Part shown: piece by piece, positions 1 to 64,000 of the stretch | Numbering within the stretch: position 1 is the stretch's first letter | Layout: every line of letters starts with the position of its first letter | From: a bacterium | GTDB lineage: Bacteria; Patescibacteriota; Minisyncoccia; 2-02-FULL-40-12; IGHO2-12-FULL-4 | Reading direction: 5' to 3' | DNA length: 64,000 nucleotides | NCBI GenBank assembly: GCA_030647955.1 | Contig: JAUSIQ010000003.1 | Coordinates: 2,111 to 66,110, forward strand | The notes under the pieces: model-generated | What the model was told of the DNA's origin: nothing | Seen by the model: the letters and a program-made list of their open reading frames with translations, nothing else | Database searches by the model: none | Made by a program: the position numbers and the translations under genes

Positions 1-494
1 TGGCGATCCGTCAGCAAGAAAAAATAAAAGTTCGTCAGCCGCTCAGCAAGCTGGTGATTTGGAGTAAGGAAAAAATCAGAGAAGATTTTTTGAATTTATT
101 AAAGGACGAACTGAATGTAAAAGAGATTGTGGTTAGCGATAAAGAAGAGGCGAACTCCTTGGTTATTCAAGAGACGGATGGTCTCAAGGTGGGTTTAGAC
201 ACGCACGTCGATAGAGCTCTGCAATTTGAGGGCTGGGCTAGGGAATTGGTGCGACAGATTCAAGATATGCGCAAAGAGGCCAAGTATCACTTTAGTGAAA
301 AGGTGTTTGGGTTTTGGTCCACCGGCGATAAGGAGGTAGAAGAAGCCATTGGCCAATGGGCAGATTTTGTTAAACAAAATAGTTTGCTCAAAGAATTCAA
401 CGCGGATGCTAGTTATGCCGAAAAGACTTTCGATATTCAAAAAGAATTCGACCTCGCTCCGGGTAAAAAAGTTTGGCTAGGTATTAAGAAATAG
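1..494 (+). CDS. ileS: Isoleucyl-tRNA synthetase, C-terminal fragment (5' end outside window)
   Basis: The frame is open from nt 3. Translation ...AIRQQEKIKVRQPLSKLVIWSKEKIREDF... matches the conserved IleRS C-terminal region (IKVRQPL). Confidence 0.6.
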   Translation, partial: AIRQQEKIKVRQPLSKLVIWSKEKIREDFLNLLKDELNVKEIVVSDKEEANSLVIQETDGLKVGLDTHVDRALQFEGWARELVRQIQDMRKEAKYHFSEKVFGFWSTGDKEVEEAIGQWADFVKQNSLLKEFNADASYAEKTFDIQKEFDLAPGKKVWLGIKK

Positions 495-516
495 ATTGGG
501 GATGAAACTGGGCGTA

Positions 517-545
517 TTGTTAATCGCTGTAAAGCGGGCTATAAT
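517..545 (+). promoter_or_regulatory. Sigma70-like promoter TTGTTA-17-TATAAT upstream of the repeat element and recO
   Basis: TTGTTA (517-522), 17-nt spacer, TATAAT (540-545). Confidence 0.4.
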
Positions 546-563
546 AATAGTAATTTTGCGATT

Positions 564-707
564 GTTCGAGTTCAAGGCAAAAGATGAGTATTGAGCGAGA
601 CGTATATGAATACGGCGAGCTCAAACGGAATCTTTTAACGCAGAAATCGAACAAACCCGAAGGGCTTGAGTCGGTGGCCGTGCTTTAGCCGGCCTTTAAC
701 GACTCAA
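564..707 (+). repeat. Copy 1 of a duplicated conserved element: 70 nt identical to 45739-45808, then a 9-bp-stem hairpin; contains a 34-codon ORF (574-678) starting MSIERDVYEYGELKRNLLTQ
   Basis: Exact 70-nt match to the second copy. Hairpin CTTGAGTCG...CGACTCAAG at 662-707. Confidence 0.6.
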
Positions 708-723
708 GCACAAAATTATTACA

Positions 724-1263
724 ATGATTTCAAGAGGTATTGTTATTAAAAAGACGGATATCGGAGAGGATAATCAGCTCATTACCTTTTACACTCGAGA
801 CTTTGGAAAGTTGATGGGGGTGGCTAAAAGTGTCAAAAAACGAACCTCCAAGCAGGCCAGTCATTTGGAGCTTTTTAATTTGGTGGACTTTCTGTTAGTA
901 GGGGCCAAGGGACATCCCATTGTCGCCAGCGCCCAAAGCCTGGAAGCTTTTGTGGGTATTAAAGATTCTCTAGTGAAATCAGCAGCAGGATTCTTTTTGC
1001 TCGAGTCTTTTCATCGCTTAGTTTACGATAATGAAAAAGATGGGCGCTTGTGGAACTTTTTAGAGCAATCGCTTCGCGAGTTAAACACTGAAGAGCTGGA
1101 AGATAAAAAAGTAACAGAGTGGATGCTGAATTTAAAAAAAGAGCTTTTGAATATTTTGGGGTATGAACGCTATTGGGACCGAGCGGAAATTAATTATTTT
1201 TTAGAATCCCTAAGTCAGAAAAGATTTTTTTCTTTGGATTTTCTTAACTCCATGGCTATTTAA
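724..1263 (+). CDS. recO: DNA repair protein RecO
   Basis: N-terminal OB-fold signature (GIVIKKTDIGEDNQLITFYTRDFGK...); length typical of RecO. Confidence 0.6.
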   Translation: MISRGIVIKKTDIGEDNQLITFYTRDFGKLMGVAKSVKKRTSKQASHLELFNLVDFLLVGAKGHPIVASAQSLEAFVGIKDSLVKSAAGFFLLESFHRLVYDNEKDGRLWNFLEQSLRELNTEELEDKKVTEWMLNLKKELLNILGYERYWDRAEINYFLESLSQKRFFSLDFLNSMAI

Positions 1264-1266
1264 ATT

Positions 1267-3057
1267 ATGGAACCGTATCAATTTCAAGTGACACCCCTGG
1301 ATGAGCAACCCAATACTTTTCGCCAAAGGCAAGTGCGGCGGGTTATTTATGGACTAGCGGCTATTGCCGGCATTTTTATCGTGGCTGGCTCTATCTGGTT
1401 TTTTTGGGGACGTTCTCCGTCTTTCACGGAAAAAAATATCAGCCTTACGGTGGAAGCTGATGAGGAGATCCCTTCCGGGGAGAAGGTTAGTTATGTGGTG
1501 AAGTTTCGTAATGATAATCCGCAGGCTCTCAAAGATGTTCGTTTGGTTTTTTTCTATCCTACTGATTCGGTGGTGATTAAGGATGGAAAATCTGCGCCGT
1601 TTCTAACGGAAGAAGTGAAGATTGGCATGGTGGAGCCAGGTGGACAGGGTAGTCACGAATTTCCGGCTTATCTGGTGGGTGACCGAGGAGAGGTAAAAAA
1701 AGCAGTAGCGCGCTTGGTCTTTACTCCGGAGCAGGTCCGCTCCTCTTTTGAAAAGGAAGTGGCATTATCCACGACGATCAGCTCTCAAGATGTTTCCTTG
1801 ACCTTGGTGGCGCCACCCAATGCGGTTTCTGGTCAACCCATCTCTTATTTCCTCGACTATCGCAATGAGTCTTCCAAGGATCTGGCCGACTTAAAAATAC
1901 GATTCAAATATCCGGATGGCTTCACGCCAACCAAATTTGATCCTGCTCCGGTGTCCGGAAATAATCTGTGGGATTTGAAATTGGTTAAAGCGGGCGAGGG
2001 CAAAAGAATCGTGATCGATGGAATTTTACGCGGAGTAGAAAGAGAAAGTAAGCCCGTGGAAGTTGTTCTGCAAAGAATAGTAGACGGGATCGAGATTGAT
2101 TACCAGAAAGCAGATTCCATGACGATGATTTCTACTCCGCTTTTAGCTACGGAAGTAACGGTGAATGGTCAGTCTGGAAATTCCACCGCTCAATTGGGAG
2201 AGCTTTTGAGTTATCAAATTAAGTTTACGAATAATAGCGAGGTGGATATTTTAGGATTAACTATTATCGCTAAGCTGGAGGGGTCAATGTATGAGCTTGG
2301 TAATCTAAAAACTAACACCGGTTTTTTTGATGCCGGAGCAAAAACTGTTACTTGGAATGCCTCCTCTTCTCCACTTTTGAATAGGCTGGCTCCGCAACAA
2401 TACGGAGTAGTGGATTTTACTGTTAGTTTGAAAAGCACCTTTCCTTCTAGCGGCTTGGGAGCAAAAGATTTTGTAGTGAAGACTACCGTGAAAGCGGATA
2501 CACCTACCGTTCCTCCCGGATTTTTCTCTGACCGGCTCACCGCTCAAGCTGAAGCGACGACCAAGATTAAGTCTCTACCCGCTTTTGAGCAGACGGCCCA
2601 GTATCAAGCGGAAGGTTGGGAAGCGAGCGGACCCATTCCGCCAAAATCCGGGAGTAAAACGGTTTACACGATTGTTTGGCGCATGAGTAATACCTCTGGA
2701 GATGTTTTAAAAACTAGGATGAAGGGCGTACTGCCAACGGGAGTAAATTGGGAGAATAAAACGCGAGTAAGCGGGCAGCAACCCCTGCCTACCTATAAAT
2801 CTACTTCTCGGGAGGTGATTTGGGACATAGGGGTGTTGCCGGCCGGAACCGGTAGTACTACTCCGAAATACGAAGCTTGGTTTCAAGTTTCCGTTACCCC
2901 GACCATTAATCAAGCCGGAAGCTTTTTACAGTTTGTTAAAGACCTAACTCTGGAAGGAGAAGACGGGGTAACTAAACAAGCCTTTGTCTTAAAAGGAAGA
3001 GACGTGGGATCTAATGATTTAACCGACCGACCTAATCAGGGTACGGTCGTGCCTTAG
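1267..3057 (+). CDS. Membrane-anchored surface protein with repeated DUF11-like (conserved repeat) domains
   Basis: N-terminal TM helix; repeated beta-rich modules (e.g. LSYQIKFTNNSEVDILGLTIIAKLEG). Confidence 0.45.
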   Translation: MEPYQFQVTPLDEQPNTFRQRQVRRVIYGLAAIAGIFIVAGSIWFFWGRSPSFTEKNISLTVEADEEIPSGEKVSYVVKFRNDNPQALKDVRLVFFYPTDSVVIKDGKSAPFLTEEVKIGMVEPGGQGSHEFPAYLVGDRGEVKKAVARLVFTPEQVRSSFEKEVALSTTISSQDVSLTLVAPPNAVSGQPISYFLDYRNESSKDLADLKIRFKYPDGFTPTKFDPAPVSGNNLWDLKLVKAGEGKRIVIDGILRGVERESKPVEVVLQRIVDGIEIDYQKADSMTMISTPLLATEVTVNGQSGNSTAQLGELLSYQIKFTNNSEVDILGLTIIAKLEGSMYELGNLKTNTGFFDAGAKTVTWNASSSPLLNRLAPQQYGVVDFTVSLKSTFPSSGLGAKDFVVKTTVKADTPTVPPGFFSDRLTAQAEATTKIKSLPAFEQTAQYQAEGWEASGPIPPKSGSKTVYTIVWRMSNTSGDVLKTRMKGVLPTGVNWENKTRVSGQQPLPTYKSTSREVIWDIGVLPAGTGSTTPKYEAWFQVSVTPTINQAGSFLQFVKDLTLEGEDGVTKQAFVLKGRDVGSNDLTDRPNQGTVVP

Positions 3058-3103
3058 AATCTAGAAAAAAATCTCTTTTTGTTCTATAGTACTGATCATC
3101 TTT

Positions 3104-4450
3104 ATGACTACTAAAATCGAGAACAATTTATTAGACAAAGTCGTCTCTTTAGCCAAACGGCGTGGTTTTATATTTCCCGGCTCCGAAATTTACGGCGGAC
3201 TGGCGAATAGCTGGGATTTTGGTCACTTGGGTAATGAACTTTTTAATAACATCGCCAGCTTGTGGTGGAAGAAATTTGTACAAGAGAGAGACGATATGGT
3301 GGGACTGCGCGGACCAATCATTATGAGTCCCAAGGTCTGGGAAGCTTCCGGTCATGTGCAGGGCTTTTCGGATCCGTTAGTGGAGTGCAAGATTTGTCAT
3401 GAGCGATTTAGAGCGGACAAAGAGGAGGAGCTCAAAGCGCACGCTAAAACTCACAAAGGTAAAGAAGAATGGACCGAACCAAAGAATTTTAACTTACTTT
3501 TTAAAACCTATATCGGAACAGTTGAAGACGCCAAAGCCGTAGCTTACTTGCGTGGGGAGTTGGCGCAAACGATGTTCACTGACTTTAAGACGATCCTAGA
3601 AACCACGCGCAAAAAATTACCATTTGGGATTGCCCAAATCGGCAAGGCCTTTCGTAATGAAATTACGACTGGTAATTTCATTTTCCGCACCAAAGAATTT
3701 ACGATTGCCGAGCTGGAATATTTTATAAAACCTGGAGATGAGGATAGGTATTTTAACGAGTGGGCAGATTTTATGGAGAATTTTTTGGTGAAGGAGATCG
3801 GACTGAAGCAAGAAAATTTGCGCCGCTACGAACATCCTAAAGAAAGCTTGGCCCATTATTCCAAGGGGACGATTGATTTTGAATATAAGTTCCCATGGGG
3901 CTGGGGAGAGTTGTGGGGCTTGGCTTCTCGCACGGACTTTGATTTAAAAAATCACGAAAAAGCCTCCGGAGCGAATTTGAAATACAAAGACAGCGAAACC
4001 GGAGAAGAATTCTTGCCCTTTGTCGTGGAGCCGACCGGAGGATTAGAAAGGTTGTTGCTTGCCGCTTTATTAGACGCTTACACCGAAACCGAAGCGCGTT
4101 CAGGAGAAAAAGATGCGGTACATGAGACCGAGGTAACTTTACGCTTGGCGAAATCTTTGGCTCCGATTAAAGTGGCCGTGCTACCGCTCTCGCGCAAGGA
4201 AGAGTTAACCAAGCCAGCTTACGAAATCTACCGTAATCTACAGAAGCATTGGATGGTGCAATATGACGAAACCGCTTCGATTGGCAAACGCTATCGCCGT
4301 CAAGATGAAATTGGCACCCCTTACTCCGTGACTTTTGACTTTGATTCCGTCACTGATCAGAAAGTCACTGTCCGTGATCGTGACACGATGGAACAAGAGC
4401 GCGTAGTTATAGCCGATCTGCAAAATTATTTAGAGAAGAGGCTGAAATAA
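3104..4450 (+). CDS. glyQS: Glycyl-tRNA synthetase (alpha2 dimeric type)
   Basis: FIFPGSEIYGGLANSWDFGHLG is the hallmark GlyRS motif; class II core present. Confidence 0.85.
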   Translation: MTTKIENNLLDKVVSLAKRRGFIFPGSEIYGGLANSWDFGHLGNELFNNIASLWWKKFVQERDDMVGLRGPIIMSPKVWEASGHVQGFSDPLVECKICHERFRADKEEELKAHAKTHKGKEEWTEPKNFNLLFKTYIGTVEDAKAVAYLRGELAQTMFTDFKTILETTRKKLPFGIAQIGKAFRNEITTGNFIFRTKEFTIAELEYFIKPGDEDRYFNEWADFMENFLVKEIGLKQENLRRYEHPKESLAHYSKGTIDFEYKFPWGWGELWGLASRTDFDLKNHEKASGANLKYKDSETGEEFLPFVVEPTGGLERLLLAALLDAYTETEARSGEKDAVHETEVTLRLAKSLAPIKVAVLPLSRKEELTKPAYEIYRNLQKHWMVQYDETASIGKRYRRQDEIGTPYSVTFDFDSVTDQKVTVRDRDTMEQERVVIADLQNYLEKRLK

Positions 4451-4509
4451 ATCCCGCTAGAGACCAAGTTTCTAATGGGACGAACATTTTTTTCGGTAGA
4501 ATAAATTTG

Positions 4510-4534
4510 AAAAGCGGCCAGTAGCCGCTTTTAT
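4510..4534. terminator. Hairpin AGCGGCCAGTAGCCGCT followed by a T-run; shared terminator between glyQS (+) and the minus-strand ORF
   Basis: GC stem-loop plus T-run seen directly. Confidence 0.5.
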
Positions 4535-4554
4535 GCCGTAAACATTATACGGCT

Positions 4555-4917
4555 TTAAACTTTCTCATAGAACGCGACTCCCAATGCCATTCCTGGTTGA
4601 GTCGGTTTTAGTATTCTATAACCAAAGACCCGCTTATGAAAATTTTCCGTGTGCCTACCCATAAAAAGACAGTGGAAAAAATTTTGACCCTCGGCTTCTC
4701 CGATTAGCTTATGCTTTTTTAGTTCTTCATCGGAAAGTTTATAAATTCTCTTAATTCCCGAATCTTTATCTTTTTTTGCCACAACCTCAAATTCAAAAAA
4801 CTCTCTACCTTGATCATCGACAGCTAATGGTCCGGTTACGGAATCAGCTCCCAAGGCTTTAGCTAATTCCTTTCCACCAATCTTCGGATAAGCTTTCCAG
4901 CTATGTTTAATGGTCAT
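4555..4917 (-). CDS. Hypothetical protein (120 aa)
   Basis: Strong SD (GGAGGAGGAAG) upstream of the ATG; no recognisable motif. Confidence 0.45.
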   Translation of the reverse strand: MTIKHSWKAYPKIGGKELAKALGADSVTGPLAVDDQGREFFEFEVVAKKDKDSGIKRIYKLSDEELKKHKLIGEAEGQNFFHCLFMGRHTENFHKRVFGYRILKPTQPGMALGVAFYEKV

Positions 4918-5043
4918 AGCTTCCTCCTCCCCCTAAATTAATAGGTGTGTCTAGCTTTGTACACTTAAGCATGCAAATTATTTTATGTCAACGCTAGACC
5001 AGCGGGGGAGTTTTGTTATGGTAGGTAGAGAAAAATTACTGGA

Positions 5044-5844
5044 GTGGAGAGAAAAGTGAGCGAAAAGTTGTTCGTTAAAAATATTCGGATAGGTGGAATG
5101 GGGGGAGAGGCGCGGGTGATGGTCCAATCCCGCAATATTTTTCCCGGCTTGGGTGGAGATATCAAGAGTAAGCAGGCGGTGGCCTGCGCTCTGCGGGAAG
5201 AATTTTTTACTGATCCTGATGAGGGGCAGAGACTTTTTTTAAAGCATGTCTTAATTAAAAAACTGGACGACTATTTTCTGCGGATCGGTGCTTACAATTT
5301 TCCGCATGTGGCGCGTCCCTTAGGTTCAATGGTGGCCGAAGGTGAAGTACGAGAGTCTTATCTTTATGAATGGGTGTTTGGCCAAGAAGCTTTTCCGTGG
5401 GAGTGCCAGAATACTACGGGTGGGCATGACATGGTAACGCTGGAAGAGTGGAGTGAATTTTCTCGGCACTTCAGAGAGGCGGGGATTAATATGGAGATAG
5501 ACATTACCGATCCGGACAATGGGCGTATTTCCAAGAACGTCATTCATCAGCTGTGTCATCTCGATGATAATTTATGTTTAAGCGCTTTCTGGAAGCGGAT
5601 TGATTTTGGTGATAATTCGATTCAAATTGACTATCCTAAAGTAAAGCGTTTTTTGGATAAGAATATTAGAGATCTGATAGATGTTTTGGGTTTGGATCGT
5701 TTTCGCTTAATCTTTTTGGCGGAGGCCTATCTTGCCAATGAGATAAAGCTGACCGAAGAAGAGATGGACGAGCTGGTTAGTATGGCTAGAAAATACCGCT
5801 TATCAACACTAAGGCATAAGCTTTCGGAGCTAGTTATTCCATGA
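5044..5844 (+). CDS. Hypothetical protein (266 aa)
   Basis: Long ORF divergent from the 4555..4917 gene; no recognisable motif. Confidence 0.45.
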   Translation: MERKVSEKLFVKNIRIGGMGGEARVMVQSRNIFPGLGGDIKSKQAVACALREEFFTDPDEGQRLFLKHVLIKKLDDYFLRIGAYNFPHVARPLGSMVAEGEVRESYLYEWVFGQEAFPWECQNTTGGHDMVTLEEWSEFSRHFREAGINMEIDITDPDNGRISKNVIHQLCHLDDNLCLSAFWKRIDFGDNSIQIDYPKVKRFLDKNIRDLIDVLGLDRFRLIFLAEAYLANEIKLTEEEMDELVSMARKYRLSTLRHKLSELVIP

Positions 5845-5919
5845 AGTAAAAATGAGGCCCGCCCTAGCTTTGGCGGGTTTTTTGTTTTATTATGTAGAGG
5901 TCATATAAAACATCATCGC

Positions 5920-7200
5920 ATGCTAAAAGAATTCGATTTACACAAGTTCTCTAATGGACTTCGTCTGGTAACTATCCCCATGGAACATACCAAAACCGTG
6001 ACGGTCTTGGTGATGGTGGGAACCGGTTCGCGCTACGAAACTAAAGAGATTAATGGCATCTCCCATTTTTTGGAGCACATGATGTTTAAGGGAACAGAGA
6101 AGCGTCCGGGAGCTTTAGATATTTCCCACGAGCTAGATTCCATTGGAGCAGAGTATAACGCCTTTACCTCCAAAGAATACACCGGCTATTACGCTAAAGC
6201 GGGAGCGGAGCACTTTGGATTTGTCATGGATGTAATTTCGGATATCTTTCTTAATTCCAAATTGGATGGAGAAGAGATCGAAAAAGAGCGGGGAGTGGTT
6301 ATTCAAGAGATTAATATGAATTTCGATAATCCTATGCGGCACATCGGTGATGTGTACGAGGAATTAATGTATGGAGATCAACCGCTCGGTTGGGATATTG
6401 CCGGTCCGAAGGAAAATATTTTAAATATCAAAGCGGAAAAATTCCGAGAATATTTTAATTCTCATTACTTTGCCAAGAATACGGTAGTGGCCGTAGCTGG
6501 TAAGGTAGGCTTAGAAGAAGCGAAAGCGGCGGTAGAAAAATACTTCTCTAATATCAGAGAACGCCAAGAAGTATTTAAGCCTTTACCGGTGTTTATTAGA
6601 CAAGATAAACCCGGAGTTAAAATTATTCACAAGGCTACCGACCAAAGTCATATGTTGGTAGGAGTCAGAGGTTACGATGTTTTTCATCCCAAGAAAGAAG
6701 TTCTAAAAATCATGTCCGTTATTTTAGGCGGGGGAATGAGTTCGCGTCTTTTTACCGAAGTGCGTGAAAAAAGAGGGCTGGCTTATTATGTTGGCTCCAG
6801 CACTGACTCTTATTTAGACACCGGAGATTTCTCGACTTTTGCCGGAGTGGAAAATACCAAAATTCATTCCGCAGTTGAGGTAATTTTGGGCGAGTACGCT
6901 AAAATCAGAAACGAAAAAGTTTCCGACCAAGAACTGCAAAAAGCCAAAGACTATATCAAAGGAAAAATGGCGATCAGTTTTGAATCTTCCGACGACCTTG
7001 CCTCTTTTTACGCTGGCCAAGAATTAATGGAAGGAAAAATCGCTACTCCGGAAGAGAAATTTGAAAAGTTGAATCGAGTGACCGTTGAAGATGTCTATGC
7101 GGCGGCTAACGATATTTTCAAGCCCGAAAAGCTCAATATGGCGTTGATTGGGCCATTTAAGGAGGAAGACCCTTCTATTTACAATATAGTCAAATTGTGA
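5920..7200 (+). CDS. M16-family zinc peptidase (pitrilysin/insulinase-like)
   Basis: Inverted zinc motif HFLEHMMFKGT (HxxEH) near the N-terminus. Confidence 0.75.
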   Translation: MLKEFDLHKFSNGLRLVTIPMEHTKTVTVLVMVGTGSRYETKEINGISHFLEHMMFKGTEKRPGALDISHELDSIGAEYNAFTSKEYTGYYAKAGAEHFGFVMDVISDIFLNSKLDGEEIEKERGVVIQEINMNFDNPMRHIGDVYEELMYGDQPLGWDIAGPKENILNIKAEKFREYFNSHYFAKNTVVAVAGKVGLEEAKAAVEKYFSNIRERQEVFKPLPVFIRQDKPGVKIIHKATDQSHMLVGVRGYDVFHPKKEVLKIMSVILGGGMSSRLFTEVREKRGLAYYVGSSTDSYLDTGDFSTFAGVENTKIHSAVEVILGEYAKIRNEKVSDQELQKAKDYIKGKMAISFESSDDLASFYAGQELMEGKIATPEEKFEKLNRVTVEDVYAAANDIFKPEKLNMALIGPFKEEDPSIYNIVKL

Positions 7201-7237
7201 TATAATGTAGGGATAAGTTTTTAGCCCTCTACTTTAC

Positions 7238-8320
7238 ATGGATAAAAAAGGCTCAACCAGAATAGTTTATCATGATGTCTCGGTCTACACCGTCACTAAA
7301 ATAGTGTTGGTTTTGTTGTTTTTCGCTGCTTTGTATCTCTTGCGTGACATTATCTTTATCCTACTTTTTGCCATAATTATCGCCTCCGGAATTACCCCTT
7401 TTGCCAACTGGTTAGACCAGAAAAAATTCCCTCGTATTCTGGGAGTTTTAATTCTCTATCTCTCTCTTTTTGCTTTGGCTCTTTTCTTGCTTTCTTTGGT
7501 AGTGCCTTTTGTGACCGGAGAACTGAACCAGCTCATCAAAGATCTGCCGCGTTTTATCAATCAGGTTTCGAGCTCTCTGGAAAAAGCGCAGGAGAGTTCC
7601 AGTCGGTATGTGGATCTCTTTAGTGAGATCCAAAACCTACTAGACACTTCTGCTGGTTATTTGCAGGCCTCCTCGCAATCAGCCTTTAACTTTGTGATTA
7701 GTATCTTTGGTGGACTATTTTCTTTCTTTGCCGTTATCGTCTTATCCTTTTATCTCTCCGTGATGCGAGGAGGTATTGAAAGTTTCATCCGTTCAATTGT
7801 CCCCAAGGAATACGAAGCGGAAGTGCTCAATGTCTGGCGTCGTTCGGAGAAGAAAGTTGGCAAGTGGCTGCAGGGACAGTTACTTTTGGCTTTGGTAGTG
7901 GGCTTGACAGTGTACGTGACCCTCTCGATTATGGGTATTAAGTTTGCTCTATTGCTTGGTATTGTGGCGATGGTTTTGGAGTTAGTACCGAATGTTGGAC
8001 CAGTACTGGCGGCTATTCCGGCGGTGATCTTAGCTTTTACGCAATCAACGACTTTAGGGATTTGGGTGGTAGTGGCTTATGTGATTATTCAGCAGTTGGA
8101 AAACCATGTCCTAGTGCCGATTGTGATGGGTCGCGCGGTAGGGCTTAATCCGGTGGTGGTAATCTTGGCCTTATTGATCGGTTTCCACTTGGCTGGGATT
8201 GTTGGGATGATTTTATCGGTCCCAGTAGCGGCAATTATCGTCGAAATTCTAGATGAATTTTCTAAACATCGCTACCATGCGGGAACGGAAGTAGTAACGC
8301 CGGAGAGCAACAATGGCTAA
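7238..8320 (+). CDS. AI-2E family transporter (PerM/UPF0118) membrane protein
   Basis: Multi-TM protein with the conserved C-terminal region ...ELVPNVGPVLAAIPAV...QQLENHVLVPIVMG. Confidence 0.7.
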   Translation: MDKKGSTRIVYHDVSVYTVTKIVLVLLFFAALYLLRDIIFILLFAIIIASGITPFANWLDQKKFPRILGVLILYLSLFALALFLLSLVVPFVTGELNQLIKDLPRFINQVSSSLEKAQESSSRYVDLFSEIQNLLDTSAGYLQASSQSAFNFVISIFGGLFSFFAVIVLSFYLSVMRGGIESFIRSIVPKEYEAEVLNVWRRSEKKVGKWLQGQLLLALVVGLTVYVTLSIMGIKFALLLGIVAMVLELVPNVGPVLAAIPAVILAFTQSTTLGIWVVVAYVIIQQLENHVLVPIVMGRAVGLNPVVVILALLIGFHLAGIVGMILSVPVAAIIVEILDEFSKHRYHAGTEVVTPESNNG

Positions 8321-9014
8321 GCTTTTCATCATCGCGACACCTATTGGCAACCTCGAAGATTTGACCCTTCGAGGTTTGCGCATTTTAGGGGAAGTCGATG
8401 GAATTATTGCCGAGGATACACGCGTCACCCAAAAACTTCTCGAACATTACGGAATTAAAAAATCTCTTTATACCTTCCATCAGCACAGCTTGGAGAAAGA
8501 AACAGAAAAGATTGCGCGTCTTTTGGAAGAGGGAAAAAATCTGGCATTAGTAACCGATGCCGGGACGCCGGGGATCTCTGATCCGGGCGGAAAATTAATT
8601 GAAGATTTATTAAAAACTATGCCGGATCTGGAAATTATTCCGATCCCAGGACCGAATGCAGCGATTACCGCTTTAAGCGTAGCCGGTTTTCCGGCCGATC
8701 ATTTTCTGTTTTTGGGCTTCCCTCCGCACAAAAAAGGACGGCAAACTTTTTTTAGAGAAATGACTGAAGCTGAACCGACTATTGTCTTTTATGAATCGAC
8801 GCACCGTATCCTCAAAGCTTTGGAGCAGATGAGCGCTTTGGAAAATTTACGAGAACGTCCAATCGTTGTTTTGCGCGAATTAACTAAAAAGTTTGAAACA
8901 ATTTATCGTGGCACCGCCGCCGAGATTTTAGCGAAACTTCAGCAGGAAGGTCCGCGCGGAGAGTTTGTGGTTGTTATCGGACCAGTCAAAATTTTAAAAC
9001 AAAAAGCAGCTTAA
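8313..9014 (+). CDS. rsmI: 16S rRNA (cytidine1402-2'-O)-methyltransferase RsmI
   Basis: N-terminal FIIATPIGNLEDLTLRGLRIL...IAEDTR, typical of RsmI / tetrapyrrole-methylase fold. Confidence 0.8.
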   Translation: MAKLFIIATPIGNLEDLTLRGLRILGEVDGIIAEDTRVTQKLLEHYGIKKSLYTFHQHSLEKETEKIARLLEEGKNLALVTDAGTPGISDPGGKLIEDLLKTMPDLEIIPIPGPNAAITALSVAGFPADHFLFLGFPPHKKGRQTFFREMTEAEPTIVFYESTHRILKALEQMSALENLRERPIVVLRELTKKFETIYRGTAAEILAKLQQEGPRGEFVVVIGPVKILKQKAA

Positions 9015-9952
9015 ATAAGCTGCTCGATAATTGAAGATATTTTTTCTCCATCTTCTTTGGTACCGGTTATCACCATGCGGCGATGCTCGATTTCTGGTGG
9101 AAGTACAAACTGCTCTACTGTCCGAAGCTGATCCAGCCATTGCGATTTCGGGACTTGGCGGCGCCGAAGATTGTTTATCAGGACATGGCGATTGGCAGGA
9201 ACCAGTAAGATGATGGTGAGATTTATCTCATACCGCCGTGCGTAAAGAGCCGAAGCTCCTTTGGGCGTTAGGGCGAATATTCCGGAGCTGTCCTTTAGGA
9301 TAGCTCGAATATCTTTCATATTGGAGCCATAATATTCTCCTCGAAAAGAATCATGCTCAGCAAAAGCTCCGGCCTTAATCTGTGATTCGAAAAAATCTCG
9401 AGCGACAAAATTATAGGAGGACATCTCTTCTTCTCGGTTGTGCTCTCGTAATCGACGCGTCGTAGTATTTTTTACTCGACGAATCTTGCTGGGCAGAGTG
9501 TTGAGGAGCCAGTTCATCCAATAAGTTTTTCCGATAGCGGTTGGCCCCACTAAGGCAATCAGGTGGTGAGGTCCGCGAACTTGTGCCAGAAGATCACCAA
9601 ATTCTGGCTGCATATTTTTATAATACAGATACCATTCAGGATCAAAGCTAAGATCGATGCGTAATTCTTGACCGGTTTGAATGGCTTGTTTCAGTTCGTT
9701 CATCGCTCCGGCGGAGATCCCAAAAACTCCGGAAGCGTCACAGATGGCCTGATATTTAAGCATAAACTTTAAGGTACCTTCTCGGCCTAAGGACCCCCCT
9801 TCAAAATCTCGATACGGACCGGCATCGAAGGGAATAGTGGGGGCGTATCCCCAGCTACGCACTTTTTCCCGAATGCGTTCAATGTGTTCCGGCCCATAGG
9901 GATCAGATAAAAAACGAGTGGGCATAATACAGTACATAATTTTCCCGGCCAT
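9011..9952 (-). CDS. Two-domain protein: N-terminal nucleoside 2-deoxyribosyltransferase/DNPH1-like domain fused to a C-terminal guanylate-kinase-like P-loop kinase
   Basis: C-terminal domain has P-loop GPTAIGKT and a TTTRRLREHNREEE...YNFV segment resembling the Gmk TTR..R.GE..G.DY.FV motif. N-terminal domain has a GxSxGxxxELxxAxxxG pattern (ISAGAMNELKQAIQTG) like NDT-family proteins. Confidence 0.45.
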   Translation of the reverse strand: MAGKIMYCIMPTRFLSDPYGPEHIERIREKVRSWGYAPTIPFDAGPYRDFEGGSLGREGTLKFMLKYQAICDASGVFGISAGAMNELKQAIQTGQELRIDLSFDPEWYLYYKNMQPEFGDLLAQVRGPHHLIALVGPTAIGKTYWMNWLLNTLPSKIRRVKNTTTRRLREHNREEEMSSYNFVARDFFESQIKAGAFAEHDSFRGEYYGSNMKDIRAILKDSSGIFALTPKGASALYARRYEINLTIILLVPANRHVLINNLRRRQVPKSQWLDQLRTVEQFVLPPEIEHRRMVITGTKEDGEKISSIIEQLI

Positions 9953-10016
9953 GCTTCTCCTAATTTTTAAAGAATCATAGTATCGAGCATAATTTTTATT
10001 CGGAACCTTGTCATCG

Positions 10017-10045
10017 TTGACTTTACTAAATAAAATCCTTATAAT
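10017..10045 (+). promoter_or_regulatory. Consensus sigma70-type promoter TTGACT-17-TATAAT upstream of metG
   Basis: TTGACT (10017-10022), 17-nt spacer, TATAAT (10040-10045); ATG at 10063. Confidence 0.5.
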
Positions 10046-10062
10046 TTAATGGATTTTCGATT

Positions 10063-11625
10063 ATGTCCAATAAATATTTTATTACAACTGCGATTCCGTA
10101 TGTAAATGCTAACCCGCATCTGGGCCATGCTTTAGAATTGGTGCAAGGCGATGCTTTAGCGCGGTATCAGCACAATCTAGGAAAAGAAGTCTGGTTTCTG
10201 AATGGCACCGACGAAAATGCCTTGAAAAATGTGCAGTCGGCGGAAAAAGCCGGAGAAGAAGTTAGGCCATTTGTGGATCGCTACGCGGAAACTTTCAGAA
10301 AACTTAGCAAGACCCTCCATATTTCTAATGATGATTTTATCCGCACCACCGAAGAGCGGCATGTTAAAGGTGCGCAAAAACTTTGGCAGGCGTGTGCCGC
10401 GGCCGGAGATATTTATAAAAAGAAATACAAAGGGCTTTACTGTGTGGGCTGTGAAACTTTTTACACCGAAAAAGATTTATTGAATGGCCTTTGTCCTGAA
10501 CATAAAACGAAGCCGGAGGAAATCGAAGAAGAAAATTATTTCTTTAAGCTCGCGAAATATCAAAAAGAAATTTACAAATTAATTAAAAGCGATGAGCTGA
10601 AAATTATTCCTTCGTCCAAGAAAAACGAATTACTTTCTTTCATTGATCAAGGTTTGGAAGATTTTAGTATTTCACGCAGCCGAGAAAGGGCTAAGGATTG
10701 GGGTATTCCGGTTCCGGGAGACGACTCCCAGATTATTTACGTTTGGTTCGATGCTCTGTCGAATTACATTAATGCCATTGGTTACGGAACGGACGAGGCG
10801 AGGTTCAAAGCTTGGTGGCAGGAGAATTTAAATACCGCTCACGTGATTGGGAAGGGCATTACTCGATTTCATGCTATCTACTGGCCGGGTATGCTTTTAT
10901 CGGCAGGGTTGGCTTTGCCTAAAACAATTTATGTTCACGGCTATTTGACGATCGACGGAGAAAAAATCTCCAAGTCTTTGGGTAATGTGATCGATCCGTT
11001 TGAAGTGGTTAAAAAATACGGAGTTGATCCGGTGCGATATTTCTTATTGCGGGAAATTCCTTCTGGGGAAGATGGCGATTTCTCTTACAAGAAACTGGAG
11101 GACCGTTATCAGGCGGATTTAGCCAACGGGCTGGGTAATTTGGTACAGAGAGTTCTGACGCTGATCGAGAATGGTTTACTGGGTGAGGTGAACTATCTAA
11201 GTAATTTGGAGGACTTGGCTGTGCAGGAAGCGATTGTTAAAAGCAGAAAAAAATATGACGAAAGCTTTGAGGATTTTCGTTTACACGAGGCTTTGGGAGC
11301 AATATTTGATCTAGTCGGCTTTGCAAATAGCTATGTCAATGAGCACAAGCCTTGGGAGCTGGTTAAAATTCACCCCGTCAAATCCAGCGAAGCTGGTGCG
11401 CCAAAGGCGCAATTTGACGGGGCAAGCCCCGAACACTTCTTGAAAGTAATGATTAATCTGGTCAGGTTGAATTTAGAGATTGCGTTGTGGCTAAAACCAT
11501 TTTTACCGGAAACGGCCGATAAGATTTTAGAATCATTTGGATTCACGGGGAAAGATTTAGATCACCTTGATCATCAGAAATTAGTTATTAAAAAAGGAGC
11601 CGGACTCTTTCCGCGTCTAGGATAA
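10063..11625 (+). CDS. metG: Methionyl-tRNA synthetase (short form)
   Basis: HIGH-type motif PYVNANPHLGHA, KMSKS-type KISKSLGN, zinc knuckle CVGCETF...CPEH. Confidence 0.9.
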   Translation: MSNKYFITTAIPYVNANPHLGHALELVQGDALARYQHNLGKEVWFLNGTDENALKNVQSAEKAGEEVRPFVDRYAETFRKLSKTLHISNDDFIRTTEERHVKGAQKLWQACAAAGDIYKKKYKGLYCVGCETFYTEKDLLNGLCPEHKTKPEEIEEENYFFKLAKYQKEIYKLIKSDELKIIPSSKKNELLSFIDQGLEDFSISRSRERAKDWGIPVPGDDSQIIYVWFDALSNYINAIGYGTDEARFKAWWQENLNTAHVIGKGITRFHAIYWPGMLLSAGLALPKTIYVHGYLTIDGEKISKSLGNVIDPFEVVKKYGVDPVRYFLLREIPSGEDGDFSYKKLEDRYQADLANGLGNLVQRVLTLIENGLLGEVNYLSNLEDLAVQEAIVKSRKKYDESFEDFRLHEALGAIFDLVGFANSYVNEHKPWELVKIHPVKSSEAGAPKAQFDGASPEHFLKVMINLVRLNLEIALWLKPFLPETADKILESFGFTGKDLDHLDHQKLVIKKGAGLFPRLG

Positions 11626-12428
11626 TGTATATCGATTCTCATTCTCATCCACAATTTCCTCAATACGATCAGGACCGAGAGGAAATGATTACGCGCACCC
11701 TGCAAAGGGGTGTAAAAATGATTTGTGTAGGTACGGATTTGGAAATGTCTAAGAAGGCAGTGGAGTTGGCGGAGGGACAAGAAGGAATTTGGGCGAGTGT
11801 TGGTCTTCATCCTAATGATAATCTCGACGAGGTATTGGATATAGAAGAATATCGAAAACTTTTGGTGCATCCGAAAGTGGTGGCAGTGGGGGAGGTGGGT
11901 TTGGATTATTTTCGCACTACCGGGGAAGAAAATATTTTTAAGCAAAAAGATCGTTTTATTAAATTCTTAGAGCTTTCCAGGGAATCAGGCAAGCCGCTCA
12001 TTCTGCACTGTCGAGAAGCTTATCAAGACATGTTAGAAATGATCAGCTCAGCTGGAACACTGTTTGGCGGGTCGGCAGTGCGGGGAGTGTTGCATTCATT
12101 CACCTCTACTTGGGAAGTAGCTCAAAAATTTATTGATCTCGGTTTCTACATTGGTCTCAATGGCATTATTACCTTCCCTCCTTCGCGTAAAGCTACGGAA
12201 GGGCAAGCACCGAGCAGTTTAGATGAGGTAATAAAAAATATCCCCTTAGACAAATTACTTTTGGAAACCGATGCTCCGTATCTTTCTCCGATTCCGCATC
12301 GGGGAAAGAGAAATGAATCCAGTTACATAGAATTTGTGGCACAAAAAATCGCCCAAATGAAGGGCGAGTCCGTAGAAAAGGTGGCCGAAGAAACCACCAA
12401 GAATACTAAAAAATTATTTGGTATCTAG
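11625..12428 (+). CDS. tatD: TatD-family metal-dependent DNase/hydrolase
   Basis: MYIDSHSH...VGLHPND...GEVGLDY motifs; classic metG-tatD adjacency. Confidence 0.8.
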   Translation: MYIDSHSHPQFPQYDQDREEMITRTLQRGVKMICVGTDLEMSKKAVELAEGQEGIWASVGLHPNDNLDEVLDIEEYRKLLVHPKVVAVGEVGLDYFRTTGEENIFKQKDRFIKFLELSRESGKPLILHCREAYQDMLEMISSAGTLFGGSAVRGVLHSFTSTWEVAQKFIDLGFYIGLNGIITFPPSRKATEGQAPSSLDEVIKNIPLDKLLLETDAPYLSPIPHRGKRNESSYIEFVAQKIAQMKGESVEKVAEETTKNTKKLFGI

Positions 12429-12473
12429 ATTTGTAAAAGAGTCTAAAATCTCTTAAGATTTCAATATATCGTC

Positions 12474-14813
12474 ATGAAGTATAATCCCTCCAAAATTGAA
12501 AAAAAATGGCAGAAGACTTGGTTAAAAGAAGGAGTCTACGAGCCGAATTTTAAAAATCCCCGAGAGAAGGGTAAATTTTATAATCTAATGATGTTTCCTT
12601 ATCCTTCGGCCGAAGGGTTACACGTGGGAAATATGTACGCCTTCACGGGCAGTGATATTTACGGCCGCTTCAAGAGAATGGCGGGGCACGATGTTCTGGA
12701 GCCGATCGGGTTGGATGGTTTTGGGATTCACTCTGAAAATTACGCTATCAAAGTTGGAACGCATCCGGCGGATCAGACTAAAAAAAGCGAGAAAAACTTT
12801 TATCGCCAGCTGACGGAAATTGGCAATGGTTTTGCCTGGAAAGAAAAACTGGAAACTTATGATCCCGAATATTACAAATGGACGCAATGGCTTTTCATCC
12901 AAATGTTTAAAAACGGTTTGGTTTATCGCAAGAAGCAGCCGGTCAATTGGTGTCCTTCGTGTAAGACGGTTTTGGCGGACGAGCAGGTTATTCTTGCCCA
13001 TCGAAACCTTGGCGAAGTTGGGGGCGGAGAGTGTGAGCGGTGTGGAACGAAAGTAATTAAAAAAGATTTGGAGCAGTGGTTTTTCAAAATTACCGATTAT
13101 GCGGAGAGGCTTTTGAATAACTTGGAAGATATTGATTGGTCGGAAAAAATTAAAGTGGCCCAAAGAGCCTGGATTGGGAAAAGCGAAGGAGCGCTTTTGA
13201 AATTTTCGATTGCTAAATCTCAATCTGTTATCGATGTTTTTACGACCAGGGCAGATACTTTATACGGCGCAACTTATATGGTTTTAGCTCCAGAGCACCC
13301 TTTGGTTAATGAGCTTAAGTCGCAAATTACGAATTGGGATGAGGTGCAGGCTTATCGAGAAAAGGCCAAAGGCAAAACCGATATCGAGCGTACCGCGGAG
13401 GGCAAAGAAAAAACCGGTGTGGAACTGAAGGGAATCAAAGCGATTAATCCTGCCAATAATCAGGAAATTTCAGTGTGGATTGCGGATTATGTTTTAGCTG
13501 GTTATGGAACGGGAGCAATTATGGCGGTGCCTCAACACGATGAGCGGGATGCGGAATTTGCTAAGAAATTTGATCTGCCGTTCAGTGATGCGCCGTTAGT
13601 AGCTGTGGACGAAATTGTTAAAAAAGTTAGCGGCAAAAAAATTACGCAATATAGGTTACGTGATTGGTTGATTAGTCGTCAGCGCTATTGGGGTCCGCCC
13701 ATTCCGATGATTCATTGCGAGAAATGTGGCTGGCAGCCCGTACCGGAAAAAGATTTGCCTGTGAAGCTTCCTAAAATTGAAGATTTCAGACCAACCGGAA
13801 CCGATCAGTCTCCGTTAGCTTCGGTTGAAAAATTCTATAAAACGAAATGTCCAAACTGTAAGGGTGAGGCTCGAAGAGAAACGGATGTTTCCGATACTTT
13901 CTTGGATTCCGCGTGGTATTACCTACGTTATCCTTCAGCGAATCACAAAGAAGAAGCATTCGACCCTGACGTTACGAAAAAGTGGTTGCCGGTAGATATG
14001 TATATTGGTGGAGCGGAGCATGCCGTTTTGCATTTGCTCTATGTGCGCTTCGTGGCTATGGCTTTGCATGATTGGGGATTCTTAAATTTCGAGGAGCCGA
14101 TGACGCGCTTCCGAGCTCACGGACTGATCATTAAAGATGGAGCGAAGATGTCCAAGTCCAAGGGTAACGTGGTTAATCCCGATGAATATATTAAAAAATA
14201 TGGAGCGGATGCCCTGAGAATGTATCTAATGTTTTTAGGACCATTTGAACAGGGTGGTGATTTTCGCGATGAAGGCGTGGCCGGAATTACCCGCTTTTTG
14301 AACCGAGTATGGGCGTTAATAGATAAGGTGCAGAAAGAGGATGTCGCTGAAATTCAAAAAACGCTTCATCAAACTATTAAAAAAGTTACTGAAGATATCG
14401 AAGGCCTGCATTACAATACGGCTATTAGTCAGTTGATGATTTTGCTGCGAGAGATAGAGGATGTGGAAGTGATTTCTAGGTCGCAGTTCGAAATGGTCTT
14501 AAAGCTTTTGGCTCCTTTCGCCCCGCATATCACGGAAGAAATTTGGCGGACGGTATTAAAGAATAAAAAATCAATTCACCTGGAAGCGTGGCCGGAGTAT
14601 AACACTAAACACTTGGTAGAGAAGACGGCTAACCTGGTACTGCAAATTAACGGGAAAACTCGAGAGGTCATGGTTGTTGACCGGGATTTGTCTGAAGCTC
14701 AAGTAAAGGAGCTGGTTTTAGCTTCGGAAAAAATGCAAAGACATTTGGACGGGAAGACTATTAAGAAGTTTATTTACTTACCAAATCGATTGGTCAATAT
14801 TGTGACGGAGTGA
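12474..14813 (+). CDS. leuS: Leucyl-tRNA synthetase
   Basis: PYPSAEGLHVGN (HIGH-like), KMSKSKGN, LeuRS editing and zinc-finger regions. Confidence 0.9.
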   Translation: MKYNPSKIEKKWQKTWLKEGVYEPNFKNPREKGKFYNLMMFPYPSAEGLHVGNMYAFTGSDIYGRFKRMAGHDVLEPIGLDGFGIHSENYAIKVGTHPADQTKKSEKNFYRQLTEIGNGFAWKEKLETYDPEYYKWTQWLFIQMFKNGLVYRKKQPVNWCPSCKTVLADEQVILAHRNLGEVGGGECERCGTKVIKKDLEQWFFKITDYAERLLNNLEDIDWSEKIKVAQRAWIGKSEGALLKFSIAKSQSVIDVFTTRADTLYGATYMVLAPEHPLVNELKSQITNWDEVQAYREKAKGKTDIERTAEGKEKTGVELKGIKAINPANNQEISVWIADYVLAGYGTGAIMAVPQHDERDAEFAKKFDLPFSDAPLVAVDEIVKKVSGKKITQYRLRDWLISRQRYWGPPIPMIHCEKCGWQPVPEKDLPVKLPKIEDFRPTGTDQSPLASVEKFYKTKCPNCKGEARRETDVSDTFLDSAWYYLRYPSANHKEEAFDPDVTKKWLPVDMYIGGAEHAVLHLLYVRFVAMALHDWGFLNFEEPMTRFRAHGLIIKDGAKMSKSKGNVVNPDEYIKKYGADALRMYLMFLGPFEQGGDFRDEGVAGITRFLNRVWALIDKVQKEDVAEIQKTLHQTIKKVTEDIEGLHYNTAISQLMILLREIEDVEVISRSQFEMVLKLLAPFAPHITEEIWRTVLKNKKSIHLEAWPEYNTKHLVEKTANLVLQINGKTREVMVVDRDLSEAQVKELVLASEKMQRHLDGKTIKKFIYLPNRLVNIVTE

Positions 14814-14834
14814 TAAAGATGTTATCTAGAATAC

Positions 14835-15782
14835 ATGCAAAAGAGGATCGTCACAATCGGAGGAGGGACCGGTACTTATGTCGTGCTCTCGGCACTGAAG
14901 AATTTTGATTTTGATTTGAGTGCCATCGTCTCGATGGCCGATGACGGTGGATCGACCGGGCGACTTCGAGATGATTATGGGGTTTTGCCCCCTGGTGATA
15001 TCCGTCGCTCTCTGATCGCTCTCTCTGCTACTAGTAAGCCCTTACGTAAACTATTTGATTTCCGATTTGAAAACGGAGATCTGGACGGGCACAACTTCGG
15101 CAATCTTTTTTTAAGTGCTTTAGAAAAAATTGAGGGAAGTTTTCATAATGCAGTGCGTACCGCTTCCCAGGTGTTAAATGTGAAAGGAAGAGTAATTCCG
15201 GTGACTTTAAGTAATGTGCGTTTGTGCGCCGAATTGGAAAATGGGGAAGTGGTCACGGGGGAAACTAATATTGATATTCCTCGCCACAATTCCAAATTAA
15301 AAATTAAAAAAATATTTCTTCAGCCCGCGGCCAAATCCAATCGTGACGCCCTGCTCGCCATTCAGAAAGCGGATTTGATCATTATTGGCCCCGGAGATCT
15401 GTACACTAGTATTTTGCCCAATTTTTTGGTGAATGGCATGGTAAAAGCGATAAAAAATTCCAGAGCGCGAAAGATCTATCTTTGTAATCTTATGACCAAA
15501 AATGGAGAAACTAACGGCTTTTCCGTGATAGAATTTTTAGGAGTAATAGAAAATTACCTGGGTAAAGATGTGATTGACTATGTTCTGGTCAATGCCAAAA
15601 AACCGGGTGCGGTGCGGCTCAAGAGATATGCAGAAGAAAACGCGGAGCTGGTTACTTTGGCTAAAGACTATAAAGAACAGCTCAATAAAACGGCTATCCT
15701 GAAAGTGGATCTACTGACTAAAAGCGGATTGATTCGTCACGATACTAAAAAACTAGCCAATAAGATTTTGAACCTGTTATAG
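14835..15782 (+). CDS. yvcK: YvcK/CofD-like gluconeogenesis factor (UPF0052)
   Basis: IVTIGGGTGTYVVLSALK...SMADDGGSTGRLR signature. Confidence 0.65.
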   Translation: MQKRIVTIGGGTGTYVVLSALKNFDFDLSAIVSMADDGGSTGRLRDDYGVLPPGDIRRSLIALSATSKPLRKLFDFRFENGDLDGHNFGNLFLSALEKIEGSFHNAVRTASQVLNVKGRVIPVTLSNVRLCAELENGEVVTGETNIDIPRHNSKLKIKKIFLQPAAKSNRDALLAIQKADLIIIGPGDLYTSILPNFLVNGMVKAIKNSRARKIYLCNLMTKNGETNGFSVIEFLGVIENYLGKDVIDYVLVNAKKPGAVRLKRYAEENAELVTLAKDYKEQLNKTAILKVDLLTKSGLIRHDTKKLANKILNLL

Positions 15783-16432
15783 TGAAAATTATTAAAGTAG
15801 ATCTTAATAAGAATTACGACGAGGCGATTGCCGAAGCATGTCGAGTGCTCCACTTGGGAGGAGTGGTGGTTTATCCTACCGATACAGTTTACGGCCTGGG
15901 AGCGAATGCTTGTGATAATTTAGCGGTTGATCAGGTTTTTAAAATAAAGAAGCGCTCATATACCAAGCCGTTGCCAGTAGTAGCTAGAAATCTCGATTGG
16001 GTTAAAGAGCTGGTCTATATCGACTCTCGCAATCGGAGAGTGGTGGAATCCATCTGGCCAGGGGCGGTTACGGCTATTTTGCCGAAGCGAGATTATCTTT
16101 CCTCCCTGGTAACCGCTAAGGGCCTGTCAGTAGGAGTACGTATTCCCGATTTTCATTTAGTGGACAGGTTGCTAGGCAAATTCGGATATCCTCTAACGGC
16201 TACTTCAGCGAATATCTCCGGAGAAGAATCAACCAATGATATAGATAAAATTGTGGCGCGATTTGAGGGGCAAAGATATAGACCCAACTTAATTTTAGAC
16301 GCGGGTATTTTACCAAAGAGCCAGCCCTTCACGGTTTTGGATCTGACTGCTGATCAGCCGCGCATTTTAAGAGTAGGTCCATCGCGTCCAGAGCAGCTAT
16401 TAAAAATTTTAGGAATAAGTAAAAAGGAATGA
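15782..16432 (+). CDS. tsaC: L-threonylcarbamoyladenylate synthase (TsaC/YrdC/Sua5 family)
   Basis: VVYPTDTVYGLGANA ... RIPD motifs of the YrdC fold. Confidence 0.75.
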   Translation: MKIIKVDLNKNYDEAIAEACRVLHLGGVVVYPTDTVYGLGANACDNLAVDQVFKIKKRSYTKPLPVVARNLDWVKELVYIDSRNRRVVESIWPGAVTAILPKRDYLSSLVTAKGLSVGVRIPDFHLVDRLLGKFGYPLTATSANISGEESTNDIDKIVARFEGQRYRPNLILDAGILPKSQPFTVLDLTADQPRILRVGPSRPEQLLKILGISKKE

Positions 16433-17340
16433 TTATTGATGGTAAGAAAATTGCAGAGGAAGTATTGGGCGAAGTCGCTAACGAAGTAAAAGTTACCCAG
16501 CAGCCGCTAAAGTTATTGGCGGTTTTGATTGGACAGCACCCAGGCAGTAAAAAGTTTTTGGAATTAAAGGGTAAGGCTGCTCAAAAAGTAGGTATTGAGT
16601 TTGAGATGCAGGAGTTTGGCGAGGATCTAACGGAGGGAGTTTTTCTTTCTCGACTAAAGACTCTAGTGGCTCAACCGAAGTATTCTGGGGTGTTAATTGA
16701 GCTACCCGTACCTAAAAGATATCCCACCGAAGCAGCTTTAAATGCGGTGCCTTTAGAAAAGGATGTAGATGTATTATCAGAGAAGGCCCAAAAGAATTTT
16801 TTCTCCGGCGATTTTTCTATTTTACCTCCGGCCGTGGAAGCGGTAAAAATTATTTTTGAAAAACATAATATTGATGTTCGTGGAAAGAAAGTGACTGTTT
16901 TTGGCCAAGGATTATTGGTGGGCAAGCCCATTGCTTATTGGCTTTATCAGCAGGGAGTGATGGTCTCGGTAGTCAATGAGTTTACTAAAAATCCTAAGCA
17001 ATATGCACAAACGGCGGATATTCTTATCTCCGGCGTAGGCAAGGCCCATCTTATCAAAGAGGACATGGTCAAAGAAGGGGCGATAGTGATCGATTTTGGC
17101 TATGAAAGGATAGAGGGTCCCGATTTTTCATCTCGCTTAAATAGAGATAGAAAAATCGAGGATCCTCGATTGCAAAGCAATCGGGAAAAAATGGTGGGGG
17201 ATGTTGATTTTGAAAAAATAAAAGACAGGGCCTCGTTAATTACTCCGGTTCCTGGTGGCGTGGGGCCCATTGTCATCGCGGCCGTTTTAAAAAATCTAGT
17301 GAAATTGGCCGGAAAAGAAAAACCCGCAGGGCGGGTTTAG
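16429..17340 (+). CDS. folD: Bifunctional methylenetetrahydrofolate dehydrogenase/cyclohydrolase FolD (with ~25-aa insertion)
   Basis: IIDGKKIA..., VLIG..PGS, GKKVTVFGQGLLVGKP, PVPGGVGP motifs. Confidence 0.75.
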   Translation: MIIDGKKIAEEVLGEVANEVKVTQQPLKLLAVLIGQHPGSKKFLELKGKAAQKVGIEFEMQEFGEDLTEGVFLSRLKTLVAQPKYSGVLIELPVPKRYPTEAALNAVPLEKDVDVLSEKAQKNFFSGDFSILPPAVEAVKIIFEKHNIDVRGKKVTVFGQGLLVGKPIAYWLYQQGVMVSVVNEFTKNPKQYAQTADILISGVGKAHLIKEDMVKEGAIVIDFGYERIEGPDFSSRLNRDRKIEDPRLQSNREKMVGDVDFEKIKDRASLITPVPGGVGPIVIAAVLKNLVKLAGKEKPAGRV

Positions 17341-19154
17341 CGGATACCTATACGTGCTTTTCTGAAGCGCCAGTATAAGTCCCAATTTTGATTAGAAGTT
17401 TTACTTTCTTTCGTTTTGGGCCGTTTTAAAGTCGGCTTGTTTAGCTCTTCGGCCGGCTGATTTTGTTCTCTCATTATAATCTCTCGGGCCTTGGCTTTGT
17501 AGGGCTCCAGGGCTGGATCGCTGCAGAGCGATGGCCGGTTGTCTACTGGCTTCACAATGCCGCAATCTTTCTGAATGCGCTCATCTTCTTTTTGTTCTTT
17601 GCGGGTGAGGGTTGGTCTATACTGTTTGCTTTGGCGCTCCTTGTCTTCGGCTTGTTCTATTTCTGTGGAAACGCATAGATGAGCCTTCATCTCTAGAAAA
17701 GCGGTGGAATTAGTAGCGTAACTTTCTTTAGGGGGTAGAAAGCTAGATTCGCGTAAAGCAGTAGTGATTCTTTTCGCGAAAGCCGGGTGAGTACGGAAGA
17801 ACGAGGTCTGACGAATGTAGCCATGGTCTCGACCCATTTTTTCAAAGAAGGTCATAAATGACATAGGGTCGTATCCAGTTTTCCAAACATACTGCATGCC
17901 CAGAGTATCTGCCTCGAGTTCAAAGGCGCGGCTGACTCCGAGAAAATTCAAGCTAATAAGCATACCTAATCCGGAAAAACCATATTGGATCAGGTAATAG
18001 CCCAAATAGCCTATCGGGATGAACATGATGGCCAACTGCGCTGCCTGCATGAAGTAGCTTATTAAGCGATCCTTTTTCATTAATCGATTAGTGTGTCTGG
18101 CGGCGACGTGAGCAAGTTCGTGAGCGATGACACCCGCGAGCTGAGCCTCTTCGTCCACCAGGAGCAATAATCCTTTGTTGATATTGATGATGCCGCCGGG
18201 TAAGGCGAAAGCATTCGGATCGTCTTCGGCCGAGATGAGGATGTTGTTCTCTTCCATGGGGATCTTTAGGTCGGAGTTCTTGGCGATGGTCTGCACTAAG
18301 CCGACAACGTAGCTTTTAATGGCCGGATTCTGGTATTGTTTTTGGCGCAATTCATCTAGAAAACGCTGGGCCTCGGGATCTTTCCAGATTTTGACATCCT
18401 CTCCGGCATTGCCAAATCCGAGGTCACGTAAGCCAATATTTTCTGGATTAGCAAAAAGCCGTTCGCTAGATTTACCGGAGGCGAGATCGGCTTTAATCAG
18501 TTTTGATTCCGCTGGCCAATTCGTCAGAATATCCAGATGGGTACCCAGTACTTCATAAAATGTTTTAATGTGCTCGCGCTTGGCTTTGAAGATGTCTTCG
18601 TTGGCTTTAAGTTCCCACTCTTTGGTCTGGCACCCCAGCTTCTTTTTTTGCTCTAAAAGATTTTGATAATCTGCGTCTTTGTCTAGCTGAGTATAGTCAA
18701 TGCGAGGTACTTTCCGAGGCTTGTTATCTTCGATGACGATCTCGTCACTGCGATACTTACTCTCAATCTTCGTCATCTTATTCGCAGCATCTTTAAGCTG
18801 ATTCTGTACTTCTTTTAACTTAGCTTTGTCGCTGGCGTGTTCGCTCTCTAAGGCTAATTTTTCAGCCTTCTCTTTCTCGTCAAATCGCTTCTGTTCCTTT
18901 TCGATTTCCTTGAGATCGTACTGCACCATTTCCGCCAAAGTAGTTGTTTCTAGAAAAGAATAGTTCTTATAGATTTCTTCAAAGGTGGGCGGCTTAAGTT
19001 GGCTCTTCTTTTGCGCCGCCAAATCGTATAAAGAAATGTGCATCAAAAATGCACTCAAAGTAAGCATAGCGATAACTTTTCTGAACATGAGAACTCCTTT
19101 TTTAAAGATCTCTAATCTGCTTTTGATGATAGATCTTTGAAGGATGGGTGTCAA
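17337..19154 (-). CDS. Secreted/membrane M48-family zinc metalloprotease with N-terminal coiled-coil region
   Basis: Signal peptide; HELAHVAARH (HExxH) within a peptidase M48 core; TM segments after the catalytic motif. Confidence 0.65.
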   Translation of the reverse strand: MTPILQRSIIKSRLEIFKKGVLMFRKVIAMLTLSAFLMHISLYDLAAQKKSQLKPPTFEEIYKNYSFLETTTLAEMVQYDLKEIEKEQKRFDEKEKAEKLALESEHASDKAKLKEVQNQLKDAANKMTKIESKYRSDEIVIEDNKPRKVPRIDYTQLDKDADYQNLLEQKKKLGCQTKEWELKANEDIFKAKREHIKTFYEVLGTHLDILTNWPAESKLIKADLASGKSSERLFANPENIGLRDLGFGNAGEDVKIWKDPEAQRFLDELRQKQYQNPAIKSYVVGLVQTIAKNSDLKIPMEENNILISAEDDPNAFALPGGIININKGLLLLVDEEAQLAGVIAHELAHVAARHTNRLMKKDRLISYFMQAAQLAIMFIPIGYLGYYLIQYGFSGLGMLISLNFLGVSRAFELEADTLGMQYVWKTGYDPMSFMTFFEKMGRDHGYIRQTSFFRTHPAFAKRITTALRESSFLPPKESYATNSTAFLEMKAHLCVSTEIEQAEDKERQSKQYRPTLTRKEQKEDERIQKDCGIVKPVDNRPSLCSDPALEPYKAKAREIIMREQNQPAEELNKPTLKRPKTKESKTSNQNWDLYWRFRKARIGIR

Positions 19155-19196
19155 AATACGCCAAATTAAAAAGCGGTACGCTTTGTACCGCTTGCT

Positions 19197-19646
19197 CTAG
19201 CTAGGAGTAAATATTTTCTGAACCGTTCTTTGGGTCAAATCAACCAAATGAATGGAGGCATTCTCTAGCTTAATTCGAAAACGCTGACCGAATTCTTCGG
19301 CAAATTTCCAAACAGTCTCGTCTATTTCCGGCATGTGGCTTATGGCGATAATACTCTGCCATTCAGGATTCTGGGCAGCGAAATCTTGTAGGCGCAAAAA
19401 GGTATCTTCTTTGGTATCACAAGTTAGCCAACGCATTTCTTGTGCAGTTGGTAGGTTCAGGATAGAACTGATAATGTCCGCACTTTTAATGGCGCGAGTT
19501 AACTCGGAAGTCAGTAAGATCGTTTTCTCATCTGGGCAGAGAGCGGCTTTTAAAAAAATAGCGGCTTGCTCTATTTGATTCTTGCCTAGACTGGCGGCTC
19601 CAGCGTCAAAATCATTATAGCCGTGTCGTACTAAAAAGATTTTCAA
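19197..19646 (-). CDS. sixA: Histidine phosphatase superfamily protein (SixA-like phosphohistidine phosphatase)
   Basis: IFLVRHG (RHG catalytic His), TSELTRAIKSA, AISHMPEI. Start reassigned to TTG at 19646, preceded by AGGAGG; the upstream 30 codons of the tracked ORF are probably not translated. Confidence 0.55.
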   Translation of the reverse strand: MKIFLVRHGYNDFDAGAASLGKNQIEQAAIFLKAALCPDEKTILLTSELTRAIKSADIISSILNLPTAQEMRWLTCDTKEDTFLRLQDFAAQNPEWQSIIAISHMPEIDETVWKFAEEFGQRFRIKLENASIHLVDLTQRTVQKIFTPS

Positions 19647-19797
19647 TCTTCGCCTCCTGAATTTTAAAGACCTTAATTTAAATTTAACAAAGGAGCCTAG
19701 TTTGTAAAGGAATAATTTAAGTAATGGTGTCGTCACAAATTTCCTTTTCAGTACCGTGGCAAAACAAAAATCGGCTTAAAGCCGATTTTTGTTTACG

Positions 19798-20070
19798 CTA
19801 TTCTTTTGTCGTCGACTTTCTTTTGCTGAAAACGTAGAGATAGAGAATATCTAAAATTCCCGCCGTGTGAATTAAGAGGAGAGCGATAAACCATCCTCTT
19901 TCTCCGCGGCGTGCGGCGCGCCAGAGGGCCATGCCTTTCCAGGCGAGCGACCAGATGATTAACAGGGCGAAGAAAAAACCGGCAACGCCAAAGGTCATAT
20001 CTCTAGCAAAAGGCATATTCCAGTGGCCGTAAAACTGGTGCCAACCGTAATCCGTGTAGTCGTAATCCAT
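19798..20070 (-). CDS. Small membrane protein (2 TM helices), function unknown
   Basis: 90 aa; hydrophobic helices FGVAGFFFALLIIWSLAW and WFIALLLIHTAGILDILYLYVF. Confidence 0.4.
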   Translation of the reverse strand: MDYDYTDYGWHQFYGHWNMPFARDMTFGVAGFFFALLIIWSLAWKGMALWRAARRGERGWFIALLLIHTAGILDILYLYVFSKRKSTTKE

Positions 20071-20158
20071 ATGTTATTAAATAATTTACTGATTACTCAC
20101 TAATTATAGTCCCTTAAGAATTAGCGAACAAGGGTGAAGAGGAGATGAGAAAGAAGGG

Positions 20159-20291
20159 TGTGCTCGAGGTGGGACTTGGCTTCGACTCTCGGCTCGCCGC
20201 CGCTCGCCTCGGTCTAGCCACCGCCTCGCGGTCCCTCAAGCTTTCGGGACAGCGCTCCGGCGTTCAAGTCCCAGCACAAATAAAAAGTTAT
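20159..20291. repeat. GC-rich (~62%) 130-bp element bounded by a 20-nt exact direct repeat of the tRNA-Leu 3' end (20159-20178 = 20292-20311) and an inverted degenerate tRNA T-arm copy (20262-20278)
   Basis: Exact 20-mer TGTGCTCGAGGTGGGACTTG appears twice. GTTCAAGTCCCAGCACA matches the T-loop/3' end with a 6-nt deletion. GC is far above the local level. Confidence 0.5.
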
Positions 20292-20293
20292 TT

Positions 20294-20376
20294 GTGCTCG
20301 AGGTGGGACTTGAACCCACAAGGTCGTGAGACCACACGATTTTGAGTCGTGCGTGTATGCCATTCCACCACTCGAG
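20294..20376 (-). tRNA. tRNA-Leu (anticodon CAA), type II with long variable arm, CCA not encoded
   Basis: Reverse complement folds as GCTCGAG/CTCGAGC acceptor, anticodon loop CUCAAAA, variable arm TGGTCTCACGACCTTGT, T-loop GGGTTCAAGTCCC. Confidence 0.85.
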
Positions 20377-20634
20377 CAATATTAATGCATTTTAGCATAT
20401 TTTTGACAATTTTCAACTTGTGAGGGCATTGTAAGAAGCACTATGTTCCGCTACAATTAAGATACTTAACAGCGATTCCAATTAATATCTCGGCGTCTTA
20501 ATCGGCATCATCAAGCTTCGCTTGATGGCCGATATCCGCCGACCGTAAAATTGCTCCAAAGAAGCAAATCTCTCGGAAGCATAAGGGACTTCTTTACCGC
20601 AATTTTACTGATATCAATTTGAACCTTCGACGTC

Positions 20635-21396
20635 GTGGCACGCATCATAAACATCTGTAACGAAAAAGGTGGAGTTGGTAAGACCACCACCACTATTAAC
20701 TTGGCTGCTTATCTTGCTGCTCTGGGAAAGTATGTTTTGGTTGTTGATCTTGACCCCCAGGCTAATGCTAGCGGTGGTTTGGGAGTGAAGGTAGCAGATG
20801 ATCATCTCAATATTTATCACTCTCTGGTGGGAAACGAAAGTCCAGGTTCTTATTTGAGAAAAACTGCTTTGTTCGGCTATGATCTTTTGCCAGCTTCGGC
20901 TAGTTTAGCTGGGGCGACGGTGGAATTGGTGAGTGTGGAGTCTAGAGAGTTTCGTTTAAAGAAGGCCCTCAACTCTATTCGTACTAATTACGATTACATT
21001 TTGATTGATTCTCCTCCTTCATTGGGCTTGCTGACCATTAATGGCTTGGCAGCCGCTGAAGAAGTTATTATTCCGGTGCAGTGTGAGTATTTTGCGCTCG
21101 AAGGATTGGGAAATTTGTTGCAAACCATTGAATTGGTACGCTCTTCTTTAAATCCACAATTGAAAATCGCCGGAGTATTGCTTACAATGTATGATAAGAG
21201 GAACAGATTAGCGCGCGCGGTAGTGAAAGAAGTGCAAACCAATTTTCCCGGCAGAGTTTTTGAAGCAGTTATTCCGCGTTCCATTTCTTTAGCGGAGGCT
21301 CCGAGTTTTGGAAAAACTATTTTACAATTCGATCCAGGTTCCAAAGCCGGCCGGGCTTATCGGCAATTAGCGGAGGAAGTTGTTAGAATAATCTAG
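20635..21396 (+). CDS. parA: Chromosome partitioning ATPase ParA/Soj
   Basis: Deviant Walker A ICNEKGGVGKTTTTINLA; GTG start. Confidence 0.9.
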   Translation: MARIINICNEKGGVGKTTTTINLAAYLAALGKYVLVVDLDPQANASGGLGVKVADDHLNIYHSLVGNESPGSYLRKTALFGYDLLPASASLAGATVELVSVESREFRLKKALNSIRTNYDYILIDSPPSLGLLTINGLAAAEEVIIPVQCEYFALEGLGNLLQTIELVRSSLNPQLKIAGVLLTMYDKRNRLARAVVKEVQTNFPGRVFEAVIPRSISLAEAPSFGKTILQFDPGSKAGRAYRQLAEEVVRII

Positions 21397-21478
21397 TTTA
21401 TCAAGTTTATAATGTTATAAAGTTTGTAAAGTTAAAATCTCTGACTTTAAAAACTTTACGAACTTGATGAACTTTTAA
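21397..21478. repeat. AT-rich palindromic intergenic element (family member A) between parA and parB
   Basis: Arms ATCAAGTTTATAA...TTTGTAAAGTT and AACTTTACGAACTTGATGAACTT are reverse complements; same motif family as copies at 31468, 47333, 47904, 57480, 59009, 59505. Confidence 0.7.
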
Positions 21479-21485
21479 CCCAACT

Positions 21486-22367
21486 TTGAAAAAGTTGTTT
21501 GGATTAGGTAAGGGCTTAAGCTCTCTTATACCGCCATCAACGGCGAAAAAGATTAATCCGGAAGAATCGCCGGCTAGTGTTTTTTATGTGGAAACAAGCA
21601 AAATTAAGCCTAATCCAGATCAACCTCGAAAAGATTTTGATGCCAGCGCGCTGGCCGAGTTAGCCTCTTCGATTAAGAAATATGGTATTTTGCAGCCCCT
21701 TTTAGTGGTTAAGATGGAAAAAGATTCTCCACGAGGAATTAATGTGGAATATCAGTTGGTAGCCGGAGAAAGGCGCTGGCGTGCGGCTAGATTAGTTAAC
21801 CTGCCTCAAGTTCCGGTGATCGTTAAAGATTCAGTAGTAGAGGACAAGATGAAGCTGGAGTTGGCCTTAGTGGAAAATCTCCAACGCGAAGATCTCAATG
21901 TCATGGAAGAAGCAGAAGCCTTCTCAAGATTACAAAAAGATTTTAGATTAACTCAAAAAGAAATTGGTGAACGAGTAGGAAAGAGTCGTGAGGTGGTGGC
22001 CAATAGCGTACGTTTATTGGAGTTACCAGGCGACATTAAAGAAAGCGTGCGTGCCGGGAAAATTTCGCGAACCCATGCCCGCGCTTTATTGGCTTTTAAA
22101 GATACGGATCAGCAGAGAGAGATGTATAAACAAATCTTAGCCGGCAGAATGGTGACGCGAGAAGTGGAAGAGGTGGCGGCTAGTGCCGTCAGTAGAGAGA
22201 AATCTTCTCCGGCCAAGGAGAATCGTTTTGATCAATTAGAAAAAAATCTTAGCGGCACACTCGGCACTCTCGTATTCATCAAAAACGGAGATAAGGGCGG
22301 ACGCATCGTCATTAAATTCGCTGATTTGGGCGAACTCAACAAAATCGTAAAAAGTATTCTTGACTAA
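21486..22367 (+). CDS. parB: Chromosome partitioning protein ParB/Spo0J
   Basis: ParB box ILQPLLV...LVAGERRWRAA; HTH region; TTG start. Confidence 0.85.
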   Translation: MKKLFGLGKGLSSLIPPSTAKKINPEESPASVFYVETSKIKPNPDQPRKDFDASALAELASSIKKYGILQPLLVVKMEKDSPRGINVEYQLVAGERRWRAARLVNLPQVPVIVKDSVVEDKMKLELALVENLQREDLNVMEEAEAFSRLQKDFRLTQKEIGERVGKSREVVANSVRLLELPGDIKESVRAGKISRTHARALLAFKDTDQQREMYKQILAGRMVTREVEEVAASAVSREKSSPAKENRFDQLEKNLSGTLGTLVFIKNGDKGGRIVIKFADLGELNKIVKSILD

Positions 22368-22385
22368 AGGTTTAGTAGTTTTGAT

Positions 22386-24341
22386 CTAGGCGAGTTTTTT
22401 GGCCGAGAGGATATCTTTGTGACTTTCTAACTTCTGAAAAAGACGTTTGGCATGAGCACTATTTTTCAGTGCTAAGGTAAGATTAACTGCCCCGACGCCA
22501 TTAGCGGCCGGGCTGTTTTTTATTTCCATTACATTAATTTTTAGATCGTTCATGATCTTGCCAATCTCCTGGAGCATACCAATACGATCTTTGACTTGCA
22601 GAGCGACGCGCAGGGGATAGTAGTCGGCCTTTTCCGGCCAGGCGACGGGAACTAGTTTTTTAGAGTTGAATTTCTTGAGATTGGCACATTCAACGCGATG
22701 AATAGAAATGCCTCTTTGTTTGGTTATATAGCCAATGATTTCGTTACTGGGAAGAGGCGAACAGCAGTGTGCCACAGTGGATAAGACATTGTATTGCCCG
22801 GTTACAAATATTTTACCTGCAGATACGGAAGTAAGCCGCAGAGGAGCGGGTTGGGGTTCAACATGAATGGGAGAAGGAGGGGGAACCGGTTCAGGATGTT
22901 TTTCTTTTAATAATGCTTGGATTTTTTTCTTTGCTTCGGTGGTTTTGACAATATTAAGCCAATCCCGTGATGGTTGGCGATATTTCCAGGTGACTATTTC
23001 GATAACTTCGCCATTTCTCAATCTGTAATCCAGGGGAACAATTTTGCCGTTTACTTTTGCGGCTTTGGCACTATGGCCGATATCAGTGTGGATGGCATAG
23101 GCAAAATCCAAAGGAGTGGATCCTTCGGGTAGATCTTTAACGTCTCCTTTGGGGGTGAGGACGAAGATACGGTCGCTAAAAAAGTTAGTGCGCAAAGAAT
23201 GATAAAATTCTTGGCTGGTAGCGTTGGCCATCCAGTTCTTTAACTCGGCGATCCACTTGGCTTCTTTGAGGTTGGCGGTATGTAATTTATTTTTACCAGA
23301 TTCTCCATAAGACCAGTGTGCGGCCACACCATTTTCGGCATGCTCATGCATTTCCGGGGTGCGTAGCTGAATCTCGGCGATTTTTCCACCCTCACAAAAG
23401 ATAGTGGTATGAATGGATCGATAGCCGTTGAGCTTTGGTAGGGCGATGTAATCCTTAATTAATCCTGGAACGGGCTTATAATTTTTATGCACAATGCCCA
23501 AGGCTTCGTAGCAAGAGGCAATACTAGGCAGAATAATACGGAGAGCAACTAAGTCATAAATGCGACTTAGATCATAATCTTGTTTAATAATTTTTTTGTA
23601 TAGGCTGTAGTAGTGTTTAGCTCGAGCGTTAGCATTAATCACCGGAATATTATGTTCAGCTAGACAGTTAATGATGATCGGCTGGACTCTTTCGAGATAT
23701 TTTCTGCGATCATGGTATTTGTCTTTGACCTCGTTGATCAGCCAGGCGTATTCTCTGGGGTAGACGTGGGGAAAGGCCATGTCTTCCAGCTCTCCCTTCA
23801 CTTGTCCCATTCCTAAGCGTTCGGCAATAGGAGCGTAGATTTCTAGAGTTTCTAGGCTAATTCTTTGACGGCCGGCAGAAGACTGTCCGCCGATAGTTTT
23901 CATGTTGTGATACCGATCGGCCAACTTGATCAAGATGACGCGAATGTCTTCGGCCATGGCAAAAAACATTTTGCGGAGAGACTGGGCTTTTAGATTTTGT
24001 TTGGCCTGAATATCTGGCGCGCCTTGATAGGCGAGAGCGGAAAGTTTAGTCACGGCTTTAACTAGGAAGGTAATTTCCTTGCCAAAAGCTTTTTCCATTT
24101 CTTCCTCGGTGACGGGAGTGTCTTCTAAAACATCATGCACGAGGCAGGCCGCGATAGTCACGCCGTCTAGTTTAAGGTCAGCCAGCATTTCGGCGGTGGC
24201 CAGAGGATGGGTAATGTAGGGTTCACCTGAAGCGCGGAACTGTCCCGCGTGCGCTTTTTCCGCAAAAAGAAAGGCCCGTTTGACTAGTTCACGGTCATCC
24301 TTACGAGTAGGATCAATTTTGTTTAAAAGGCCCTGATACAT
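22386..24341 (-). CDS. rel: Bifunctional (p)ppGpp synthetase/hydrolase (RelA/SpoT family)
   Basis: HD hydrolase domain (HPLATAEMLADL...HD), synthetase motif YRSIHTTIF..., TGS and ACT regions. Confidence 0.9.
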   Translation of the reverse strand: MYQGLLNKIDPTRKDDRELVKRAFLFAEKAHAGQFRASGEPYITHPLATAEMLADLKLDGVTIAACLVHDVLEDTPVTEEEMEKAFGKEITFLVKAVTKLSALAYQGAPDIQAKQNLKAQSLRKMFFAMAEDIRVILIKLADRYHNMKTIGGQSSAGRQRISLETLEIYAPIAERLGMGQVKGELEDMAFPHVYPREYAWLINEVKDKYHDRRKYLERVQPIIINCLAEHNIPVINANARAKHYYSLYKKIIKQDYDLSRIYDLVALRIILPSIASCYEALGIVHKNYKPVPGLIKDYIALPKLNGYRSIHTTIFCEGGKIAEIQLRTPEMHEHAENGVAAHWSYGESGKNKLHTANLKEAKWIAELKNWMANATSQEFYHSLRTNFFSDRIFVLTPKGDVKDLPEGSTPLDFAYAIHTDIGHSAKAAKVNGKIVPLDYRLRNGEVIEIVTWKYRQPSRDWLNIVKTTEAKKKIQALLKEKHPEPVPPPSPIHVEPQPAPLRLTSVSAGKIFVTGQYNVLSTVAHCCSPLPSNEIIGYITKQRGISIHRVECANLKKFNSKKLVPVAWPEKADYYPLRVALQVKDRIGMLQEIGKIMNDLKINVMEIKNSPAANGVGAVNLTLALKNSAHAKRLFQKLESHKDILSAKKLA

Positions 24342-24473
24342 GACAAAAGGGTTAAATCCCGTTAGAGATGATGATATGTGTCGTAGTCAAGATATTATTT
24401 TTAAATCAAATTGGGGACTTGGTAGATCTCTAACGGGATAAACTTTAATCTAACAGAAACTCATTATGTTGAC

Positions 24474-24505
24474 AAAACCCCGCCCCTCTAGAGGGGCGGG
24501 GTTTT
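24474..24505. terminator. Perfect palindrome AAAACCCCGCCCCTCTAGAGGGGCGGGGTTTT, intrinsic terminator downstream of topA
   Basis: 12-bp GC stem with flanking A/T runs on both sides. Confidence 0.7.
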
Positions 24506-24517
24506 GTGGAGGAGTAT

Positions 24518-26752
24518 TTATTTCGGCTCGGCAGACTTAGCGGGTGCGTTTTTTGGTTTAGGAGGATTGTCTTTCCAATGTTGCAAGGCCTCTTGAAGCT
24601 CGGCTTCGCTCTCCGGTTTTTTGCCCATTAAGAAATTACAGTCCGGATAGCTGGTGCAGGCGTAAAAAACTTTGCCGCGTCCGCGAGATTTCTTTTCTAC
24701 GACATCGCCAATTGGGCCTCCTTCGCCAAGGCTTCGGCGGGCCAAGCAATTCGGACATTTGAATCCAGTTTTGTTCCAGATTTTAGAAATACCTTTGCAG
24801 GCTGGATAGTCACTGCAGCCCAAAAAGTATCCGAATCGGCCGCGTTTGACGATCATTGGTTTACTGCAAAGCGGGCAATTTTCTCCTTGGGTTTTTTCTT
24901 CCAGTTCTTTAATTTTAGCGGCCTCTTCAGGTAAGGGCATAGTTACTTTGCTTTCCGGGTCGGGGCAGGCCATAAACTTTCCCATGCGTCCGAATTTAAT
25001 AATCATCATTTTACCACAATGAGGGCAAGGGGTAGCTGAAATTTCAGTTAGTTTTTCCACGCTGACTTCTTTTTCCGTCAGATGCTTTTTGAAAGGAGTA
25101 TAGAATTCCTCGATAACCGGAACCCACTTTGATTTTCCCGCAGCGATGTTATCGAGTTCTTCTTCCATGTGAGAAGTGAAATTGATGTCGATAATTTCAG
25201 GGAAGTTTTCTACCAACATGTCATTAACCAAAAAACCAATTTCCGTCGGCTGATATTTTTTATCGATTTTGGCCACATAGTCTCGCTCTTGAATGGTTGA
25301 AAGAGTTGGAGCATAGGTGGACGGGCGGCCCACGCCGTGAGTTTCCAAAGCTTTAATGAGAGAGGCATCGGTGTAGCGAGGAGGAGGTTCGGTAAAATGT
25401 TGGAGCGGCAATAAGTCCAAGAGTTTTAAAATCTCATCGACGTTTAAGTCTGGTAATTGTCCTTCAACCTCTTCCTCTTCCTTCTCATCTTGGCCTTCGG
25501 TGTAGGCGCGAATAAATCCGTCGAATTTTACGACTTGTCCGTTAGCACGAAAAGTGTGATGAACACCGGCCGTGCGAGGCTTGGCATCAATATCGACGCT
25601 AGTTTGATCAAAAACGGCCGGAGCCATCTGGCTAGCGATAGCGCGTTTCCAAATTAAATCATAAAGACGAGACTGGCTACGCTCTAATTCACCCTTCATT
25701 ATATCCGGAGACTTGGAAAAGTCGGTGGGGCGGATAGCTTCGTGGGCTTCCTGGGCTCCTTTGGACTTGGTGGTGTACTGGCGTAATTGGGAATAGTTTG
25801 GTCCGAAATATTGGGTGACTACTTCTTTGGCCTGAGCTAAAGCGGATTGGGCCAGGTTAACGCTATCTGTACGCATGTAGGTGATGTGCCCGTTTTCATA
25901 GAGCTGTTGAGCAATCATCATGGTCTGTTTGGCAGACATGCCTAATTTACGTGCGGCTTCCTGCTGGAGAGTAGAAGTCGTAAAGGGAGCAGCGGGGTTG
26001 CGCGTCACTTCTTTTTTGTTAATCTCGGCGACGCGATAATCCGCCCCATCCAAGGTGGCCAAGATTTTCTTGGCCGAGGGCTCGTTTTTTAAATCCATTT
26101 TGCCCAAAGCCTTCTCGCCAATTTTAATCAAGCGTCCGCGAAATTTGGGTCCACCCGTTTTTTTCTTAAAATCTGCTTCGATGCTCCAATATTCTTCTTT
26201 AACGAACTTTTGAATCTCTCGTTCGCGCTCCACTACTAAGCGCACGGCTACGCTTTGTACTCTGCCGGCCGATAAGCCGTAGCGAATTTTTTTCCACAAA
26301 AAAGGAGAGAGTTCGTAACCTACTAATCGGTCTAAAACGCGACGAGCTTGCTGGGCATCAATCAAATTAAAATCTAACTCTCGAGGGTGCTCGAGAGCTT
26401 CTTGAATGGCGCCCTTGGTGATTTCATGAAAAACAATTCTCTGGACCTTTTTCTTTTTAAAATTAAGCGCTTCGCTTAAATGCCAAGAGATGGCCTCGCC
26501 TTCACGATCAGGATCGGTTGCGAGTAAAATTGTGTCGGATTTTTCGACGGCTTCTTTTAACTCCGCGATAACTTTTTTGGCTTTGGCCGGAATAACATAT
26601 TTCGGTTCAAAGTTGTGCTCCACGTCGACACCCAGTTTTGACTTGGGCAAATCGCGGACATGGCCGAAAGAAGACAACACCTTAAAATCCGATCCTAAAA
26701 ACTTTTGCACAGTTTTCGATTTAGTTGGACTTTCTACTATAATAAGTTTCAT
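24518..26752 (-). CDS. topA: DNA topoisomerase I with C-terminal zinc ribbons
   Basis: Toprim start MKLIIVESPTKSKT; catalytic Tyr region; multiple CxxC...CxxC ribbons. Confidence 0.9.
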   Translation of the reverse strand: MKLIIVESPTKSKTVQKFLGSDFKVLSSFGHVRDLPKSKLGVDVEHNFEPKYVIPAKAKKVIAELKEAVEKSDTILLATDPDREGEAISWHLSEALNFKKKKVQRIVFHEITKGAIQEALEHPRELDFNLIDAQQARRVLDRLVGYELSPFLWKKIRYGLSAGRVQSVAVRLVVEREREIQKFVKEEYWSIEADFKKKTGGPKFRGRLIKIGEKALGKMDLKNEPSAKKILATLDGADYRVAEINKKEVTRNPAAPFTTSTLQQEAARKLGMSAKQTMMIAQQLYENGHITYMRTDSVNLAQSALAQAKEVVTQYFGPNYSQLRQYTTKSKGAQEAHEAIRPTDFSKSPDIMKGELERSQSRLYDLIWKRAIASQMAPAVFDQTSVDIDAKPRTAGVHHTFRANGQVVKFDGFIRAYTEGQDEKEEEEVEGQLPDLNVDEILKLLDLLPLQHFTEPPPRYTDASLIKALETHGVGRPSTYAPTLSTIQERDYVAKIDKKYQPTEIGFLVNDMLVENFPEIIDINFTSHMEEELDNIAAGKSKWVPVIEEFYTPFKKHLTEKEVSVEKLTEISATPCPHCGKMMIIKFGRMGKFMACPDPESKVTMPLPEEAAKIKELEEKTQGENCPLCSKPMIVKRGRFGYFLGCSDYPACKGISKIWNKTGFKCPNCLARRSLGEGGPIGDVVEKKSRGRGKVFYACTSYPDCNFLMGKKPESEAELQEALQHWKDNPPKPKNAPAKSAEPK

Positions 26753-26802
26753 ATCTTTTTGTTGATTTGATAATTAATCCTGAGCAATGATCACTAGATT
26801 GA

Positions 26803-27858
26803 TTAAGTATATAGACAAAACTTGTTATTACCTAAATTTTTAACTTTGCTCTCCAGCTCCATGTCCATTAAACAGGAGACGACTTCTCGGGTGGGGCGTT
26901 CCGTTTGGCGGATAATTTGATCTAAGGTAACTGTTTCGTGACCAATGCTTTTCAATATCTTCTTCTCTAGCTCGTTGGCTGGAGCTACGACAGGCTTGAA
27001 GAGATTATACTGAATATTGTAATCTGTCAAAATGTCGCTAGCGGAAGCCACTAGTTTTGCTCCGGCTCGAATTAGATTATTGGGTCCTTGGGAGCGTGGC
27101 GAAAAGATTGATCCGGGGACGGCAAAGACATCGCGATTTTGATCTAGGGCACATCGGGCCGTAATTAAGGAACCACTCTTTTCATCCGCTTCCACGACGA
27201 GTATTCCTTTGGAAAGTCCGCTAATAATGCGGTTGCGTTGCGGAAAAGATTGTTTGTGGCCGTGAACATTCAGGCTGTATTCACTAATAATCGCGCCGCC
27301 TGTTTTTATAATATCCTTGGAGAGGGCCTGGTTCTGTTGGACGATAGAATTATCGTTAATCCCTCCGCCTAAAACGGCGATAGTGGGTAGTTTGTTTTTT
27401 ACGGCGGTTTGGTGAGCCATGCCATCGATACCCATCGCTAATCCAGAGACGATGGTAAAGCCGGCTTTGGCGATACCTTCGGCGATAACCGGAGTGGCGC
27501 GGCGGCCGTAATCGGTCGGATTTCGGGTGCCGACTATTCCAAAGCACAAGTTGTTAAGAATATCAGCGTTACCTTTTATATATAGTAGGAAGGGTCGGTC
27601 AGCGACATTTTTTAGTGACGGAGGGTAGGCCGGATCGTTGAGAGTAATAATCTGGAGTCCAGTATCTAAGACACGAGCATATTCTTTTTGCGGATTTATC
27701 TTGGCTTGGACTGAACCATCTTTCGGAAGAAATTTTTTGAGAGCAGGAGAATTCCAAGCCCGCTCAAAATTACCTTCAAATTCAGCGGCGATTTTATGGA
27801 GGACGCCTATTTCCGCGGAGATCAGAATATTGATGGCGTTGAGGTAGGGGAGTTGCAT
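26803..27858 (-). CDS. dprA: DNA processing protein DprA (Smf)
   Basis: Rossmann-like DprA core GIVGTRNPTDYG...IVSGLAMGIDGMAH...VLGGG; classic dprA-topA adjacency. Confidence 0.85.
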   Translation of the reverse strand: MQLPYLNAINILISAEIGVLHKIAAEFEGNFERAWNSPALKKFLPKDGSVQAKINPQKEYARVLDTGLQIITLNDPAYPPSLKNVADRPFLLYIKGNADILNNLCFGIVGTRNPTDYGRRATPVIAEGIAKAGFTIVSGLAMGIDGMAHQTAVKNKLPTIAVLGGGINDNSIVQQNQALSKDIIKTGGAIISEYSLNVHGHKQSFPQRNRIISGLSKGILVVEADEKSGSLITARCALDQNRDVFAVPGSIFSPRSQGPNNLIRAGAKLVASASDILTDYNIQYNLFKPVVAPANELEKKILKSIGHETVTLDQIIRQTERPTREVVSCLMDMELESKVKNLGNNKFCLYT

Positions 27859-27864
27859 GGAGAA

Positions 27865-28431
27865 TTAGGAAACGATCTGAGTCAATTTCGCTAATCCTTC
27901 TTTGATAATCTTCTTGAGATCTTCCTTTTCGGTAGAAGTAAAAGAAGACAAAACCAAGTTGCCGATCAACTCTTTTCTCTTTTCGTCAGATGATTGGCTG
28001 CGAGCTAATTTTAATTTAGAGTTGCCGATGCCGATTTTAAGACGATAGATTTTTTCGGTTTTAAGATGATTGATAATTGAAGCCACCCCTTTGTGTCCGC
28101 CCGGACCGGATTCCGGGGTGAGTTTGGTGGAGCCAAATGGGACATCCAGATCATCGTGAATGATAATGATATTTTCGTTTTTCAATTTGTAGAAAGTTTT
28201 AATTTTCTTTACCGCTACACCGGAATTATTCACGTACGTCTGCGGCTTGGCTAAGATAACCTTTTGATCATTAAATTTCCCTGAAGCGATTTCCGCTTCC
28301 AGTTTTTTCTCCAATACAAACTCGCTGGCCTTCATTTCTTTGGCCAAAGCATCTAAAAACTTAAACCCCACATTGTGGCGAGTTCCTTCGTATTGCTTAT
28401 CCGGATTACCTAAACCGATAATTAGATACAT
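27865..28431 (-). CDS. pth: Peptidyl-tRNA hydrolase
   Basis: MYLIIGLGNP...RHNVGF N-terminus. Confidence 0.85.
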   Translation of the reverse strand: MYLIIGLGNPDKQYEGTRHNVGFKFLDALAKEMKASEFVLEKKLEAEIASGKFNDQKVILAKPQTYVNNSGVAVKKIKTFYKLKNENIIIIHDDLDVPFGSTKLTPESGPGGHKGVASIINHLKTEKIYRLKIGIGNSKLKLARSQSSDEKRKELIGNLVLSSFTSTEKEDLKKIIKEGLAKLTQIVS

Positions 28432-28545
28432 TCCGTACGAAGTAGCAGGGTCATGGACATAAGTTGAGTGACCACGACTTGGCTACCTTATTATTTAACG
28501 TTCCCGTTACCAGTTAACCCGACAGGGCGACTTCGTACGGGATAC
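28432..28545. repeat. ~114-bp element with terminal inverted repeats TCCGTACGAAGT / ACTTCGTACGGGA (family 2, copy 1), abutting the pth start codon
   Basis: Inverted repeat seen directly; same TIR core as 50438-50544. Confidence 0.55.
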
Positions 28546-28603
28546 ATGTCTTACATTATATAGGGAGAACAAAATAAGGCAAATAAGCGTATTTCGCTAT
28601 CTG

Positions 28604-28632
28604 TTGCAAAGGGGTAAAAAAACTGTTATTAT
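28604..28632 (+). promoter_or_regulatory. Candidate promoter TTGCAA-17-TATTAT for lepB
   Basis: Hexamers and 17-nt spacing seen directly; ATG 12 nt downstream. Confidence 0.3.
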
Positions 28633-28643
28633 GAGAGAACTTT

Positions 28644-29270
28644 ATGGGAGAAAATGACGATTTAAAGGATAATTTGAGTCCTGAATCTGGTTATGACCAG
28701 CGAGAGGTGGTAGGCTTTTTTTGGGAGGTTGTTAAAATGGTGGTGCTATCTTTGGCTATCATTGTCCCAATCCGCTACTTTGTAATTCAGCCCTTCTTTG
28801 TCAAAGGTGCTTCCATGGAGGAGAGTTTTCATAACGGGGATTACGTGCTGATCGATGAGATCTCGTACCGTTTTAATGAACCCCAGAGAGGTGATGTTGT
28901 AGTCTTTCGTTTTCCTCAAGATCCCAGCCAGTACTTTATCAAGCGGATCATCGGATTACCGGGTGAGAAGATTCAGATAAAAAGTAACGAGGTGCTTATC
29001 TTTAACGAAGAACACCCCGAAGGATTTATTTTAGATGAATCTGCTTACCTGGAAAATGATCAGCGTACGACCGGAGATTTTAGTATGAATGTTGATGAGA
29101 AGGAATATTTTGTGTTAGGAGATAATCGGATGCATAGTTCGGATTCCCGCATCTGGGGAGCGGTTAATCGTCAACTTATCAGCGGCCGAGTATTTCTAAG
29201 AGCTTGGCCGATCACTGACATTGGTACTTTCTCCGGTGTTCAATATCTCACTCCTCAATTGGCAGATTAG
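28644..29270 (+). CDS. lepB: Signal peptidase I
   Basis: S26 motifs GASMEESF (Ser nucleophile) and GDNRMHSSDSR. Confidence 0.85.
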   Translation: MGENDDLKDNLSPESGYDQREVVGFFWEVVKMVVLSLAIIVPIRYFVIQPFFVKGASMEESFHNGDYVLIDEISYRFNEPQRGDVVVFRFPQDPSQYFIKRIIGLPGEKIQIKSNEVLIFNEEHPEGFILDESAYLENDQRTTGDFSMNVDEKEYFVLGDNRMHSSDSRIWGAVNRQLISGRVFLRAWPITDIGTFSGVQYLTPQLAD

Positions 29271-29291
29271 TTAGTCCTAAAACTTATAGCT

Positions 29292-30605
29292 ATGGCGAAA
29301 CAAAAACCTATTCAATCGATTAAGGGTATGCACGACATCTTGCCCGCGGACCAGCCTTATTGGCAATTTGTCTACAAGAAATTTTCTAATCTTGTCGGAG
29401 AGTATGGATTCGAGAAGATCGACACTCCGCTCATTGAATCCTCTTCGCTCTTTTTGCGTTCCGTTGGAGATGATACCGACATCGTCAGTAAAGAAATGTA
29501 CTCCTTTAAATCCCGCGGGGGAGAGGAGTTGGCTTTGCGTCCGGAAAATACGGCCTCGGTAGTTAGAGCTTACATTGAGCATGGTATGAGTGTTTGGCCG
29601 CATCCTGTAAAGCTTTGGTATTGGGGTCCGATGTTTCGTCACGATCAGCCGCAGGCCGGGCGTTACCGTCAGTTTCACCAGGCTGGCGTGGAAATTTTTG
29701 GTGATGAACATCCCGCTTCAGATGCGGAGGCGATGTTTGTGGCGTTAGGATTTTTGGAAGGCATTGGCTTAAAAAATCTGATGCTGCGTATCAACAGCAT
29801 TGGTTGTCCGAACTGCCGTCCTTCCTATATCAAGGCTTTGAAGGAATATTTCAAGAATCGTGGCAAGAATCTTTGTCCGACCTGTAAGATCAGACAGAAA
29901 ACAAATATTTTGCGCGTGTTAGATTGTAAAGAATTAAGCTGTAAAGAAATTCTTAAAGATATTCCTCAATTCGTTGATTATCTCGATGAGTCTTGTCGTG
30001 ATCACTTCAAAAAAGTAATTGAGTTTTTGGATGAGGTGAAAGCACCTTATTCTTTAGATCCCTTGTTAGTGCGAGGGCTGGATTACTATACCCAAACGGT
30101 ATTTGAAATTTCTTTAGAAGAAAATACGGTTGCGACCGAGGGAGTAGAGTCTGTGTCTACTCCGGGATTAACCTTGATCGCGGGTGGGCGCTACAACGGA
30201 TTAGTAGAGCTTTTGGGTGGTTCTAAAACTCCGGCGGTGGGTTGGGCAGCGGGCATTGAGCGCATCATTTTAGAACTCAAGAGAGCACAGGTAAAGATGC
30301 CAGAAATGCGACCAGCTGCTAAAATTTTCTTGGCCCAGCTGGGCGATTTAGGAAAGAGAAAAAGTTTAGTTTTATTTGAAGAATTTCGCCGTGCCGGAAT
30401 TATTGCTGGAATTTCCTTGGGACGAGATAGTATTAAAGCCCAACTGCGTATCGCTAATCGTCTGAAGGTAAGGCTGGCTTTGATTTTAGGACAGAAAGAA
30501 GCTTTGGATGGGACAGTTATCCTGCGCGAAATGGATAGCGGCATTCAGGAAGTTATTCCGGTGGAGGGTATTGTCGAGGTGGTAAAGAAGAGATTGCGAA
30601 GTTAA
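29292..30605 (+). CDS. hisS: Histidyl-tRNA synthetase (with Cys4 insertion)
   Basis: Class II motifs and HisRS signature; insertion carries CPNC...CPTC. Confidence 0.85.
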   Translation: MAKQKPIQSIKGMHDILPADQPYWQFVYKKFSNLVGEYGFEKIDTPLIESSSLFLRSVGDDTDIVSKEMYSFKSRGGEELALRPENTASVVRAYIEHGMSVWPHPVKLWYWGPMFRHDQPQAGRYRQFHQAGVEIFGDEHPASDAEAMFVALGFLEGIGLKNLMLRINSIGCPNCRPSYIKALKEYFKNRGKNLCPTCKIRQKTNILRVLDCKELSCKEILKDIPQFVDYLDESCRDHFKKVIEFLDEVKAPYSLDPLLVRGLDYYTQTVFEISLEENTVATEGVESVSTPGLTLIAGGRYNGLVELLGGSKTPAVGWAAGIERIILELKRAQVKMPEMRPAAKIFLAQLGDLGKRKSLVLFEEFRRAGIIAGISLGRDSIKAQLRIANRLKVRLALILGQKEALDGTVILREMDSGIQEVIPVEGIVEVVKKRLRS

Positions 30606-30607
30606 AC

Positions 30608-30955
30608 ATGATGGAAGATATTTTCTGCAAAATTATCAATAAGGAATTGCCGGCGGAGATAGTTATGGAAGAAGAGGAGTGGCTGGCCATTAAGGATATT
30701 CATCCTAAAGCCCCAGTTCATATTCTGATAATGCCCAAAAAGCATTGGGGAGGATTGGGAGATGCTCAAGAAGGAGATGCTGACTTATTGGGTAGATTAT
30801 TGATAGCAGTCCACAAGGTAGCAGAAAAAATGGGATTAGCGGAAAAGGGTTATCGAGTGATTATTAATAATGGTGTAGAGGGCGGACAGCTGGTGCCGCA
30901 CTTGCATATTCATCTATTGGGCGGTAAAATATTAGGCCCAAAGATGATTAATTAA
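30608..30955 (+). CDS. hinT: HIT-family (histidine triad) nucleotide hydrolase
   Basis: HLHIHLLGG histidine triad. Confidence 0.8.
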   Translation: MMEDIFCKIINKELPAEIVMEEEEWLAIKDIHPKAPVHILIMPKKHWGGLGDAQEGDADLLGRLLIAVHKVAEKMGLAEKGYRVIINNGVEGGQLVPHLHIHLLGGKILGPKMIN

Positions 30956-31203
30956 TTTAAGTGTTTGTCCGCACACAGTCGAGCGTAGCGAGACGAGTGC
31001 GGAGAACAAACAGTTACTCCGCCCCATCTGGGTTCAAAACTTCCCCTTAGCAGAGATTAAGCCGTTAGGCGACTTCGTCTCCAGATAAAGAAAAAAGCTA
31101 TAGTTTGATTCCAGATAGGGCGGGGTGCAGATATTTGCAACTATTCGCTTCTGCTAATCGCAGATTAGCTCATAGGCAAATATCGCAGAAAGGAGGTATT
31201 CTT

Positions 31204-31467
31204 ATGGACGTCAAAAGACGACCGAATGAAACAATCGGCAGTGCTTTACGAAGATTTTCTAAACTGGTTCAACAGAGCCGGCTTTTGAATAAAGCAAAAG
31301 CCTCTCGTTTCTACAAAAAGAAAGCGAGCGATCGACAAGATAAGAACCGCGCTATTATGCGTGAAGAGTTAAGAGCTCTCCGCAAGCGTTTAGAAAGACT
31401 GGGTAAGTACGACGATGAAACTTTTGAAGAAGAGAAGAGAAAAGTTAAACAAAAACTAGATCTATAG
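31204..31467 (+). CDS. rpsU: 30S ribosomal protein S21
   Basis: MDVKRRPNETIGSALRRFSKL...RFYKKK matches the S21 pattern. Start reassigned to ATG at 31204, preceded by AAAGGAGG; the tracked ORF start at 31105 is upstream of the RBS. Confidence 0.7.
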   Translation: MDVKRRPNETIGSALRRFSKLVQQSRLLNKAKASRFYKKKASDRQDKNRAIMREELRALRKRLERLGKYDDETFEEEKRKVKQKLDL

Positions 31468-31556
31468 TTCATCAAGTTCATAAAGTTTGTAAAGTTCATA
31501 AAGCAAGAGAAATGCGAACTTGATAAACTTGAGAACTTTATAACTTGATAAACTGT
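31468..31556. repeat. AT-rich palindromic intergenic element (family member B) between rpsU and yqeY
   Basis: TTCATCAAGTTCATAAAGTTTGTAAAGTTCATAAAG ... AACTTGATAAACTTGAGAACTTTATAACTTGATAAACT arms. Confidence 0.7.
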
Positions 31557-31569
31557 TTGCCAAGCAAAC

Positions 31570-32061
31570 ATGTTAAAGCAACAACTAAAGAAGGAGATGG
31601 TGGAGGCCATGAAGGCCGGGGATCAGCTTAAGCGTATGGTGCTGGGAACGCTGATCTCTGCAATCAAAAACAAAGAACTTAACAAACGCGGTCCCTTGAG
31701 TCAGACTATCACTGATCCTGTTAAGCTGGAGGAAGCTTGCCAGTTAAGCGACGAAGAAGTATTGGAAGTGATTGCTACGGAAGTGAAAAAGCGCAAAGAC
31801 TCCGTGGTGCAATTCAAATCTGGCGGCAGAGAAGATCTGGCTCAGCAAGAAGAAGCGGAGATGAAAGTGCTGATGGCTTACCTGCCTGAACAAGTTGGAG
31901 AAGAAGAGGTTAGAAAAGCAGTGCAGGAAGCAGTCGCGCAGCTGGGCGCGAAAGATCCCAAAGAAATGGGAAAGGTCATTGGGGCAGTAATGTCTAAACT
32001 CAAAGGAAGAGTGGATGGAGGTCTGGTTAGTAAACTGACTAAAGAAGCTCTCTCCTCTTAA
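31570..32061 (+). CDS. yqeY: GatB/YqeY-domain protein
   Basis: MLKQQLKKEMVEAMKAGD... matches the YqeY family; rpsU-yqeY linkage is conserved. Confidence 0.7.
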   Translation: MLKQQLKKEMVEAMKAGDQLKRMVLGTLISAIKNKELNKRGPLSQTITDPVKLEEACQLSDEEVLEVIATEVKKRKDSVVQFKSGGREDLAQQEEAEMKVLMAYLPEQVGEEEVRKAVQEAVAQLGAKDPKEMGKVIGAVMSKLKGRVDGGLVSKLTKEALSS

Positions 32062-32068
32062 ACTAATT

Positions 32069-32545
32069 TTGCTCGAGATTGTTTTTAATAACACCATTTC
32101 TGAACGGAAGTATCAGAAAGAGTTTTTCGAAAAGATAGCAAAGGCGGCTTTAGCCGCTTTTGGCTTGTCTGAAAAAGGAATCGGTCTGTCCATTAATTTG
32201 GTGGGCACTAACCGAATGCGTCTCTTAAATCAAAAACATCGCCGAAAAAATAAACCGACGGATGTACTTTCCTTTCCGCTTCACAAAAAAGCAGATTTAG
32301 AGAAGCAGTTCCGTGCAAAAACTAGTGTAAAAAAACCAAGAACTGTTATAATAGAGTTAGGAGATATTTTTATCTGCCTGCCGGTCATTCGCCAACAGGC
32401 CGAGAAAGAGAATAATCTCGAGTCTCTGCTTTGCCTTTTAACCGTGCACAGCATTTTGCACTTACTAGGATTTGATCACGAGCAGTCTGCATCGGCGGAA
32501 CTCGAAATGCAAAAATGGCAGGATAAAATTTTAAATAAACTATAG
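32069..32545 (+). CDS. ybeY: rRNA maturation endoribonuclease YbeY
   Basis: HSILHLLGFDHE zinc-binding motif. Confidence 0.8.
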   Translation: MLEIVFNNTISERKYQKEFFEKIAKAALAAFGLSEKGIGLSINLVGTNRMRLLNQKHRRKNKPTDVLSFPLHKKADLEKQFRAKTSVKKPRTVIIELGDIFICLPVIRQQAEKENNLESLLCLLTVHSILHLLGFDHEQSASAELEMQKWQDKILNKL

Positions 32546-32556
32546 TAGCTGAAGTT

Positions 32557-33867
32557 ATGGGCCGACCGCACATCGTTACAGGAATTGATATTGGAAACTC
32601 TTTCGTAAAAACCGTTATCGCTGAGTTCGATCGGGAGAATTTGGGTCCGAAAATTTTGGGTATGGGTATCGCCGAATCCCATGGCTTGCGTCGGGGGATG
32701 GTGGTAAATATGGATGAAACGATTCGAGATATTGCTGAATCTGTTCGCAAAGCTGAAACGATGGCCGGAGCCAAAGTGCGCCGAGCTTACGTAGCGGTAA
32801 ACGGCCTGCATATTAAAAGCCAGAACTCTCGAGGGGTGATCGCGGTCTCTCGAGCGGATAATGAAATTTCTACTAGTGATTTGGAAAGAGTCATTGATGC
32901 CGCTTCGATTGTTAGCTTGCCGGCTAATCGAGAGATTATTCATATCATCCCCAAGAATTATGTCGTGGATGGCCAGGAGCAGGTCAAAAATCCTCTAGGA
33001 ATGAAAGGAGTGCGTTTAGAGGCAGAAGTACTAATTATCGATGGCCTCTCTCCTTACATTAAGAATTTGGCCAAGTGCTTGAACGCAAATGACATTGAAG
33101 TGGCCGAATTTATCTTCGCTCCCCGAGCGGCCAGCTATGCGGTTTTGGATAAAAACCAGATGGAGCACGGAGTTTTGAATCTCGATTTAGGCGGAGGAGT
33201 TTCTACTTTATCTTTTTTTCACGAAGGAGAATTAGTTCATGCTAGTACCATGCCCGTGGGTTCTCGTCATATTACCAATGATTTGGCCGTGGCCTTGCGT
33301 ACCTCGATGGATATCGCCGAAGAAGTAAAATTACGCCATGGCTTTACTGGAGTCAATTTAACTTCAGTAAAAACTAAGGCGGCTGCGGCGGCCAATAAAA
33401 AAGATGATATTGATCTATCCGAAATTTTAGGAGAAGAAGATTTTATTATTCCTCGAAAAAATATTGGCAGGGTGGTGGAGGCGCGGGTAGGAGAGGTTTT
33501 TGATATGCTTCAAGAAGAAATGAAAAGAGTGGCGCACCCTGCACTCATTCCGGCTGGAATTGTTTTAACCGGAGGAGGAGCGAAGTTGCCGGGATTGGCC
33601 ATGTTCGTCAAAGAGAAACTAAAGTTGCCGGTTAGAGTGGGAATGCGGCAAGAGTGGGATCATTCCACTAGAGAAGGGGAGATGCCCGTAGTCAGTTTTT
33701 CTGATCAAGCCGCTGACCCGGCTCTAGCGGTAGCGGTGGGACTAGCTTTTTACGGCATTGAAAGAGAGTTTGCCAAAAGTAAGAGTGAAGGAGGTGGGAT
33801 GGACTTTGGCGGCTCTAGGCGAGTATTTAAAAACTTCTTCGGACGTTTAAAAGATTTTATGCCTTAA
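32557..33867 (+). CDS. ftsA: Cell division protein FtsA
   Basis: Actin-like ATPase; VTGIDIGNSFVKTVIAE start; upstream of ftsZ. Confidence 0.85.
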   Translation: MGRPHIVTGIDIGNSFVKTVIAEFDRENLGPKILGMGIAESHGLRRGMVVNMDETIRDIAESVRKAETMAGAKVRRAYVAVNGLHIKSQNSRGVIAVSRADNEISTSDLERVIDAASIVSLPANREIIHIIPKNYVVDGQEQVKNPLGMKGVRLEAEVLIIDGLSPYIKNLAKCLNANDIEVAEFIFAPRAASYAVLDKNQMEHGVLNLDLGGGVSTLSFFHEGELVHASTMPVGSRHITNDLAVALRTSMDIAEEVKLRHGFTGVNLTSVKTKAAAAANKKDDIDLSEILGEEDFIIPRKNIGRVVEARVGEVFDMLQEEMKRVAHPALIPAGIVLTGGGAKLPGLAMFVKEKLKLPVRVGMRQEWDHSTREGEMPVVSFSDQAADPALAVAVGLAFYGIEREFAKSKSEGGGMDFGGSRRVFKNFFGRLKDFMP

Positions 33868-33981
33868 TCGTCGCCGATGCTTATTTATAAGCTTCGTTAA
33901 TCGTTTTCCACATCTTATCCACACCCTATTTAGCCCAAACTTGTAATGGTTTTTCTTTTGTGATAAACCGAGATCAAACAC

Positions 33982-35157
33982 ATGGCACAAGTTAAACCTC
34001 CATTTGAAACTTTCGCACGGATCAAAGTGATTGGCGTCGGTGGAGCCGGAGGTAATGCTCTGGCTCGCATGATTTCCTCCCGTATTCAGGGAGTAGAGTT
34101 CGTGGCGGCTAATTCCGACTTCCAAGATTTACATAAATCCGGCGCGCCCACCAAATTACAGATCGGAAAAAATCTCTCCAGAGGATTGGGGGCGGGAATG
34201 AATCCGGAAATTGGCCGACAGGCCGCTTCGGATGCCAAAGAGGAAATTCTCGAAGCACTTAAGGGAGCGGATATGGTTTTTATTACGGCTGGAATGGGTG
34301 GTGGAACCGGCACGGGCGCTAGCCCAGTAATTGCCGAGATCGCTCGCGATGTGGGAGCTTTAACGGTGGCGATTGTTACCAAGCCGTTTGCTTTCGAGGG
34401 AGCACAACGTACGCGTCTTGCCGAAGAAGGTTGGAATTTATTGCGAGATAAAGTGGACTCCATCATTACCATTCCCAATGATCGTTTGCTTTCGATTATT
34501 GACCGCAAGACTCCGATTATGGAAGCTTTTGCGATTGTCGATGATGTCTTGCGTCAAGGAGTACAGGGTATCTCAGACTTAATCACGATCCCCGGAATTA
34601 TTAATGTGGACTTTGCCGATGTCAAAGCCGTCATGGCTAACTCCGGTTCGGCCTTGATGGGTATTGGACGAGGCTCAGGAGAAGATCGAGCGATTGAGGC
34701 GGCCAAGATGGCGATCAACTCTCCTTTGTTAGAGGTAGCGATTGATGGCGCGCGTGGAGTGTTGTTTAATGTCTCCGGTGGAACGGATCTTGGCATGGCT
34801 GAAATTAATGAGGCCGCCAAAATCATTACCGAAAATATTGATCCTAATGCCAAAGTAATTTTCGGAGCAGTAGAGGATGATAAGTTGAAAAAAGGAGAAA
34901 TTAAAATTACGGTCATCGCTACTGGTTTTAACAACTCGCATTCCGGAACGATCAAGCCTTCTTTAGCTACTCCCAGTTCCATCTTCAACGACTTTACTCC
35001 TGCTCCCACTAAAAAAATTGAAAAACCACCGGAAAGTCATATGGGCGGCGGTGGTGGCAATGGCCAGGAACAGCGAAAAGAATTTGTGGACAGTGCTTTA
35101 AATGACAGCGAGATGTTTGATATACCCGCCTTTATTCGCAAAAAGATGAAAGAATAG
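33982..35157 (+). CDS. ftsZ: Cell division GTPase FtsZ
   Basis: Tubulin signature GGGTGTG; IKVIGVGGAGGNA. Confidence 0.95.
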   Translation: MAQVKPPFETFARIKVIGVGGAGGNALARMISSRIQGVEFVAANSDFQDLHKSGAPTKLQIGKNLSRGLGAGMNPEIGRQAASDAKEEILEALKGADMVFITAGMGGGTGTGASPVIAEIARDVGALTVAIVTKPFAFEGAQRTRLAEEGWNLLRDKVDSIITIPNDRLLSIIDRKTPIMEAFAIVDDVLRQGVQGISDLITIPGIINVDFADVKAVMANSGSALMGIGRGSGEDRAIEAAKMAINSPLLEVAIDGARGVLFNVSGGTDLGMAEINEAAKIITENIDPNAKVIFGAVEDDKLKKGEIKITVIATGFNNSHSGTIKPSLATPSSIFNDFTPAPTKKIEKPPESHMGGGGGNGQEQRKEFVDSALNDSEMFDIPAFIRKKMKE

Positions 35158-35159
35158 AA

Positions 35160-35572
35160 AAATATTTGCACTAAAAAAACAGAGCTCCGCAGGGCTTTGT
35201 TTTTAGTTTATAGAATTTATAGGCAAAGGAATGTTGTCGCTAGTCGATCCCTGCCGCTTTTGTAGGCGTAGAAGGCCTGTGGATTGCTTGCGAATCACCG
35301 TTGTCAGCCCATGCGAAGCATAAGCTGATACGGAGAGGAGCTGGTCAGAAAGATTCTGATCTTTCTGAATCCATAGACCGAACCGAGCGAAGTCCCGCCG
35401 CTGGAGCGGGACGAGCATCCGGAAAAAGCGGCGGGGATCGTGGATTTTACTGTAATTTTTTGAGTTATCCACAGTTGCATCTGGGTGAATGTATTCTAGA
35501 ATGAAGCTATGAGATCTTCTGTTTAAAATAGTAGAAGATTTTAACGACCACGTAGGTCGTTTAATTGTCTAT
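35160..35572 (+). promoter_or_regulatory. Long (~410 nt) structured 5' leader of nrdJ containing a DnaA-box-like TTATCCACA and several stable hairpins
   Basis: Hairpins TCCCGCCGCT...AGCGGCGGGGA and GAAAGATTCTGATCTTTC; TTATCCACA at 35466-35474. No B12 box or NrdR box recognised. Confidence 0.3.
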
Positions 35573-38413
35573 ATGTCCCAATTATCTAACCCCACCCAAA
35601 ATAATAAAGGTCGAGAAGAAAATGTCACGACGAGTGTCGGCAACGGACATCATCCCGAAGAATTTAATGCGCAAACTCTCTTTAATCATGTGCCAGTCCT
35701 TTCGCCAAAAACACATCAAGGAGTGGGTTTAGTGTGGGATAGCAAGTTCTCCAAAGGAGATCCTTACCAAAGTATCCGCTGGGAAAAAAGAACCGCCAAA
35801 ATTACCAAGAGCAACGGCCAAATAGTGTTTGAGCAAAAAAATGTCGAGGTGCCGGATTTTTGGTCTCAAACCGCCACGGATATTGTGGCCTCGAAGTATT
35901 TTCGCCGACCATATGGGTCGGTTGACAAAGAGTCTAGCGCTAAGCAAATGATTGATCGAGTCGGCGACACCATCTCTGGATGGGGATGGAAAGATGGCTA
36001 TTTTGCTACCGAGCAGGATTATCTTAATTTCCGCAACGATTTAAAATGGATCTTGATTAACCAGTACGGCGCTTTTAATAGCCCGGTTTGGTTTAATGTG
36101 GGAGTTTATGAGCGTCCTCAGACTTCCGCTTGTTTTATCTTGGCCGTAGAAGACAATATGCAGTCAATTTTAGACTGGTATCGAGACGAGGGATGGATTT
36201 TTAAATATGGTTCAGGTGCGGGCACGAGCTTGTCTAAATTACGCTCATCTAAAGAATCTTTGTCTCGAGGTGGCCACTCTTCCGGCCCGGTTTCCTTTAT
36301 GAAGGGAGCGGATGGTATCGCCAACAGTATTCGCTCAGGTGGAGAGACACGCCGCGCCGCTAAAATGGTGGTGCTTAATGTGGATCATCCGGATATTAAA
36401 GATTTCATCTACTGTAAAAAAATTATCGAAGACATGACCAAGGTTTTGGTGCGTAGCGGCATTAAAGATTCTATTGCCGCCGATCTGTTTGATCCTTATG
36501 CCTTATTGCCTTACCAAAATGCCAACAACTCTGTACGCGTCACAGACGAATTTATGCGTGCGGTAGAAAACGACGAAGAGTGGGAATTAAAAGCGGTAAC
36601 GACCGGAGAGGTCTTAGAAAGAGTGCGTGCTCGCGAAGTGATGCGTTGGATTGCGGATGCCGCTTGGCATTCTGCTGACCCGGGCATGCAGTACGATACG
36701 ACGATCAATAACTGGCACACTGCTCCGAAAGCAGGAAGAATTAATGCTTCAAATCCTTGCTCGGAATATATGCACTTAGATAATAGCGCTTGTAACTTAG
36801 CTTCGATTAATTTGCTGAAATTCTTGCAGGCCGACGGTACTTTCAATGTCGATTTATACAAAAAAGCGATTGATACTTTTATCTTAGCCCAAGATATTCT
36901 GATTGATAACTCCTCTTTTCCTACTCCGAAAATTACCGAGAACGCTCGTAATTATCGAGAATTAGGCTTGGGATATGCTAATCTGGGAGCATTATTGATG
37001 ACGCTTGGTCTTCCTTATGATTCCGATCAGGGACGAGCTTTGGCGGGATTGATCACCTCTATTTTAACCGGAGAGGGTTATCGCATGTCGGCGGAAATTT
37101 CCAAAGCTGGCGGACCTTTCCGAGGCTATGCCCAGGATCGTGAGGGGATGCTCGGAGTAATCTGGAAGCATTATCGCGCCGCCGGTGATCTGGTGGAAAA
37201 TATTGACCAAACGGCTTTGATCAACGACTTTAAATTAAAATCTGAAGCCGTCAGTGTTTGGAAAGAAGCTTGGGAATTAGGAGAGCAGCATGGCTATCGC
37301 AACTCTCAAGCCACAGTTTTAGCCCCGACGGGAACCATCTCCTTCTTAATGGATTGTGTAACGACTGGGGTTGAACCGGAATTAGCTTTGGTGAAATATA
37401 AAAAATTAGTGGGAGGCGGAACTCTTAAATTAGTTAACTCCCAAGTTATGACGGCTTTGAAAAATTTGGGGTATCAGGAAGGAGAAATCGAGCAGATTAA
37501 TAAACACCTCTTAGAAAGAGAAACAATCGAGGGCGCGCCTGGATTTAAAGACGAACATTTACCGGTTTTCGACTGTTCGTTTAAAGCCGTAAACGGTCAG
37601 CGCAGTATTCAGTACATGGGCCATATTAAAATGATGGCCGCTGCGCAGCCTTTTATTTCCGGAGCGATTTCCAAAACCGTGAACTTGCCGAAAGACGCGA
37701 CCGTAGAAGAAATTGAGCAAGCTTTTATTGAGTCTTGGAGAGTAGGCTTAAAAGCGGTGGCCTTTTATCGCGATGAGAGTAAAACTATTCAGCCGCTGAA
37801 TACCTCGGATAAAAAAGATGGTCTAGTAGAAAAAATTAACGGATATACGCGGGTAAAATTACCTGATACTCGTCCTTCTCTCACCCATAAATTCTCGGTA
37901 GGCGGACACGAAGGTTACCTTACTATTGGTCTTTATCCGGATACGCAGAAAGTGGGAGAGACTTTTATCAGTATTGCTAAAGAAGGAAGCACCGTATCAG
38001 GCTTATTAGATGTGGTAGCGACATTGACCTCAATTTCGTTACAATCGGGAGTGCCGCTTAAAGTGTTGGTTAGAAAATTCAAAGACATGCGTTTTGAACC
38101 ATCCGGATTTACCAGTAGCGAAGAAGTGCCAATGGCGAAATCAATTATCGATTATATCTTCCGCTTCTTGGGGCAGAGATTCTTAAACGAAACTGACAAA
38201 GAGGAAATCTTCGGTCCGGGGATGGGAACGGTAAGTGCTCCTAGCCCAGTTGTTCCATTAGCTACTTTTGTTTCTACTCCCACTGTAACCGTACCGACTG
38301 TTGTGGCGGCTGCTACCGAGGCGATGGTTTGCGAGTGTGGATCGATTATGGTCAAAGCGGGATCATGCTACTCGTGTCCGAACTGCTTCTCAACTACAGG
38401 AGTTTGTAACTAA
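35573..38413 (+). CDS. nrdJ: Adenosylcobalamin-dependent ribonucleotide reductase, class II (monomeric NrdJ)
   Basis: Active-site region NPCSEYMHLDNSACNLASINL; C-terminal Cys-rich tail CECGS...CYSCPNC; 946 aa. Confidence 0.85.
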   Translation: MSQLSNPTQNNKGREENVTTSVGNGHHPEEFNAQTLFNHVPVLSPKTHQGVGLVWDSKFSKGDPYQSIRWEKRTAKITKSNGQIVFEQKNVEVPDFWSQTATDIVASKYFRRPYGSVDKESSAKQMIDRVGDTISGWGWKDGYFATEQDYLNFRNDLKWILINQYGAFNSPVWFNVGVYERPQTSACFILAVEDNMQSILDWYRDEGWIFKYGSGAGTSLSKLRSSKESLSRGGHSSGPVSFMKGADGIANSIRSGGETRRAAKMVVLNVDHPDIKDFIYCKKIIEDMTKVLVRSGIKDSIAADLFDPYALLPYQNANNSVRVTDEFMRAVENDEEWELKAVTTGEVLERVRAREVMRWIADAAWHSADPGMQYDTTINNWHTAPKAGRINASNPCSEYMHLDNSACNLASINLLKFLQADGTFNVDLYKKAIDTFILAQDILIDNSSFPTPKITENARNYRELGLGYANLGALLMTLGLPYDSDQGRALAGLITSILTGEGYRMSAEISKAGGPFRGYAQDREGMLGVIWKHYRAAGDLVENIDQTALINDFKLKSEAVSVWKEAWELGEQHGYRNSQATVLAPTGTISFLMDCVTTGVEPELALVKYKKLVGGGTLKLVNSQVMTALKNLGYQEGEIEQINKHLLERETIEGAPGFKDEHLPVFDCSFKAVNGQRSIQYMGHIKMMAAAQPFISGAISKTVNLPKDATVEEIEQAFIESWRVGLKAVAFYRDESKTIQPLNTSDKKDGLVEKINGYTRVKLPDTRPSLTHKFSVGGHEGYLTIGLYPDTQKVGETFISIAKEGSTVSGLLDVVATLTSISLQSGVPLKVLVRKFKDMRFEPSGFTSSEEVPMAKSIIDYIFRFLGQRFLNETDKEEIFGPGMGTVSAPSPVVPLATFVSTPTVTVPTVVAAATEAMVCECGSIMVKAGSCYSCPNCFSTTGVCN

Positions 38414-38446
38414 AATAGATAAAAATTTGGCAATTTTAAAGCGCCT

Positions 38447-38478
38447 CCTCCAAGGCGCTTTAGATTTTTGTTGTGAAA
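38447..38478 (+). terminator. Intrinsic terminator after nrdJ (AAAGCGCC-TCCTCCAA-GGCGCTTT plus T-run)
   Basis: 8-bp GC-rich stem followed by TAGATTTTT. Confidence 0.6.
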
Positions 38479-38488
38479 AAAAGGAACT

Positions 38489-38704
38489 CTAGAACCACAT
38501 CCGTTTCGAGAACTCCTCTTGCTCCAGGCGATCTCGGATCGCCTTCTCGCGGCGATAAGCCAGGAGTTCTCCAAGCTCCGTCCGGTCCTCCTCGTCTAGG
38601 ACAAGATCTTCGCCTTTATCCAGAGCGGGAAGACGAAACGGGGTACTTTTACTGACTCGCGGGTCGCGGGTTTCGGGGACGAATGTCCCCCCTAAACTGC
38701 TCAT
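38489..38704 (-). CDS. Small acidic hypothetical protein (71 aa) in a GC-rich (~58%) island
   Basis: AGGAGG 7 nt upstream of ATG. Composition deviates strongly from the ~43% flanks. Confidence 0.4.
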   Translation of the reverse strand: MSSLGGTFVPETRDPRVSKSTPFRLPALDKGEDLVLDEEDRTELGELLAYRREKAIRDRLEQEEFSKRMWF

Positions 38705-38793
38705 AACTGACCTCCTGAATACCTTAATTATATCATTTTTTATTCACCGCTGTCAATGTTTAAATTAGTCTACATTTTGCTATATTTTCTTTC

Positions 38794-40311
38794 ATGCATA
38801 AGTCGCAACTTCTTTTCATCTTATTAATCAGTTTTATTATTGGTATCGCTTTGGGATCTTTTGTGGAGATTCCGTCTTTGTATCTCAGGCTCGCTTTTAT
38901 TCCGTCCCTGGTGGCTATCGGTATTGCCTGGCGAAGAAGCTGGAAGACGGTTTTTGGTGCGATGGTCGCGGCGGTGTTTGTCTTTGGTCTTTTGCGTATT
39001 GGCGATTTTCGTCCGACCTCCACTTATCTCCAGCATTTTGCCGACACCAATTTTAAAACTACTTTATATGGCTATATCGATAGTGAACCGACTCAAAAAG
39101 GATCGTCACAAGAATTTGTTTTGCGAGTAAGAAGAATCCAGGCTCCAGACTACACTATTCCGGAAGTGATTGATGAGAAGATTTTGGTCATCGCTGATAC
39201 TTACCCTCAACGCGTCTACGGAGAAAAATTGTCTTTAGAGGGCAGTATTAAGTTGCCGAAAAGTTATGATGATTTTGATTACATTGCTTATCTGGCCAAG
39301 GACCAGATTTTCACTATCGTTTTTCGTCCGGAGATGCAGATCATTACTCCTCAGCTTGGCTTTTGGGAGAGTACCCGCATTAAATTTTTTAGCGGCATTT
39401 TTAAATTAAAGAGTGTTTTTGAGGAAAAAGTGGGATTGGCGGTGGTAGAGCCGCAAGCCTCTTTTCTTAATGGAATTTTATTGGGATCACGACAAAACAT
39501 TCCGCAAGATTTAAAAGATGATTTTGCTAAAGTGGGAGTTTCGCATATTTTGGCCATCTCTGGGTATAATATTGCAATTATTGGAGAAGTAATCTCTTGG
39601 GTTCTAATATTCTTTATGCGGCGCAAGGTGGCTTTTTGGTTTTCTCTTCTCGCCATCTTTATTTTCACCATTTTAACCGGTGCTTCGGCTTCGGTGATTC
39701 GTGCGGCGTTGATGGGCGGCCTGGTGTTGCTGGCCAATAACTCGGGAAGAATTTATAACTCTAAAAATGCTTTAACGCTCGTGGCTTTTTTGATGATTTT
39801 TATTAACCCTCTAATTTTGCGTTACGACATTGGTTTTCAGCTTTCTTTTATGGCCACCTTGGGTCTTTTGTATATCTCTCCCATTTTTAAAATCTTTTTA
39901 AAAAAGATTCCGGATTACTTCAATTTGAAAGAGATATTGGCGATGACTGTTTCCGCGCAGGTGGCCGTCCTGCCTTTATTGCTTTATTACTTCCATAATT
40001 TTTCTTTAATTGCCGTTTTGGCCAATGTGGTGGTGTTGCCTTTCATTCCCGCGGCCATGTTGCTCGGCTTTGTAACCGGAGTAGGGGGAATGATTTGGAG
40101 TGTTCTCGGGACAATTTTAGGGGCACCGGCTTGGGCGCTGACTGCTTTTATTATTTTTCTTATTCGTTTTTTCGCCGACATTCCTGGACTGTCTTTTCAA
40201 ATTTTACTCTCTTGGCCGGGGGCAGTGTTGATGTACACGCTTCTCTTTGGAGGATTGAGTTACTGGTCTTGGCGTCAGCGTAAAAAAGGCTTCGAATTTG
40301 AAGAGGCCTAA
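38794..40311 (+). CDS. comEC: ComEC/Rec2-family DNA internalisation channel (competence domain only)
   Basis: Multi-TM protein with the competence motif VGVSHILAISGYNIAIIG; no C-terminal MBL domain in this ORF. Confidence 0.75.
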   Translation: MHKSQLLFILLISFIIGIALGSFVEIPSLYLRLAFIPSLVAIGIAWRRSWKTVFGAMVAAVFVFGLLRIGDFRPTSTYLQHFADTNFKTTLYGYIDSEPTQKGSSQEFVLRVRRIQAPDYTIPEVIDEKILVIADTYPQRVYGEKLSLEGSIKLPKSYDDFDYIAYLAKDQIFTIVFRPEMQIITPQLGFWESTRIKFFSGIFKLKSVFEEKVGLAVVEPQASFLNGILLGSRQNIPQDLKDDFAKVGVSHILAISGYNIAIIGEVISWVLIFFMRRKVAFWFSLLAIFIFTILTGASASVIRAALMGGLVLLANNSGRIYNSKNALTLVAFLMIFINPLILRYDIGFQLSFMATLGLLYISPIFKIFLKKIPDYFNLKEILAMTVSAQVAVLPLLLYYFHNFSLIAVLANVVVLPFIPAAMLLGFVTGVGGMIWSVLGTILGAPAWALTAFIIFLIRFFADIPGLSFQILLSWPGAVLMYTLLFGGLSYWSWRQRKKGFEFEEA

Positions 40312-40399
40312 ACTATTTTTATCTTTGACAAGATAATTTTTTAACGTATGATCTTGTTGAGTTCTTTTTATTATTCATAGTGCGTGATACAAAAGGAGG

Positions 40400-41275
40400 A
40401 TGGAGAAAGAAATGCAAATCAAACGCAGTGGGCTCATTGCTTTGGGTGTGCTGGTGATCCTGGTGGTTATCTCTTTTTTTATTGGCGGCCATGACGGAAA
40501 ACTGCACGTCTATTTTCTCGATATCGGACAAGGCGATGCCATGTTCGTGCAAACTCCCGGAGGTAAGCAGATTCTGATTGACGGTGGACCAGACCAAACT
40601 GTTTTGCAGCGCTTGGGCGAAGTAATGCCTTTCTATGACCGGACCATTGATCTGGTCGTGGCTACTCACCCCGATGCCGACCATTTAGCTGGACTAGTCT
40701 CGGTTCTAGAAAAATATCGAGTAGCGAGCATTTTAGAAACAGGTATGCAGTGTGAAACGGCTTTATGTGCCGAATGGGAAAAAATAGTACCAAAAGAGCA
40801 GGCGGTTATGAACTACGGTAATTTAGGTGAAGAGATTAATATTGAAGAGGGAGTGAAGTTGCTTATTCTCAATCCCTTCTTTGAGCTAAAGGATCAAAAA
40901 CTGTCTTCGCGTAATAATGGAGCGGTGGTTTTAAAACTAATGTATGGCAAGCAGACCGTGTTGCTTACTGCGGACATCGAGGCATCTATAGAGCGCAAGA
41001 TGTTGGTGAGTGATCTGAACTTGAAGGCGGACTTTTTGAAGATTGCCCATCATGGTTCCAAAACTTCTACCACGGAAGATTTTTTGAAAGCAGTGGCGCC
41101 CAAAGCGGCCTTTATCGAAGTAGGCAGGCGCAATCGATATGGACACCCTACTGAAGAAGTCTTGGGTAGACTTGAAAATTTATCCATTCCGTATTATCGT
41201 ACGGATACCCAGGGAACGATCGAACTCGTGCTCGACGGGAAGGATTATCAAATATTAACCGGCTCGCCTCGCTAA
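40400..41275 (+). CDS. Membrane-anchored metallo-beta-lactamase-fold protein, i.e. the separately encoded ComEC C-terminal nuclease domain
   Basis: N-terminal TM; HxHxDH-type motif VATHPDADH; IAHHGSKTS and GHPTEEVL typical of the ComEC MBL domain. Confidence 0.65.
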   Translation: MEKEMQIKRSGLIALGVLVILVVISFFIGGHDGKLHVYFLDIGQGDAMFVQTPGGKQILIDGGPDQTVLQRLGEVMPFYDRTIDLVVATHPDADHLAGLVSVLEKYRVASILETGMQCETALCAEWEKIVPKEQAVMNYGNLGEEINIEEGVKLLILNPFFELKDQKLSSRNNGAVVLKLMYGKQTVLLTADIEASIERKMLVSDLNLKADFLKIAHHGSKTSTTEDFLKAVAPKAAFIEVGRRNRYGHPTEEVLGRLENLSIPYYRTDTQGTIELVLDGKDYQILTGSPR

Positions 41276-41302
41276 GCTATGGCGTAGCAAGGAGGTAAAT
41301 CT

Positions 41303-41791
41303 ATGGCCAAACAAAATCTGAAAGAAAGAACATTAGTGATTATTAAGCCCGATGCTTTGCAGCGTAATCTTTTGGGTGAAATTGTTGGACGCTTTGAGAA
41401 AAAAGGTTTAAAGATTGTTGGATTGAAAATGGTTCGACTTTCAGATGTGCTTTTGAATGAGCATTACGGCCACCACAAAGACAAGCCATTTTTTACGGGA
41501 CTGAAGAATTTTATGAAGTCTGCGCCGGTAGTGGTGATGGTGGCGGAGGGATTAGAAGCCATTCAGGTCACGAGAGTAATTGTGGGTCCCACTTCTGGCC
41601 GAGTAGCTCTCGGCGGCACCATTCGAGGTGATCTGTGTATTTCCACCCAGGCCAATATTGTGCACGCTTCGGATTCTTTGGTCGCCGCTCGCGCTGAAAT
41701 TAAGAGATTTTTTACTCCTCGAGAATTGTTTGATTATCAGAAAGCAGATTTCCACTTTACTTATGGTGAGGAGGAGCGCGCTTTGGTATAA
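41303..41791 (+). CDS. ndk: Nucleoside diphosphate kinase
   Basis: ERTLVIIKPDALQRNLLGEIVGRFEKKGLKIVGLKM...; catalytic His region. Confidence 0.9.
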   Translation: MAKQNLKERTLVIIKPDALQRNLLGEIVGRFEKKGLKIVGLKMVRLSDVLLNEHYGHHKDKPFFTGLKNFMKSAPVVVMVAEGLEAIQVTRVIVGPTSGRVALGGTIRGDLCISTQANIVHASDSLVAARAEIKRFFTPRELFDYQKADFHFTYGEEERALV

Positions 41792-41970
41792 TATGGTCAG
41801 AGTCTAGACGATTCAGCTGTGAAGATTTAGGACTTTAATTTTTTCGGGAGTCTTTATTAGATATTTTTGGTGAGTCTGGCCTCTAGGCTGGGTTCCGAGA
41901 AAATATCCTGCGGACACCCACCTTAATTTCAGCTAAATTCTGAACGGTTGAGTTGTTTTAGGCTCTACCA

Positions 41971-41998
41971 AAAATCCCCACAAGTCGTGGGGATTTTC
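41971..41998. terminator. Bidirectional terminator hairpin AAAATCCCCAC-AAGTC-GTGGGGATTTT between ndk (+) and the glutaredoxin-like gene (-)
   Basis: 11-bp stem with A/T runs on both sides. Confidence 0.65.
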
Positions 41999-42019
41999 TG
42001 TGCTGAAATTAAGATAAGA

Positions 42020-42262
42020 TTATTCTGGTTTGAGTCCGAGAAGTTGAGAGATTTTTTTCTGGTCAAAGCCTACCACAATTTTGCCGCCGATATCGATGAC
42101 GGGAACGCCAATTTGTCCGGATTTGCTAATCATCTCTTGCACCGCTTTTTGATCTTTGGCGATGTTAACGTCTTCAAAGGGGATTTTATGCTTATTTAAA
42201 AACTCCTTCGCCATGTGGCAATAAGGACAGGTGGGGGTGGAATAGACGATTACTTTCTCCAT
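42020..42262 (-). CDS. Glutaredoxin-like protein (NrdH/YruB-type thioredoxin fold)
   Basis: MEKVIVYSTPTCPYCHMAKEFL... carries a CPYC active site. Start moved to the internal ATG at 42262, preceded by GAGGG. Confidence 0.75.
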   Translation of the reverse strand: MEKVIVYSTPTCPYCHMAKEFLNKHKIPFEDVNIAKDQKAVQEMISKSGQIGVPVIDIGGKIVVGFDQKKISQLLGLKPE

Positions 42263-42355
42263 GCATTCATTATCCCTCGACAAGGGAGACTTGTCAAAAG
42301 GAGAGATTTTCTGTAGATTAGGCGGAGCGTTTCAGGATCAGGAGGTACATTAACA

Positions 42356-43543
42356 ATGCAGGGTTCTAAGACGATTTTGGTTATCGGGACGGGCACAATC
42401 GGTTATGAACTTATCCGTCGTCTGGCCTGGGCGGCCAATTATTCCGATCATCCTTATTTTGACTGGAAAGAAATTATCTTTCACAAGAATCAGCCGCTTC
42501 AGGCGAATTTACCAAGAATCAAGCGACTTCTTCAGCAGGGTGATGCGGTAGCGAAAATTTCTCTAGCCGTCGATGCTGATAAGCGCAAAGAATTTGAAGC
42601 TTTGGGATATACTCCTACTTACACCTTGGATGAAGCCTTAGGGAAGGCCGATTTAGTTTTTGATGCTACAGGAAAGGGATTAGCGAATAAGCATCACTAT
42701 CTACAGTATCAGGATAAAGTCTTTGTGGGGCAGGGAAGTGATTTCAAAAAGGATAAAAAATTTGGGTTGCTTTTGGTGGGCGGCATTAACGATAACCAGG
42801 TGCATTTTCAGTTACTGCAGGGAGAAAGATTTTTTGTGGTGGGCAGTTGTAATGCCCACATGCTTGGTCGGGGAATGAGAGTCATTTCAAGCGTTTTCGG
42901 ATCTCCTTTCGGGGGGGATATTTCGGTGGAAGCTACGATTCTGCGCCGCTCCGACGATCTCAACAAGAGGATGATTGCCACCTCTTTCTCTTTCTCAGCT
43001 CCCGACCCCAAGTACCTAAGAGAAGGAACTTATCACGCTCACAACGTCATTGAGGCTTTTAACTCCATTGGCATTGGTGATCTTGATTTTCGAACGAAGT
43101 CGGGGAAGTTAATGGATCCCTATATGCATGTAGTTTTTTGGCGGGTAGAGGTTACTAGGGTGGATTGGGCCGATAAGTGGTTCGATGATACTTTTGAAAA
43201 TACTTTCCGCGAACAACTTGTAAATGATCCCTGGTGCAGTTTGACCTGGGAAAATTATGCCAATGTCGTTTTTACCGATTTGAGGCATCGTCAGGGCCCG
43301 AAGGCGATTCGTTGGCTAGAGCCAGATCGTGGCTTTATGCAGGCTGTTTTCTATCTTCCTTCTCTACAGGTGATCAAAAAGAAGAAGCGTATTGTTGTAG
43401 AGTTCCAGACTTTTACTCCGCAAGATGCTAATGTGATTTGGAGCAACCTGGAAATGGCCGCGATGGTTAGAGTGCGGGAGAATTTTGATCCCAAGGTATT
43501 TCTAGAATTGACTCGCCCCATGCTTGAGCCCAAGGAAATATAG
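42356..43543 (+). CDS. NAD(P)-binding Rossmann-fold dehydrogenase, possibly archaeal-type (type II) GAPDH-like
   Basis: N-terminal ILVIGTGTIGYELIRRL dinucleotide-binding motif and VVGSCNAHML resembling the SCNT catalytic Cys motif of archaeal GAPDH. Assignment tentative. Confidence 0.3.
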   Translation: MQGSKTILVIGTGTIGYELIRRLAWAANYSDHPYFDWKEIIFHKNQPLQANLPRIKRLLQQGDAVAKISLAVDADKRKEFEALGYTPTYTLDEALGKADLVFDATGKGLANKHHYLQYQDKVFVGQGSDFKKDKKFGLLLVGGINDNQVHFQLLQGERFFVVGSCNAHMLGRGMRVISSVFGSPFGGDISVEATILRRSDDLNKRMIATSFSFSAPDPKYLREGTYHAHNVIEAFNSIGIGDLDFRTKSGKLMDPYMHVVFWRVEVTRVDWADKWFDDTFENTFREQLVNDPWCSLTWENYANVVFTDLRHRQGPKAIRWLEPDRGFMQAVFYLPSLQVIKKKKRIVVEFQTFTPQDANVIWSNLEMAAMVRVRENFDPKVFLELTRPMLEPKEI

Positions 43544-43558
43544 AAAAAGGAGGCCGCC

Positions 43559-44035
43559 ATGCGAAAAACGCTTATCGTCTTTAGTCTATTGCTCGCTTTT
43601 GTTGGTAATGTTTCGGCTCAAACTATCATTGTCAAACCAGTTCTGCCCGAAGGTTATCGGCAGTGGCCCAATGTTTTTATGCGCAAGTTGGTTTTGGATG
43701 AGAATAATACCATGACTTATACCGTATGGGTTAGGAAATTCGCCAATGGAGGCAGGTACCTTTCCGTTACGGAAGAGATTAACGGAGTGGTAATCATTAC
43801 CACATATTCAACTAGCGAGTATGCCACCTTTCTTTTTATTGGTGATGGTTATGTCAGATTGGACAAAGAGGTGGGGAAAGATTTTCAAGAAGCACGGGCT
43901 AAATTCGAAGGAGCAGTCCAGAAGAAATTCGATCTTTCTCCAACGGTTTTCGAACGTATCGATTTTTTTACCCATTCTTTTCACAAAGACCTAGAGAGAT
44001 TCTTTGAGCGTTGTGTAGTAGAAGATCGGCCGTAA
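43559..44035 (+). CDS. Secreted hypothetical protein (signal peptide)
   Basis: MRKTLIVFSLLLAFVGNVSAQ signal peptide. Confidence 0.45.
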   Translation: MRKTLIVFSLLLAFVGNVSAQTIIVKPVLPEGYRQWPNVFMRKLVLDENNTMTYTVWVRKFANGGRYLSVTEEINGVVIITTYSTSEYATFLFIGDGYVRLDKEVGKDFQEARAKFEGAVQKKFDLSPTVFERIDFFTHSFHKDLERFFERCVVEDRP

Positions 44036-44040
44036 AGGCA

Positions 44041-44065
44041 AATCCCGCTAAGCGGGATTTTTTTA
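44041..44065 (+). terminator. Intrinsic terminator AAATCCCGCT-AA-GCGGGATTT plus T-run
   Basis: Seen directly; overlaps the stop codon of the convergent peroxiredoxin gene. Confidence 0.65.
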
Positions 44066-44704
44066 TATCTTACCGACGAGGTCGAGGCCTGGTTTGAGTG
44101 TGTCGTCCCCGGGTTTCCAGCTGGCGGGGCAAACTCGTCCTTCGTGTTCTCGAATAAATTTAGCGGCCTGCACTTTACGGAGAAGTTCGTGGCTATTGCG
44201 GCCGATGTCATTGTGGTGAATTTCGTAGGCTTTGATTTTTTGATCCGGATCGATGACAAAACTGCCTCGTAAAGAGACGCCTTCGTGCTCAAGATAGGTG
44301 CCCAAAGCGCGACATAAGCGGCCGGTGGGGTCGGCGACCATCGGAAACTTTACTTTTTTGATGGCGGGGGATTGGTCATGCCAAGCTTTGTGGACGTGCA
44401 CGCTATCGGTGCTGATACTCAAAACTTCCGCACCTAGTTTCTTAAATTGCGGATAGAGTTCAGCGGCTTCTTCCAATTCAGTGGGGCAGACAAAGGTGAA
44501 ATCGCCCGGATAAAAGATCATCACCAACCACTTTCCGGCATAATCACTAAGCTTAAGTTTTTTTATCTCATCGTCTTGGTAAGCTTCGACTTCCAGATCG
44601 GGCAGGACGCGATCAATTAACGGCTCGGTGCTAATCAGGGGATAGAGTAACGACTGGTTTTCTGCACTAACTGGATTCTCTTTGTGGTTATTTTTTTTGC
44701 TCAT
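44063..44704 (-). CDS. Peroxiredoxin (AhpC/TSA, Prx1-type)
   Basis: FYPGDFTFVCPTEL peroxidatic Cys motif; resolving-Cys region RVCPASWKPGD. Confidence 0.85.
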   Translation of the reverse strand: MSKKNNHKENPVSAENQSLLYPLISTEPLIDRVLPDLEVEAYQDDEIKKLKLSDYAGKWLVMIFYPGDFTFVCPTELEEAAELYPQFKKLGAEVLSISTDSVHVHKAWHDQSPAIKKVKFPMVADPTGRLCRALGTYLEHEGVSLRGSFVIDPDQKIKAYEIHHNDIGRNSHELLRKVQAAKFIREHEGRVCPASWKPGDDTLKPGLDLVGKI

Positions 44705-44771
44705 GACTTTTATTTATTTATTATCAATAAACTATCATTTAATGAGTGAAATGTGAATTCTTTGCAATTTG

Positions 44772-44842
44772 TCGGGCTGCCGAGATTCGAACTCGGACTA
44801 AATCCACCCCATGGACTCGTGCTGCCGTTACACTACAGCCCG
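44772..44842 (-). tRNA. tRNA-Pro (anticodon GGG)
   Basis: Reverse complement folds with acceptor CGGGCTG/CAGCCCG, D-stem GTGT/GCAC, anticodon loop AUGGGGU, T-arm CCGAG-TTCGAAT-CTCGG, discriminator A. Confidence 0.75.
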
Positions 44843-44846
44843 CTTA

Positions 44847-45734
44847 TTACTTTTTAGCCGTCAGAGACTTTTTCTCTTGGGCCATGCGGTCTAAAATACT
44901 TCTTAGCATTACATAGGCCTGATCTTCGTGTCGAAAATTAGTCGAAATATTCTCCTTGCCTTTTAGTATACCTTGAATCAAAGTGAGAGCGGTGGTTAGT
45001 TTTTTACTTGCTTCCCCGGAAGAGAAAGGAATGAGTCGAGCTAATTGCAATCCGATTTCTTCTAAAAACTGTCTTTGTACTTGATGAGTGGCTAGTTCTT
45101 CTCTTTTGTTTTCTACAGATAGCTCTAATAAACTTTGATATGTTTTGGTGTCGGCTGCGAGCACTACGCGAGGGATGTGCAGTAGAGGCTCTTTGAAATC
45201 TTCTTGCGCTTCGGATTGAAAGTATTTCACTGTGCTTAATCTGCCTTCCTCGACTTCCTTCTTAATTTTTAATAATTTGCCGGTGAGATATTCTTCGTCT
45301 TCGGTGGAAGCCACATCTATCGCTAAAGCTAAGCGAGAAACGCCATCGTGATCTACTAGCTCAATTACCAGATCTACTCCATTGGCGATATCATCATAGG
45401 TCGATGTTTTTACGGTAAAGGCGTTGTCCCCAAACCAGTTATTTAATTCACTTTGTACGAAGATGAGAGCTTCTAGAATTTTCCCCCTTCGATTTCTTGA
45501 TCTTTCTTGTTGATTAAACTTGCCTTGCCGATCGGCTACATAGGCCTGATCGTGAGCAATCTCTTTAGCTGGATATTTGTCTTCAAATTTGCGGATATCA
45601 ATAGCGGCTTCTTCTGCTTGTAAAACAAAAGCCTCGTAGGCCTTTGTTTCGAGCTCTTCTAGATGAGCCCTTCTTTCCGCTGGCAAAAGTTTTTCACCCA
45701 TATTAAGTGTTAAAAACCTTTGTATTTGTCCCAA
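44847..45734 (-). CDS. Hypothetical acidic protein (295 aa), co-oriented with rpmB and tRNA-Pro
   Basis: Long ORF; no recognisable motif. Confidence 0.45.
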   Translation of the reverse strand: MGQIQRFLTLNMGEKLLPAERRAHLEELETKAYEAFVLQAEEAAIDIRKFEDKYPAKEIAHDQAYVADRQGKFNQQERSRNRRGKILEALIFVQSELNNWFGDNAFTVKTSTYDDIANGVDLVIELVDHDGVSRLALAIDVASTEDEEYLTGKLLKIKKEVEEGRLSTVKYFQSEAQEDFKEPLLHIPRVVLAADTKTYQSLLELSVENKREELATHQVQRQFLEEIGLQLARLIPFSSGEASKKLTTALTLIQGILKGKENISTNFRHEDQAYVMLRSILDRMAQEKKSLTAKK

Positions 45735-45738
45735 GTCT

Positions 45739-45885
45739 AAGGCAAAAGATGAGTATTGAGCGAGACGTATATGAATACGGCGAGCTCAAACGGAATCTTT
45801 TAACGCAGGAATTGGGCAAACCTGAAAGGCTTAAATTCCGTAGAGCCCTATATCTTCGGGCTCCGGAATTTAAGTGCAGAGGTTT
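45739..45885 (+). repeat. Copy 2 of the duplicated conserved element (70 nt identical to 564-633, ~27 nt more at ~75%), followed by a different 11-bp-stem hairpin
   Basis: Exact match; hairpin GGCTTAAATTCCG...CGGAATTTAAGTGC with inner GAGCCC/GGGCTC stem. Confidence 0.6.
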
Positions 45886-45888
45886 TTA

Positions 45889-46068
45889 TTATTTGGTAAG
45901 AGTTTTGATGCAAGAGGTGCAAATGCGTAGGCGAGTACCGTCAATCATGGCCCACTGGAGATTGGGACTCTTTTTATAGCGATTTACTGGATTATAATTA
46001 CCACGCAATAGTTTGCGCTTGTTTGCCATCATCGATTTTTTGCCGCATTTGGGACAACGGTTGGCCAT
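45889..46068 (-). CDS. rpmB: 50S ribosomal protein L28 (zinc-ribbon form), 59 aa, absent from the ORF track
   Basis: Minus-strand translation MANRCPKCGKKSMMANKRKLLRGNYNPVNRYKKSPNLQWAMIDGTRLRICTSCIKTLTK fits the L28 pattern (C..CGK...GN...R..PNLQ...) with a Cys4 ribbon. Confidence 0.7.
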   Translation of the reverse strand: MANRCPKCGKKSMMANKRKLLRGNYNPVNRYKKSPNLQWAMIDGTRLRICTSCIKTLTK

Positions 46069-46183
46069 AATAGGAGATTATCGTATAGTATTGGGTACTT
46101 TATCAGATCCTCCAATTTTTTCAAGCCCCCTTTGCCAAGCTCATTATTCATAAAGAACTGAATGTGATAGGATAAAAATAATT

Positions 46184-46792
46184 ATGGAAAGTTTTATTTT
46201 TATCATTTTTCAGGTTTTAGTGGTGCTTTTTTCGATTGTTTTGCACGAAGTCTCCCACGGAGTGATGGCGAATAGTTTAGGAGATCCTACCGCGAAGGTG
46301 GCTGGCCGCTTAACTCTCAATCCCATTAAGCATCTCGATTTCTTTGGCTCTATAATTTTACCCTTTGTTTTGTATACGATCAGCCAGGGGACTTTTGTGT
46401 TCGGCTATGCCAAGCCCGTTCCGTACAACCCCTTAAACTTAAGAGATCAGCGCTATGGTCCAGCCAAAGTGGCGATGGCTGGCCCATTAACTAATTTGGC
46501 GATCGCGCTTTTGATGGGAATGGTCTTGCGTTTTTTGCCGGACGGAATGGGCAACGCCAATACCCATGCGCTTTTGGGCTACGCCGTTTTAATCAATTTG
46601 GTCTTGGCTGTTTTTAACCTCATGCCCGTCCCGCCTTTGGACGGTCATTGGTTGGCGCTTACTTTTGCTCCGCGCTTGGCCTACTTCTTTCAGCGTTTCG
46701 GGATGATTTTATTCTTTGTCTTAATTTTGTTTGTTTTTCCTTTGTTTTCTCCTCTTATCCTTCGACTTTTCGAACTGATTATCGGCTCCTAA
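46184..46792 (+). CDS. Site-2 protease family (M50-like) membrane zinc metalloprotease
   Basis: HEVSHGVMA (HExxH) in a TM helix plus a second NLMPVPPLDGHWL motif (LDG). Confidence 0.65.
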   Translation: MESFIFIIFQVLVVLFSIVLHEVSHGVMANSLGDPTAKVAGRLTLNPIKHLDFFGSIILPFVLYTISQGTFVFGYAKPVPYNPLNLRDQRYGPAKVAMAGPLTNLAIALLMGMVLRFLPDGMGNANTHALLGYAVLINLVLAVFNLMPVPPLDGHWLALTFAPRLAYFFQRFGMILFFVLILFVFPLFSPLILRLFELIIGS

Positions 46793-46920
46793 ACTATTGG
46801 CTTGTAAATTAAACCTTTTTTATAGGGTTGACTTCACAAAGTTTTTTTGTTACCCTTCTTTTAATGCATACCCTTTAGAGGGTTTTTGTATTCAAATCGT
46901 TTTAAAATAGCGAGGACGCT

Positions 46921-47334
46921 ATGCCGACATTTAACCAACTATTAAAGAAACCCCGCAAGAAGCTTAAGGCGAAGACTAAGTCGCCGGCTTTGGCGCACAG
47001 TTTTAACACGGTTTTGAATCGTCCGGTTTTCCATGATTCTCCTTTTAAGCGTGGTGTGGCCTTGAGTGTTAAGACCACCACTCCCAAGAAGCCGAACTCT
47101 GCTTTAAGAAAAATCGCCCGCTTGCGTCTTACTAATGGTATGGAAGTGACCGCTTACATTCCCGGAGTAGGACACAATCTCCAAGAGCACTCTGTTGTCA
47201 TGATTCGTGGTGGAAGAGTTAAGGATTTGCCTGGTATTCGTTACCACATTGTCCGTGGCGTTTTAGACTCGTCCGGAGTAGAGGGTCGCAAACAAGAGAG
47301 AAGTAAATACGGAGCCAAACGGCCGAAAAAATAA
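46921..47334 (+). CDS. rpsL: 30S ribosomal protein S12
   Basis: [14 protein letters not shown]...; S12 signature throughout. Confidence 0.95.
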
Positions 47335-47424
47335 GTTCATCAAGTCCATCAGGTTATAAAGTTCATAAAGTGGAAAACAAATTATAGAACTTTAAAAACT
47401 TGATAACTTTACAAACTTTTAACT
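47333..47424. repeat. AT-rich palindromic intergenic element (family member C), overlapping the rpsL stop codon
   Basis: AAGTTCATCAAGTCCATCAGGTTATAAAGTTCATAAAGTGG...AACTTTAAAAACTTGATAACTTTACAAACTTTTAACT; 92 nt identical to copy D. Confidence 0.75.
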
Positions 47425-47430
47425 ATAGTC

Positions 47431-47898
47431 ATGCGCAGACCAATAAAGAAAAAGAATTTCCAAGAGCCAGATACCAAATACTCCAGCATGCTGGTGGCTC
47501 GTTTGATTAACCAAGTCATGCAAGCGGGAAGAAAGACTGTGGCGCGTCGCTTGGTTTACGGAGCAATGGAAGTGGCTGCAGAAAAATTAAAGAAACCGGC
47601 TTTGGAAGTCGTTGAAACTGCTTTAGAAAATGCCGGACCACAACTAGAACTGCGCTCTCGCCGTATCGGTGGAGCGAATTATCAGGTTCCTTACGAAGTA
47701 CGGGGAGATCGCCGGGTCACCTTGGCTTTGCGTTGGATCGTTGGGTCTGCTCAAAATCAGAAGGGGAAGGGTATGCAGGAAAAGTTAGCCGAAGAACTCA
47801 TCAATGCTGTTAATAATACTGGTAACGCGGTTAAAAAGAAGCAAGACATGCATCGCATGGCGGAAGCCAATAAGGCTTTTGCTCACTTTGCCTGGTAA
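47431..47898 (+). CDS. rpsG: 30S ribosomal protein S7
   Basis: S7 signature. Confidence 0.95.
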
Positions 47899-47903
47899 AT
47901 AAC

Positions 47904-47996
47904 CAAGTTCATCAAGTCCATCAGGTTATAAAGTTCATAAAGTGGAAAACAAATTATAGAACTTTAAAAACTTGATAACTTTACAAACTTTTAACT
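47904..47996. repeat. AT-rich palindromic intergenic element (family member D) between rpsG and fusA; identical to C
   Basis: 92-nt identity with 47333-47424. Confidence 0.75.
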
Positions 47997-48002
47997 TCTG
48001 CA

Positions 48003-50105
48003 GTGAGGGAATATCCTATCGATAAAACTAGAAATATTGGCATCATTGCCCACATCGACGCCGGAAAGACAACTGTTTCCGAGCGCGTTTTGTTTTATAC
48101 GGGAGTCTCGCACAAAATTGGAGAGGTGCACGAAGGAGATACGGTTATGGATTGGATGGAGCAGGAGAGAGAGCGTGGTATCACTATTACTTCCGCGGCT
48201 ATCACCGCTTTTTGGACTCCCCAGGGTCTCGCCAAAGATAAGAAGAATGAATACAAGTTCAACTTAATTGACACTCCCGGACACATTGATTTTACAGTAG
48301 AGGTAAAGCGCTCTTTGCGCGTCTTGGATGGAGCGGTAGTGGTTTTTGATGGTGTAGCCGGAGTAGAGCCTCAATCTGAAACTAATTGGCGCTATGCCGA
48401 TGATTTCAAAGTTCCGCGTATTTGCTTTATTAACAAGCTCGATCGTCTCGGAGCTTCTTTTGAGCGCTCCTATCAGTCTATTTTGGAGCGATTAACTCCG
48501 TATGCGGTGCGTATGCAAATTCCGGATGGAGAAGAGGATCAATTTAAAGGCATTGTCGATCTTCTAGTGATGAAATATTACATCTTTGAGGGGGCGCATG
48601 GCGAGCTGGTTGTTGAAAAGCCAATTCCCGACCACCTTAAGGAGCGTGCCGATGAATTACACGGAGTTTTGATTGAAAAAATCGTAGAACAGGATGAGCA
48701 GGCTATGACCGAATATTTGGAAGGAAAAGAGATCTCCTTGGAAAGATTAAGGCAGATTGTTCGTAAGGCGACGATTGAAAACAAAATCGTCCCGGTTTTT
48801 ACGGGATCAGCCTTAAAGAACAGGGGCGTGCAATTTATGTTGGATGCCGTAGTTTACTACTTGCCATCCCCAGCAGATTTGCCACCAGTTAAAGGCCTAG
48901 ACGCTAGTGGAAAGGAAACTGAGCGTGAATTCAAGGACGAGGTTCCGTTCTCGGCTTTGGCTTTCAAAGTTGCCACTGATCCATACGTTGGCCAGCTAAC
49001 TTTCTTTCGGGTTTATTCCGGAACTTTAACCAGTGGGTCTTATGTTTATAATTCCACCAATGGTCAACAGGAAAGAATTAGTCGTATTATCTTGATGCAC
49101 GCTAACGAGCGTCAGGAAATTAAAGAGGTGCTGGCCGGAGATATCGCCGCTACGGTGGGATTGAAAGCCACTAGAACCGGAGATACCTTAACCGACCAGG
49201 AGAATACAATCATTTTAGAGAACATTGTTTTCCCGGAACCGGTTATTTCCCTGCGTATTGAACCGAAGACCAAAGCCGATCAAGAGAAGATGAGCTTATC
49301 CTTAAAAAAACTGTCGGACGAAGATCCCACTTTTCGCATTAAGAGCGATGTAGAAACAGCCGAAACCATTATCTCTGGAATGGGCGAGTTACATTTAGAA
49401 ATTATCGTGGATCGTCTCAAGAGAGAATTCGGGGTGAACGTAAATGTCGGTCGTCCGCAAGTGGCCTACAAGGAAACTATCCGTGAATCTGCTCAAGCCG
49501 AAGGTAAATATGTGCGGCAGTCTGGAGGGCGGGGACAGTATGGTCATGTGTGGATGAAGGTGGAGCCCATGGATCGAGGAGCGGGGTTTGAGTTCGTAAA
49601 CGCTATTAAAGGAGGCGTAGTTCCTAACGAGTATTTACCGGCCATTCAAAAAGGAGTCAGAGAGGTTTTGGACAAAGGAGTGTTGGCTGGTTTTCCGATG
49701 GTGGATCTTAAAGCGACGGCCTACGACGGTTCTTACCACGAAGTGGACTCTTCGGAAATTGCTTTCAAGATCGCGGCTGCTACTGCTTTTCAGGAGGGTG
49801 TTAAAAGAGCTAAGCCGGTGTTATTGGAACCGATTATGAAAGTAGAGATTATTATCCCGGATAAGTTTATGGGTGAGGTTACTGGCGATGTCAGCTCGCG
49901 CCGGGGAAGAATTGAGCAAATGAATGATCGGGCGGTGTTGAGTTTGAAAGTAATCGATGCTAAAGTGCCCTTATCGGAAATGTTTGGCTATGCCACTTCC
50001 ATTCGTTCTTTGACCGAGGGACGTGGCACCTTCACGATGGAGTTTAGTCATTACGAAGAAGTGCCGAATAATATCGCCCAGTTAATTATAGAGGGTAAAA
50101 AGTAA
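48003..50105 (+). CDS. fusA: Elongation factor G
   Basis: G domain [18 protein letters not shown]; full five-domain length; GTG start. Confidence 0.95.
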
Positions 50106-50114
50106 ATTTAGGAT

Positions 50115-50429
50115 ATGAATCTTAAAGATGTTAAAAAATTAGTGAAGACCCTGGGACATGTTGTAGTCGTAGAAGAGGATGGTTCGGGATTGGTAATCAT
50201 CTCGCTTGATAAATATCTCAGCCTGGTCAATGGACATGAGGAAGCAGTAACCACCGCTGAGGTATATACGGAAGAAAGCGGTGAAGTTGTCCTTCCCGAG
50301 AGCATTCGAGGGTTAAACGAACAAGAGCTAATGCTGATAGAGAAGCTCAATCAAGACATTGCGATTTTAAAAGAAGAAATTAAAAAGAAGGAGTTGGAGG
50401 AGCTGGAAAGTGGCTTAGGAGAAGGCTAA
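50115..50429 (+). CDS. Small protein with Phd/YefM-antitoxin-like N-terminal domain (orphan), inserted between fusA and tuf
   Basis: Pattern L..L...VVVEEDG...VIISLDKYLSL resembles the YefM/Phd fold; acidic coiled C-terminus; no toxin partner nearby. Confidence 0.3.
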   Translation: MNLKDVKKLVKTLGHVVVVEEDGSGLVIISLDKYLSLVNGHEEAVTTAEVYTEESGEVVLPESIRGLNEQELMLIEKLNQDIAILKEEIKKKELEELESGLGEG

Positions 50430-50437
50430 TGGGTGTT

Positions 50438-50544
50438 GATCCCGTACGAAATTTAACAGTTTATGAGCAATAATAATCAGAGGCGAGTCGCTACAAATTC
50501 AGCCTAATGTTATAATCATTTATCAGTTAAATTTCGTACGGGAT
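50438..50544. repeat. ~107-bp element with 19-bp terminal inverted repeats GATCCCGTACGAAATTTAAC / GTTAAATTTCGTACGGGAT (family 2, copy 2)
   Basis: Near-perfect inverted repeat seen directly; same CCGTACGAA core as 28432-28545. Confidence 0.6.
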
Positions 50545-50571
50545 TGACTAAGATTCATTATTTGTTACAAT
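50544..50571 (+). promoter_or_regulatory. Candidate tuf promoter TTGACT-16-TACAAT immediately after the inverted-repeat element
   Basis: Hexamers seen directly. Confidence 0.3.
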
Positions 50572-50669
50572 AGTAGAACATTACATAGTTATAGTATTAC
50601 TTAAGATAATAGCCATTAAATAATACGCCCTGAGCTTATTATTTAGTGTCTATTATCCTATCTCAATAA

Positions 50670-51869
50670 ATGGCAGGTAAATTTGATCGAACCAAGCCGC
50701 ACTTAAACGTCGGCACCATTGGCCACGTCGACCATGGAAAGACCTCGCTCACCGCGGCGATTTTGCATACTTTGAACCTCACCGGAGACGGCTATGGGGC
50801 CAGAGTGGAGAATATCAACGACATCGATAATGCTCCGGAAGAGCGTGCTCGCGGTATCACTATCGCTTTGCACCACTCCGAGTATGAAACTCCGAAAAGA
50901 CACTACGCTCACGTAGATGCTCCTGGTCACGCCGACTACATTAAGAACATGATCACTGGTGCTGCTCAGATGGATGCCGCTATTTTAGTGGTAGCCGCTT
51001 CGGATGGTCCGATGCCTCAGACTCGCGAACACATTCTTTTGGCTCGACAGGTGGGAGTACCCCATGTCTTAGTTTTCTTAAACAAGGTTGACCAGGTAGA
51101 TGATCCTGAATTGATCGACTTGGTGGAAGCCGAAGTTCGAGAACTTTTGAACAAGTATCAGTATCCTGGAAACGAGACCCCGATCATTCGTGGTTCCGCC
51201 TTGAAGGCTTTGGAAGCTAAAGATAAGGGAGATGCCGCTTTGCAGCCGGTTTTGGAGCTAATCAAGAAGTTAGATGAATATGTTCCAGACCCAGTTCGCG
51301 AAACCGACAAGCCTTTCTTGATGCCGATTGAAGACATCTTCTCCATTGAAGGCCGTGGCACGGTAGTTACCGGAAGAATTGAGCGCGGTATGATCAAGAT
51401 CAACGAAGAAATTGAAATCGTTGGGTTAACTCCGACTCAAAAGACCGTGGTCACTGGTATTGAAATGTTCAATAAGCAGTTGGATGAGGGTATGGCTGGA
51501 GACAATGCTGGTATTCTGCTTCGTGGAACCAAGAAAGAAGATATTTCTCGCGGCCAAGTTTTGGCCAAGCCGGGCAGTATCACTCCGCACACTGATTTCG
51601 AATCTGAAATTTATGTTTTGACCAAGGAGGAAGGTGGTCGCCACACTCCTTTCTTGAAGGGTTATAAGCCCCAGTTCTATTTCCGCACTACGGATGTAAC
51701 CGGAGAAATTACTTTGCCGGAAGGTGCTGAAATGGTTATGCCTGGAGATACCGTTACCGTTAAAATTAAATTAATTGCTCCGATCGCCATGCAAGAAAAG
51801 CAGCGGTTCGCTATCCGCGAGGGTGGAAAGACCGTAGGTGCCGGAGTAGTTACTAAGGTTACAGCCTAA
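50670..51869 (+). CDS. tuf: Elongation factor Tu
   Basis: [17 protein letters not shown] motifs; 399 aa. Confidence 0.95.
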
Positions 51870-51875
51870 AAGATT

Positions 51876-51907
51876 GTCCCCCGCTTTCTGGAGAAAGTGG
51901 GGGACTG
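51876..51907 (+). terminator. Hairpin GTCCCCCGCTTTC-TGGAGAAAGT-GGGGGAC after tuf
   Basis: 7-bp G/C stem seen directly; weak T-run. Confidence 0.45.
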
Positions 51908-51925
51908 TTCTAAGCACTTTGCAAA

Positions 51926-52261
51926 ATGTCTACTGAAAAGAAAAAAACTAAAGAAGTAGCTCAACAGCGCATTCGCATTAAGCTTAAGGCGTACGATAAT
52001 AAAATTATCGATCGCTCTGCTAAGCAAATTGTGGATACTATCGAGCGGGTGGGCGGAAAGGTGGTTGGACCGGTGCCGTTACCAACGGAAATTCACAAGT
52101 ACACCGTCAACCGCTCCACTTTCGTCCATAAAGATTCTCGAGAGCAGTTTGAGATGCGTGTACACAAAAGACTGATTGATATCACCAACCCGGCTTCCAA
52201 AATCATCGATGCGTTGATGAATCTGAACTTGCCGGCTGGAGTAGACATCGAAGTGAAGTAA
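51926..52261 (+). CDS. rpsJ: 30S ribosomal protein S10
   Basis: S10 signature [11 protein letters not shown]... Confidence 0.95.
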
Positions 52262-52410
52262 TTATTCTCTTCCTCTTCCCATCTTTCACGGTGGCAAGAG
52301 ATAAGGTAGTAATTCCCACGGGAGTCCTGCCCTAAATCCAATGGTTTTAAAACAGAAGAATTTATTAAAGACTTAGTTAAAAGTTTTTAGGTTTAGCGTA
52401 CTTGGAATTT

Positions 52411-52434
52411 CCCAGCTAAACCTGGGTTTTTTGT
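52411..52434 (+). terminator. Terminator-like hairpin CCCAG-CTAAA-CCTGGG plus TTTTTT inside the 209-nt rpsJ-rplC spacer (possible attenuator)
   Basis: Stem and T-run seen directly. Confidence 0.35.
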
Positions 52435-52470
52435 TAACTTTTATAATTATTCGCTTCGCTCATAAACAAA

Positions 52471-53070
52471 GTGATCAAATTTATTCTTGGAAAAAAATTA
52501 GGAATGTCGCAGGTCTTCAGTGAAGACGGCAAAGTCACCCCGGTGACGATAGTTTTGGCTGAGCCGATGCGCGTGACGCAGTTGAAGACAGTGGAAAAAG
52601 ACGGTTACGAAGCCGTTCAATTAGGTTCCGGAAAAGCAAAGAAACTTTCCAAGCCCATGAAGGGACATTTGAAAGAATTGGGTAATCTCCGAGATCTTAT
52701 TGAGTGGCGAGGTAAAGTAGAGATGGTTATCGGTGAAACCATAGATGTCACTAGTTTTAATGTCGGTGATATTGTTAAAGTGAGCGGGATTTCCAAAGGA
52801 AAGGGTTTTCAAGGAGGAGTGAAACGCCATGGATTTAGAGGAATGCCCGCTAGTCACGGACACAAACATGTTACTAGACACGTTGGTTCCATCGGACAGC
52901 GTTTCCCTCAGCACACCTTGAAGGGGTTGAGAATGGCTGGACGCATGGGCGCGGATCGTATTAGTGTCCGAGGATTGAAAGTAGTGAACGTTGATAAAGA
53001 TCAAAACCTGCTTTTGATCAAAGGAGCGGTCCCTGGCAGAAAGGGTACGTTATTGGAAATTCGTGGATAA
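52471..53070 (+). CDS. rplC: 50S ribosomal protein L3
   Basis: L3 signature. Confidence 0.9.
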   Translation: MIKFILGKKLGMSQVFSEDGKVTPVTIVLAEPMRVTQLKTVEKDGYEAVQLGSGKAKKLSKPMKGHLKELGNLRDLIEWRGKVEMVIGETIDVTSFNVGDIVKVSGISKGKGFQGGVKRHGFRGMPASHGHKHVTRHVGSIGQRFPQHTLKGLRMAGRMGADRISVRGLKVVNVDKDQNLLLIKGAVPGRKGTLLEIRG

Positions 53071-53083
53071 TTAACTAACCAAA

Positions 53084-53743
53084 GTGAAAACTGACTTATA
53101 CAATCAGGGAGGAGAAGTGATCGGGGAAGTTCAGTTACCTGAAAAAGTTTTTGGTGTGGCTATCGATCATGACTTATTGCACCAAGCCGCCGTGGCTCAG
53201 CTAGCTAATCGTCGCCAAGTTTTGGCTCACACAAAAGATCGCAGTGAGGTTAGTGGAGGAGGAAAGAAGCCTTGGCGTCAGAAAGGTACGGGTCGTGCTC
53301 GTCACGGTTCGATTCGTTCTCCAATTTGGAAGGGTGGAGGAGTCGCGTTTGGTCCAAGCAAAGATCGTAATTTTTCTGTAAAGATTAATAAGAAAGTTAA
53401 GCGCAAAGCTATTTTTATGGCCTTGTCTGGAAAAGTTAAAGATAAACAGATTTTGGTTTTAGATGGGGTTTCCATCAATGAAGCGAAAACCAAGACATTG
53501 GTTGGGTTGCTTAAAACTATTTCTGGAAAATTAGCCGGTTATCGCAGTTCCAAAACCAAAAAGGACAGTGTTTTGATGGTATCGGCCAAGAGCGATGAGA
53601 AGTTGAATCGGGCCATTAATAATATTGGATTTGCCAAGACTTTAGATGCGAAGAGCTTGAATGTTCTGGACCTGTTATCTTACAAATATATTTTATTGAC
53701 CCAGGATGCCATTCCTGTTATAGAAGAAACTTATAAAATCTAA
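53084..53743 (+). CDS. rplD: 50S ribosomal protein L4
   Basis: L4 signature. Confidence 0.9.
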   Translation: MKTDLYNQGGEVIGEVQLPEKVFGVAIDHDLLHQAAVAQLANRRQVLAHTKDRSEVSGGGKKPWRQKGTGRARHGSIRSPIWKGGGVAFGPSKDRNFSVKINKKVKRKAIFMALSGKVKDKQILVLDGVSINEAKTKTLVGLLKTISGKLAGYRSSKTKKDSVLMVSAKSDEKLNRAINNIGFAKTLDAKSLNVLDLLSYKYILLTQDAIPVIEETYKI

Positions 53744-53745
53744 CC

Positions 53746-54141
53746 ATGGGTATTAGGAATATTTTTAAAAAACGAGATGAAGCCAGTCAGCCTGTCACGG
53801 AAAAAGAAACCAAAAAAGAGACCAAGGCGACGGAGGCTACCATCCCCGATTTAAAAGGGAACGATTTTTCATACCGCAATATTATTAGTCCGTATTTAAC
53901 CGAAAAGACCACAATTTTGAATGCCGATGGTCAGTATGCTTTTAAAGTTTTTCCCAAAGCGAACAAGATTGAAATAAAAAAGGCGATTGAGCGGCTTTAC
54001 AGTGTGCATGTCGAGAAAATTCGCATCATGGTGGTTCCGAGCAAGGCGCGCCGCTTGGGAAAATATGAAGGAGAAAAGACTGGTTTTAAAAAGGCGATTG
54101 TGCGATTAAGAAAAGGAGAAAAAATTGAGGTGGCTCACTAA
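53746..54141 (+). CDS. rplW: 50S ribosomal protein L23 (with N-terminal extension)
   Basis: L23 core YAFKVFPKANKIEIKKAIERLYSVHV. Confidence 0.85.
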   Translation: MGIRNIFKKRDEASQPVTEKETKKETKATEATIPDLKGNDFSYRNIISPYLTEKTTILNADGQYAFKVFPKANKIEIKKAIERLYSVHVEKIRIMVVPSKARRLGKYEGEKTGFKKAIVRLRKGEKIEVAH

Positions 54142-54152
54142 AGCCCAGGTTT

Positions 54153-54980
54153 ATGTCTAAATTATACAAACCCACAACTGCATCACGAAGACACATGACG
54201 GGATACGACTTCTCGAATTTGTCTAAGGTTAAACCGTTGAAATCGAAAACGAAAGGTTTTCGTCGTTCGGTTGGCCGTGGTAATACGGGATTGATCACCG
54301 TGAGACACAAAGGCGGTGGCGTAAAAAGACTTTTTCGAGAGATTGATTTTCATCAGACGAAATTAAACATACCTGGAAAAGTTTTCTCTTTAGAGTATGA
54401 TCCTAATCGCACGGCGCGTATTGCCCGTATTCATTATGCCGACGGCGCCCAGGCTTATATTTTAGCTCCGGAAGGATTATCCGTGGGAGATACCATTGTG
54501 ATGAGCGATAAGGTGCCATTGAAGCCGGCTAATCGCGCTAAGTTAAAAAATATTCCTCAAGGTACAGAAGTTTACAATATCGAACTTTTTCCTGGTAAAG
54601 GCGGAGAAGTAGTTCGTTCGGCGGGATCGAAAGCAGTGGTCATGTCTAAAGATGCCGGCTATGTCCAAGTGCAAATGCCTTCTTCTGAATTACGAAAGTT
54701 TCCGGAAGATGCCATGGCTTCCATTGGACGACTCTCTAACCAAGAGCACAGCTCTATCGTCATAGGTAAGGCTGGTCGTTCACGTCATCTTGGTATCAGG
54801 CCGACGGTTCGTGGATCGGTCATGAACCCTGTGGATCACCCACACGGTGGAGGAGAAGGAAAGCAGGGCATTGGCCTGCCTTATCCGAAAACCCCGTGGG
54901 GCAAGCACGCTTTGGGAGTTAAGACTAGAAACAAGAAAAAGCGTTCTGCCAAGTTTATTGTTCGTCGCCGCAAGAAATAA
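54153..54980 (+). CDS. rplB: 50S ribosomal protein L2
   Basis: L2 signature incl. GRNxxG and [14 protein letters not shown]. Confidence 0.95.
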
Positions 54981-54997
54981 GATTTTCATTTAACCAT

Positions 54998-55336
54998 ATG
55001 TCTAGAAGTGTCAAAAAAGGTGTATATGTAGACGAGAGAGTGCTCAAGAAATTGAGCAAGGTTCGTGCGGGAGATAAGACTATTATTAAAACCTGGGCGC
55101 GGGCATCGACGATTACCCCAGAGATGATCGGTTTTACTTTTGGCGTACACAACGGTAAAAATCATATCCCAGTTTTTATTACGGAAGACATGGTTGGACA
55201 TAAGTTAGGTGAATTTTCTCCTACACGTAAATTTACTCGTCACGGAGGAAGAATGCAGAAAGAAATTGAGGCGGCTGCCAAGCAGAAAGAAATTGATTCC
55301 GCCAAAGCGGCTAAGGTTGAGCCAGAGAAGAAATAG
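54998..55336 (+). CDS. rpsS: 30S ribosomal protein S19 (C-terminally extended)
   Basis: S19 signature [18 protein letters not shown]. Confidence 0.9.
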
Positions 55337-55350
55337 TTTAAATTTCCATC

Positions 55351-55878
55351 ATGAAAATTACTGCCCAATTAAATAATCTCCGCATTTCGCCTCGCAAGGT
55401 GCGATTGGTGGCTGGATTAATCAAGGGCAAGGATGCGATGGTAGCCAGGCAGCAATTGAATTTTTTGACTAAGAGATCTTCTGGTCCAATGGCTAAGCTA
55501 TTAGAGTCGGCTTTGCAAAACGCCGAGCATAACTTTGGATTGTTGAAAGAAAATCTTTTCATTAAAGATGTGGTGGTGAATGAAGGTATGAAGTTGAAAA
55601 GATTTATGCCTAGAGCGATGGGAAAAGCCGGATCAATCCAGAAGAAAACTTCTCGCATTACTGTAGTCTTGGAAGAAAAAGTTCCGGGTTTGAAAGCGAA
55701 CAAAAATGATGCCGCCAAACACAAGCACGAAGCTGGTGAGCACGCCGAAGAGGGACATAAGCACGATAAGAGTAAAGTTAAGCCTGAATCTGAAGTAAAA
55801 TCTGATATTAATAAAAAAGGTGTTCTTGGCGACGTTAAAAACGCCGGCCGGAGACTATTTAGAAGAAAAAGCGTTTAG
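55351..55878 (+). CDS. rplV: 50S ribosomal protein L22 (Lys-rich C-terminal extension)
   Basis: L22 signature ISPRKVRLVAGLIKG. Confidence 0.9.
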   Translation: MKITAQLNNLRISPRKVRLVAGLIKGKDAMVARQQLNFLTKRSSGPMAKLLESALQNAEHNFGLLKENLFIKDVVVNEGMKLKRFMPRAMGKAGSIQKKTSRITVVLEEKVPGLKANKNDAAKHKHEAGEHAEEGHKHDKSKVKPESEVKSDINKKGVLGDVKNAGRRLFRRKSV

Positions 55879-55891
55879 TATTTAATATTGT

Positions 55892-56542
55892 ATGGGACAA
55901 AAAATTTCTCCAACTTCTTTCCGATTGAGTATTCATAAAAAGTGGTTATCCCGCTGGTTTGGATTGGGTAAAAAATATACCGAGTACTTTCACGAGGATT
56001 ATGCGGTGCGTCAGTTTTTAAATAAGAAGCTCAAGAACATGAGTGTAGATCGAATCGAGCTTGAGCGTAGCCCCGATACTTTTACGATTATTGTATTTAC
56101 TGCTCGTCCGGGTTTGATTATTGGCCGAGGAGGCACGGGAGCGGAGGATCTTAAAAAAGAAGTGCGCCGCTTGATTAAGCGGAAGACCGCTATTAGAATT
56201 GAGATTCAGGAATACAAAAATCCGGAATCTTCCGCAGCGATTATGGCCGAGTCTATTGTAGAGCAAACTGAGCGGCGTATTCCTTTTCGACGTCTGATGA
56301 AGCAGATGCTCGGTAAGATCGTCGCCAACAAAAAAGAAGTATTTGGGGCGAAGATAGAAATGTCCGGCCGCCTAAACGGAGAAGAAATTGCGCGCACCGA
56401 GCACTTGGAACAAGGAAATCTGCCACTGCAAACTTTGCGTGCCGACATTGATTATGCCAAGAGAACGGCATACACCACTTACGGCACGATTGGAGTGAAA
56501 GTTTGGATTTACAAAGGCTTAAAATTCGAAGACAAATCCTAA
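55892..56542 (+). CDS. rpsC: 30S ribosomal protein S3
   Basis: KH domain and S3 C-domain signature. Confidence 0.95.
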   Translation: MGQKISPTSFRLSIHKKWLSRWFGLGKKYTEYFHEDYAVRQFLNKKLKNMSVDRIELERSPDTFTIIVFTARPGLIIGRGGTGAEDLKKEVRRLIKRKTAIRIEIQEYKNPESSAAIMAESIVEQTERRIPFRRLMKQMLGKIVANKKEVFGAKIEMSGRLNGEEIARTEHLEQGNLPLQTLRADIDYAKRTAYTTYGTIGVKVWIYKGLKFEDKS

Positions 56543-56545
56543 AAT

Positions 56546-56950
56546 ATGTTACAGCCTAAAAGAATAAAACACCGCAAGGTTCATGTTGGAAATATACCCG
56601 CCAAAGCTACTCGTGGCGCGACTTTGAGTTTCGGAAACTTTGGAGTGCGCGCGATGGAGTCCAAAATGATCACTTCGCGACAAATTGAATCTGCTCGCCG
56701 TACGATGACTCGTTTTATTCAGCGCGGAGGAAAAATTTGGATTAGAATCTTTCCGGATAAGCCGATGACCTCTAAACCCCCCGAAGTTGGTATGGGAGGA
56801 GGAGCGGGAGCTTTGAAAGAGTTCGTTGCCGTAGTAAGTGCCGGAAGAATTTTGTTTGAAATGGACGGCGTCACTGAAGCTACGGCTCGCGAAGCTTTTC
56901 GTTTGGCAGGTTACAAGTTGCCCATTAAGACCAAGTTTATTAAACGCTAA
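56546..56950 (+). CDS. rplP: 50S ribosomal protein L16
   Basis: L16 signature. Confidence 0.95.
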
Positions 56951-56952
56951 TT

Positions 56953-57138
56953 ATGAAAGTTTCCGAATTACAACAAAAGAATAAAACTGAATTACGGGAG
57001 ATCTTAAGTGATCTGCAGATTAAGTTGGGCAAATTAAGATTTGAATTGAGTGCCAATACCCTGAAAGATTCCAGCCAGGTGAAGAAGGTCAAGAAAGATA
57101 TGGCCAGGGTCTTAACTATTTTACGAAATCATTATTAA
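56953..57138 (+). CDS. rpmC: 50S ribosomal protein L29
   Basis: L29 signature; 61 aa. Confidence 0.85.
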   Translation: MKVSELQQKNKTELREILSDLQIKLGKLRFELSANTLKDSSQVKKVKKDMARVLTILRNHY

Positions 57139-57188
57139 GTGTTATAAGTAAGAACCCTAGTAATCCTTGAGGTTATAGGGCCAATTTC

Positions 57189-57479
57189 ATGGAAAACAGC
57201 CATAAAAACCAGGTAGAAGTAGGACGAACCCTTCAAGGAGTGGTGGTTTCGGATAAAATGATTAAGACCGTGGTAGTGGCTGTTAATCGTTTAAAAAAGC
57301 ACCCTAAGTATAAAAAATATTACCGCGTGACCAGTAAATACAAAGCACACGATGAAGCCAGGGCCTATCATATTGGTGACAAGGTGATTATTCGAGAGAC
57401 GCGACCTATTTCAAAGGATAAGCGCTGGGTGGTGGTAGAGAAAGTAGCAGGAAGTCAAAAGACGGAAGAAGGTTTATAA
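57189..57479 (+). CDS. rpsQ: 30S ribosomal protein S17
   Basis: S17 signature [14 protein letters not shown]. Confidence 0.9.
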
Positions 57480-57543
57480 AGTAAAGCTGCCAAAAGGAAT
57501 CTTACTTTATGAACTTGAAGAACTTTATAACTTGATAAACTAG
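57480..57543. repeat. AT-rich palindromic intergenic element (family member E, shorter, opposite orientation) between rpsQ and rplN
   Basis: Contains ACTTTATGAACTTGAAGAACTTTATAACTTGATAAACT, the reverse-complement orientation of the AAGTTCATAAAGT unit. Confidence 0.6.
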
Positions 57544-57546
57544 TTT

Positions 57547-57912
57547 ATGATTCAATTACGATCCATCGTTACTGTAGCAGATAATAGCGGAGCCAAAAAA
57601 GTTGGTGTCTTTAAGGTATTGGGCGGAACTCGCAAGCGCTATGCTCAACTGGGCGATGTCGTCGTGGTATCCGTTAAAGAAGCGGAGCCCCGTAAGCAAG
57701 TTAAGAAAAAAGATGTCTTACGAGCGTTAGTGGTTCGTCAGCGACAAAACTTCCGACGAGCAGATGGTAGTTATGTGCGCTTTGATGAAAACGCGGTTGT
57801 AATTTTAGAAGGTAAGGAGCCCAAGGGAGGAAGAATTTTCGGTCCCATTCCTCGTGAGATTAAAGAGCGCGGCTATGATACGATTGCTTCCTTAGCCCAA
57901 GAGATTGTCTAA
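57547..57912 (+). CDS. rplN: 50S ribosomal protein L14
   Basis: L14 signature. Confidence 0.95.
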   Translation: MIQLRSIVTVADNSGAKKVGVFKVLGGTRKRYAQLGDVVVVSVKEAEPRKQVKKKDVLRALVVRQRQNFRRADGSYVRFDENAVVILEGKEPKGGRIFGPIPREIKERGYDTIASLAQEIV

Positions 57913-58231
57913 ACATATGTCCAAGATTAAAAAAGGCGACAATGTAAAAATGCTTTCTGGAAAAGACCGTGGAAAAAACGGGACAGTTTCTTTGGTTTTA
58001 GCCCAGGGTGCAGATGCGCGGGTAGTAATCGAGGGTTTGAATAAAGTAAAAAAACATCAGCGCGCCCGCAAACAAGGACAGAAAGGACAGATTATTTCCG
58101 TAGAAAGACCAGTAAATATTTCCAGCGTGCAATTAATCTGTAAGAGTTGCGGTAAACCGACGCGAGTTGGTTTTAAGGTGGACGGTGATAAAAAAGAAAG
58201 AATTTGTCGTAAATGTTCAGCCACGATTTAA
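57905..58231 (+). CDS. rplX: 50S ribosomal protein L24 (with C-terminal Cys4)
   Basis: KOW motif IKKGDNVKMLSGKDRGKNG; CKSCGK...CRKC. Confidence 0.9.
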   Translation: MSKHMSKIKKGDNVKMLSGKDRGKNGTVSLVLAQGADARVVIEGLNKVKKHQRARKQGQKGQIISVERPVNISSVQLICKSCGKPTRVGFKVDGDKKERICRKCSATI

Positions 58232-58247
58232 TAAAAAAGAGTTTAAT

Positions 58248-58817
58248 ATGGATACTCCAAGAATGTTAACTAAATATCGCAAAGAGATAGTCCCGGCCAT
58301 GCGGGAGAAGTTTAAATACAAGACTGTTATGGCGGTGCCAAAAGTTTTAAAGGTGGTTTTGAATATTGGCGTGGGACGCTATGTGAAGGATGATAAGATG
58401 CTAGAAGTTATTGAAAGAGATTTAAGTTTAATCACCGGACAGAAACCCGCCCCGACTTTTGCCAAGAAATCCATCGCTAGCTTTAAGCTTCGCGAGGGGA
58501 TGAAGGTGGGTTATAAAGTAACCTTGCGAGGAAAGAGAATGTATGATTTTATAGATAGACTAGTATCTATCGCTTTCCCCAGAACTCGCGATTTTCGAGG
58601 TTTGGATTTAAAATCTTTTGATAAAAAAGGTTCCTTGAATTTGGGTATTACGGAACAGAGTATCTTTCCGGAAGTGCATTATGAATCCTTAAAAGAAGTT
58701 TTCGGCTTAGAGATCGCGGTAGTAACCAGTGCCCAAAGAAGAGAGGAAGCGATTGAATTGTTAAAATTGATCGGATTTCCATTTAAGAAAGAAGAAAAGA
58801 AAACCAGTAAGAAATAA
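58248..58817 (+). CDS. rplE: 50S ribosomal protein L5
   Basis: L5 signature. Start set at ATG 58248 (MDTPRMLTKY...), not the tracked 58167 which overlaps rplX. Confidence 0.85.
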   Translation: MDTPRMLTKYRKEIVPAMREKFKYKTVMAVPKVLKVVLNIGVGRYVKDDKMLEVIERDLSLITGQKPAPTFAKKSIASFKLREGMKVGYKVTLRGKRMYDFIDRLVSIAFPRTRDFRGLDLKSFDKKGSLNLGITEQSIFPEVHYESLKEVFGLEIAVVTSAQRREEAIELLKLIGFPFKKEEKKTSKK

Positions 58818-58822
58818 ATACC

Positions 58823-59008
58823 ATGGCGAAAGAATCAACTAAGGCGCGAGCCAAAAAGAAACCCAAATATTCCAGCCGGATTGTCCGACGCTGTTTTATC
58901 TGCGGAAGAAAATACGGTTATATGCGCAAGTTCGATTTGTGTCGTATGCATTTCAGAGAATTGGCTAGTGAAGGATTGCTGCCAGGTATTACAAAATCAT
59001 CTTGGTAA
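58823..59008 (+). CDS. rpsZ: 30S ribosomal protein S14 type Z (zinc-binding)
   Basis: 61 aa, CFICGRK...CRMHFRE, ends ...SSW. Confidence 0.9.
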   Translation: MAKESTKARAKKKPKYSSRIVRRCFICGRKYGYMRKFDLCRMHFRELASEGLLPGITKSSW

Positions 59009-59097
59009 GAGAAGTTCATCAAGTTTATAAAGTTATAAAGTTCATAAAGTAGAAGGATCAAGTCTTAAAACTTTACGGACTTTTCACTTTATAAACT
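59009..59097. repeat. AT-rich palindromic intergenic element (family member F) between rpsZ and rpsH
   Basis: GAGAAGTTCATCAAGTTTATAAAGTTATAAAGTTCATAAAGTAGAA...AAAACTTTACGGACTTTTCACTTTATAAACT; near-identical to G. Confidence 0.75.
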
Positions 59098-59105
59098 ATT
59101 CCGCT

Positions 59106-59504
59106 ATGTATATTGTTTCCGACATGTTAATAAGAATCAAAAACGCGCAGGCGGCTCGAAAAGAGCGGCTTTTGATTCCGTTCTCCAAGATGAAATGGGA
59201 GATTGCCAAAGTCCTTAAAGAGGCGGGCTTTATTCAAGACTTTGAGAGAAGAAAAAAGAAAATAAAAAAGACCGAGCATGCTTTTATTGAAGTTAAGTTG
59301 GAGGTAACGGCAGGAGATGTGGCTATTTCTGAAGTAAAAATTATCAGCAAACCATCGAGACGGGTCTATATCAAAAAGAGTGAAATTCGACCAGTCTTAG
59401 GAGGTTATGGCATCGCGATTCTCTCTACTCCGAAAGGAGTAATGACGGGAGAAGAAGCCAAGAAGAATAACTTAGGAGGGGAATGGTTAGCTGAGATATG
59501 GTAA
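59106..59504 (+). CDS. rpsH: 30S ribosomal protein S8
   Basis: S8 signature. Confidence 0.95.
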   Translation: MYIVSDMLIRIKNAQAARKERLLIPFSKMKWEIAKVLKEAGFIQDFERRKKKIKKTEHAFIEVKLEVTAGDVAISEVKIISKPSRRVYIKKSEIRPVLGGYGIAILSTPKGVMTGEEAKKNNLGGEWLAEIW

Positions 59505-59603
59505 GAGAAGTTCATCAAGTTTATAAAGTTATAAAGTTCATAAAGTAGAAAGATCAAATCTTAAAACTTTAAAAACTTTACGGACTTTTCACTTTATAAA
59601 CTA
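59505..59603. repeat. AT-rich palindromic intergenic element (family member G) between rpsH and rplF; equals F plus a 10-nt internal duplication
   Basis: Differs from F by 3 single-nucleotide substitutions plus the 10-nt insertion AAAACTTTAA; the preceding TGGTAA (last codon + stop) is also shared with the rpsZ junction. Confidence 0.75.
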
Positions 59604-59609
59604 AATTCG

Positions 59610-60155
59610 ATGTCACGAATTGGAAAAAAACCAGTAATTTTGCCCAACAATGTGGAACTAAAAGTTCAGGATGGTTTTATTTGGACCAAAGGACCAAAGG
59701 GTGAGCTCAAGAGACCATTAGATTCACGCGTGGAAGTAAAGGTTGAAGAGGGGCAGGTTTTTGTTACACTCAAGGAAGAGCGCAACGATCTTTCGGCAAT
59801 CTGGGGCCTTTACCGCTCCTTAATTGCCAATATGATCAAGGGCGTAGAGGTTGGATTTGAGAGAATTTTAACCTTCCAAGGCGTAGGATTTAAGGCCGTA
59901 GCCACCGGAAGCACTATCGAGTTAAACCTGGGATTTTCCCATCCTATTAAATACGAAGCTCCCCAAGAAATTACTTTTAAAGTGGAGAAGAATAAAATTG
60001 TGGTCAGCGGAATTGATAAAGAGTTAGTAGGCCATGTCGCTTCCAGCATTCGCAATTTCAAAAAGCCGGAGCCTTATAAGGGTAGCGGTATTAAATACGC
60101 CGAAGAAGTTATTATTAAGAAAGCTGGAAAGAAAGCGGCGACTACAGCTAGTTAA
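59610..60155 (+). CDS. rplF: 50S ribosomal protein L6
   Basis: L6 signature. Confidence 0.95.
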   Translation: MSRIGKKPVILPNNVELKVQDGFIWTKGPKGELKRPLDSRVEVKVEEGQVFVTLKEERNDLSAIWGLYRSLIANMIKGVEVGFERILTFQGVGFKAVATGSTIELNLGFSHPIKYEAPQEITFKVEKNKIVVSGIDKELVGHVASSIRNFKKPEPYKGSGIKYAEEVIIKKAGKKAATTAS

Positions 60156-60164
60156 ATTTAAGCC

Positions 60165-60515
60165 ATGGATAAACAAAAGCAAAAACTAATTCATCGCCAA
60201 AGAAGACACCATCGAGTGCGGGCGAAAATCACTGGATCTGCGGAACTTCCCCGTGTGGCGGTTTATCGTAGCTTAAAATACATCTACTCTCAGGTAATCG
60301 ACGATTCCAAAGGAAAGACGATCTGCTCCATTAACGACATTAAGCTTAAAGAGAAGAACAAGACGGAACGTTCCTTTAAGGCCGGAGAGATGTTGGGAGA
60401 AATGATCAAGAAAAATAATATTAAAAAAGTTTTGTTTGATCGAGGTGGTTTTAGATATCATGGTCGGGTGAAAGCGTTAGCGGAAGGCTTAAGAAAGAGC
60501 GGTATTCAACTTTAA
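60165..60515 (+). CDS. rplR: 50S ribosomal protein L18
   Basis: L18 signature. Confidence 0.9.
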   Translation: MDKQKQKLIHRQRRHHRVRAKITGSAELPRVAVYRSLKYIYSQVIDDSKGKTICSINDIKLKEKNKTERSFKAGEMLGEMIKKNNIKKVLFDRGGFRYHGRVKALAEGLRKSGIQL

Positions 60516-60519
60516 ACCT

Positions 60520-61080
60520 ATGGAAAAAACAACTACCCCACAACAAGGTAATCAAAGAGGAGGACGCGGAGGCGATTTTCGAGGAAGAGGCCGAGGACCG
60601 CGCTCTAATAACTTTGAAAAGAAATCTGAATTTGATCAGAAGGTTTTAGATATTGCTCGTGTCACCCGTGTTACCAAAGGAGGCAAGCGTTTTAGCTTTC
60701 GAGCCACAGTAGTTATTGGCGATGGCAAGGGTTCAGTGGGAGTAGGTGTGGCCAAAGGCCGCGACGTGGCCCAAGCTATTCAGAAAGCCACTCACCAGGC
60801 CAAGCGCACCATGATTAAGCTGCGCATTAAAAACGGCACCATCCTGCATCCCGTTTCTGCTAAATATAATAGCGCGGTAGTGGTCTTGAAACCGGCGGCA
60901 ATCGGTAACGGTGTTAAAGCCGGTGGTCCAGTCCGAGCGGTGGCGAAGCTGGGGGGAATTGAAAATATTACCGCTAAGCTGACTTCGCGCACGAGAAACA
61001 AAATCAACATCGCCAGAGCGACGATTGAGGCTTTGGCTAAATTAAAAGTAGAGCAAGTGGTGACAGTTGTTACCCATTAA
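60520..61080 (+). CDS. rpsE: 30S ribosomal protein S5 (Gly/Arg-rich N-terminal extension)
   Basis: S5 dsRBD and C-domain signature. Confidence 0.95.
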   Translation: MEKTTTPQQGNQRGGRGGDFRGRGRGPRSNNFEKKSEFDQKVLDIARVTRVTKGGKRFSFRATVVIGDGKGSVGVGVAKGRDVAQAIQKATHQAKRTMIKLRIKNGTILHPVSAKYNSAVVVLKPAAIGNGVKAGGPVRAVAKLGGIENITAKLTSRTRNKINIARATIEALAKLKVEQVVTVVTH

Positions 61081-61089
61081 TCTTAAAAT

Positions 61090-61545
61090 ATGCAGCTTCA
61101 CGAATTAAAACTAAAGAATCAACCCCGCCAGGCCAGACGTGTCGGTCGCGGAGGTAAACGCGGAACTTTCTCCGGAAAGGGCAGTAAAGGACAACAAGCT
61201 CGAGGAGCTCGTTTGGGCGTGGATTTTCGCGGAGGCAACCAGCCGATTTGGAAGGTCTTTCCTAAAAAGAGAGGCTCTACCAAAAAGACCGATATAAAAC
61301 ACCGTTATTTCCAAACCGAAGCGGCGGCTATTCCGGTTATTAATCTTGGTAAAATTAATCAGCTTTTCTCGGCGGGAGATACGGTTAGTCCGGCTACTTT
61401 GCTAGAGAAGGGTTTGATTCACGTTCGCAATAAAAAAGTTAAAATTTTAGGTCAGGGAGAGTTGGATAAAAAACTCAAATTTTCTGGATTGATCTTCTCT
61501 CAGTCTGCCAAGGATAAAATCTTGAAGTCTGGAGAAATTCTCTAA
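61090..61545 (+). CDS. rplO: 50S ribosomal protein L15
   Basis: L15 signature. Starts 9 nt after rpsE, so no rpmD (L30) is present. Confidence 0.9.
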   Translation: MQLHELKLKNQPRQARRVGRGGKRGTFSGKGSKGQQARGARLGVDFRGGNQPIWKVFPKKRGSTKKTDIKHRYFQTEAAAIPVINLGKINQLFSAGDTVSPATLLEKGLIHVRNKKVKILGQGELDKKLKFSGLIFSQSAKDKILKSGEIL

Positions 61546-61549
61546 TTAC

Positions 61550-62809
61550 ATGGAGCGTTTGCTAAAAATTTTCAAAATCAAAGATCTCCGCTACAAAATT
61601 CTCTTTGTGGTGGGTATTTTGGTAGTTTCTCGTATTGCTTCGACTATTCCGATTCCCAGTGTGGATGCGGATCGTTTGCGTGAATTCTTTGCCAATAACC
61701 AACTCTTCGGTTTGATCAGTACGTTTACGGGCGGAGGATTAGCCACGCTTTCGGTGGCCATGTTAGGACTCGGTCCTTACATTACCGGTTCGATTATTAT
61801 GCAGTTGTTGACGATGGTCTTTCCTCCTTTAGAGCAGATGTATAAATACGGAGGAGAAGCAGGACGCGCTAAATTTAATCAATTCTCTCGAATGCTGACA
61901 GTGCCCTTAGCTTTCTTGCAAGGCTATGCATTTATTTCTTTGCTAGCTCGGCAAGGAGTACTGCAGCCTTTGTCTATGGGGCAGTGGGCGAGTTCGCTTT
62001 TGGTAGTAGCCGCTGGGGCGGTGTTCTTGATGTGGTTAGGAGAATTGATCACGGAGAAGAATATTGGCAACGGTATTTCTTTATTAATCTTCGCCGGTAT
62101 TGTTTCCGGTTTTCCGGCCAGCTTTAGTCAGACCTTATCTATTTTCGATCGTTCTCAATTATTTATGTATATCGGATTTGCCGCAGTGGCCCTAGTGGTT
62201 ATCGCTGGAGTAGTCTACTTAACGGAAGCACAGAGAAATATTCCCATTAACTACGCTAAAAAAGTTCGTGGATCCAAAGTTTATGGAGGAGTGTCCACTT
62301 ACTTGCCGATGCGCGTGAATAACGCCGGAGTTATGCCGATCATTTTCGCTTTATCGATTCTGCTCTTTCCGGGCATGATTGCTAACTTCTTTGCCAACTC
62401 TTCGGTGAGCTTTATTAGTAATCTGGCCAACTTCTTCAATAGTTTTATTCAGAACCAGTTTTTTTATAGCTTGGCTTACTTCATTCTTGTGGTGGTCTTT
62501 ACTTACTTTTACACTGCCGTCACCTTTGATCCCAAGTCTATTTCCGAAAATATTCAAAAGCAGGGCGGCTATATTCCTGGAATTAGACCGGGTCAGGCCA
62601 CCACTCAATTCTTGGAACACTTGCTTAATCGTATTACCTTAGTGGGGGCCGTCTTTCTGGGTATTATCGCTATCTTGCCGAATATTGTACAGGCTTTCAC
62701 CGGTATTACTGCCTTTACGGTAGGAGGTACCTCAATATTGATCGTAGTGTCGGTGGTGCTGGAAACGATGAAGCAGTTAGACGCCCAGATCTCAATGTAC
62801 GAGTACTAG
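61550..62809 (+). CDS. secY: Protein translocase subunit SecY
   Basis: 10-TM SecY signature. Confidence 0.95.
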   Translation: MERLLKIFKIKDLRYKILFVVGILVVSRIASTIPIPSVDADRLREFFANNQLFGLISTFTGGGLATLSVAMLGLGPYITGSIIMQLLTMVFPPLEQMYKYGGEAGRAKFNQFSRMLTVPLAFLQGYAFISLLARQGVLQPLSMGQWASSLLVVAAGAVFLMWLGELITEKNIGNGISLLIFAGIVSGFPASFSQTLSIFDRSQLFMYIGFAAVALVVIAGVVYLTEAQRNIPINYAKKVRGSKVYGGVSTYLPMRVNNAGVMPIIFALSILLFPGMIANFFANSSVSFISNLANFFNSFIQNQFFYSLAYFILVVVFTYFYTAVTFDPKSISENIQKQGGYIPGIRPGQATTQFLEHLLNRITLVGAVFLGIIAILPNIVQAFTGITAFTVGGTSILIVVSVVLETMKQLDAQISMYEY

Positions 62810-62823
62810 GAACCTTTGCGATA

Positions 62824-62866
62824 AAAAACCAGAAGCCCCGAAGATTAGGGGCTTTTCTGGTTTTTT
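62824..62866 (+). terminator. Strong intrinsic terminator after secY (AACCAGAAGCCCC-GAAGATTA-GGGGCTTTTCTGGTT plus TTTTTT)
   Basis: 15-bp stem and T-run seen directly. Confidence 0.8.
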
Positions 62867-63139
62867 CTCCCTAAAGGGTTTGCTCCATTTCTTTGTTAAA
62901 ATCTCCGTCTGAGACTCACCGTACTAACGTACGTTTCGTCTCAATACTCGATTTTGCCGCGAACTGGAGCAAACGCAAAGGTTCTGATGATTCTCAATAC
63001 TGGATTTTAGGCAAACGAGAAAATTTTTAGAAATTAGTCTCGATCATCACTGCTCATAATTTACGTGTAAATATTTCTCATAATTTAGATTTTTTTCATT
63101 GAAAATAAGGCCGAAAGGGCCTTTTTTTCATCTTCATTT
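62867..63139 (+). ncRNA. Candidate small structured RNA/non-coding spacer between the secY terminator and a second terminator (AAGGCC-GAAA-GGGCCTT plus TTTTT at 63117-63139)
   Basis: 10-bp long-range stem GGTTTGCTCCA...TGGAGCAAAC (62879-62975), inner GAGAC/GTCTC stem, then its own terminator; no ORF. Confidence 0.25.
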
Positions 63140-63187
63140 TCGGTTCATTATGAGGGCCTATTATGAGGCCACGAGGGTATATACCCC

Positions 63188-63216
63188 TTGACAGCACTGT
63201 TATAAGGGTTTATAAT
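63188..63216 (+). promoter_or_regulatory. Perfect sigma70 consensus promoter TTGACA-17-TATAAT driving the GC-rich downstream gene
   Basis: TTGACA 63188-63193, 17-nt spacer, TATAAT 63211-63216; SD GAGAAGGAGA then ATG at 63275. Confidence 0.55.
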
Positions 63217-63274
63217 ATATAGATGAGTAGTACCTTGCATAACTAGCATCCCCAACGGGGGAGAAGGAGACGGT

Positions 63275-64000
63275 ATGAAGTTCTGGATTTCAGCAGTTTT
63301 GGTCGCTTGTTTGGTCCTCCCAGTGGGGATGGTCCAGGAAGCGGCTGCGCAGGTGCAGGCCAAGAAAGCGGCTCCGGTGAAGAAGAAAACGACCCTCAGG
63401 AGGGTTGTTGCACCCGAGCTTCCGCTTAACGCCTACGAGACGTACTCGGAGTGCGAGCAGGCGCTCAAGCAGAAGAGGGGCTATTACGTGCCCACCTTCT
63501 TCGGAGAGAGAGGACGGAAGCCGAAACGGCCCGTGGCCTCCACAAGGGCTTTGGAAGCGGATGGTTGCGCCTATCTAAAGGTAGCCGGCGGAATGTACGC
63601 CTGGGTACCTCAGAAGAAGGGGACGCTTTACGACTATGATGCCGAGTATCATCCGATTCGTCGGCATGATTGCGGCAATTCTGTCGTGGAGATTCGCTAT
63701 CCTAAGGCCGAGCCGGTGTTAAGAGCGATTGTGGCTGCTGAGGCCGAGCCTCGTGCTGAAGCAGAGCCTGTGCCACCTGCCGAGGCTCCGCCTGTCTTCA
63801 CTTCCACGCCGGCTGTACCGGTGAAGGTGAGGCAGGATGGAGTGGTCAACATTGTTGGAAATAACAACGAGGTTGACTTCAGGAGCATTAAGGTCATTGA
63901 ACGAGTCCATCCGGTTGTCGTAGAAAGGCACGGTATGTCTACCGGCACCAAATGGGTGATTGGCGGTGTCGCGGCCGGCATCGTTGGTGGGCTCGTGTAC
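63275..64000 (+). CDS. GC-rich (~58%) secreted/membrane hypothetical protein, 3'-truncated by window end; likely horizontally acquired
   Basis: ORF open from ATG 63275 to window end (>241 codons). Signal peptide MKFWISAVLVACLVLPVGMVQEAAAQ; C-terminal hydrophobic segment; Ala/Pro/Glu-rich linker. Codon usage unlike the rest of the window. Confidence 0.5.
   Translation, partial: MKFWISAVLVACLVLPVGMVQEAAAQVQAKKAAPVKKKTTLRRVVAPELPLNAYETYSECEQALKQKRGYYVPTFFGERGRKPKRPVASTRALEADGCAYLKVAGGMYAWVPQKKGTLYDYDAEYHPIRRHDCGNSVVEIRYPKAEPVLRAIVAAEAEPRAEAEPVPPAEAPPVFTSTPAVPVKVRQDGVVNIVGNNNEVDFRSIKVIERVHPVVVERHGMSTGTKWVIGGVAAGIVGGLVY

Follow-up and report, generated by a model that had tools for sequence, protein, structure and literature searches.

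Palindromic arrays of short tandem units occupy intra-operon spacers in a Patescibacteria genome

The stretch of DNA analyzed here (64,000 nucleotides, referred to as the window) derives from a bacterium whose CPR affiliation is reflected in a DUF5652 domain (Pfam) and in best matches to Saccharibacteria. The window carries parA and parB, rpsU and yqeY, several groups of ribosomal-protein genes and, as had been reported for this DNA, a set of DNA-uptake genes that includes dprA and a comEC split into two ORFs. A preliminary description had also proposed that at least seven copies of an AT-rich palindromic repeat lie between genes of these operons. All seven copies are present, at positions within a few bases of those first assigned (Table 1). 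The 13-mer core of the repeat, AAGTTYATMAAGT, is found 34 times in the window with no more than one mismatch, as compared with 0.56 matches expected from shuffled sequences, and 33 of the 34 matches fall within the seven elements. A relaxed nhmmer search of the window yielded neither an eighth element nor a decayed further copy. Each of the seven elements is intergenic; as 91% of the window is coding, the probability that all seven would be so placed by chance is ~5e-8. Overlap with the upstream stop codon, previously attributed to two copies, does occur and involves four of them (A, B, C, and E).

Table 1. Repeat elements of the window, with positions counted from its first nucleotide and flanking genes assigned by Pfam
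Element	Coordinates	Strand	Spacer	Structure	Folding and search scores
A	21394..21478	+	parA-parB (flanking genes by Pfam)	First unit, TAGTTTATC, provides parA stop codon; units 9-9-8-9, loop, three 9-nt units, then ACTTTTAAC	RNA fold -25.1 kcal/mol, z -5.9; nhmmer 60 bits (+) vs 31 (-)
B	31465..31556	+	rpsU-yqeY (Pfam S21 and YqeY)	First unit, TAGTTCATC, provides rpsU stop codon	RNA fold z -5.1
C	47333..47424	+	rpsL-rpsG	rpsL stop codon TAA overlaps first unit	
D	47905..47996	+	rpsG-fusA	Exact copy of C	
E	57468..57545	+	rpsQ-rplN	Decayed copy; one left-arm unit, overlapping rpsQ stop codon; four right-arm units left	RNA z -2.7, DNA z -1.7; nhmmer 22 bits, model positions 21-89 only
F	59012..59100	+	rpsZ(S14)-rpsH	Begins 3 nt past stop codon	z -6.2
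G	59508..59605	+	rpsH-rplF	Near-copy of F; right arm longer by one 9-nt unit, loop with two substitutions	z -5.1

The elements are composed of three to four tandem units of 9 or 8 nt with the consensus AAGTTYRTM, a spacer of 5-35 nt, and three to five units in reverse complement. Most units are 9 nt in length (119 of 171), the rest being 8 or 7 nt, and their bases, AAGT(T>C)(C/T)(A>G)T(A>C), vary only at the pyrimidine-purine step and at one A/C position. Pairwise identity between genomes is ~75% in the arms (0.78 in one and 0.73 in the other) and falls to 0.38 in the loops. The capacity to form a long hairpin, originally ascribed to every copy, is evident in six, which fold far better than shuffled sequences (RNA z-scores of -4.5 to -6.2, DNA z-scores of -3.5 to -5.0), and is weak in the decayed copy E. 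The suggestion that two pairs are recent copies is supported: the identity of C and D is 100% across 92 nt, beyond which the flanks are unrelated and the boundaries sharp, and G departs from F at two substituted positions and by one extra unit. No target-site duplication borders C (AAAAAAT upstream, ATAGTC downstream) or D (ATAACC upstream, TCTGCA downstream), and the flanks of F and G differ as well.

The tight packing that was taken to be normal for these operons holds in relatives. In the closest syntenic relative (L122; L2 85% identical), the S17-L14 and S14-S8 spacers, where E and F reside in the window, measure 11 nt and 8 nt, and the AAGTTYRTM family is present in only 3 of 80 syntenic loci. 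Comparison with relatives at ~70-75% nucleotide identity indicates that the elements were inserted, in this lineage specifically, into intra-operon spacers that would otherwise be very short. The expectation that such a dispersed family would have further copies elsewhere was borne out: homologous copies are found in Saccharibacteria, Berkelbacteria, Moranii-, Magasanikii-, and Parcubacteria MAGs, in the spacers S19-L22, S3-L16, S10-L3, L36-S13, rpoA-L17, atpH-atpA, and hydrogenase small-large, which are empty in the window. The homologues have in common an asymmetry in which one arm contains an 8-nt AAGTTATA unit and the other contains 7-nt or CTTTT(T)AC units. Copies at four loci (L076_852, L118, L018_1024, and L133) are oriented opposite to those of the window with respect to transcription, and in L127 a near-identical pair flanks rplV. 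Related CPR operons also contain many palindromes of like architecture built from different 7-9 nt units, which the preliminary description had missed; strict searches detected 20 of these and none in shuffled sequence. Several distinct unit families coexist in the small genome represented by L127, where a palindrome lies in almost every spacer of the operon.

These elements have been copied from one site to another, landing in either orientation; they vary by the gain and loss of whole units, can decay, and are most similar to copies in neighboring spacers. A different origin, in which a short seed grows in situ by local slippage and template switching with no movement between sites, would accommodate the whole-unit difference between F and G, the variable unit numbers, and the existence of many unit families with a single architecture; arbitrary AT-rich nonamer tandem patterns are, moreover, frequent in large collections. 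It does not account for seven spacers with a common unit sequence and a common 9-9-8-9 / 7-nt asymmetry, for the identity of C and D, or for the recurrence of this detailed pattern in other genomes, all of which require copying between sites. Growth in situ is thus largely refuted for the AAGTTYRTM family by its common fine structure, and we consider it very improbable.

An intercistronic hairpin role has been proposed for the REP sequences of E. coli, and the elements described here might similarly act as barriers to RNase III or exonucleases, or as devices of translational coupling, that tune highly expressed operons. The copies in the window all lie between co-directional genes, fold strongly as RNA (weakly in the case of E), and have stop and start codons at the base of the hairpin. 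Ribosomal-protein and other highly expressed genes have copies next to them more often than expected (among 27 unbiased copies from CPR genomes, 7 adjoin a ribosomal-protein gene; binomial p ~0.002 with an assumed background of 7%), the S12-S7, S17-L14, and S14-S8 spacers have been filled independently in distant lineages, and the near-complete occupancy of the L127 operon points in the same direction. In cyanobacteria, a role in transcript stabilization or translational coupling has been proposed for the hairpins that short tandemly repeated repetitive (STRR) sequences form between hupS and hupL (PMC2670836). The earlier proposal of a conserved structure for mRNA processing or stability was, however, not sustained. 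Swapping arms between elements gave a mean z of -0.34 with no compensatory change, and at variable positions of opposing units Watson-Crick pairs were no more frequent than in permuted data (52.5% vs 53.6%, p = 0.65). The sense strand gave the more stable RNA in 14 of 27 elements and thus had no folding advantage (p = 0.95). Only two tRNAs reached the gathering score in a search of Rfam 15, and the E-value mode applied to positions 57400-59700 returned only a chance match to a miRNA hairpin (E = 0.55). No intrinsic terminator (G+C-rich stem and U tract) coincides with an element, terminator counts being those expected from shuffling, and sigma-70 promoters (-35/-10, 16-18 nt spacing) number 23 against 22.1 expected, with a consensus match only in C and E. 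Additionally, the closest relative manages with spacers of 8-11 nt and no elements, both orientations occur, and copy E is missing one arm. It is possible that the elements are co-transcribed and have some effect as RNA, but a function as intercistronic RNA hairpins appears unlikely.

A protein-binding role for the units, also raised initially, is conceivable, the unit consensus being conserved without arm-to-arm covariation. The arrays might be bound by a nucleoid-associated or ribbon-helix-helix protein of the host, in chromosome organization or regulation, with the hairpin as a by-product. The restriction of unit variation noted above would suit such a protein, as would the contiguous arrangement of units in both direct and inverted order and the location of one copy between parA and parB. 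Close relatives nevertheless lack the elements, unit number and spacer length are freely variable, several unrelated unit families occur within one genome, and the positions look less like regulatory regions than like landing sites that are neutral; no candidate protein was found. We regard binding arrays as an improbable explanation. A signal for DNA uptake read by the competence machinery was suggested by the presence of comEC and dprA together with the strong over-representation of the core, and Saccharibacteria are described as naturally competent in one report (PMC10187176). Outside the seven elements, however, the core occurs once against 0.56 expected, unlike dispersed DUS/USS. Its over-representation derives wholly from the seven clusters, with none in coding sequence, the same operon of the closest relatives is devoid of the motif, and other lineages use different units. 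An uptake signal is accordingly not supported and very improbable.

The elements resemble several known systems. Like REP/REPIN sequences, which are mobilized by RAYT (Y1) transposases encoded by a linked gene (PMC3116915, PMC3733652), they are extragenic palindromes of ~100 nt with inverted halves around a spacer, are predicted to form hairpins in ssDNA or mRNA, lie mostly between unidirectional genes, occur as several families per genome, and make no target-site duplication. They are multi-copy as well, but the GTAG or CGTC tag that marks one end of a REP palindrome (PMC3733652) is absent from the ends of the seven copies, which read TAGTT/AAGTT ... AACT(A). Other differences are the CPR host and the makeup of the arms, in which 8-9 bp units repeated directly in tandem take the place of two REP palindromes. 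Cyanobacterial STRRs likewise consist of tandem short intergenic units that form hairpins and fall into several unit families. An STRR sits between the hydrogenase small and large subunit genes (PMC2670836), and a member of the Moraniibacteriota (L027) has the AAGTTYRTM family in such a spacer. Membership in the STRRs was rejected, as these are heptamers of different sequence in filamentous cyanobacteria, in contrast to the 8-9 nt units, CPR host, and regular two-arm palindrome observed here. Foldback (FB) elements also have long inverted arms of tandem short repeats, with variable arm length and a loop that is variable or absent; they are eukaryotic and kilobase-scale, make target-site duplications, and in some cases carry transposase genes, and the likeness implies no homology. 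Correia/NEMIS elements of Neisseria and RUP/BOX elements of Streptococcus are, similarly, non-autonomous intergenic repeats of ~100 nt that are co-transcribed as hairpins within operons. In these, the terminal inverted repeats are well defined, the interior is conserved, and insertion duplicates TA or another target, whereas the present elements have no duplication, hypervariable loops, and arms of tandem units. The inverted arrays would pass as the terminal inverted repeats of a DDE-derived MITE, but the lack of a target-site duplication makes a classical DDE MITE unlikely. TIGR arrays comprise 36-nt units with two variable 8-12 nt spacers, box C/D motifs, and an adjoining tas (Nop-domain) gene (PMC12045711). 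A guide-RNA array of this type was rejected: the units here are 8-9 nt without variable spacers, and no Nop-domain protein is encoded among the window ORFs.

Among the roles put forward in the preliminary description, a selfish MITE/REP-like repeat provides the best fit to the absence of the elements from the closest relative, their varied spacers and orientations, and the decay of E. We therefore favor, with moderate confidence, the interpretation that they are small non-autonomous palindromes, foldback- or REPIN-like, that are mobile at the DNA level and tolerated in intra-operon spacers. The arms are inverted unit arrays around a spacer of indifferent sequence and, because units rather than base pairs are conserved, most likely serve as cis recognition sites for copying. 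The copying enzyme might, for example, be a HUH/RAYT-type transposase that is specific for hairpins or ssDNA; alternatively, the arm sites may be homogenized through gene conversion and slippage. Persistence in operon spacers would follow from the scarcity of harmless insertion places in so densely coding a genome. Once transcribed, the hairpin would be self-contained, restoring the stop-start distance to ~10-20 nt and leaving the start region no less accessible than in other genes, in keeping with the computed start-site accessibility (0.535 downstream of elements and 0.535 for other genes). A Pfam scan of 66 window ORFs revealed neither a transposase nor a RAYT gene, the ORFs lying between split arrays at two other loci (L105 and L069) are ordinary genes, and no ORF-bearing version of the element turned up when the fetched loci were scanned for unit clusters and with nhmmer. 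The coexistence of unit families in L127 is awkward for a mobile repeat if each family requires its own sequence-specific protein. Enrichment near ribosomal-protein genes and independent reuse of the same spacers could reflect function rather than tolerance.

A literature search found no description of palindromic tandem-unit repeats in CPR operons. CPR/Patescibacteria genomes are regarded as highly streamlined, yet such repeats are found in the very operons that are most conserved and most tightly packed, to the point of saturation in some lineages. We raise, as a tentative and rather doubtful generalization, that the nonamer family is one member of a broad CPR class whose arms are tandem 7-9 nt units of almost any sequence and whose members fill almost all spacers in certain ribosomal-protein operons (L127). 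Such a class might spread in a structure-driven, sequence-independent manner without an element-specific transposase, whether by hairpin- or ssDNA-directed copying or by natural transformation and recombination in conserved flanking genes, or might have been co-opted as the standard intercistronic punctuation of SD-poor, RNase-poor organisms. The elements offer a simple system for studying the movement of small hairpin repeats that have no obvious transposase, and for asking whether co-transcribed hairpins affect operon expression where Shine-Dalgarno sequences are largely absent.

Finally, independent Logan contigs of run SRR13727527 encode S12 and S14 identical to those of the window and stop 28 nt inside element C and 24 nt inside element F. 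Since these contigs run into C and F, the elements are not an assembly artefact; rather, such repeats break short-read assemblies within the block of ribosomal-protein genes on which binning and phylogeny draw.

All seven hairpin-forming elements of the preliminary description were found in place when the window was re-read, and Pfam matches bear out the genes reported around them: A lies between parA and parB, B between rpsU and yqeY, C and D on either side of rpsG in rpsL/rpsG/fusA, E between rpsQ and rplN, and F and G on either side of rpsH in rpsZ/rpsH/rplF. Each element is built of three to four tandem units of 9 nt (at times 8 nt), a spacer, and three to five reverse-complement units. 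The core AAGTTYATMAAGT, with at most one mismatch, occurs 34 times in the window against 0.56 expected from dinucleotide shuffles, and 33 of these matches lie inside the seven elements; a relaxed profile search of the window yielded no extra or decayed copy. That the elements act as DNA-uptake signals, a role suggested earlier for this over-represented core, is the most improbable of the readings considered here. With 91% of the window coding, the intergenic placement of all seven, as first described, has a chance probability of about 5e-8; the elements account for 10.5% of the non-coding bases. Overlap with the upstream stop codon does exist, in four copies (A, B, C and E) rather than the two originally counted.

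The predicted capacity to form hairpins was upheld in six copies, which fold as RNA with z-scores of -4.5 to -6.2 relative to shuffles and as single-stranded DNA with z-scores of -3.5 to -5.0. Copy E has kept one left-arm unit and lost the rest, and folds poorly. The near-identity of two pairs was also borne out: C equals D over 92 nt, and all that separates F from G is a pair of substitutions in the loop and a single additional 9-nt unit. Independent Logan contigs from run SRR13727527, which encode identical S12 and S14 proteins, end 28 and 24 nt within C and F and thereby rule out an assembly artefact; exact-protein look-ups for S7, L14 and S8 gave no match. The seven-element feature is real.

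A DUF5652 protein encoded in the window, the missing room for L30 (9 nt separate ORFs 60520-61080 and 61090-61545, taken by position as S5 and L15) and best nucleotide matches to a Saccharibacteria MAG (74% in tuf) point, by inference rather than placement, to a CPR/Patescibacteria genome. Shine-Dalgarno sequences are absent from most window genes, including every ribosomal-protein gene, and strong GGAGG sites occur in a minority (for example 4555-4917, 38489-38704, 40400, 41303, 42356 and 43559). Displacement of Shine-Dalgarno sequences by the elements was rejected because most genes of this genome are without one anyway.

The tandem-unit pattern AAGTTYRTMAAGTTYRTMAAGT, scanned over one genome per species, matched at least 120 genome stretches from many phyla, including Bacteroidales, Ignavibacteria and cyanobacteria. 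Among viral contigs it matched 81 stretches, the reversed pattern at least 120 and a shuffled-unit pattern 40. Since these controls also match, the pattern by itself is uninformative, and a cross-phylum family defined by it was rejected. Family membership was instead taken as a full-length profile match together with a shared fine asymmetry, whereby one arm contains an 8-nt AAGTTATA unit and the opposite arm 7-nt or CTTTT(T)AC units. Members are mostly from CPR genomes, and the further copies anticipated in relatives were recovered as full-length profile matches in Saccharibacteria, Berkelbacteria, Moranii-, Magasanikii-, Parcubacteria and other Patescibacteria MAGs. Hairpins at four Bacteroidetes loci (L038, L046, L057 and L091) are ambiguous as to membership. 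Long, pure 9-nt tandem arrays (ACTTTACAA, CTATAAACT, CTCTACACA and similar) occur in Ignavibacteria MAGs (L020, L024, L036, L071, L073, L088 and L107) and in Bacteroidia (L072, L093 and L115); these are intergenic minisatellites, often at contig ends, that break assemblies, and their kinship to the CPR family is unproven. The sole full hairpin of the nonamer type among the 81 viral pattern matches lies between two structural-looking genes of an IMG/VR contig.

Across 30 CPR copies the unit consensus is AAGT(T>C)(C/T)(A>G)T(A>C), in which AAGT is an anchor imposed by the way units were parsed, the T at position 8 is invariant and the other variation consists mainly of transitions. When copies are compared, the two arms show 78% and 73% identity and the loops, which range from 5 to 35 nt, 38%. 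That these units form arrays bound by a host protein is a weaker and quite unlikely alternative. The expectation that arm complementarity is conserved failed: the two arms of one element pair with each other no better than arms drawn from different elements (mean z -0.34), and the variable positions of opposing units are complementary in 52.5% of cases versus 53.6% when permuted (p = 0.65). Only 14 of 27 elements fold more stably as sense than as antisense RNA (p = 0.95). Base pairing of the arms is not the thing maintained. The elements have no Rfam match, start codons are as accessible beside their hairpins as in other genes (0.535 vs 0.535), and a promoter or terminator role was rejected, such sites occurring at chance level only. 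By eye, none of boxA, LexA, FNR or IHF-like sites fits.

A search with protein L2 gave 80 syntenic ribosomal-protein loci (53-89% identity). The family is present at only three of them, and the 80 loci include no near-identical pair of empty and filled sites. In L122 (85%), the closest relative covering sites E, F and G, the S17/L14 spacer is 11 nt and the S14/S8 spacer 8 nt. Copies in other genomes occupy S19/L22, S3/L16, S10/L3, L36/S13, rpoA/L17, L23/L2 and atpH/atpA spacers, the region after groEL and positions around hydrogenase subunit genes; the matching window spacers are empty. Judged by the conserved asymmetry, all seven window copies are oriented with transcription, and copies at L076, L118, L018_1024 and L133 are oriented against it. 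Orthology of copies sharing a spacer (C and L153, E and L133, F and L172) was rejected: their loops and orientations differ, and they are therefore independent insertions in different lineages. In two CPR MAGs (L009 and L035) a NYN/LabA-like gene with elements on both sides lies between rpsO (S15) and pnp, a region that in other bacteria is a classic site of RNase III processing.

The unit order common to seven spacers and the identity of C and D cannot be explained without copying between sites; purely local slippage, which would generate the arrays in situ, is very unlikely. On balance we favour a non-autonomous DNA-level repeat over a conserved RNA signal, since the elements are patchy among relatives and inserted in both orientations, E is decayed, covariation is absent and the arms are conserved with the loops free. 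The main rival, a transcribed hairpin with an expression-related role, is less probable on these grounds; in its favour, 7 of the 27 unbiased copies sit beside ribosomal-protein genes (an enrichment with p ~0.002 if an assumed background is used), certain spacers are occupied repeatedly, and the STRR hairpins between hupS and hupL offer an analogy. For the DNA-level repeat, the lack of a target-site duplication disfavours a classical DDE MITE and would fit copying of the HUH/RAYT type or by recombination. No mobilising enzyme was found in the window or between split arrays of other loci. Split arrays in L105 and L069 gave no sign of an autonomous element: the ORFs between them encode a peptidase, a zeta-toxin-like protein and a glycyl-radical enzyme and no transposase.

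Among known kinds, those nearest to the family are REPINs (PMC3116915), REPs with a tag (PMC3733652), cyanobacterial STRR hairpins (PMC2670836) and, in architecture only, eukaryotic foldback elements. The nonamer family works like these yet belongs to none, as it lacks at least one defining feature of each: the GTAG/CGTC tag of REPs is absent, there is no target duplication, and the units are not heptamers; nor was a RAYT gene seen in the window ORFs. TIGR arrays, which are found in CPR, were ruled out as well. The literature, searched by sequence and by keyword, yielded no published description of these elements.

Palindromes that are built in the same way from other units of 7-9 nt (for example TAGCGTT, TTCTAAT, TACGAAT, TTAGAAC, TAGAAAA, CTCAAAT and TTCAAAT) are common in related ribosomal-protein operons. 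A strict detector based on 5-mer spacing (a simple autocorrelation version was too strict) found 20 such elements, an undercount, spread over 9 of 81 sequences; shuffled sequences gave none. Locus L127 (1-20825) has a palindrome in almost every operon spacer, with a near-identical pair on both sides of rplV, like C/D and F/G; extra small opposite-strand ORFs also interrupt this operon. Tandem-unit palindromes, in this group of loci of many different unit sequences, likewise pack the ribosomal-protein operons of L126, L133, L143, L154, L159 (2054-2188), L160, L163, L166, L171 and L174. As a general phenomenon, palindromes in CPR operons may merit separate study.

A second palindrome class combines conserved termini of 12-18 nt (ATCCCGTTAGAG...CTCTAACGGGAT; in window copies also ATCCCGTACGAAATTTAAC...) with an interior that is long and variable; related palindromes with GC-rich termini occur in L127, L138 and L200.

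Positions of second-class palindromes and other features (L-numbers denote loci or contigs of other genomes)
Feature	Sequence	Position	Remark
Second class	window	24356-24439	just upstream of relA/spoT-like gene
Second class	window	50439-50544	terminates exactly at good -35/-10 promoter match TTGACT-16-TACAAT upstream of tuf
Second class	L159	7849-7978	
Second class	L181	13958-14037	
Second class	L181	15119-15222	
Second class	L182	2822-2951	
Second class	L182	8096-8225	
Second class	L200	6969-7041	
Nonamer-type hairpin	L224	9245-9309	predicted viral contig (IMG/VR)
GC-rich hairpin	L122	917-1064	ACCCAGCTCTTTC...GAAAGAGCTGGGT, L2/S19 spacer (18 nt in window)
S8/L6 spacer	L122	5290-5352	60 nt, unrelated; element G in window
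DnaA-box-like nonamers	window	33904-33923	TTTTCCACA and perfect consensus TTATCCACA, 2 nt apart, in 114-nt ftsA/ftsZ spacer
Palindrome, 54 nt	window	20262-20315	right arm is 3' part of tRNA-Leu
tRNA-Leu	window	20294-20377	minus strand
ORF, 104 aa	window	50115-50429	no Pfam match; between fusA and tuf
rpsJ	window	51926-52261	after tuf

The palindrome at the tRNA-Leu gene repeats part of the tRNA end in inverted orientation and is possibly an integration-site remnant. The consensus DnaA-box-like nonamer TTATCCACA also directly follows one element (1223-1301) in L029, a locus from another genome.

Follow-up and report, generated by a model that had tools for sequence, protein, structure and literature searches.

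The best functional analogue of the elements described here is the family of Correia repeat-enclosed elements (CREE, also known as NEMIS) of Neisseria. CREE and the hairpin family of the Patescibacteria (CPR) considered below, hereafter the CPR family, both comprise non-coding elements of ~100-150 bp with terminal inverted repeats, which duplicate 2 bp of their target and are located near the 5' ends of genes. The terminal repeat of CREE measures 26 bp and is unrelated to the ends of the CPR family, and CREE are inserted at TA, whereas the CPR family is inserted at T-NN-A with duplication of the NN. CREE are furthermore restricted to one genus, whereas the CPR family, with unrelated interiors, is found in several CPR classes. 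Unlike the CPR family, CREE are not situated on start codons, do not rebuild an ATG and show no strict orientation relative to the gene. According to one report (PMC2649163), the ends of CREE can create promoter elements, while hairpins in their transcripts are bound or cleaved by RNase III. In the CPR family this action is hypothetical; the observations which bear on it are the helix length (~21-23 bp) and the retention of rnc in CPR genomes. RUP, BOX, ERIC, Nezha and other bacterial MITEs (miniature inverted-repeat transposable elements) and foldback repeats also resemble the CPR family in being small, non-coding, multicopy and intergenic, with inverted ends and with presence/absence differences between strains. 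However, copies of these elements share their interior, and many have a known parent insertion sequence, whereas CPR copies share only their ends, an internal hexamer and their layout.

Translational bypass elements, such as the gap in gene 60 of phage T4 and the 'byps' of Magnusiomyces mitochondria, are mobile hairpin insertions which are tolerated within genes as codons duplicated at both edges allow the ribosome to resume. Duplicated codons also flank the hairpin in most copies of the CPR family, and by analogy its helix may bring two AUG(N) together. Bypass elements, however, occur within open reading frames (ORFs) and involve an elongating ribosome carrying peptidyl-tRNA, whereas the CPR copies are located at the initiation codon. 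The intervening sequences of bacterial rRNA are sporadic hairpin insertions of ~100 nt in essential RNAs, which are tolerated as the host RNase III cuts their stem. These occur in rRNA, lack conserved 12-bp termini and are not documented to duplicate their target, whereas the CPR family is found at mRNA starts. The attC sites of integrons share with the CPR family short conserved inverted ends, variable centres, a size of 57-141 nt and a polarity derived from the asymmetry of the folded strand, but the CPR copies have no integrase, cassette ORF or array and stand alone at housekeeping genes. Identity with attC was rejected, with the core sites RYYYAAC/GTTRRRY absent from the consensus and a chance match occurring only in the extended stem of one copy (E2, below). 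The yeast Ty3, a eukaryotic retrotransposon, is tethered by transcription factors and inserts at the start sites of RNA polymerase III. Insertion within a few bases of the transcription start and in a fixed orientation is common to Ty3 and the CPR family; tethering is a feature of Ty3, whereas selection could give the same pattern in the CPR family.

To our knowledge, specificity for start codons appears to be unprecedented among bacterial MITEs and foldback repeats, and a literature search returned no precedent for it; nor do we know of any other repeat family which lands on start codons and rebuilds them with its own terminal bases. Three copies, E1, E2 and E3, occur in the window, i.e. the whole stretch of 64,000 nucleotides analysed, and probably belong to a new family of MITE-like mobile hairpins of the Patescibacteria, whose copies are associated with promoters and start codons and would act as leaders at the RNA level.

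Hairpin elements at pth, tuf and relA/spoT

The sequence CCGTACGAA occurs four times in the window, at 28433 and 50442 on the plus strand and at 28532 and 50533 on the minus strand, as two inverted pairs, against an expectation of 0.34 occurrences, with a count of 4 reached in 0/100 shuffles of the window. The shared inverted repeats proposed for two elements in an earlier, sequence-only reading are thus real, and on folding both pairs form closed stems (z = -3.4/-3.6 for E1 and -8.2 for E2) around interiors which are unrelated, as had also been claimed. Of the bounds given in that reading the inverted pairs stand, but the ends shift to 28430-28543 and 50439-50544 on the basis of empty sites, the true termini being ATCCCGTACGAA / TTCGTACGGGAT, including a terminal AT on each side.

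E1 (114 bp; 28430..28543, minus strand) was delimited by its arms and by the empty site in relatives and is read here in the sense of pth (27865..28431, minus strand; Pfam PF01195, E = 5.5e-54), which encodes a peptidyl-tRNA hydrolase and has its start codon rebuilt by the element. In gene sense, the 5' arm ATCCCGTACGAA (28532..28543, minus strand) is matched by the 3' arm TTCGTACGGAAT (28430..28441, minus strand) with a single C.A mismatch, ATTCCGTACGAA being the E1 arm with 1 mismatch. The ATG of pth (28429-28431, minus strand) adjoins E1 and is without a Shine-Dalgarno sequence, as had been stated. Its A and U are the final AT (28431-28430) of the 3' arm, and its G is supplied by C28429 in the proximal copy of the target-site duplication (28428..28429; AC on the plus strand, GT in gene sense). 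The distal copy, AC on the plus strand, lies at 28544..28545, and both are evident from the comparison of filled and empty sites. The distal duplicated ATG (28545..28547, minus strand) represents the original start codon and the predicted transcription start, and now opens an upstream ORF of 18 codons (MYPVRS...). Seven nt 5' of it lies the -10 box TATAAT of the pth promoter (28555..28560, minus strand) in a leaderless arrangement, and an identical box with identical spacing occurs at the empty sites of relatives. The pth site is without the element in the loci L121-L124, with TATAAT-N7-ATGTAT unbroken in L121, L123 and L124 (73-84% identity). The metagenomes searched yielded no E1 allele which was empty and had the same flanks, so that recent mobility in this lineage is a presumption. 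Within E1, the sequence ACGGGA (28502..28507, minus strand) repeats the end of the 3' arm, and its predicted pairing partner in the nascent RNA is the 5' arm.

E2 (106 bp; 50439..50544, plus strand), which is defined by perfect 19-bp inverted-repeat arms ATCCCGTACGAAATTTAAC and by its empty site, interrupts the -35 hexamer of the tuf promoter, with the target-site duplication TG present upstream (50437..50438) and downstream (50545..50546) when filled and empty sites are compared. The last base of E2 forms the first T of a rebuilt -35 box TTGACT (50544..50549, plus strand), and the -10 box TACAAT (50566..50571, plus strand; conserved in L126 and L127) follows 16 nt further; the earlier observation that the element ends where a TTGACT-N16-TACAAT promoter starts therefore holds. 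The tuf promoter site is empty in L127 (also L125/L126), where it reads ...GTGTTGACTAAgatt...TACAAT, and the region between the small ORF and tuf is unbroken in relatives (...GTGTTGACTAA...TACAAT; TTGACT-N16/17-TACAAT). This comparison of empty and filled sites assigns the terminal AT to the element. An element starting at CCC with a 6-bp duplication was rejected, as the E2 flanks TTGAT / ATTGAC cannot be a duplication. An exact-protein match for EF-Tu returned nothing on record. Both E1 and E2 thus carry 2-bp duplications inside a T-NN-A target, and both sites are empty in the orthologous regions of relatives, hence these are insertions. Inverted ends, a short duplication, no coding capacity, multiple copies and presence/absence at orthologous sites all support the MITE-like interpretation which the sequence-only reading had put forward.

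E3 (84 bp; 24356..24439, with no strand assigned) has compensatory arms ATCCCGTTAGAG / CTCTAACGGGAT and belongs to a sister family, the arms being the compensatory variants CCCGTTAGAG / CTCTAACGGG of the E1/E2 ends. It is located 14 nt 5' of the relA/spoT ATG and ~7 nt past an extended -10 box TGtTAGATT, between two copies of the duplication AA (24354..24355 and 24440-24441). Arms of the E3 type are also found in L074, L013, L039 and L044, while the regions upstream of relA in relatives were too diverged for alignment to an empty site. E3 had been overlooked previously, as had the link to start codons and promoters, the rebuilding of ATG and TTGAC, the polarity relative to the gene and the phylum-wide spread.

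Distribution of the family among the Patescibacteria

Scanning of 185,579 species genomes for arm pairs identified at least 119 loci, about 62 of which represent Patescibacteria MAGs, often with several loci per MAG. The 9-nt core was required by the query, and its invariance is thus partly by construction. Genuine copies, which are of low GC, number about 64 among the matches listed and are nearly all from Patescibacteria, and the earlier prospect of no additional copies anywhere is contradicted by these copies, at least 64 or thereabouts in the genomes of this phylum. High-GC matches in the scan (Streptomyces and others, with a fixed 109-nt spacing) were set aside as presumably unrelated to the family, on account of their high GC and lack of AT/CCC termini.

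The elements range in length from 52 to 280 bp (mostly 96-122 bp), no gene-sized ORF fits inside, and the frames of the upstream ORFs vary from copy to copy. At least seven copies, in two subfamilies and before different genes, occur in the MAG JBAZZC01 (at least five copies at 97-100 bp and two copies at 280 bp), and two copies each were found in L050, L024 and L093. Identical 12-bp ends are present across distinct CPR classes with unrelated interiors, and sister families are distinguished by complementary changes in both arms. The same ends across classes combined with unrelated interiors are unusual for MITEs, and could mean that a conserved host factor recognises the ends.

The genes 3' of the copies are diverse housekeeping genes, those occupied including pth, ssb, rpoC, leuS, prfA/B, def, hpf, relA and the tuf promoter. 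This diversity bears on the possibility that the arms are paired operator half-sites bound by a dimeric regulator which loops the DNA, the long-range palindromic operator suggested as an alternative in the sequence-only reading. Conserved half-palindromic arms with CGTACG beside promoters would suit such a site, but the downstream genes form no coherent regulon, the distance between the arms ranges from 28 to 256 nt, changes in one arm are complemented in the other, the two co-varying as a helix, and the unit, which relatives do not have, was inserted as a whole with duplication of its target. An operator of this kind is given practically no credence here.

In about 560 kb of CPR loci, neither a transposase or recombinase linked to the ends nor a longer, autonomous copy bounded by them was found; the scans of the genome collection covered arm spacings below the kb scale. 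Transposases were likewise absent from the top Pfam families of adjacent genes. The lone or variant arms in the loci, considered as possible ends of an autonomous element, resolved as more short copies rather than kb-scale pairs. Phage carriage was not observed, with 0 matches in 2.9 million viral contigs. Rfam 15 returned nothing at gathering score for E1, E2, the tRNA-bearing loci or Lachnospiraceae look-alikes, and at E up to 10 returned weak chance matches to eukaryotic miRNAs and snoRNAs, well under the family thresholds. No paper containing the motif was found in a literature search, and the element family appears to be undescribed.

Insertion targets and rebuilding of expression signals

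Among the matches listed, 59/64 copies abut an ATG followed by an ORF of at least 50 aa and form a start-codon class. Most copies cut the codon as AT|G, such that the rebuilt ATG consists of the terminal AT of the element and the duplicated G, while the original ATG remains ~6 nt 5' of the hairpin at the predicted transcription start. In 52/59 copies (among the matches listed) this distal start codon precedes the CCC of the 5' arm by 5-7 nt, and a duplicated AUG(N) flanks a hairpin sited at the initiation codon. The remaining 7/59 copies are without a distal ATG, which indicates that the retained 5' AUG is not obligatory. A strong -10 box occurs 5-9 nt before the distal ATG in 16/49 copies, compared to 4.1% of random ATGs (p = 6e-11), and by sequence this spacing is the arrangement expected for a leaderless mRNA. 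Such a promoter precedes only 4/65 long ORFs of the window, and the association is thus no by-product of general gene structure. A minority class, to which E2 belongs and which is further seen in L011 and L032, cuts the -35 box as T|TG|ACA, with the terminal T of the element rebuilding TTGACA. As the start codon or -35 box is rebuilt from the last bases of the element itself, essential genes stay intact.

The duplication ranges from 1 to 3 bp and is usually 2 bp, corresponding to the central NN of T-NN-A. Among the matches listed, the 2-bp duplication is identical in 43/59 copies, with a T before the duplication in 43/43 and an A after it in 41/43. A classical DDE transposase would not usually give duplications that vary in length (1-3 bp).

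A purely selfish MITE with no RNA role could also account for these sites, if it were inserted randomly at T-NN-A and survived only where ATG or TTGACA is rebuilt in compact genomes. In keeping with this, the copies are multiple, have inverted ends, duplicate their target and occupy polymorphic sites, and the low-information T-NN-A target fits a sequence preference followed by selection. Neutral sites, such as the 3' ends of genes and positions upstream of promoters, should however then dominate, yet 59/64 copies (among the matches listed) are situated on the start codon.

Polarity and predicted RNA structure

A strict orientation relative to the gene is seen in the copies, which share a layout comprising the closing helix, a single-stranded (A)CGGGA on the 5' side, an AT-rich centre and a co-varying hairpin stacked by the 3' arm, with E2 and E3 being without the internal (A)CGGGA motif. 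In 59/59 copies (among the matches listed) this helix extends over at least 14 bp, with the A and U of the start codon among its paired bases, and it co-varies at positions 13-14. Internal CGGG is present in the sense strand of 37/59 copies, compared to 3/59 for CCCG (among the matches listed), and the 5' arm is predicted to pair with the internal motif in 50/59 copies when the RNA is folded without the 3' arm, compared to 10/59 for the reverse-complemented whole element. The 5' arm is thus predicted to have two mutually exclusive partners, as in a two-state cis-regulatory leader of the riboswitch or attenuator kind, namely the internal (A)CGGGA and the 3' arm, the latter pairing covering the AU of the AUG. 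In the 3' hairpin 98.3% of cells are paired and five pairs show compensatory changes, a score reached in 0/500 shuffles, while G.U pairs number 188 in the sense strand against 111 and the sense fold is more stable in 41/59 copies (p = 0.006); these shuffle and strand-asymmetry statistics overstate independence, because sequences within subfamilies are related. The wobble count in P1 is weak by itself (10 G.U versus 5 A.C), and E1 carries its C.A mismatch in gene sense. Reversed copies number 0 among about 50 scorable (among the matches listed).

Under the selfish explanation, the polarity and hairpins would be relics of the asymmetric ends of a parent transposon, and ACGGGA a subterminal transposase-binding repeat. 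Asymmetric subterminal repeats are common in DNA transposons, which counts in its favour. Binding of the ends, however, does not require the compensatory changes in the 3' hairpin, G.U pairs favour the gene-sense strand, and the lack of reversed copies is at odds with the fact that either orientation rebuilds the ATG equally. A purely selfish MITE is thus regarded as rather unlikely.

The elements could alternatively constitute invertible promoter switches, in which a site-specific invertase flips a segment of ~90 bp and so switches the neighbouring gene between on and off states. Inverted repeats of 12-22 bp around a short AT-rich segment beside promoters are consistent with such a switch, as are the -10-like hexamers within the elements, and the palindromic CGTACG at the core of the arms is similar to the repeat ARACGTWCGT found in the Mpi system of Bacteroides. 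The promoter is, however, located outside the element, at empty and filled sites alike, the internal -10-like hexamers show no strand bias (52 versus 50 elements), no flipped assembled copy was observed, with the markers pointing one way at 37:3 and 50:10 (among the matches listed), and a target duplication borders the segment, which relatives do not have. Inversion is thus considered very improbable. An internal outward promoter was rejected, given that -10-like hexamers are equally frequent on both strands and that the 10 nt before the rebuilt ATG are conserved arm. An ECF-type -10 (CGTA) in the arm was dismissed as there is no conserved -35 and the empty sites carry ordinary TATAAT promoters. 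Archaeal-type bulge-helix-bulge introns, group I introns and known self-cleaving ribozymes were likewise excluded, the helix being continuous, the element too small and Rfam ribozyme matches absent.

The closing helix and the stacked 3' hairpin together extend over ~21-23 bp, or roughly two helical turns, which would also suit a host RNA-processing signal. In such a case the CCCGUACGAA/UUCGUACGGG helix would be recognised by a conserved CPR ribonuclease (RNase III or other), which would excise the sequence between the arms to give a near-leaderless mRNA or a cargo RNA, with mobility being secondary. Two Patescibacteria loci, L117 and L154, hold a complete tRNA-Ser(CGA) exactly between the arms, which lengthen the acceptor stem of this tRNA by 12-13 bp, and ARAGORN identified a tRNA only in these two loci and none within ordinary copies. 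Phylum-wide conservation of the arms despite unrelated interiors also fits a host factor, and rnc is kept in at least 90% of CPR genomes (PMC12641178). Against this, symmetric cleavage at the CGUACG dyad would be expected to yield a leader of 4 nt rather than a 5' AUG. We also know of no need of bacterial RNase III for a fixed 12-bp sequence. Processing further leaves the target duplications and empty sites unexplained, and a DNA-level insertion step would still be needed. RNA processing as the primary role therefore appears quite unlikely.

Proposed mechanism and implications

For the family of MITE-like mobile hairpins preferred here, the element would be moved by a trans-acting enzyme which recognises the 12-bp ends. 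Its location may derive from the targeting of polymerase-bound promoter DNA, or from strong selection for insertions which rebuild expression signals, and the transcript would form a folded 5' leader that keeps the gene expressible. Three candidate routes can be envisaged. Either the internal motif or a ribosome loaded at the retained 5'-terminal AUG may first sequester the 5' arm, such that the rebuilt AUG is left open. Alternatively, RNase III may cut the ~21-23 bp helix to yield a near-leaderless mRNA, or the 5'-terminal hairpin may shield the mRNA from RNase J. Both of these nucleases, as well as YchF, are kept in CPR genomes (PMC12641178).

In a more far-reaching version, which we hold to be possible though not likely, the element would represent a mobile 5'-leader module for leaderless genes, with insertion directed to polymerase-bound promoters in a fixed orientation and with the RNA solving the problem it creates. 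The sites of insertion would be the -35 box or position +3/+4 of the transcript, and the helix would bring the rebuilt AUG next to the one retained at the 5' terminus. Initiation-site bypass or unwinding-coupled re-initiation could then take a ribosome loaded in leaderless mode to the gene; alternatively, the helix may be cut by a host RNase, giving a leaderless mRNA once more. A switch would be set by the internal ACGGGA and may be read by a conserved CPR factor. If such a module does exist, dozens of housekeeping genes would be under one mobile control element.

The MITE-like hairpins show how a mobile element can find its way into the essential genes of ~1-Mb genomes with almost no spare DNA. 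The copies furthermore mark predicted transcription starts and leaderless genes in the Patescibacteria, a very large group of mostly uncultured organisms for which hardly any transcript maps exist, and thus provide a handle on its promoter and translation-initiation rules from sequence only. The conserved helix, the predicted alternative pairing and the tRNA-carrying copies point to a step at the RNA level, which may involve processing, bypass or a switch and is testable in the few cultivable, genetically tractable Saccharibacteria. For gene calling and annotation, a hairpin of ~110 nt can be expected right before the ATG, together with a spurious upstream ORF starting M-N/D/Y-P-V-R. Finally, GUACGGGAUG resembles the CsrA SELEX consensus RUACARGGAUGU, a possible lead to a trans-acting factor which may shift the balance between the two predicted pairings.

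The elements bounded by the 9-mer CCGTACGAA belong to a family of MITE-like hairpin elements that is spread across the phylum Patescibacteria and linked to start codons and promoters. This 9-mer occurs at four sites in the 64-kb window (28433(+), 28532(-), 50442(+) and 50533(-)), against an expectation of 0.34 per window, and none of 100 dinucleotide-preserving shuffles contained four. The sites form two inverted pairs around ~90 nt with interiors unrelated to each other, as the sequence-only reading had claimed, and the folding it proposed gives predicted closed stems at both, with z = -3.6/-3.4 for E1 (the copy at the pth start) and -8.2 for E2 (the copy in the -35 box of the tuf promoter). 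The neighbouring genes are also those it named: pth (27865-28431, minus strand) and lepB (28644-29270) for E1, and fusA (48003-50105), a 104-aa ORF without a Pfam match (50115-50429) and tuf (50670-51869) for E2. A known RNA family was rejected: no Rfam family matches the E1 and E2 regions, whether the gathering score or a relaxed limit of E = 10 is applied, and tRNA prediction was negative for both regions.

Insertion of E1 and E2

The empty site of E1 was sought via Pth homologues (73-84% identity) traced to their contigs. The closest relative is element-free and reads ...ctccctatataatgtaaagc-ATGTATTTGATT, while the window reads ...ctccctatataatgtaagac-ATGTAT-[CCCGTACGAAG ... CTTCGTACGGA]-ATGTATCTAATT, and two further relatives carry a -10 box, 6-7 nt and ATG without the element. 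Similarly, at the tuf site relatives of the 104-aa ORF read ...GTGTTGACTAAgattctttatttgttacaat, the ORF stop overlapping a TTGACT -35 box followed by TACAAT, with the window reading ...GGTGTTG-[ATCCCGTACGAA ... TTCGTACGGGAT]-TGACTAAgattcatt. By this comparison of sequences, both E1 and E2 are insertions relative to the orthologous sites. The presence/absence polymorphism and target-site duplications which the sequence-only reading suggested looking for are thus both found, with 2-bp duplications for E1 (28430-28543; AC at 28428-29 and 28544-45) and E2 (50439-50544; TG at 50437-38 and 50545-46). Since the AT at either side of E2 is not target sequence, it forms part of the element, leaving the dinucleotide TG as the duplicated target; parsed in the same way, E1 has the duplication GT in gene sense.

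The junctions restore the signals that were interrupted. In the start-codon class (target AT-GN-A), the gene-proximal junction is ...GGG-AT + GN..., where the element's AT and the duplicated G together make up an intact ATG. For insertions of the -35 class (E2 and the loci L011 and L032, all cut at T-TG-ACA), the junction ...GGGA-T + TGACA gives an intact TTGACA. Two earlier observations are explained by this arrangement: the pth ATG abuts the repeat without a Shine-Dalgarno sequence because pth is a predicted leaderless gene with a split start, and the end of E2 coincides with the start of the tuf promoter because the insertion lies inside the -35 hexamer. The 104-aa ORF is conserved in related Patescibacteria; in the window, 7 nt separate its stop from the E2 target duplication downstream. 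The tuf leader (50572-50669) extends ~100 nt after the promoter; no Shine-Dalgarno sequence is recognisable ahead of the ATG (ctatctcaataaATG), and a hairpin at ~50603-50659 gave only chance miRNA matches in Rfam.

Distribution of the family

A scan for CCGTACGAA-N70-100-TTCGTACGG in one genome per species (185,579 species) yielded at least 119 loci, so that the search for additional pairs recovered further copies, mostly in one group of MAGs, the Patescibacteria, and the original finding is real and far larger than reported. Among the matches listed, ~62 are from Patescibacteria MAGs, comprising Saccharibacteria, Paceibacterota/Parcubacteria groups (e.g. Nomura-, Yanofsky-, Zambryskii- and Moranbacteria, Spechtbacterales) and unclassified low-GC "bacterium" bins, and one MAG was often the source of several loci. 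The other matches listed are mostly from high-GC actinomycetes, with a fixed 109-nt spacing, and a few Lachnospiraceae loci of another kind; both were treated as unrelated, being without the extra features of the Patescibacteria copies. The Lachnospiraceae/Clostridiales loci (L018, L023, L066, L076, L082, L087 and L111) carry an unrelated-looking repeat of ~100-120 nt which also ends in (G)CGCCGTACGAAGCCGGA ... GCTTCGTACGGTGA, has a terminator-like interior and no Rfam match, and may represent a separate Firmicutes family. A contig labelled Nanoarchaeota archaeon (L095, JAGVNG010000018.1) contains a subfamily-a element of the usual form at a leaderless start of bacterial type; its bin probably belongs to the Patescibacteria and is misassigned. 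No copy was found among 2.9 million viral contigs, and the literature search found no paper with the motif and none relevant on Patescibacteria and MITEs or leaderless genes.

The interiors group into subfamilies that recur across lineages, and several similar copies precede different genes within one MAG; for example, JBAZZC01 contains at least five copies of 97-100 bp and two of 280 bp. Allowing arm mismatches but requiring complementarity, sister families were found in which both arms had changed together (CCCGTTAGAR/YTCTAACGGG and CCCGAACGAA/TTCGTTCGGG), with element sizes of 52-280 bp. These include a third window copy, E3 (24356-24439; duplication AA), absent from the sequence-only reading, with the compensatory variant arms ATCCCGTTAGAG / CTCTAACGGGAT, which recur in L074, L013, L039 and L044. 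Its position, 14 nt ahead of the start codon of relA/spoT (ATG at 24341, minus strand) and ~7 nt beyond an extended -10 box, TGtTAGATT, is at or near the predicted transcription start. No empty site was recovered for E3, the upstream regions of relA/spoT relatives being too diverged. Locus L064 carries two 52-bp miniatures (4973-5024 and 7825-7876; gtcaaCCCCGAACGAAGT - 25 nt - ACTTCGTACGGGGttgac) with AC/GT termini replacing AT, which suggests that the ends alone are sufficient. The two 280-bp copies of L075 (3659-3938 and 7619-7898) are ~93% identical and carry the ends of the family. Each occupies the ATG of its own gene, flanked by the duplication GA, and together they form a long subfamily without an ORF.

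Association with start codons and promoters

The full repeat of the Patescibacteria copies is ATCCCGTACGAA(R)(Y) ... (R)(Y)TTCGTACGGGAT. Immediately after one arm come G and a long ORF, so that the terminal AT of this arm is the AT of the start codon. An ATG with an ORF of at least 50 aa occurs at the arm end in 59/64 genuine low-GC copies, and the adjacent gene was used to orient these 59. A second, distal start codon is found 5-7 nt before CCC in 52/59 copies (exactly 6 nt in 43), and the distal flank repeats the first bases of the gene, with ATGTAT on both sides in 5/5 genes that start with ATGTAT. An identical 2-bp duplication occurs in 43/59 copies (GA 30, GG 8, GT 5); it is preceded by T in 43/43 and followed by A in 41/43, so that the target is T-NN-A, or equivalently a 4-bp duplication with T...A termini. 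In the remaining 16 the duplication measures 1 or 3 bp, or the distal ATG has disappeared.

A strong -10 box, often an extended TGnTATAAT, lies 5-9 nt upstream of the distal ATG in 16/49 copies, compared with 4.1% of random ATGs in the same loci (p = 6e-11). Judged by its spacing, this is the arrangement of leaderless mRNAs, with a predicted transcription start at the A of the ATG. Such a promoter precedes only 4/65 long ORFs in the window, and the association is therefore not a by-product of general gene build. The downstream genes have diverse housekeeping functions, and include hibernation factor (four copies), ssb and solute-binding proteins (three each), H+-pyrophosphatase, release factors and deformylase (two each), rpoC, leuS, rplD, tsaD and pth. 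In L043 (3816-3897) the distal ATGGAAT overlaps the 3' end of a tRNA-Thr gene, and processing of the tRNA 3' end, instead of a promoter of its own, may once have given rise to the leaderless mRNA.

Polarity and structure of the predicted RNA leader

Orientation relative to the gene is fixed. In gene sense, 37/59 copies repeat the end of the 3' arm internally, as a CGGG motif (usually (U)ACGGGA(W)) at 20-36 nt inside the element; the reverse motif occurs in 3/59. When folded from the distal ATG to just before the 3' arm, the CCCG of the 5' arm is predicted to pair with the internal motif in 50/59 copies, compared with 10/59 when the whole element is reverse-complemented. At full length, a closing helix of at least 14 bp, which takes in the A and U of the start codon, is predicted in 59/59, and its positions 13-14 co-vary. 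Beside the 3' arm there is either a hairpin (e.g. GGAAAUGUAAACAUUUCC, GGAAAUCUAAAGAUUUCC or GAGAAUCUUUGAUUCUC) or an extended stem that bulges at YCCU. When one subfamily is aligned, 98.3% of cells in this 3' structure are paired and five pairs show compensatory changes, with 0/500 shuffles reaching the observed score and shifted registers less than 50% paired. In another subfamily, the hairpin stacks on the closing helix with a continuous 3' strand and has G.U pairs in gene sense. The sense fold is more stable than the antisense in 41/59 copies (mean -1.7 kcal/mol, Wilcoxon p = 0.006), with 188 sense and 111 antisense G.U pairs across the 59, statistics which are inflated by the relatedness of the copies and possibly by strand composition bias; the wobble count of the variant arms (10 vs 5) is weak alone. 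Even so, these statistics agree with the fixed orientation in indicating that the gene-sense RNA, besides the DNA ends, is under constraint. Each element thus restores the signal that its insertion cut and, on the predicted folds, brings with it a structured RNA leader of fixed polarity.

In two Patescibacteria loci, L117 (915-1028) and L154 (~2400-2530), the arms directly flank a complete tRNA-Ser(CGA), lengthening its acceptor stem by 12-13 bp. Around this unit is a second, outer tRNA-Ser(CGA)-like gene, whose anticodon loop it occupies; the outer gene no longer has a T arm in L117 and has a hairpin inserted in its D loop in L154. The arms can thus carry functional RNA cargo, which implies a helix that host RNA processing either tolerates or removes. 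These copies are the main support for the alternative that the arms are themselves a host RNA-processing signal.

Proposed mechanism

At the DNA level, a trans-acting enzyme would recognise the 12-bp ends. Its targets would be promoters occupied by RNA polymerase; alternatively, only insertions that leave expression intact would survive selection. All the insertion points (+3/+4, ~+1 and the -35 box) fall within the polymerase footprint, and gene 3' ends are rare among the copies. As tolerance alone should favour neutral sites such as these 3' ends, targeting or positive selection is favoured as the source of the site bias. At the RNA level, the old ATG would still be the transcription start, with the helix beginning 4 nt further on. 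The 5' arm could be captured first by the internal motif, exposing the rebuilt AUG, or, in a variant of this route, by a ribosome on the 5'-terminal AUG that translates a short upstream ORF; the seven copies without a distal ATG indicate that a 5' AUG is not obligatory. Alternatively, RNase III could cut the ~21-23 bp stacked helix, or the helix might mainly shield the 5' end from RNase J. The rnc, rnj and ychF genes are retained in at least 90% of CPR genomes (PMC12641178).

Comparison with known elements

Among known elements, the Correia element of Neisseria comes closest, with inverted ends, a 2-bp duplication, ends that can create promoters and a hairpin acted on by RNase III (PMC2649163). 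However, Correia elements differ in their ends and target, are confined to one genus, and lack the start-codon specificity and strict polarity of the Patescibacteria elements. All MITE characteristics that could be tested, apart from a known autonomous partner, were found in the latter, which upholds the MITE-like reading first offered. An inverton is not supported, given the single orientation among the copies and a promoter outside the element, and the test for an attC site failed. Bypass elements, such as those of T4 gene 60 and the Magnusiomyces byps, are mobile hairpins tolerated thanks to a duplication giving matching codons; the likeness is one of analogy only, and a bypass-type mechanism in the Patescibacteria would be speculation.

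Other repeats in the window

Periodic 9-bp arrays (AAGTTCATA / AAGTTTATA), often with inverted halves, form a family distinct from E1-E3 and are found at 21385-21475, 31466-31505, 47326-47424, 47898-47996, 57497-57548, 59003-59083 and 59499-59588; they are presumably the first repeat family of the sequence-only reading. Furthermore, a 99-nt non-coding repeat (569-667 and 45734-45832; 92% identical) precedes both recO (724-1263) and an M50 peptidase gene (46184-46792), and after each copy there is a GC-rich hairpin, which differs between the two. The repeat has no match in Rfam and may represent a shared cis-regulatory leader.

Follow-up and report, generated by a model that had tools for sequence, protein, structure and literature searches.

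An attached life on other microbes is assumed for bacteria of the CPR/Patescibacteria, and we know of few attachment proteins in this group. The closest described surface systems are the sortase-dependent loci of monoderm bacteria and the DUF11/CLIPPER adhesins (Pfam PF01345, TIGR01451). Among non-coding elements, ERIC, REP/BIME, BOX and RUP are structured intergenic repeats: short imperfect palindromes of about 100-200 nt that occur in several intergenic copies in either orientation, keep their pairing through compensatory changes and can coincide with terminators. Features reminiscent of these systems are found at the end of a 64-kb stretch of DNA, here called the window, from an ultra-small CPR/Patescibacteria bacterium whose ribosomal-protein operon ends with secY (Table 1). 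From the secY stop, 465 nt of non-coding sequence lead to a GC-rich gene, gene X, which starts at 63275. At a probability of about 0.65, the window is judged to end in a three-gene surface module, made up of X, an adhesin and a sortase, that lies between secY and adk in a Yanofskybacteria-like CPR subclade.

Table 1. Features around the secY-X junction and copies of the repeat, in window coordinates
Feature	Position	Strand	Basis
secY, last ribosomal-protein-operon gene in this genome	61550-62809	+	419-aa ORF; Pfam SecY match on identical product
Composite structured repeat, ~175 nt, three-way junction	62810-62984	+	fold and two further window copies
Intrinsic terminator of secY, hairpin P2 of the repeat	62823-62866 (stem 62831-62856)	+	terminator scan: 9 pairs and T-run
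Long imperfect hairpin P3 of the repeat	62871-62983	+	MFE -38.3 kcal/mol, z = -5.8
Repeat copy 2	545-715	-	within the 64-kb window
Repeat copy 3	45708-45881	-	within the 64-kb window
Two direct copies of CTCATAATTTA, AT-rich spacer	63053-63087	+	sole exact copies in window
Second intrinsic terminator, AAGGCCGAAAGGGCCTT + T7	63107-63130 (stem 63107-63123, T-run to 63130)	both	terminator scan
Two direct copies of ATTATGAGG (reverse complement of CTCATAAT)	63147-63168	+	20-40 nt upstream of -35 box
Perfect sigma-70-type promoter, TTGACA-17 nt-TATAAT	63188-63216	+	exact motif match
Shine-Dalgarno GGAGAAGGAG	63260-63269	+	5 nt before ATG at 63275
GC-rich gene X	63275-64000 in window; stop at window-equivalent 64066	+	full ORF from independent contig L001
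Predicted Sec-type signal peptide, residues 1-25, MKFWISAVLVACLVLPVGMVQEAAA then Q	63275-63349	+	by inspection; orthologs PVGM[VI]QEAAA
Conserved, putatively extracellular domain, ~100 aa, residues 46-146	63410-63712	+	profile search and alignments
Pro/Ala/Glu-rich linker (stalk), AAEAEPRAEAEPVPPAEAPP in Ala/Pro/Glu linker	63713-63829	+	alignment; low pLDDT
G-M-S-T-G motif, residues 220-224, candidate sortase cleavage motif	63932-63946	+	just before TM helix
C-terminal transmembrane helix, start WVIGGVAAGIVGGLVYFLV	63953-64000	+	helix 223-241 in model; then KKDKK outside window

The end of the ribosomal-protein operon

The secY of this genome is 69-81% identical to those of Yanofskybacteria/Paceibacteria metagenome-assembled genomes. 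In 11 nearer-named related species from these groups, adk-map or other small inserts come straight after secY. The adk start lies about 20-135 nt past the secY stop in nine of them, the other two (L009 and L012) carry unrelated inserts at the junction, and gene X follows secY in none. The preliminary description had proposed an operon broken after secY by a strong terminator, with a gene inserted into it, and both points agree with the terminator scan and with this comparison. Its expectation of adk, map and infA at this place holds for adk-map, which adjoin secY in most relatives; infA was not to be expected, as neither infA nor rpsM follows map in any Patescibacteria locus examined. Searches of the spacer by tblastn and blastn found no pseudogene remnants of adk or map.

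The structured non-coding module that had been noticed after secY corresponds to one copy of a dispersed repeat. The region 62806-62990 folds with an MFE of -79.1 kcal/mol (z = -9.0) and consists of a closing stem, which is a perfect 11-nt inverted repeat (62810-62820/62974-62984), hairpin P2, which doubles as the secY terminator, and the long hairpin P3. Across the three copies in the window, 91.8% of the cells in its 58 pairs are paired. Of the 58 pairs, 16 are changed on both sides, whereas shuffles give 6.1 +/- 2.0 and slid controls no more than 2; none of 500 shuffles reached 16. A covariance model of P3 matches three sites in the window (E 1e-24 to 1e-30), and the copy at 45708-45881 contains a counterpart of P2 with a similar GAAGAT loop. 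With multiple intergenic copies and compensatory changes, the element is a structured dispersed intergenic repeat of the ERIC/REP kind.

Among the loci and metagenomes scanned, the repeat is specific to this genome. Covariance models run on 13-15 related loci found no copy outside it, and the core of the repeat gave 0 matches in a JGI metagenome scan. An Rfam scan of 62700-63400 (E<=10) returned chance-level matches only and assigned the repeat to no Rfam family. A reading of the repeat as a MITE was rejected, the terminal stems differing between copies (they covary) and the alignment showing no duplicated flanks, in what is a weak test with three copies.

The secY terminator could act in both directions because an A-tract and a T-tract flank its stem. 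A second terminator, previously placed at 63117-63139, does exist, about 10 nt off that position, and probably insulates the promoter downstream of it; the surrounding 62984-63135 is otherwise not unusually structured (z = -1.15). Between this terminator and the -35 box, the ATTATGAGG pair is a candidate regulator site. The textbook promoter was found exactly as first described. Sites that match the consensus at 12 of 12 positions number two in the 64-kb window, where shuffles give 0.07, and a perfect TTGACA also lies upstream of the X ortholog in the related locus L002. Motifs similar to the Shine-Dalgarno sequence of X (GGAGGAGG) precede its orthologs. Promoter and terminators together argue that X forms an independent, strongly promoted transcription unit, as the preliminary description had suggested.

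Protein X and its neighbours

Gene X, whose orthologs include P0002 and P0003, encodes 263 amino acids, with 242 of its 263 codons inside the window; the extension of the contig that had been recommended is provided by L001, which completes the ORF and continues into native-GC genes. In the probable source metagenome-assembled genome, the public annotation of X is N-terminally truncated. Both the signal peptide and the Ala/Pro/Glu linker reported earlier are legible in the translation, with cleavage predicted at AAA|Q. The conserved domain has the invariant residues C60, Y71, P73, E94, C98 and C133-G-N and is modelled by AlphaFold as one helix and six strands, with a pLDDT of 92-98 over residues 51-140. 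It is followed by a stalk whose length varies among orthologs, and then by the motif GMSTG (GWSTG in orthologs), in which the T-G of LPXTG is present and the L-P absent; the three X orthologs agree without exception at G220, S222, T223 and G224. Next come a hydrophobic segment (WVIGGVAAGIVGGLVYFLV) and the positively charged KKDKK, the arrangement of a sorting signal, and a short tail that ends in PRP. Signal peptide, stalk and C-terminal helix are consistent with the secreted or surface protein first suggested and point to display at the cell surface. An alternative reading as a lipoprotein (LVAC, residues 9-12) was discarded, its Cys lying too near the N-terminus and being missing in orthologs.

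The domain belongs to a family that has escaped annotation. An exhaustive HMMER search with a profile of the domain recovered 98 cluster representatives (E<=1e-3), every one of them over this segment, whereas a word-indexed search with the domain profile had retrieved 2 proteins only. More remote members lack the TG motif and have a plain transmembrane anchor or other domains at the C-terminus. Against Pfam the best match of X has E = 0.57, NCBIfam gives none, and PHROGs gives a match to the transmembrane segment only (E = 0.007). A profile search of the PDB found nothing at E<=1, and the best Foldseek match in the PDB has E = 0.17, so that neither sequence nor structure comparison yielded a homolog from which to read a function. 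Scans of a genome collection and of metagenomes with peptide patterns of the X family returned no confirmed relative.

Members of the X family often adjoin sortase genes. The sortase lies two genes downstream of X in L003; in L034, L035 and L036 it is the gene directly before the family member, and none is in view in L033 and L039. A CLIPPER protein is encoded downstream of the family member in L034 and L035, and in both it carries an xPxTG-TM-basic signal. On the 67.7-kb source contig of the window no sortase was found. It was found on L037, a short contig of its own from this sample, where it follows a CLIPPER protein whose C-terminal end has GGVPTGSE-TM-KRR and shares 65% identity with its L003 counterpart; homology and the shared sample tie L037 to the window, and no continuous sequence joins them. 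Both assemblies break off in a TP-rich repeat of the adhesin. Nearby cognate sortases are thus found in L003, L037 and L034-L036. The sortase scores 50 bits with TIGR01076, above the cutoff, and reaches no class-specific NCBIfam cutoff.

The sorting motifs of the neighbouring adhesins read VPTG, VQTG, PKTG and PPTG. The GMSTG of X resembles in particular the GGVPTGSE-TWVI of the adhesin from its own sample and the GGVQTGGE-TWVI of the L003 adhesin, and this likeness suggests that X may be processed by the sortase. Because GMSTG is not a canonical LPXTG and distant family members have no TG motif, such processing is put forward here as an unproven prediction.

Base composition and the origin of gene X

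Sliding-window GC and codon usage, the checks first proposed for this gene, mark X as a true compositional outlier. In 300-nt windows GC rises from 0.37-0.45 to 0.54-0.60 from about 63200 on, while the highest other 1-kb bin in the window has a GC of at most 0.484. The early estimate of about 58% GC with different codon usage is matched by a GC of 0.571 versus 0.440 +/- 0.026 for 58 window ORFs (z = 5.0) and a GC3 of 0.636 versus 0.439 +/- 0.040 (z = 4.9). Under the codon usage of the window, X would have a GC of 0.516 and a GC3 of 0.464, so about half of its GC excess comes from amino-acid composition and the other half from codon choice. For instance, AAG makes up 77% versus 36% in the window ORFs, GAG 74% versus 37%, and TTC 83% versus 29%.

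This composition is not confined to the present genome. In each of the nine loci examined (the window, L002, L003, L033, L034, L035, L036, L038 and L039) the X-family member exceeds the adjacent genes in GC, its GC3 is not raised in two of the nine (L036 and L038), and members at a GC3 of 0.78-0.83 occur in L033, L035 and L039. High GC and odd codon usage are therefore a persistent property of the X family and not a sign of recent transfer. Why the family would keep GC-rich codons where mutation in many low-GC genomes pulls the other way is a matter for speculation: one fitting cause would be a gene-specific process that favours GC, for example GC-biased gene conversion under intense recombination at a locus of host interaction; repeated re-import from GC-rich partner organisms would be another, and either is entertained with low confidence.

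An abrupt change of GC next to a repeat-containing intergenic region, at the very end of the window, could arise from a chimeric assembly in which a CPR ribosomal operon was joined to a fragment of a GC-richer organism, a worry raised at the outset. This is extremely improbable. The contig from an independent assembler (Logan L001) is 100% identical over 3334 nt across the secY-X junction; past the X stop codon its GC returns to a native 0.36-0.48, and it continues with a terminator, a TTGACG-17-TATAAT promoter and the gene for a large secreted protein. The GC-rich stretch is exactly one CDS with native-GC sequence on both sides. The same adjacency recurs in two genomes from other samples, with X orthologs 47-51% identical to X at the same post-secY place. 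The order is secY-...-X-large protein in L002 and secY-X-CLIPPER-sortase-adk-map in L003, so that a downstream adk-map at normal GC, which had been named as a finding that would refute the first interpretation, is in part borne out: L003 reaches it after the three inserted genes.

The same orthologs bear on the suggestion that X was acquired horizontally. If this genome had recently gained, behind secY, a GC-rich foreign gene that brought its own promoter, this would account for a composition some 5 SD off the 58 window ORFs and for the absence of the gene after secY in the 11 related species; unrelated inserts in L009 and L012 show that the junction tolerates insertions, and the L033 member, in a four-gene island at GC3 0.81-0.88 between flanks of about 0.50, looks like a true transfer. 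Recent acquisition is nonetheless very unlikely for X, given the fixed position in two further genomes, a divergence congruent with that of secY, and the GC enrichment in all nine loci. For the pairs window-L002, window-L003 and L002-L003, identity is 51, 47 and 63% for X and 87, 87 and 93% for secY, the same ranking, which is a weak test with three taxa only; the adhesin, at 59, 59 and 63%, also fits this pattern of divergence. The four-fold sites of secY are nearly saturated among the three genomes (37-39% identity), which places the insertion of X before a deep split. Neither an integrase or transposase nor a tRNA or flanking direct repeats occur at the locus, the adhesin and sortase genes inserted along with X are at native GC, and tblastn found no phage or plasmid relatives. 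An older event, in which the ancestor of the three genomes received X from a donor with GC3 >0.8 and amelioration is still incomplete, draws on the GC3-rich family members in L033, L035 and L039; at an estimated 0.66 or so substitutions per four-fold site per lineage, an excess that was large at first could have shrunk to +0.1 to +0.2 today. This too is unlikely: enrichment in 9 of 9 loci would call for many independent transfers, X alone would have moved or stayed un-ameliorated, its functionally linked neighbours for sortase and CLIPPER having native composition in L003, L034 and L035, and no GC-rich donor lineage was identified. The synteny instead favours an old insertion after secY that appears to have been vertically inherited as a lineage-specific three-gene surface module.

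A different question is what X does within that module. X may be no more than a type-I membrane protein, and there is a lesser chance that it is no sortase substrate at all, serving as a single-pass membrane protein that assists the sortase/adhesin system (for example in folding, or in thiol chemistry by way of the three invariant cysteines) or as an independent receptor. Many family members have only a transmembrane helix with basic flanks and a cytoplasmic tail, without a TG motif, while C60, C98, C133 and the DCGN motif are invariant, and in this clade a conserved ...G.(A/G)PRP tail follows the helix, unexpected for a cleaved sorting signal. The pre-helix G-[MW]-S-T-G-x-K of this clade, however, closely mirrors the sorting signal of the adhesin in the same genomes, and favours X as a substrate.

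A proposed surface module and its comparison with known systems

In the explanation preferred here, transcription of the ribosomal-protein genes would halt at the strong terminator within the repeat, and the second terminator would insulate the next unit. X would be transcribed from its own perfect sigma-70 promoter, translated from a strong Shine-Dalgarno sequence and exported by the Sec pathway. It would then show a three-Cys domain of about 100 aa atop a Pro/Ala/Glu stalk, anchored in the envelope at its C-terminus by an xxSTG motif, a hydrophobic helix and a basic tail. Most likely it would be processed or anchored by the sortase two genes downstream, with the DUF11/CLIPPER adhesin encoded between them. 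The probable role of the module is to attach the cell to a host or a surface. What the analysis shows directly is the layout of the locus, its conserved gene order, the protein family, the company of sortase genes and the anomalous composition; processing by the sortase, display on the surface and a part in adhesion are inferred.

The locus draws attention to a compact surface module under strong promotion, in bacteria presumed to live attached, and to a domain present in about 100 sequence clusters without any annotation. That the X family as a whole is an undescribed extracellular domain travelling with sortase/adhesin loci is a doubtful generalisation at present. Its family-wide GC excess poses a small puzzle about gene-by-gene codon usage; if either of the proposed causes were true, a local GC excess would be a sequence-only marker of episymbiotic CPR genes that engage hosts. 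For genome scanning the locus holds a caution, as a GC jump and a perfect promoter beside a conserved operon need not point to recently acquired foreign DNA or to mis-assembly.

Compared with known systems, the repeat behaves as ERIC, REP/BIME, BOX and RUP do, but it has no sequence relation to them, forms a three-way junction instead of a single hairpin and is known from this genome only. Gene X shares with horizontally acquired genomic islands an atypical GC and codon usage and its absence at the site in most relatives. It differs from them in being a single CDS without mobility genes, att-like repeats or tRNA, in its fixed position and congruent divergence in three genomes, and in a family-wide GC enrichment that points to a property of the gene and not to its history. 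The DUF11/CLIPPER adhesins are encoded next to X in L003, L034 and L035, and the window's own sample contains the C-terminal part of one; DUF11/CLIPPER repeats are absent from X, and the adhesin is a conserved neighbour only.

The greatest likeness is to the sortase-dependent loci of monoderm bacteria. As in these, X has a signal peptide at its N-terminus and, at its C-terminus, a motif with a hydrophobic helix and a basic tail behind it, the small cluster includes a sortase gene, and a large repeat adhesin is a likely co-substrate. In contrast to them, X carries G[MW]STG and the adhesin VPTG/VQTG in place of LPXTG, the sortase falls below every class-specific NCBIfam cutoff, and the passenger domain of X is in no described family. 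Further differences are the CPR host and the location of the module, at the junction of secY and adk.

The gene after secY and its product

X, the GC-rich gene that follows secY, is joined to it in an independent assembly. A Logan contig from run SRR13727527 (L001, 4845 bp) encodes an identical secY product, agrees with the window at 3334 of 3334 overlapping positions and continues 1.5 kb beyond. Contigs from two other samples (L002 and L003) show the same secY-X adjacency. The junction, which the preliminary description had flagged as a possible mis-join, is therefore no chimera. Extension of the contig with L001 gives the full X (263 aa) plus the next gene: a GC-rich terminator hairpin and a TTGACG-17-TATAAT promoter precede a further secreted protein, whose GC is native.

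A word-indexed search with X yields three relatives, namely record Q7S32_00555 (P0001) of the probable source MAG and two Logan proteins with 47-51% identity in global alignment. The NCBI annotation (P0001) is a 177-aa hypothetical protein from an internal GTG (Val87), which leaves out the signal peptide and the N-terminal half of the conserved domain. Comparison with the orthologs supports the ATG at 63275 as the start.

The protein has the features of the secreted surface protein first proposed. After a Sec-type signal peptide come a conserved region (residues 46-146) and a Pro/Ala/Glu linker whose length varies. Next are a short conserved segment, NEV-DFR, and the motif G-M-S-T-G-T-K; a hydrophobic helix, KKDKK and a short tail with PRP at its end complete the protein. 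When 1.84 billion cluster representatives are searched exhaustively with a profile, 98 proteins reach E<=1e-3 and 28 reach E<=1e-10; every one matches segment 46-146. Members typically measure 200-460 aa; the domain directly follows the signal peptide, and a Pro-rich region comes behind it. Residues C60, Y71, P73, E94, C98 and C133-G-N are invariant, while A63, L93, R130 and D132 are nearly so. AlphaFold2 (40 aligned sequences) models residues 51-140 as one helix and six strands (pLDDT 92-98). X has no match in Pfam, NCBIfam, PHROGs, PDB sequences or PDB folds.

Features of the secY-X region and related loci (window positions unless a contig is named)
Feature	Position	Strand	Remark
secY	61550-62809	+	closes S10-spc ribosomal-protein cluster
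First terminator	stem 62831-62856; A- and T-tracts 62823-62866		directly 3' of secY
Repeat, closing stem	62810-62820/62974-62984		perfect 11-nt pair
Repeat, other copies	545-715; 45708-45881	-; -	full extent
Repeat, matching segments	62876-62979; 555-658; 45734-45832		first two on opposite strands
L28-like gene	45889-46068	-	
ORF with listed TTG start	44847-45734		start overlaps repeat copy
Spacer	62985-63187		AT-rich
Octamer, direct, twice	63053-63087		CTCATAATTTA
Second terminator	63107-63123, T-run to 63130		scores on both strands
Octamer, inverted, twice	63147-63168		ATTATGAGG
Promoter TTGACA-17-TATAAT	63188-63216		
Shine-Dalgarno region	63260-63269		GGAGAAGGAG, 5' of ATG
X	63275-64066	+	end from L001
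X, NCBI annotation	63533-64000		within window
Second perfect promoter, TTGACA-18-TATAAT	38727-38756	-	between ORFs 35573-38413 and 38794-40311
AT-rich repeat family	21385-21465, 47326-47424, 47898-47996, 57497-57548, 59003-59083, 59499-59588		AAGTTCATCAAGTTTATAAAGTTATAAAGTTCATAAAGT...
L002, spacer ORF	4415-4918	-	167 aa
L009, secY-adk insert	7260-8628		Yanofskybacteria
L012, secY-adk insert	7260-9041		Yanofskybacteria
L033, four-gene island	6931-12480		

The interval between secY and X

The S10-spc cluster is otherwise typical, with L30 absent between S5 and L15 as in CPR bacteria. The proposed operon break after secY is real: a terminator adjoins the gene, whereas in nine of the eleven closest GTDB species (named Yanofskybacteria, Paceibacterota or Parcubacteria; secY 69-81% identical) adk starts about 20-135 nt past the secY stop. 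X is thus an insertion relative to related genomes, as had been suggested. In the other two species, unrelated small genes occupy the site. With nine direct junctions and two unrelated inserts, secY|adk is the ancestral junction and is insertion-tolerant, and it apparently receives insertions recurrently. Of the gene order said to be expected here, adk-map holds but infA onward does not; among the loci examined, map is followed by infA and rpsM in those of Bacillota and Bacteroidia alone, and in no Patescibacteria locus.

The secY terminator is the GC-rich hairpin of a repeat of about 175 nt by extended alignment, folding as a three-way junction with a closing stem and a long imperfect hairpin. 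Across its three copies, 91.8% of cells pair and both partners differ in 16 of 58 pairs, vs 6.1 +/- 2.0 in shuffles (0/500 reach 16) and at most 2 with slid partners. The copy at 45708 lies behind the L28-like gene and shares its orientation, a placement similar to that of the copy at 62810 behind secY; the copy at 545 is antisense to its neighbouring genes. A search of 13-15 related loci and a JGI metagenome scan yield no copy, and Rfam has no family for it. Our reading is an intergenic repeat of the ERIC/REP kind, specific to this genome, that conserves its structure and also serves as a terminator. Since the listed TTG start of one ORF overlaps a copy, the true start is probably an internal ATG near 45701. 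Intergenic gaps also carry AT-rich repeats of 80-100 nt that form a second family, unrelated to the first; several lie inside the ribosomal-protein operon (for example at rpsN|rpsH, at rpsH|rplF and ahead of rplN), whose genes usually stand close together.

The spacer that follows is not unusually structured (z = -1.15) and lacks conservation, its orthologous counterparts measuring about 100-140 nt (L003) and 1.7 kb (L002). The second terminator exists, about 10 nt below the position first assigned to it. Around it stand four copies of an octamer, of which two are direct and two inverted (CTCATAAT/ATTATGAG), ending 20 nt 5' of the X -35 box. They are absent upstream of the X orthologs and could be a regulator site, either an operator or an activator site. 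X has its own consensus promoter precisely where it had been placed. The 64-kb window holds only two such 12/12 sites, vs 0.07 in block shuffles.

Age and composition of the insertion

Both Logan orthologs also sit after secY. In L002, secY is followed by 1.7 kb with an unrelated minus-strand ORF, X, and a large protein. This ORF has a weak cysteine-dioxygenase-like PHROG match (E = 2.4e-5), no Pfam match, and no counterpart in the window. In L003 the order is secY, X, an 827-aa DUF11/CLIPPER protein (the adhesin), sortase, adk and map. The large protein 3' of X in L001 is homologous to this CLIPPER protein (53-59% identity). Both assemblies of the window genome break inside the adhesin's Thr/Pro repeat. 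L037, a contig from the run of L001, carries a sortase that shares 61% identity with its L003 counterpart; 5' of it lies a CLIPPER C-terminal end (65% identity to that of L003). The order X-adhesin-sortase therefore almost certainly holds in the window genome too.

The window, L002 and L003 branch alike for all three genes. Identities for window-L002, window-L003 and L002-L003 are 87%, 87% and 93% for secY, 51%, 47% and 63% for X, and 59%, 59% and 63% for the adhesin. At four-fold sites, secY of the window genome shares only 37-39% identity with L002 and L003, so the shared insertion is old.

X is the compositional outlier it was taken for. In 300-nt windows GC is 0.54-0.60 from its start to the window end, vs 0.37-0.45 upstream, and no other 1-kb bin exceeds 0.484. 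Against 58 non-overlapping window ORFs (GC 0.440 +/- 0.026; GC3 0.439 +/- 0.040), its GC and GC3 stand at z = 5.0 and 4.9. Encoded with window codon usage, the same protein would have GC 0.516 and GC3 0.464, so about half of the excess reflects amino-acid composition and half codon choice. The codon shift peaks at two-fold codons (AAG 77% vs 36%, GAG 74% vs 37%, CAG 100% vs 50%, TTC 83% vs 29%) and runs from the signal peptide through the tail, the low-complexity linker not being its sole carrier. In L001, GC drops to 0.36-0.48 right after the X stop codon, so the GC-rich stretch is exactly one coding sequence.

GC content of X-family genes and their neighbours (L033-L036, L038 and L039, further family loci)
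Locus	X GC	X GC3	Neighbour GC
Window	0.571	0.636	0.44-0.46
L002	0.594	0.646	0.43-0.49
L003	0.545	0.613	0.44-0.51
L033	0.646	0.81	about 0.43-0.50 (outside island)
L034	0.566		0.38-0.47
L035	0.642	0.83	0.45-0.55
L036	0.503		0.37-0.46
L038	0.604		0.53-0.55
L039	0.631	0.78	0.46-0.55

The recent, foreign acquisition first proposed is contradicted by the orthologs after secY in L002 and L003, their branching with secY, and the family-wide GC excess. Total GC of X exceeds that of its neighbours in 9/9 loci and GC3 clearly does so in seven. In every locus but L033 and L039 the genes next to X have native GC, among them the sortase and adhesin genes to which it is functionally linked. A persistent gene-specific bias therefore fits better than a shared transfer history. 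An ancient transfer with incomplete amelioration is possible; a rough estimate from secY four-fold sites is 0.66 substitutions per site per lineage. The island in L033 (a 351-aa protein, the X-family member, a 237-aa protein and a Big_2 surface protein; GC 0.65-0.68, GC3 0.81-0.88), embedded in a polysaccharide-synthesis cluster of GC3 about 0.50, resembles either a genuine transfer or a chimera within the contig.

X and the sortase

In three distant X-family loci the family member has a sortase gene immediately 5' of it, and two of the three also encode a CLIPPER protein on its 3' side. CLIPPER proteins of the distant loci end PKTGG or PPTGA, then a helix and basic residues. The X C-terminus in the window (HGMSTGTK-WVIGGVAAGIVGGLVYFLVKKDKK) is strikingly like that of the adhesin of the same sample (GGVPTGSE-TWVIAALLSAGLAGGLSIF...KRR), and the two are likewise similar in L003 (X GGWSTGAK-VATVAL, adhesin GGVQTGGE-TWVIAAA). 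These likenesses and the sortase adjoining distant members are moderate evidence that, in the window clade, the co-encoded sortase takes X as a substrate. Against this reading stand a motif that is not LPXTG, a tail conserved in the clade past the helix, and distant members without the TG motif, some even without the helix. Its main functional rival is that X is simply a type-I membrane protein, one that perhaps works through its three cysteines as an accessory factor.

The X locus is an unannotated member of the sortase-associated surface-protein loci; its place is unusual, and its compositional bias extends across the family.
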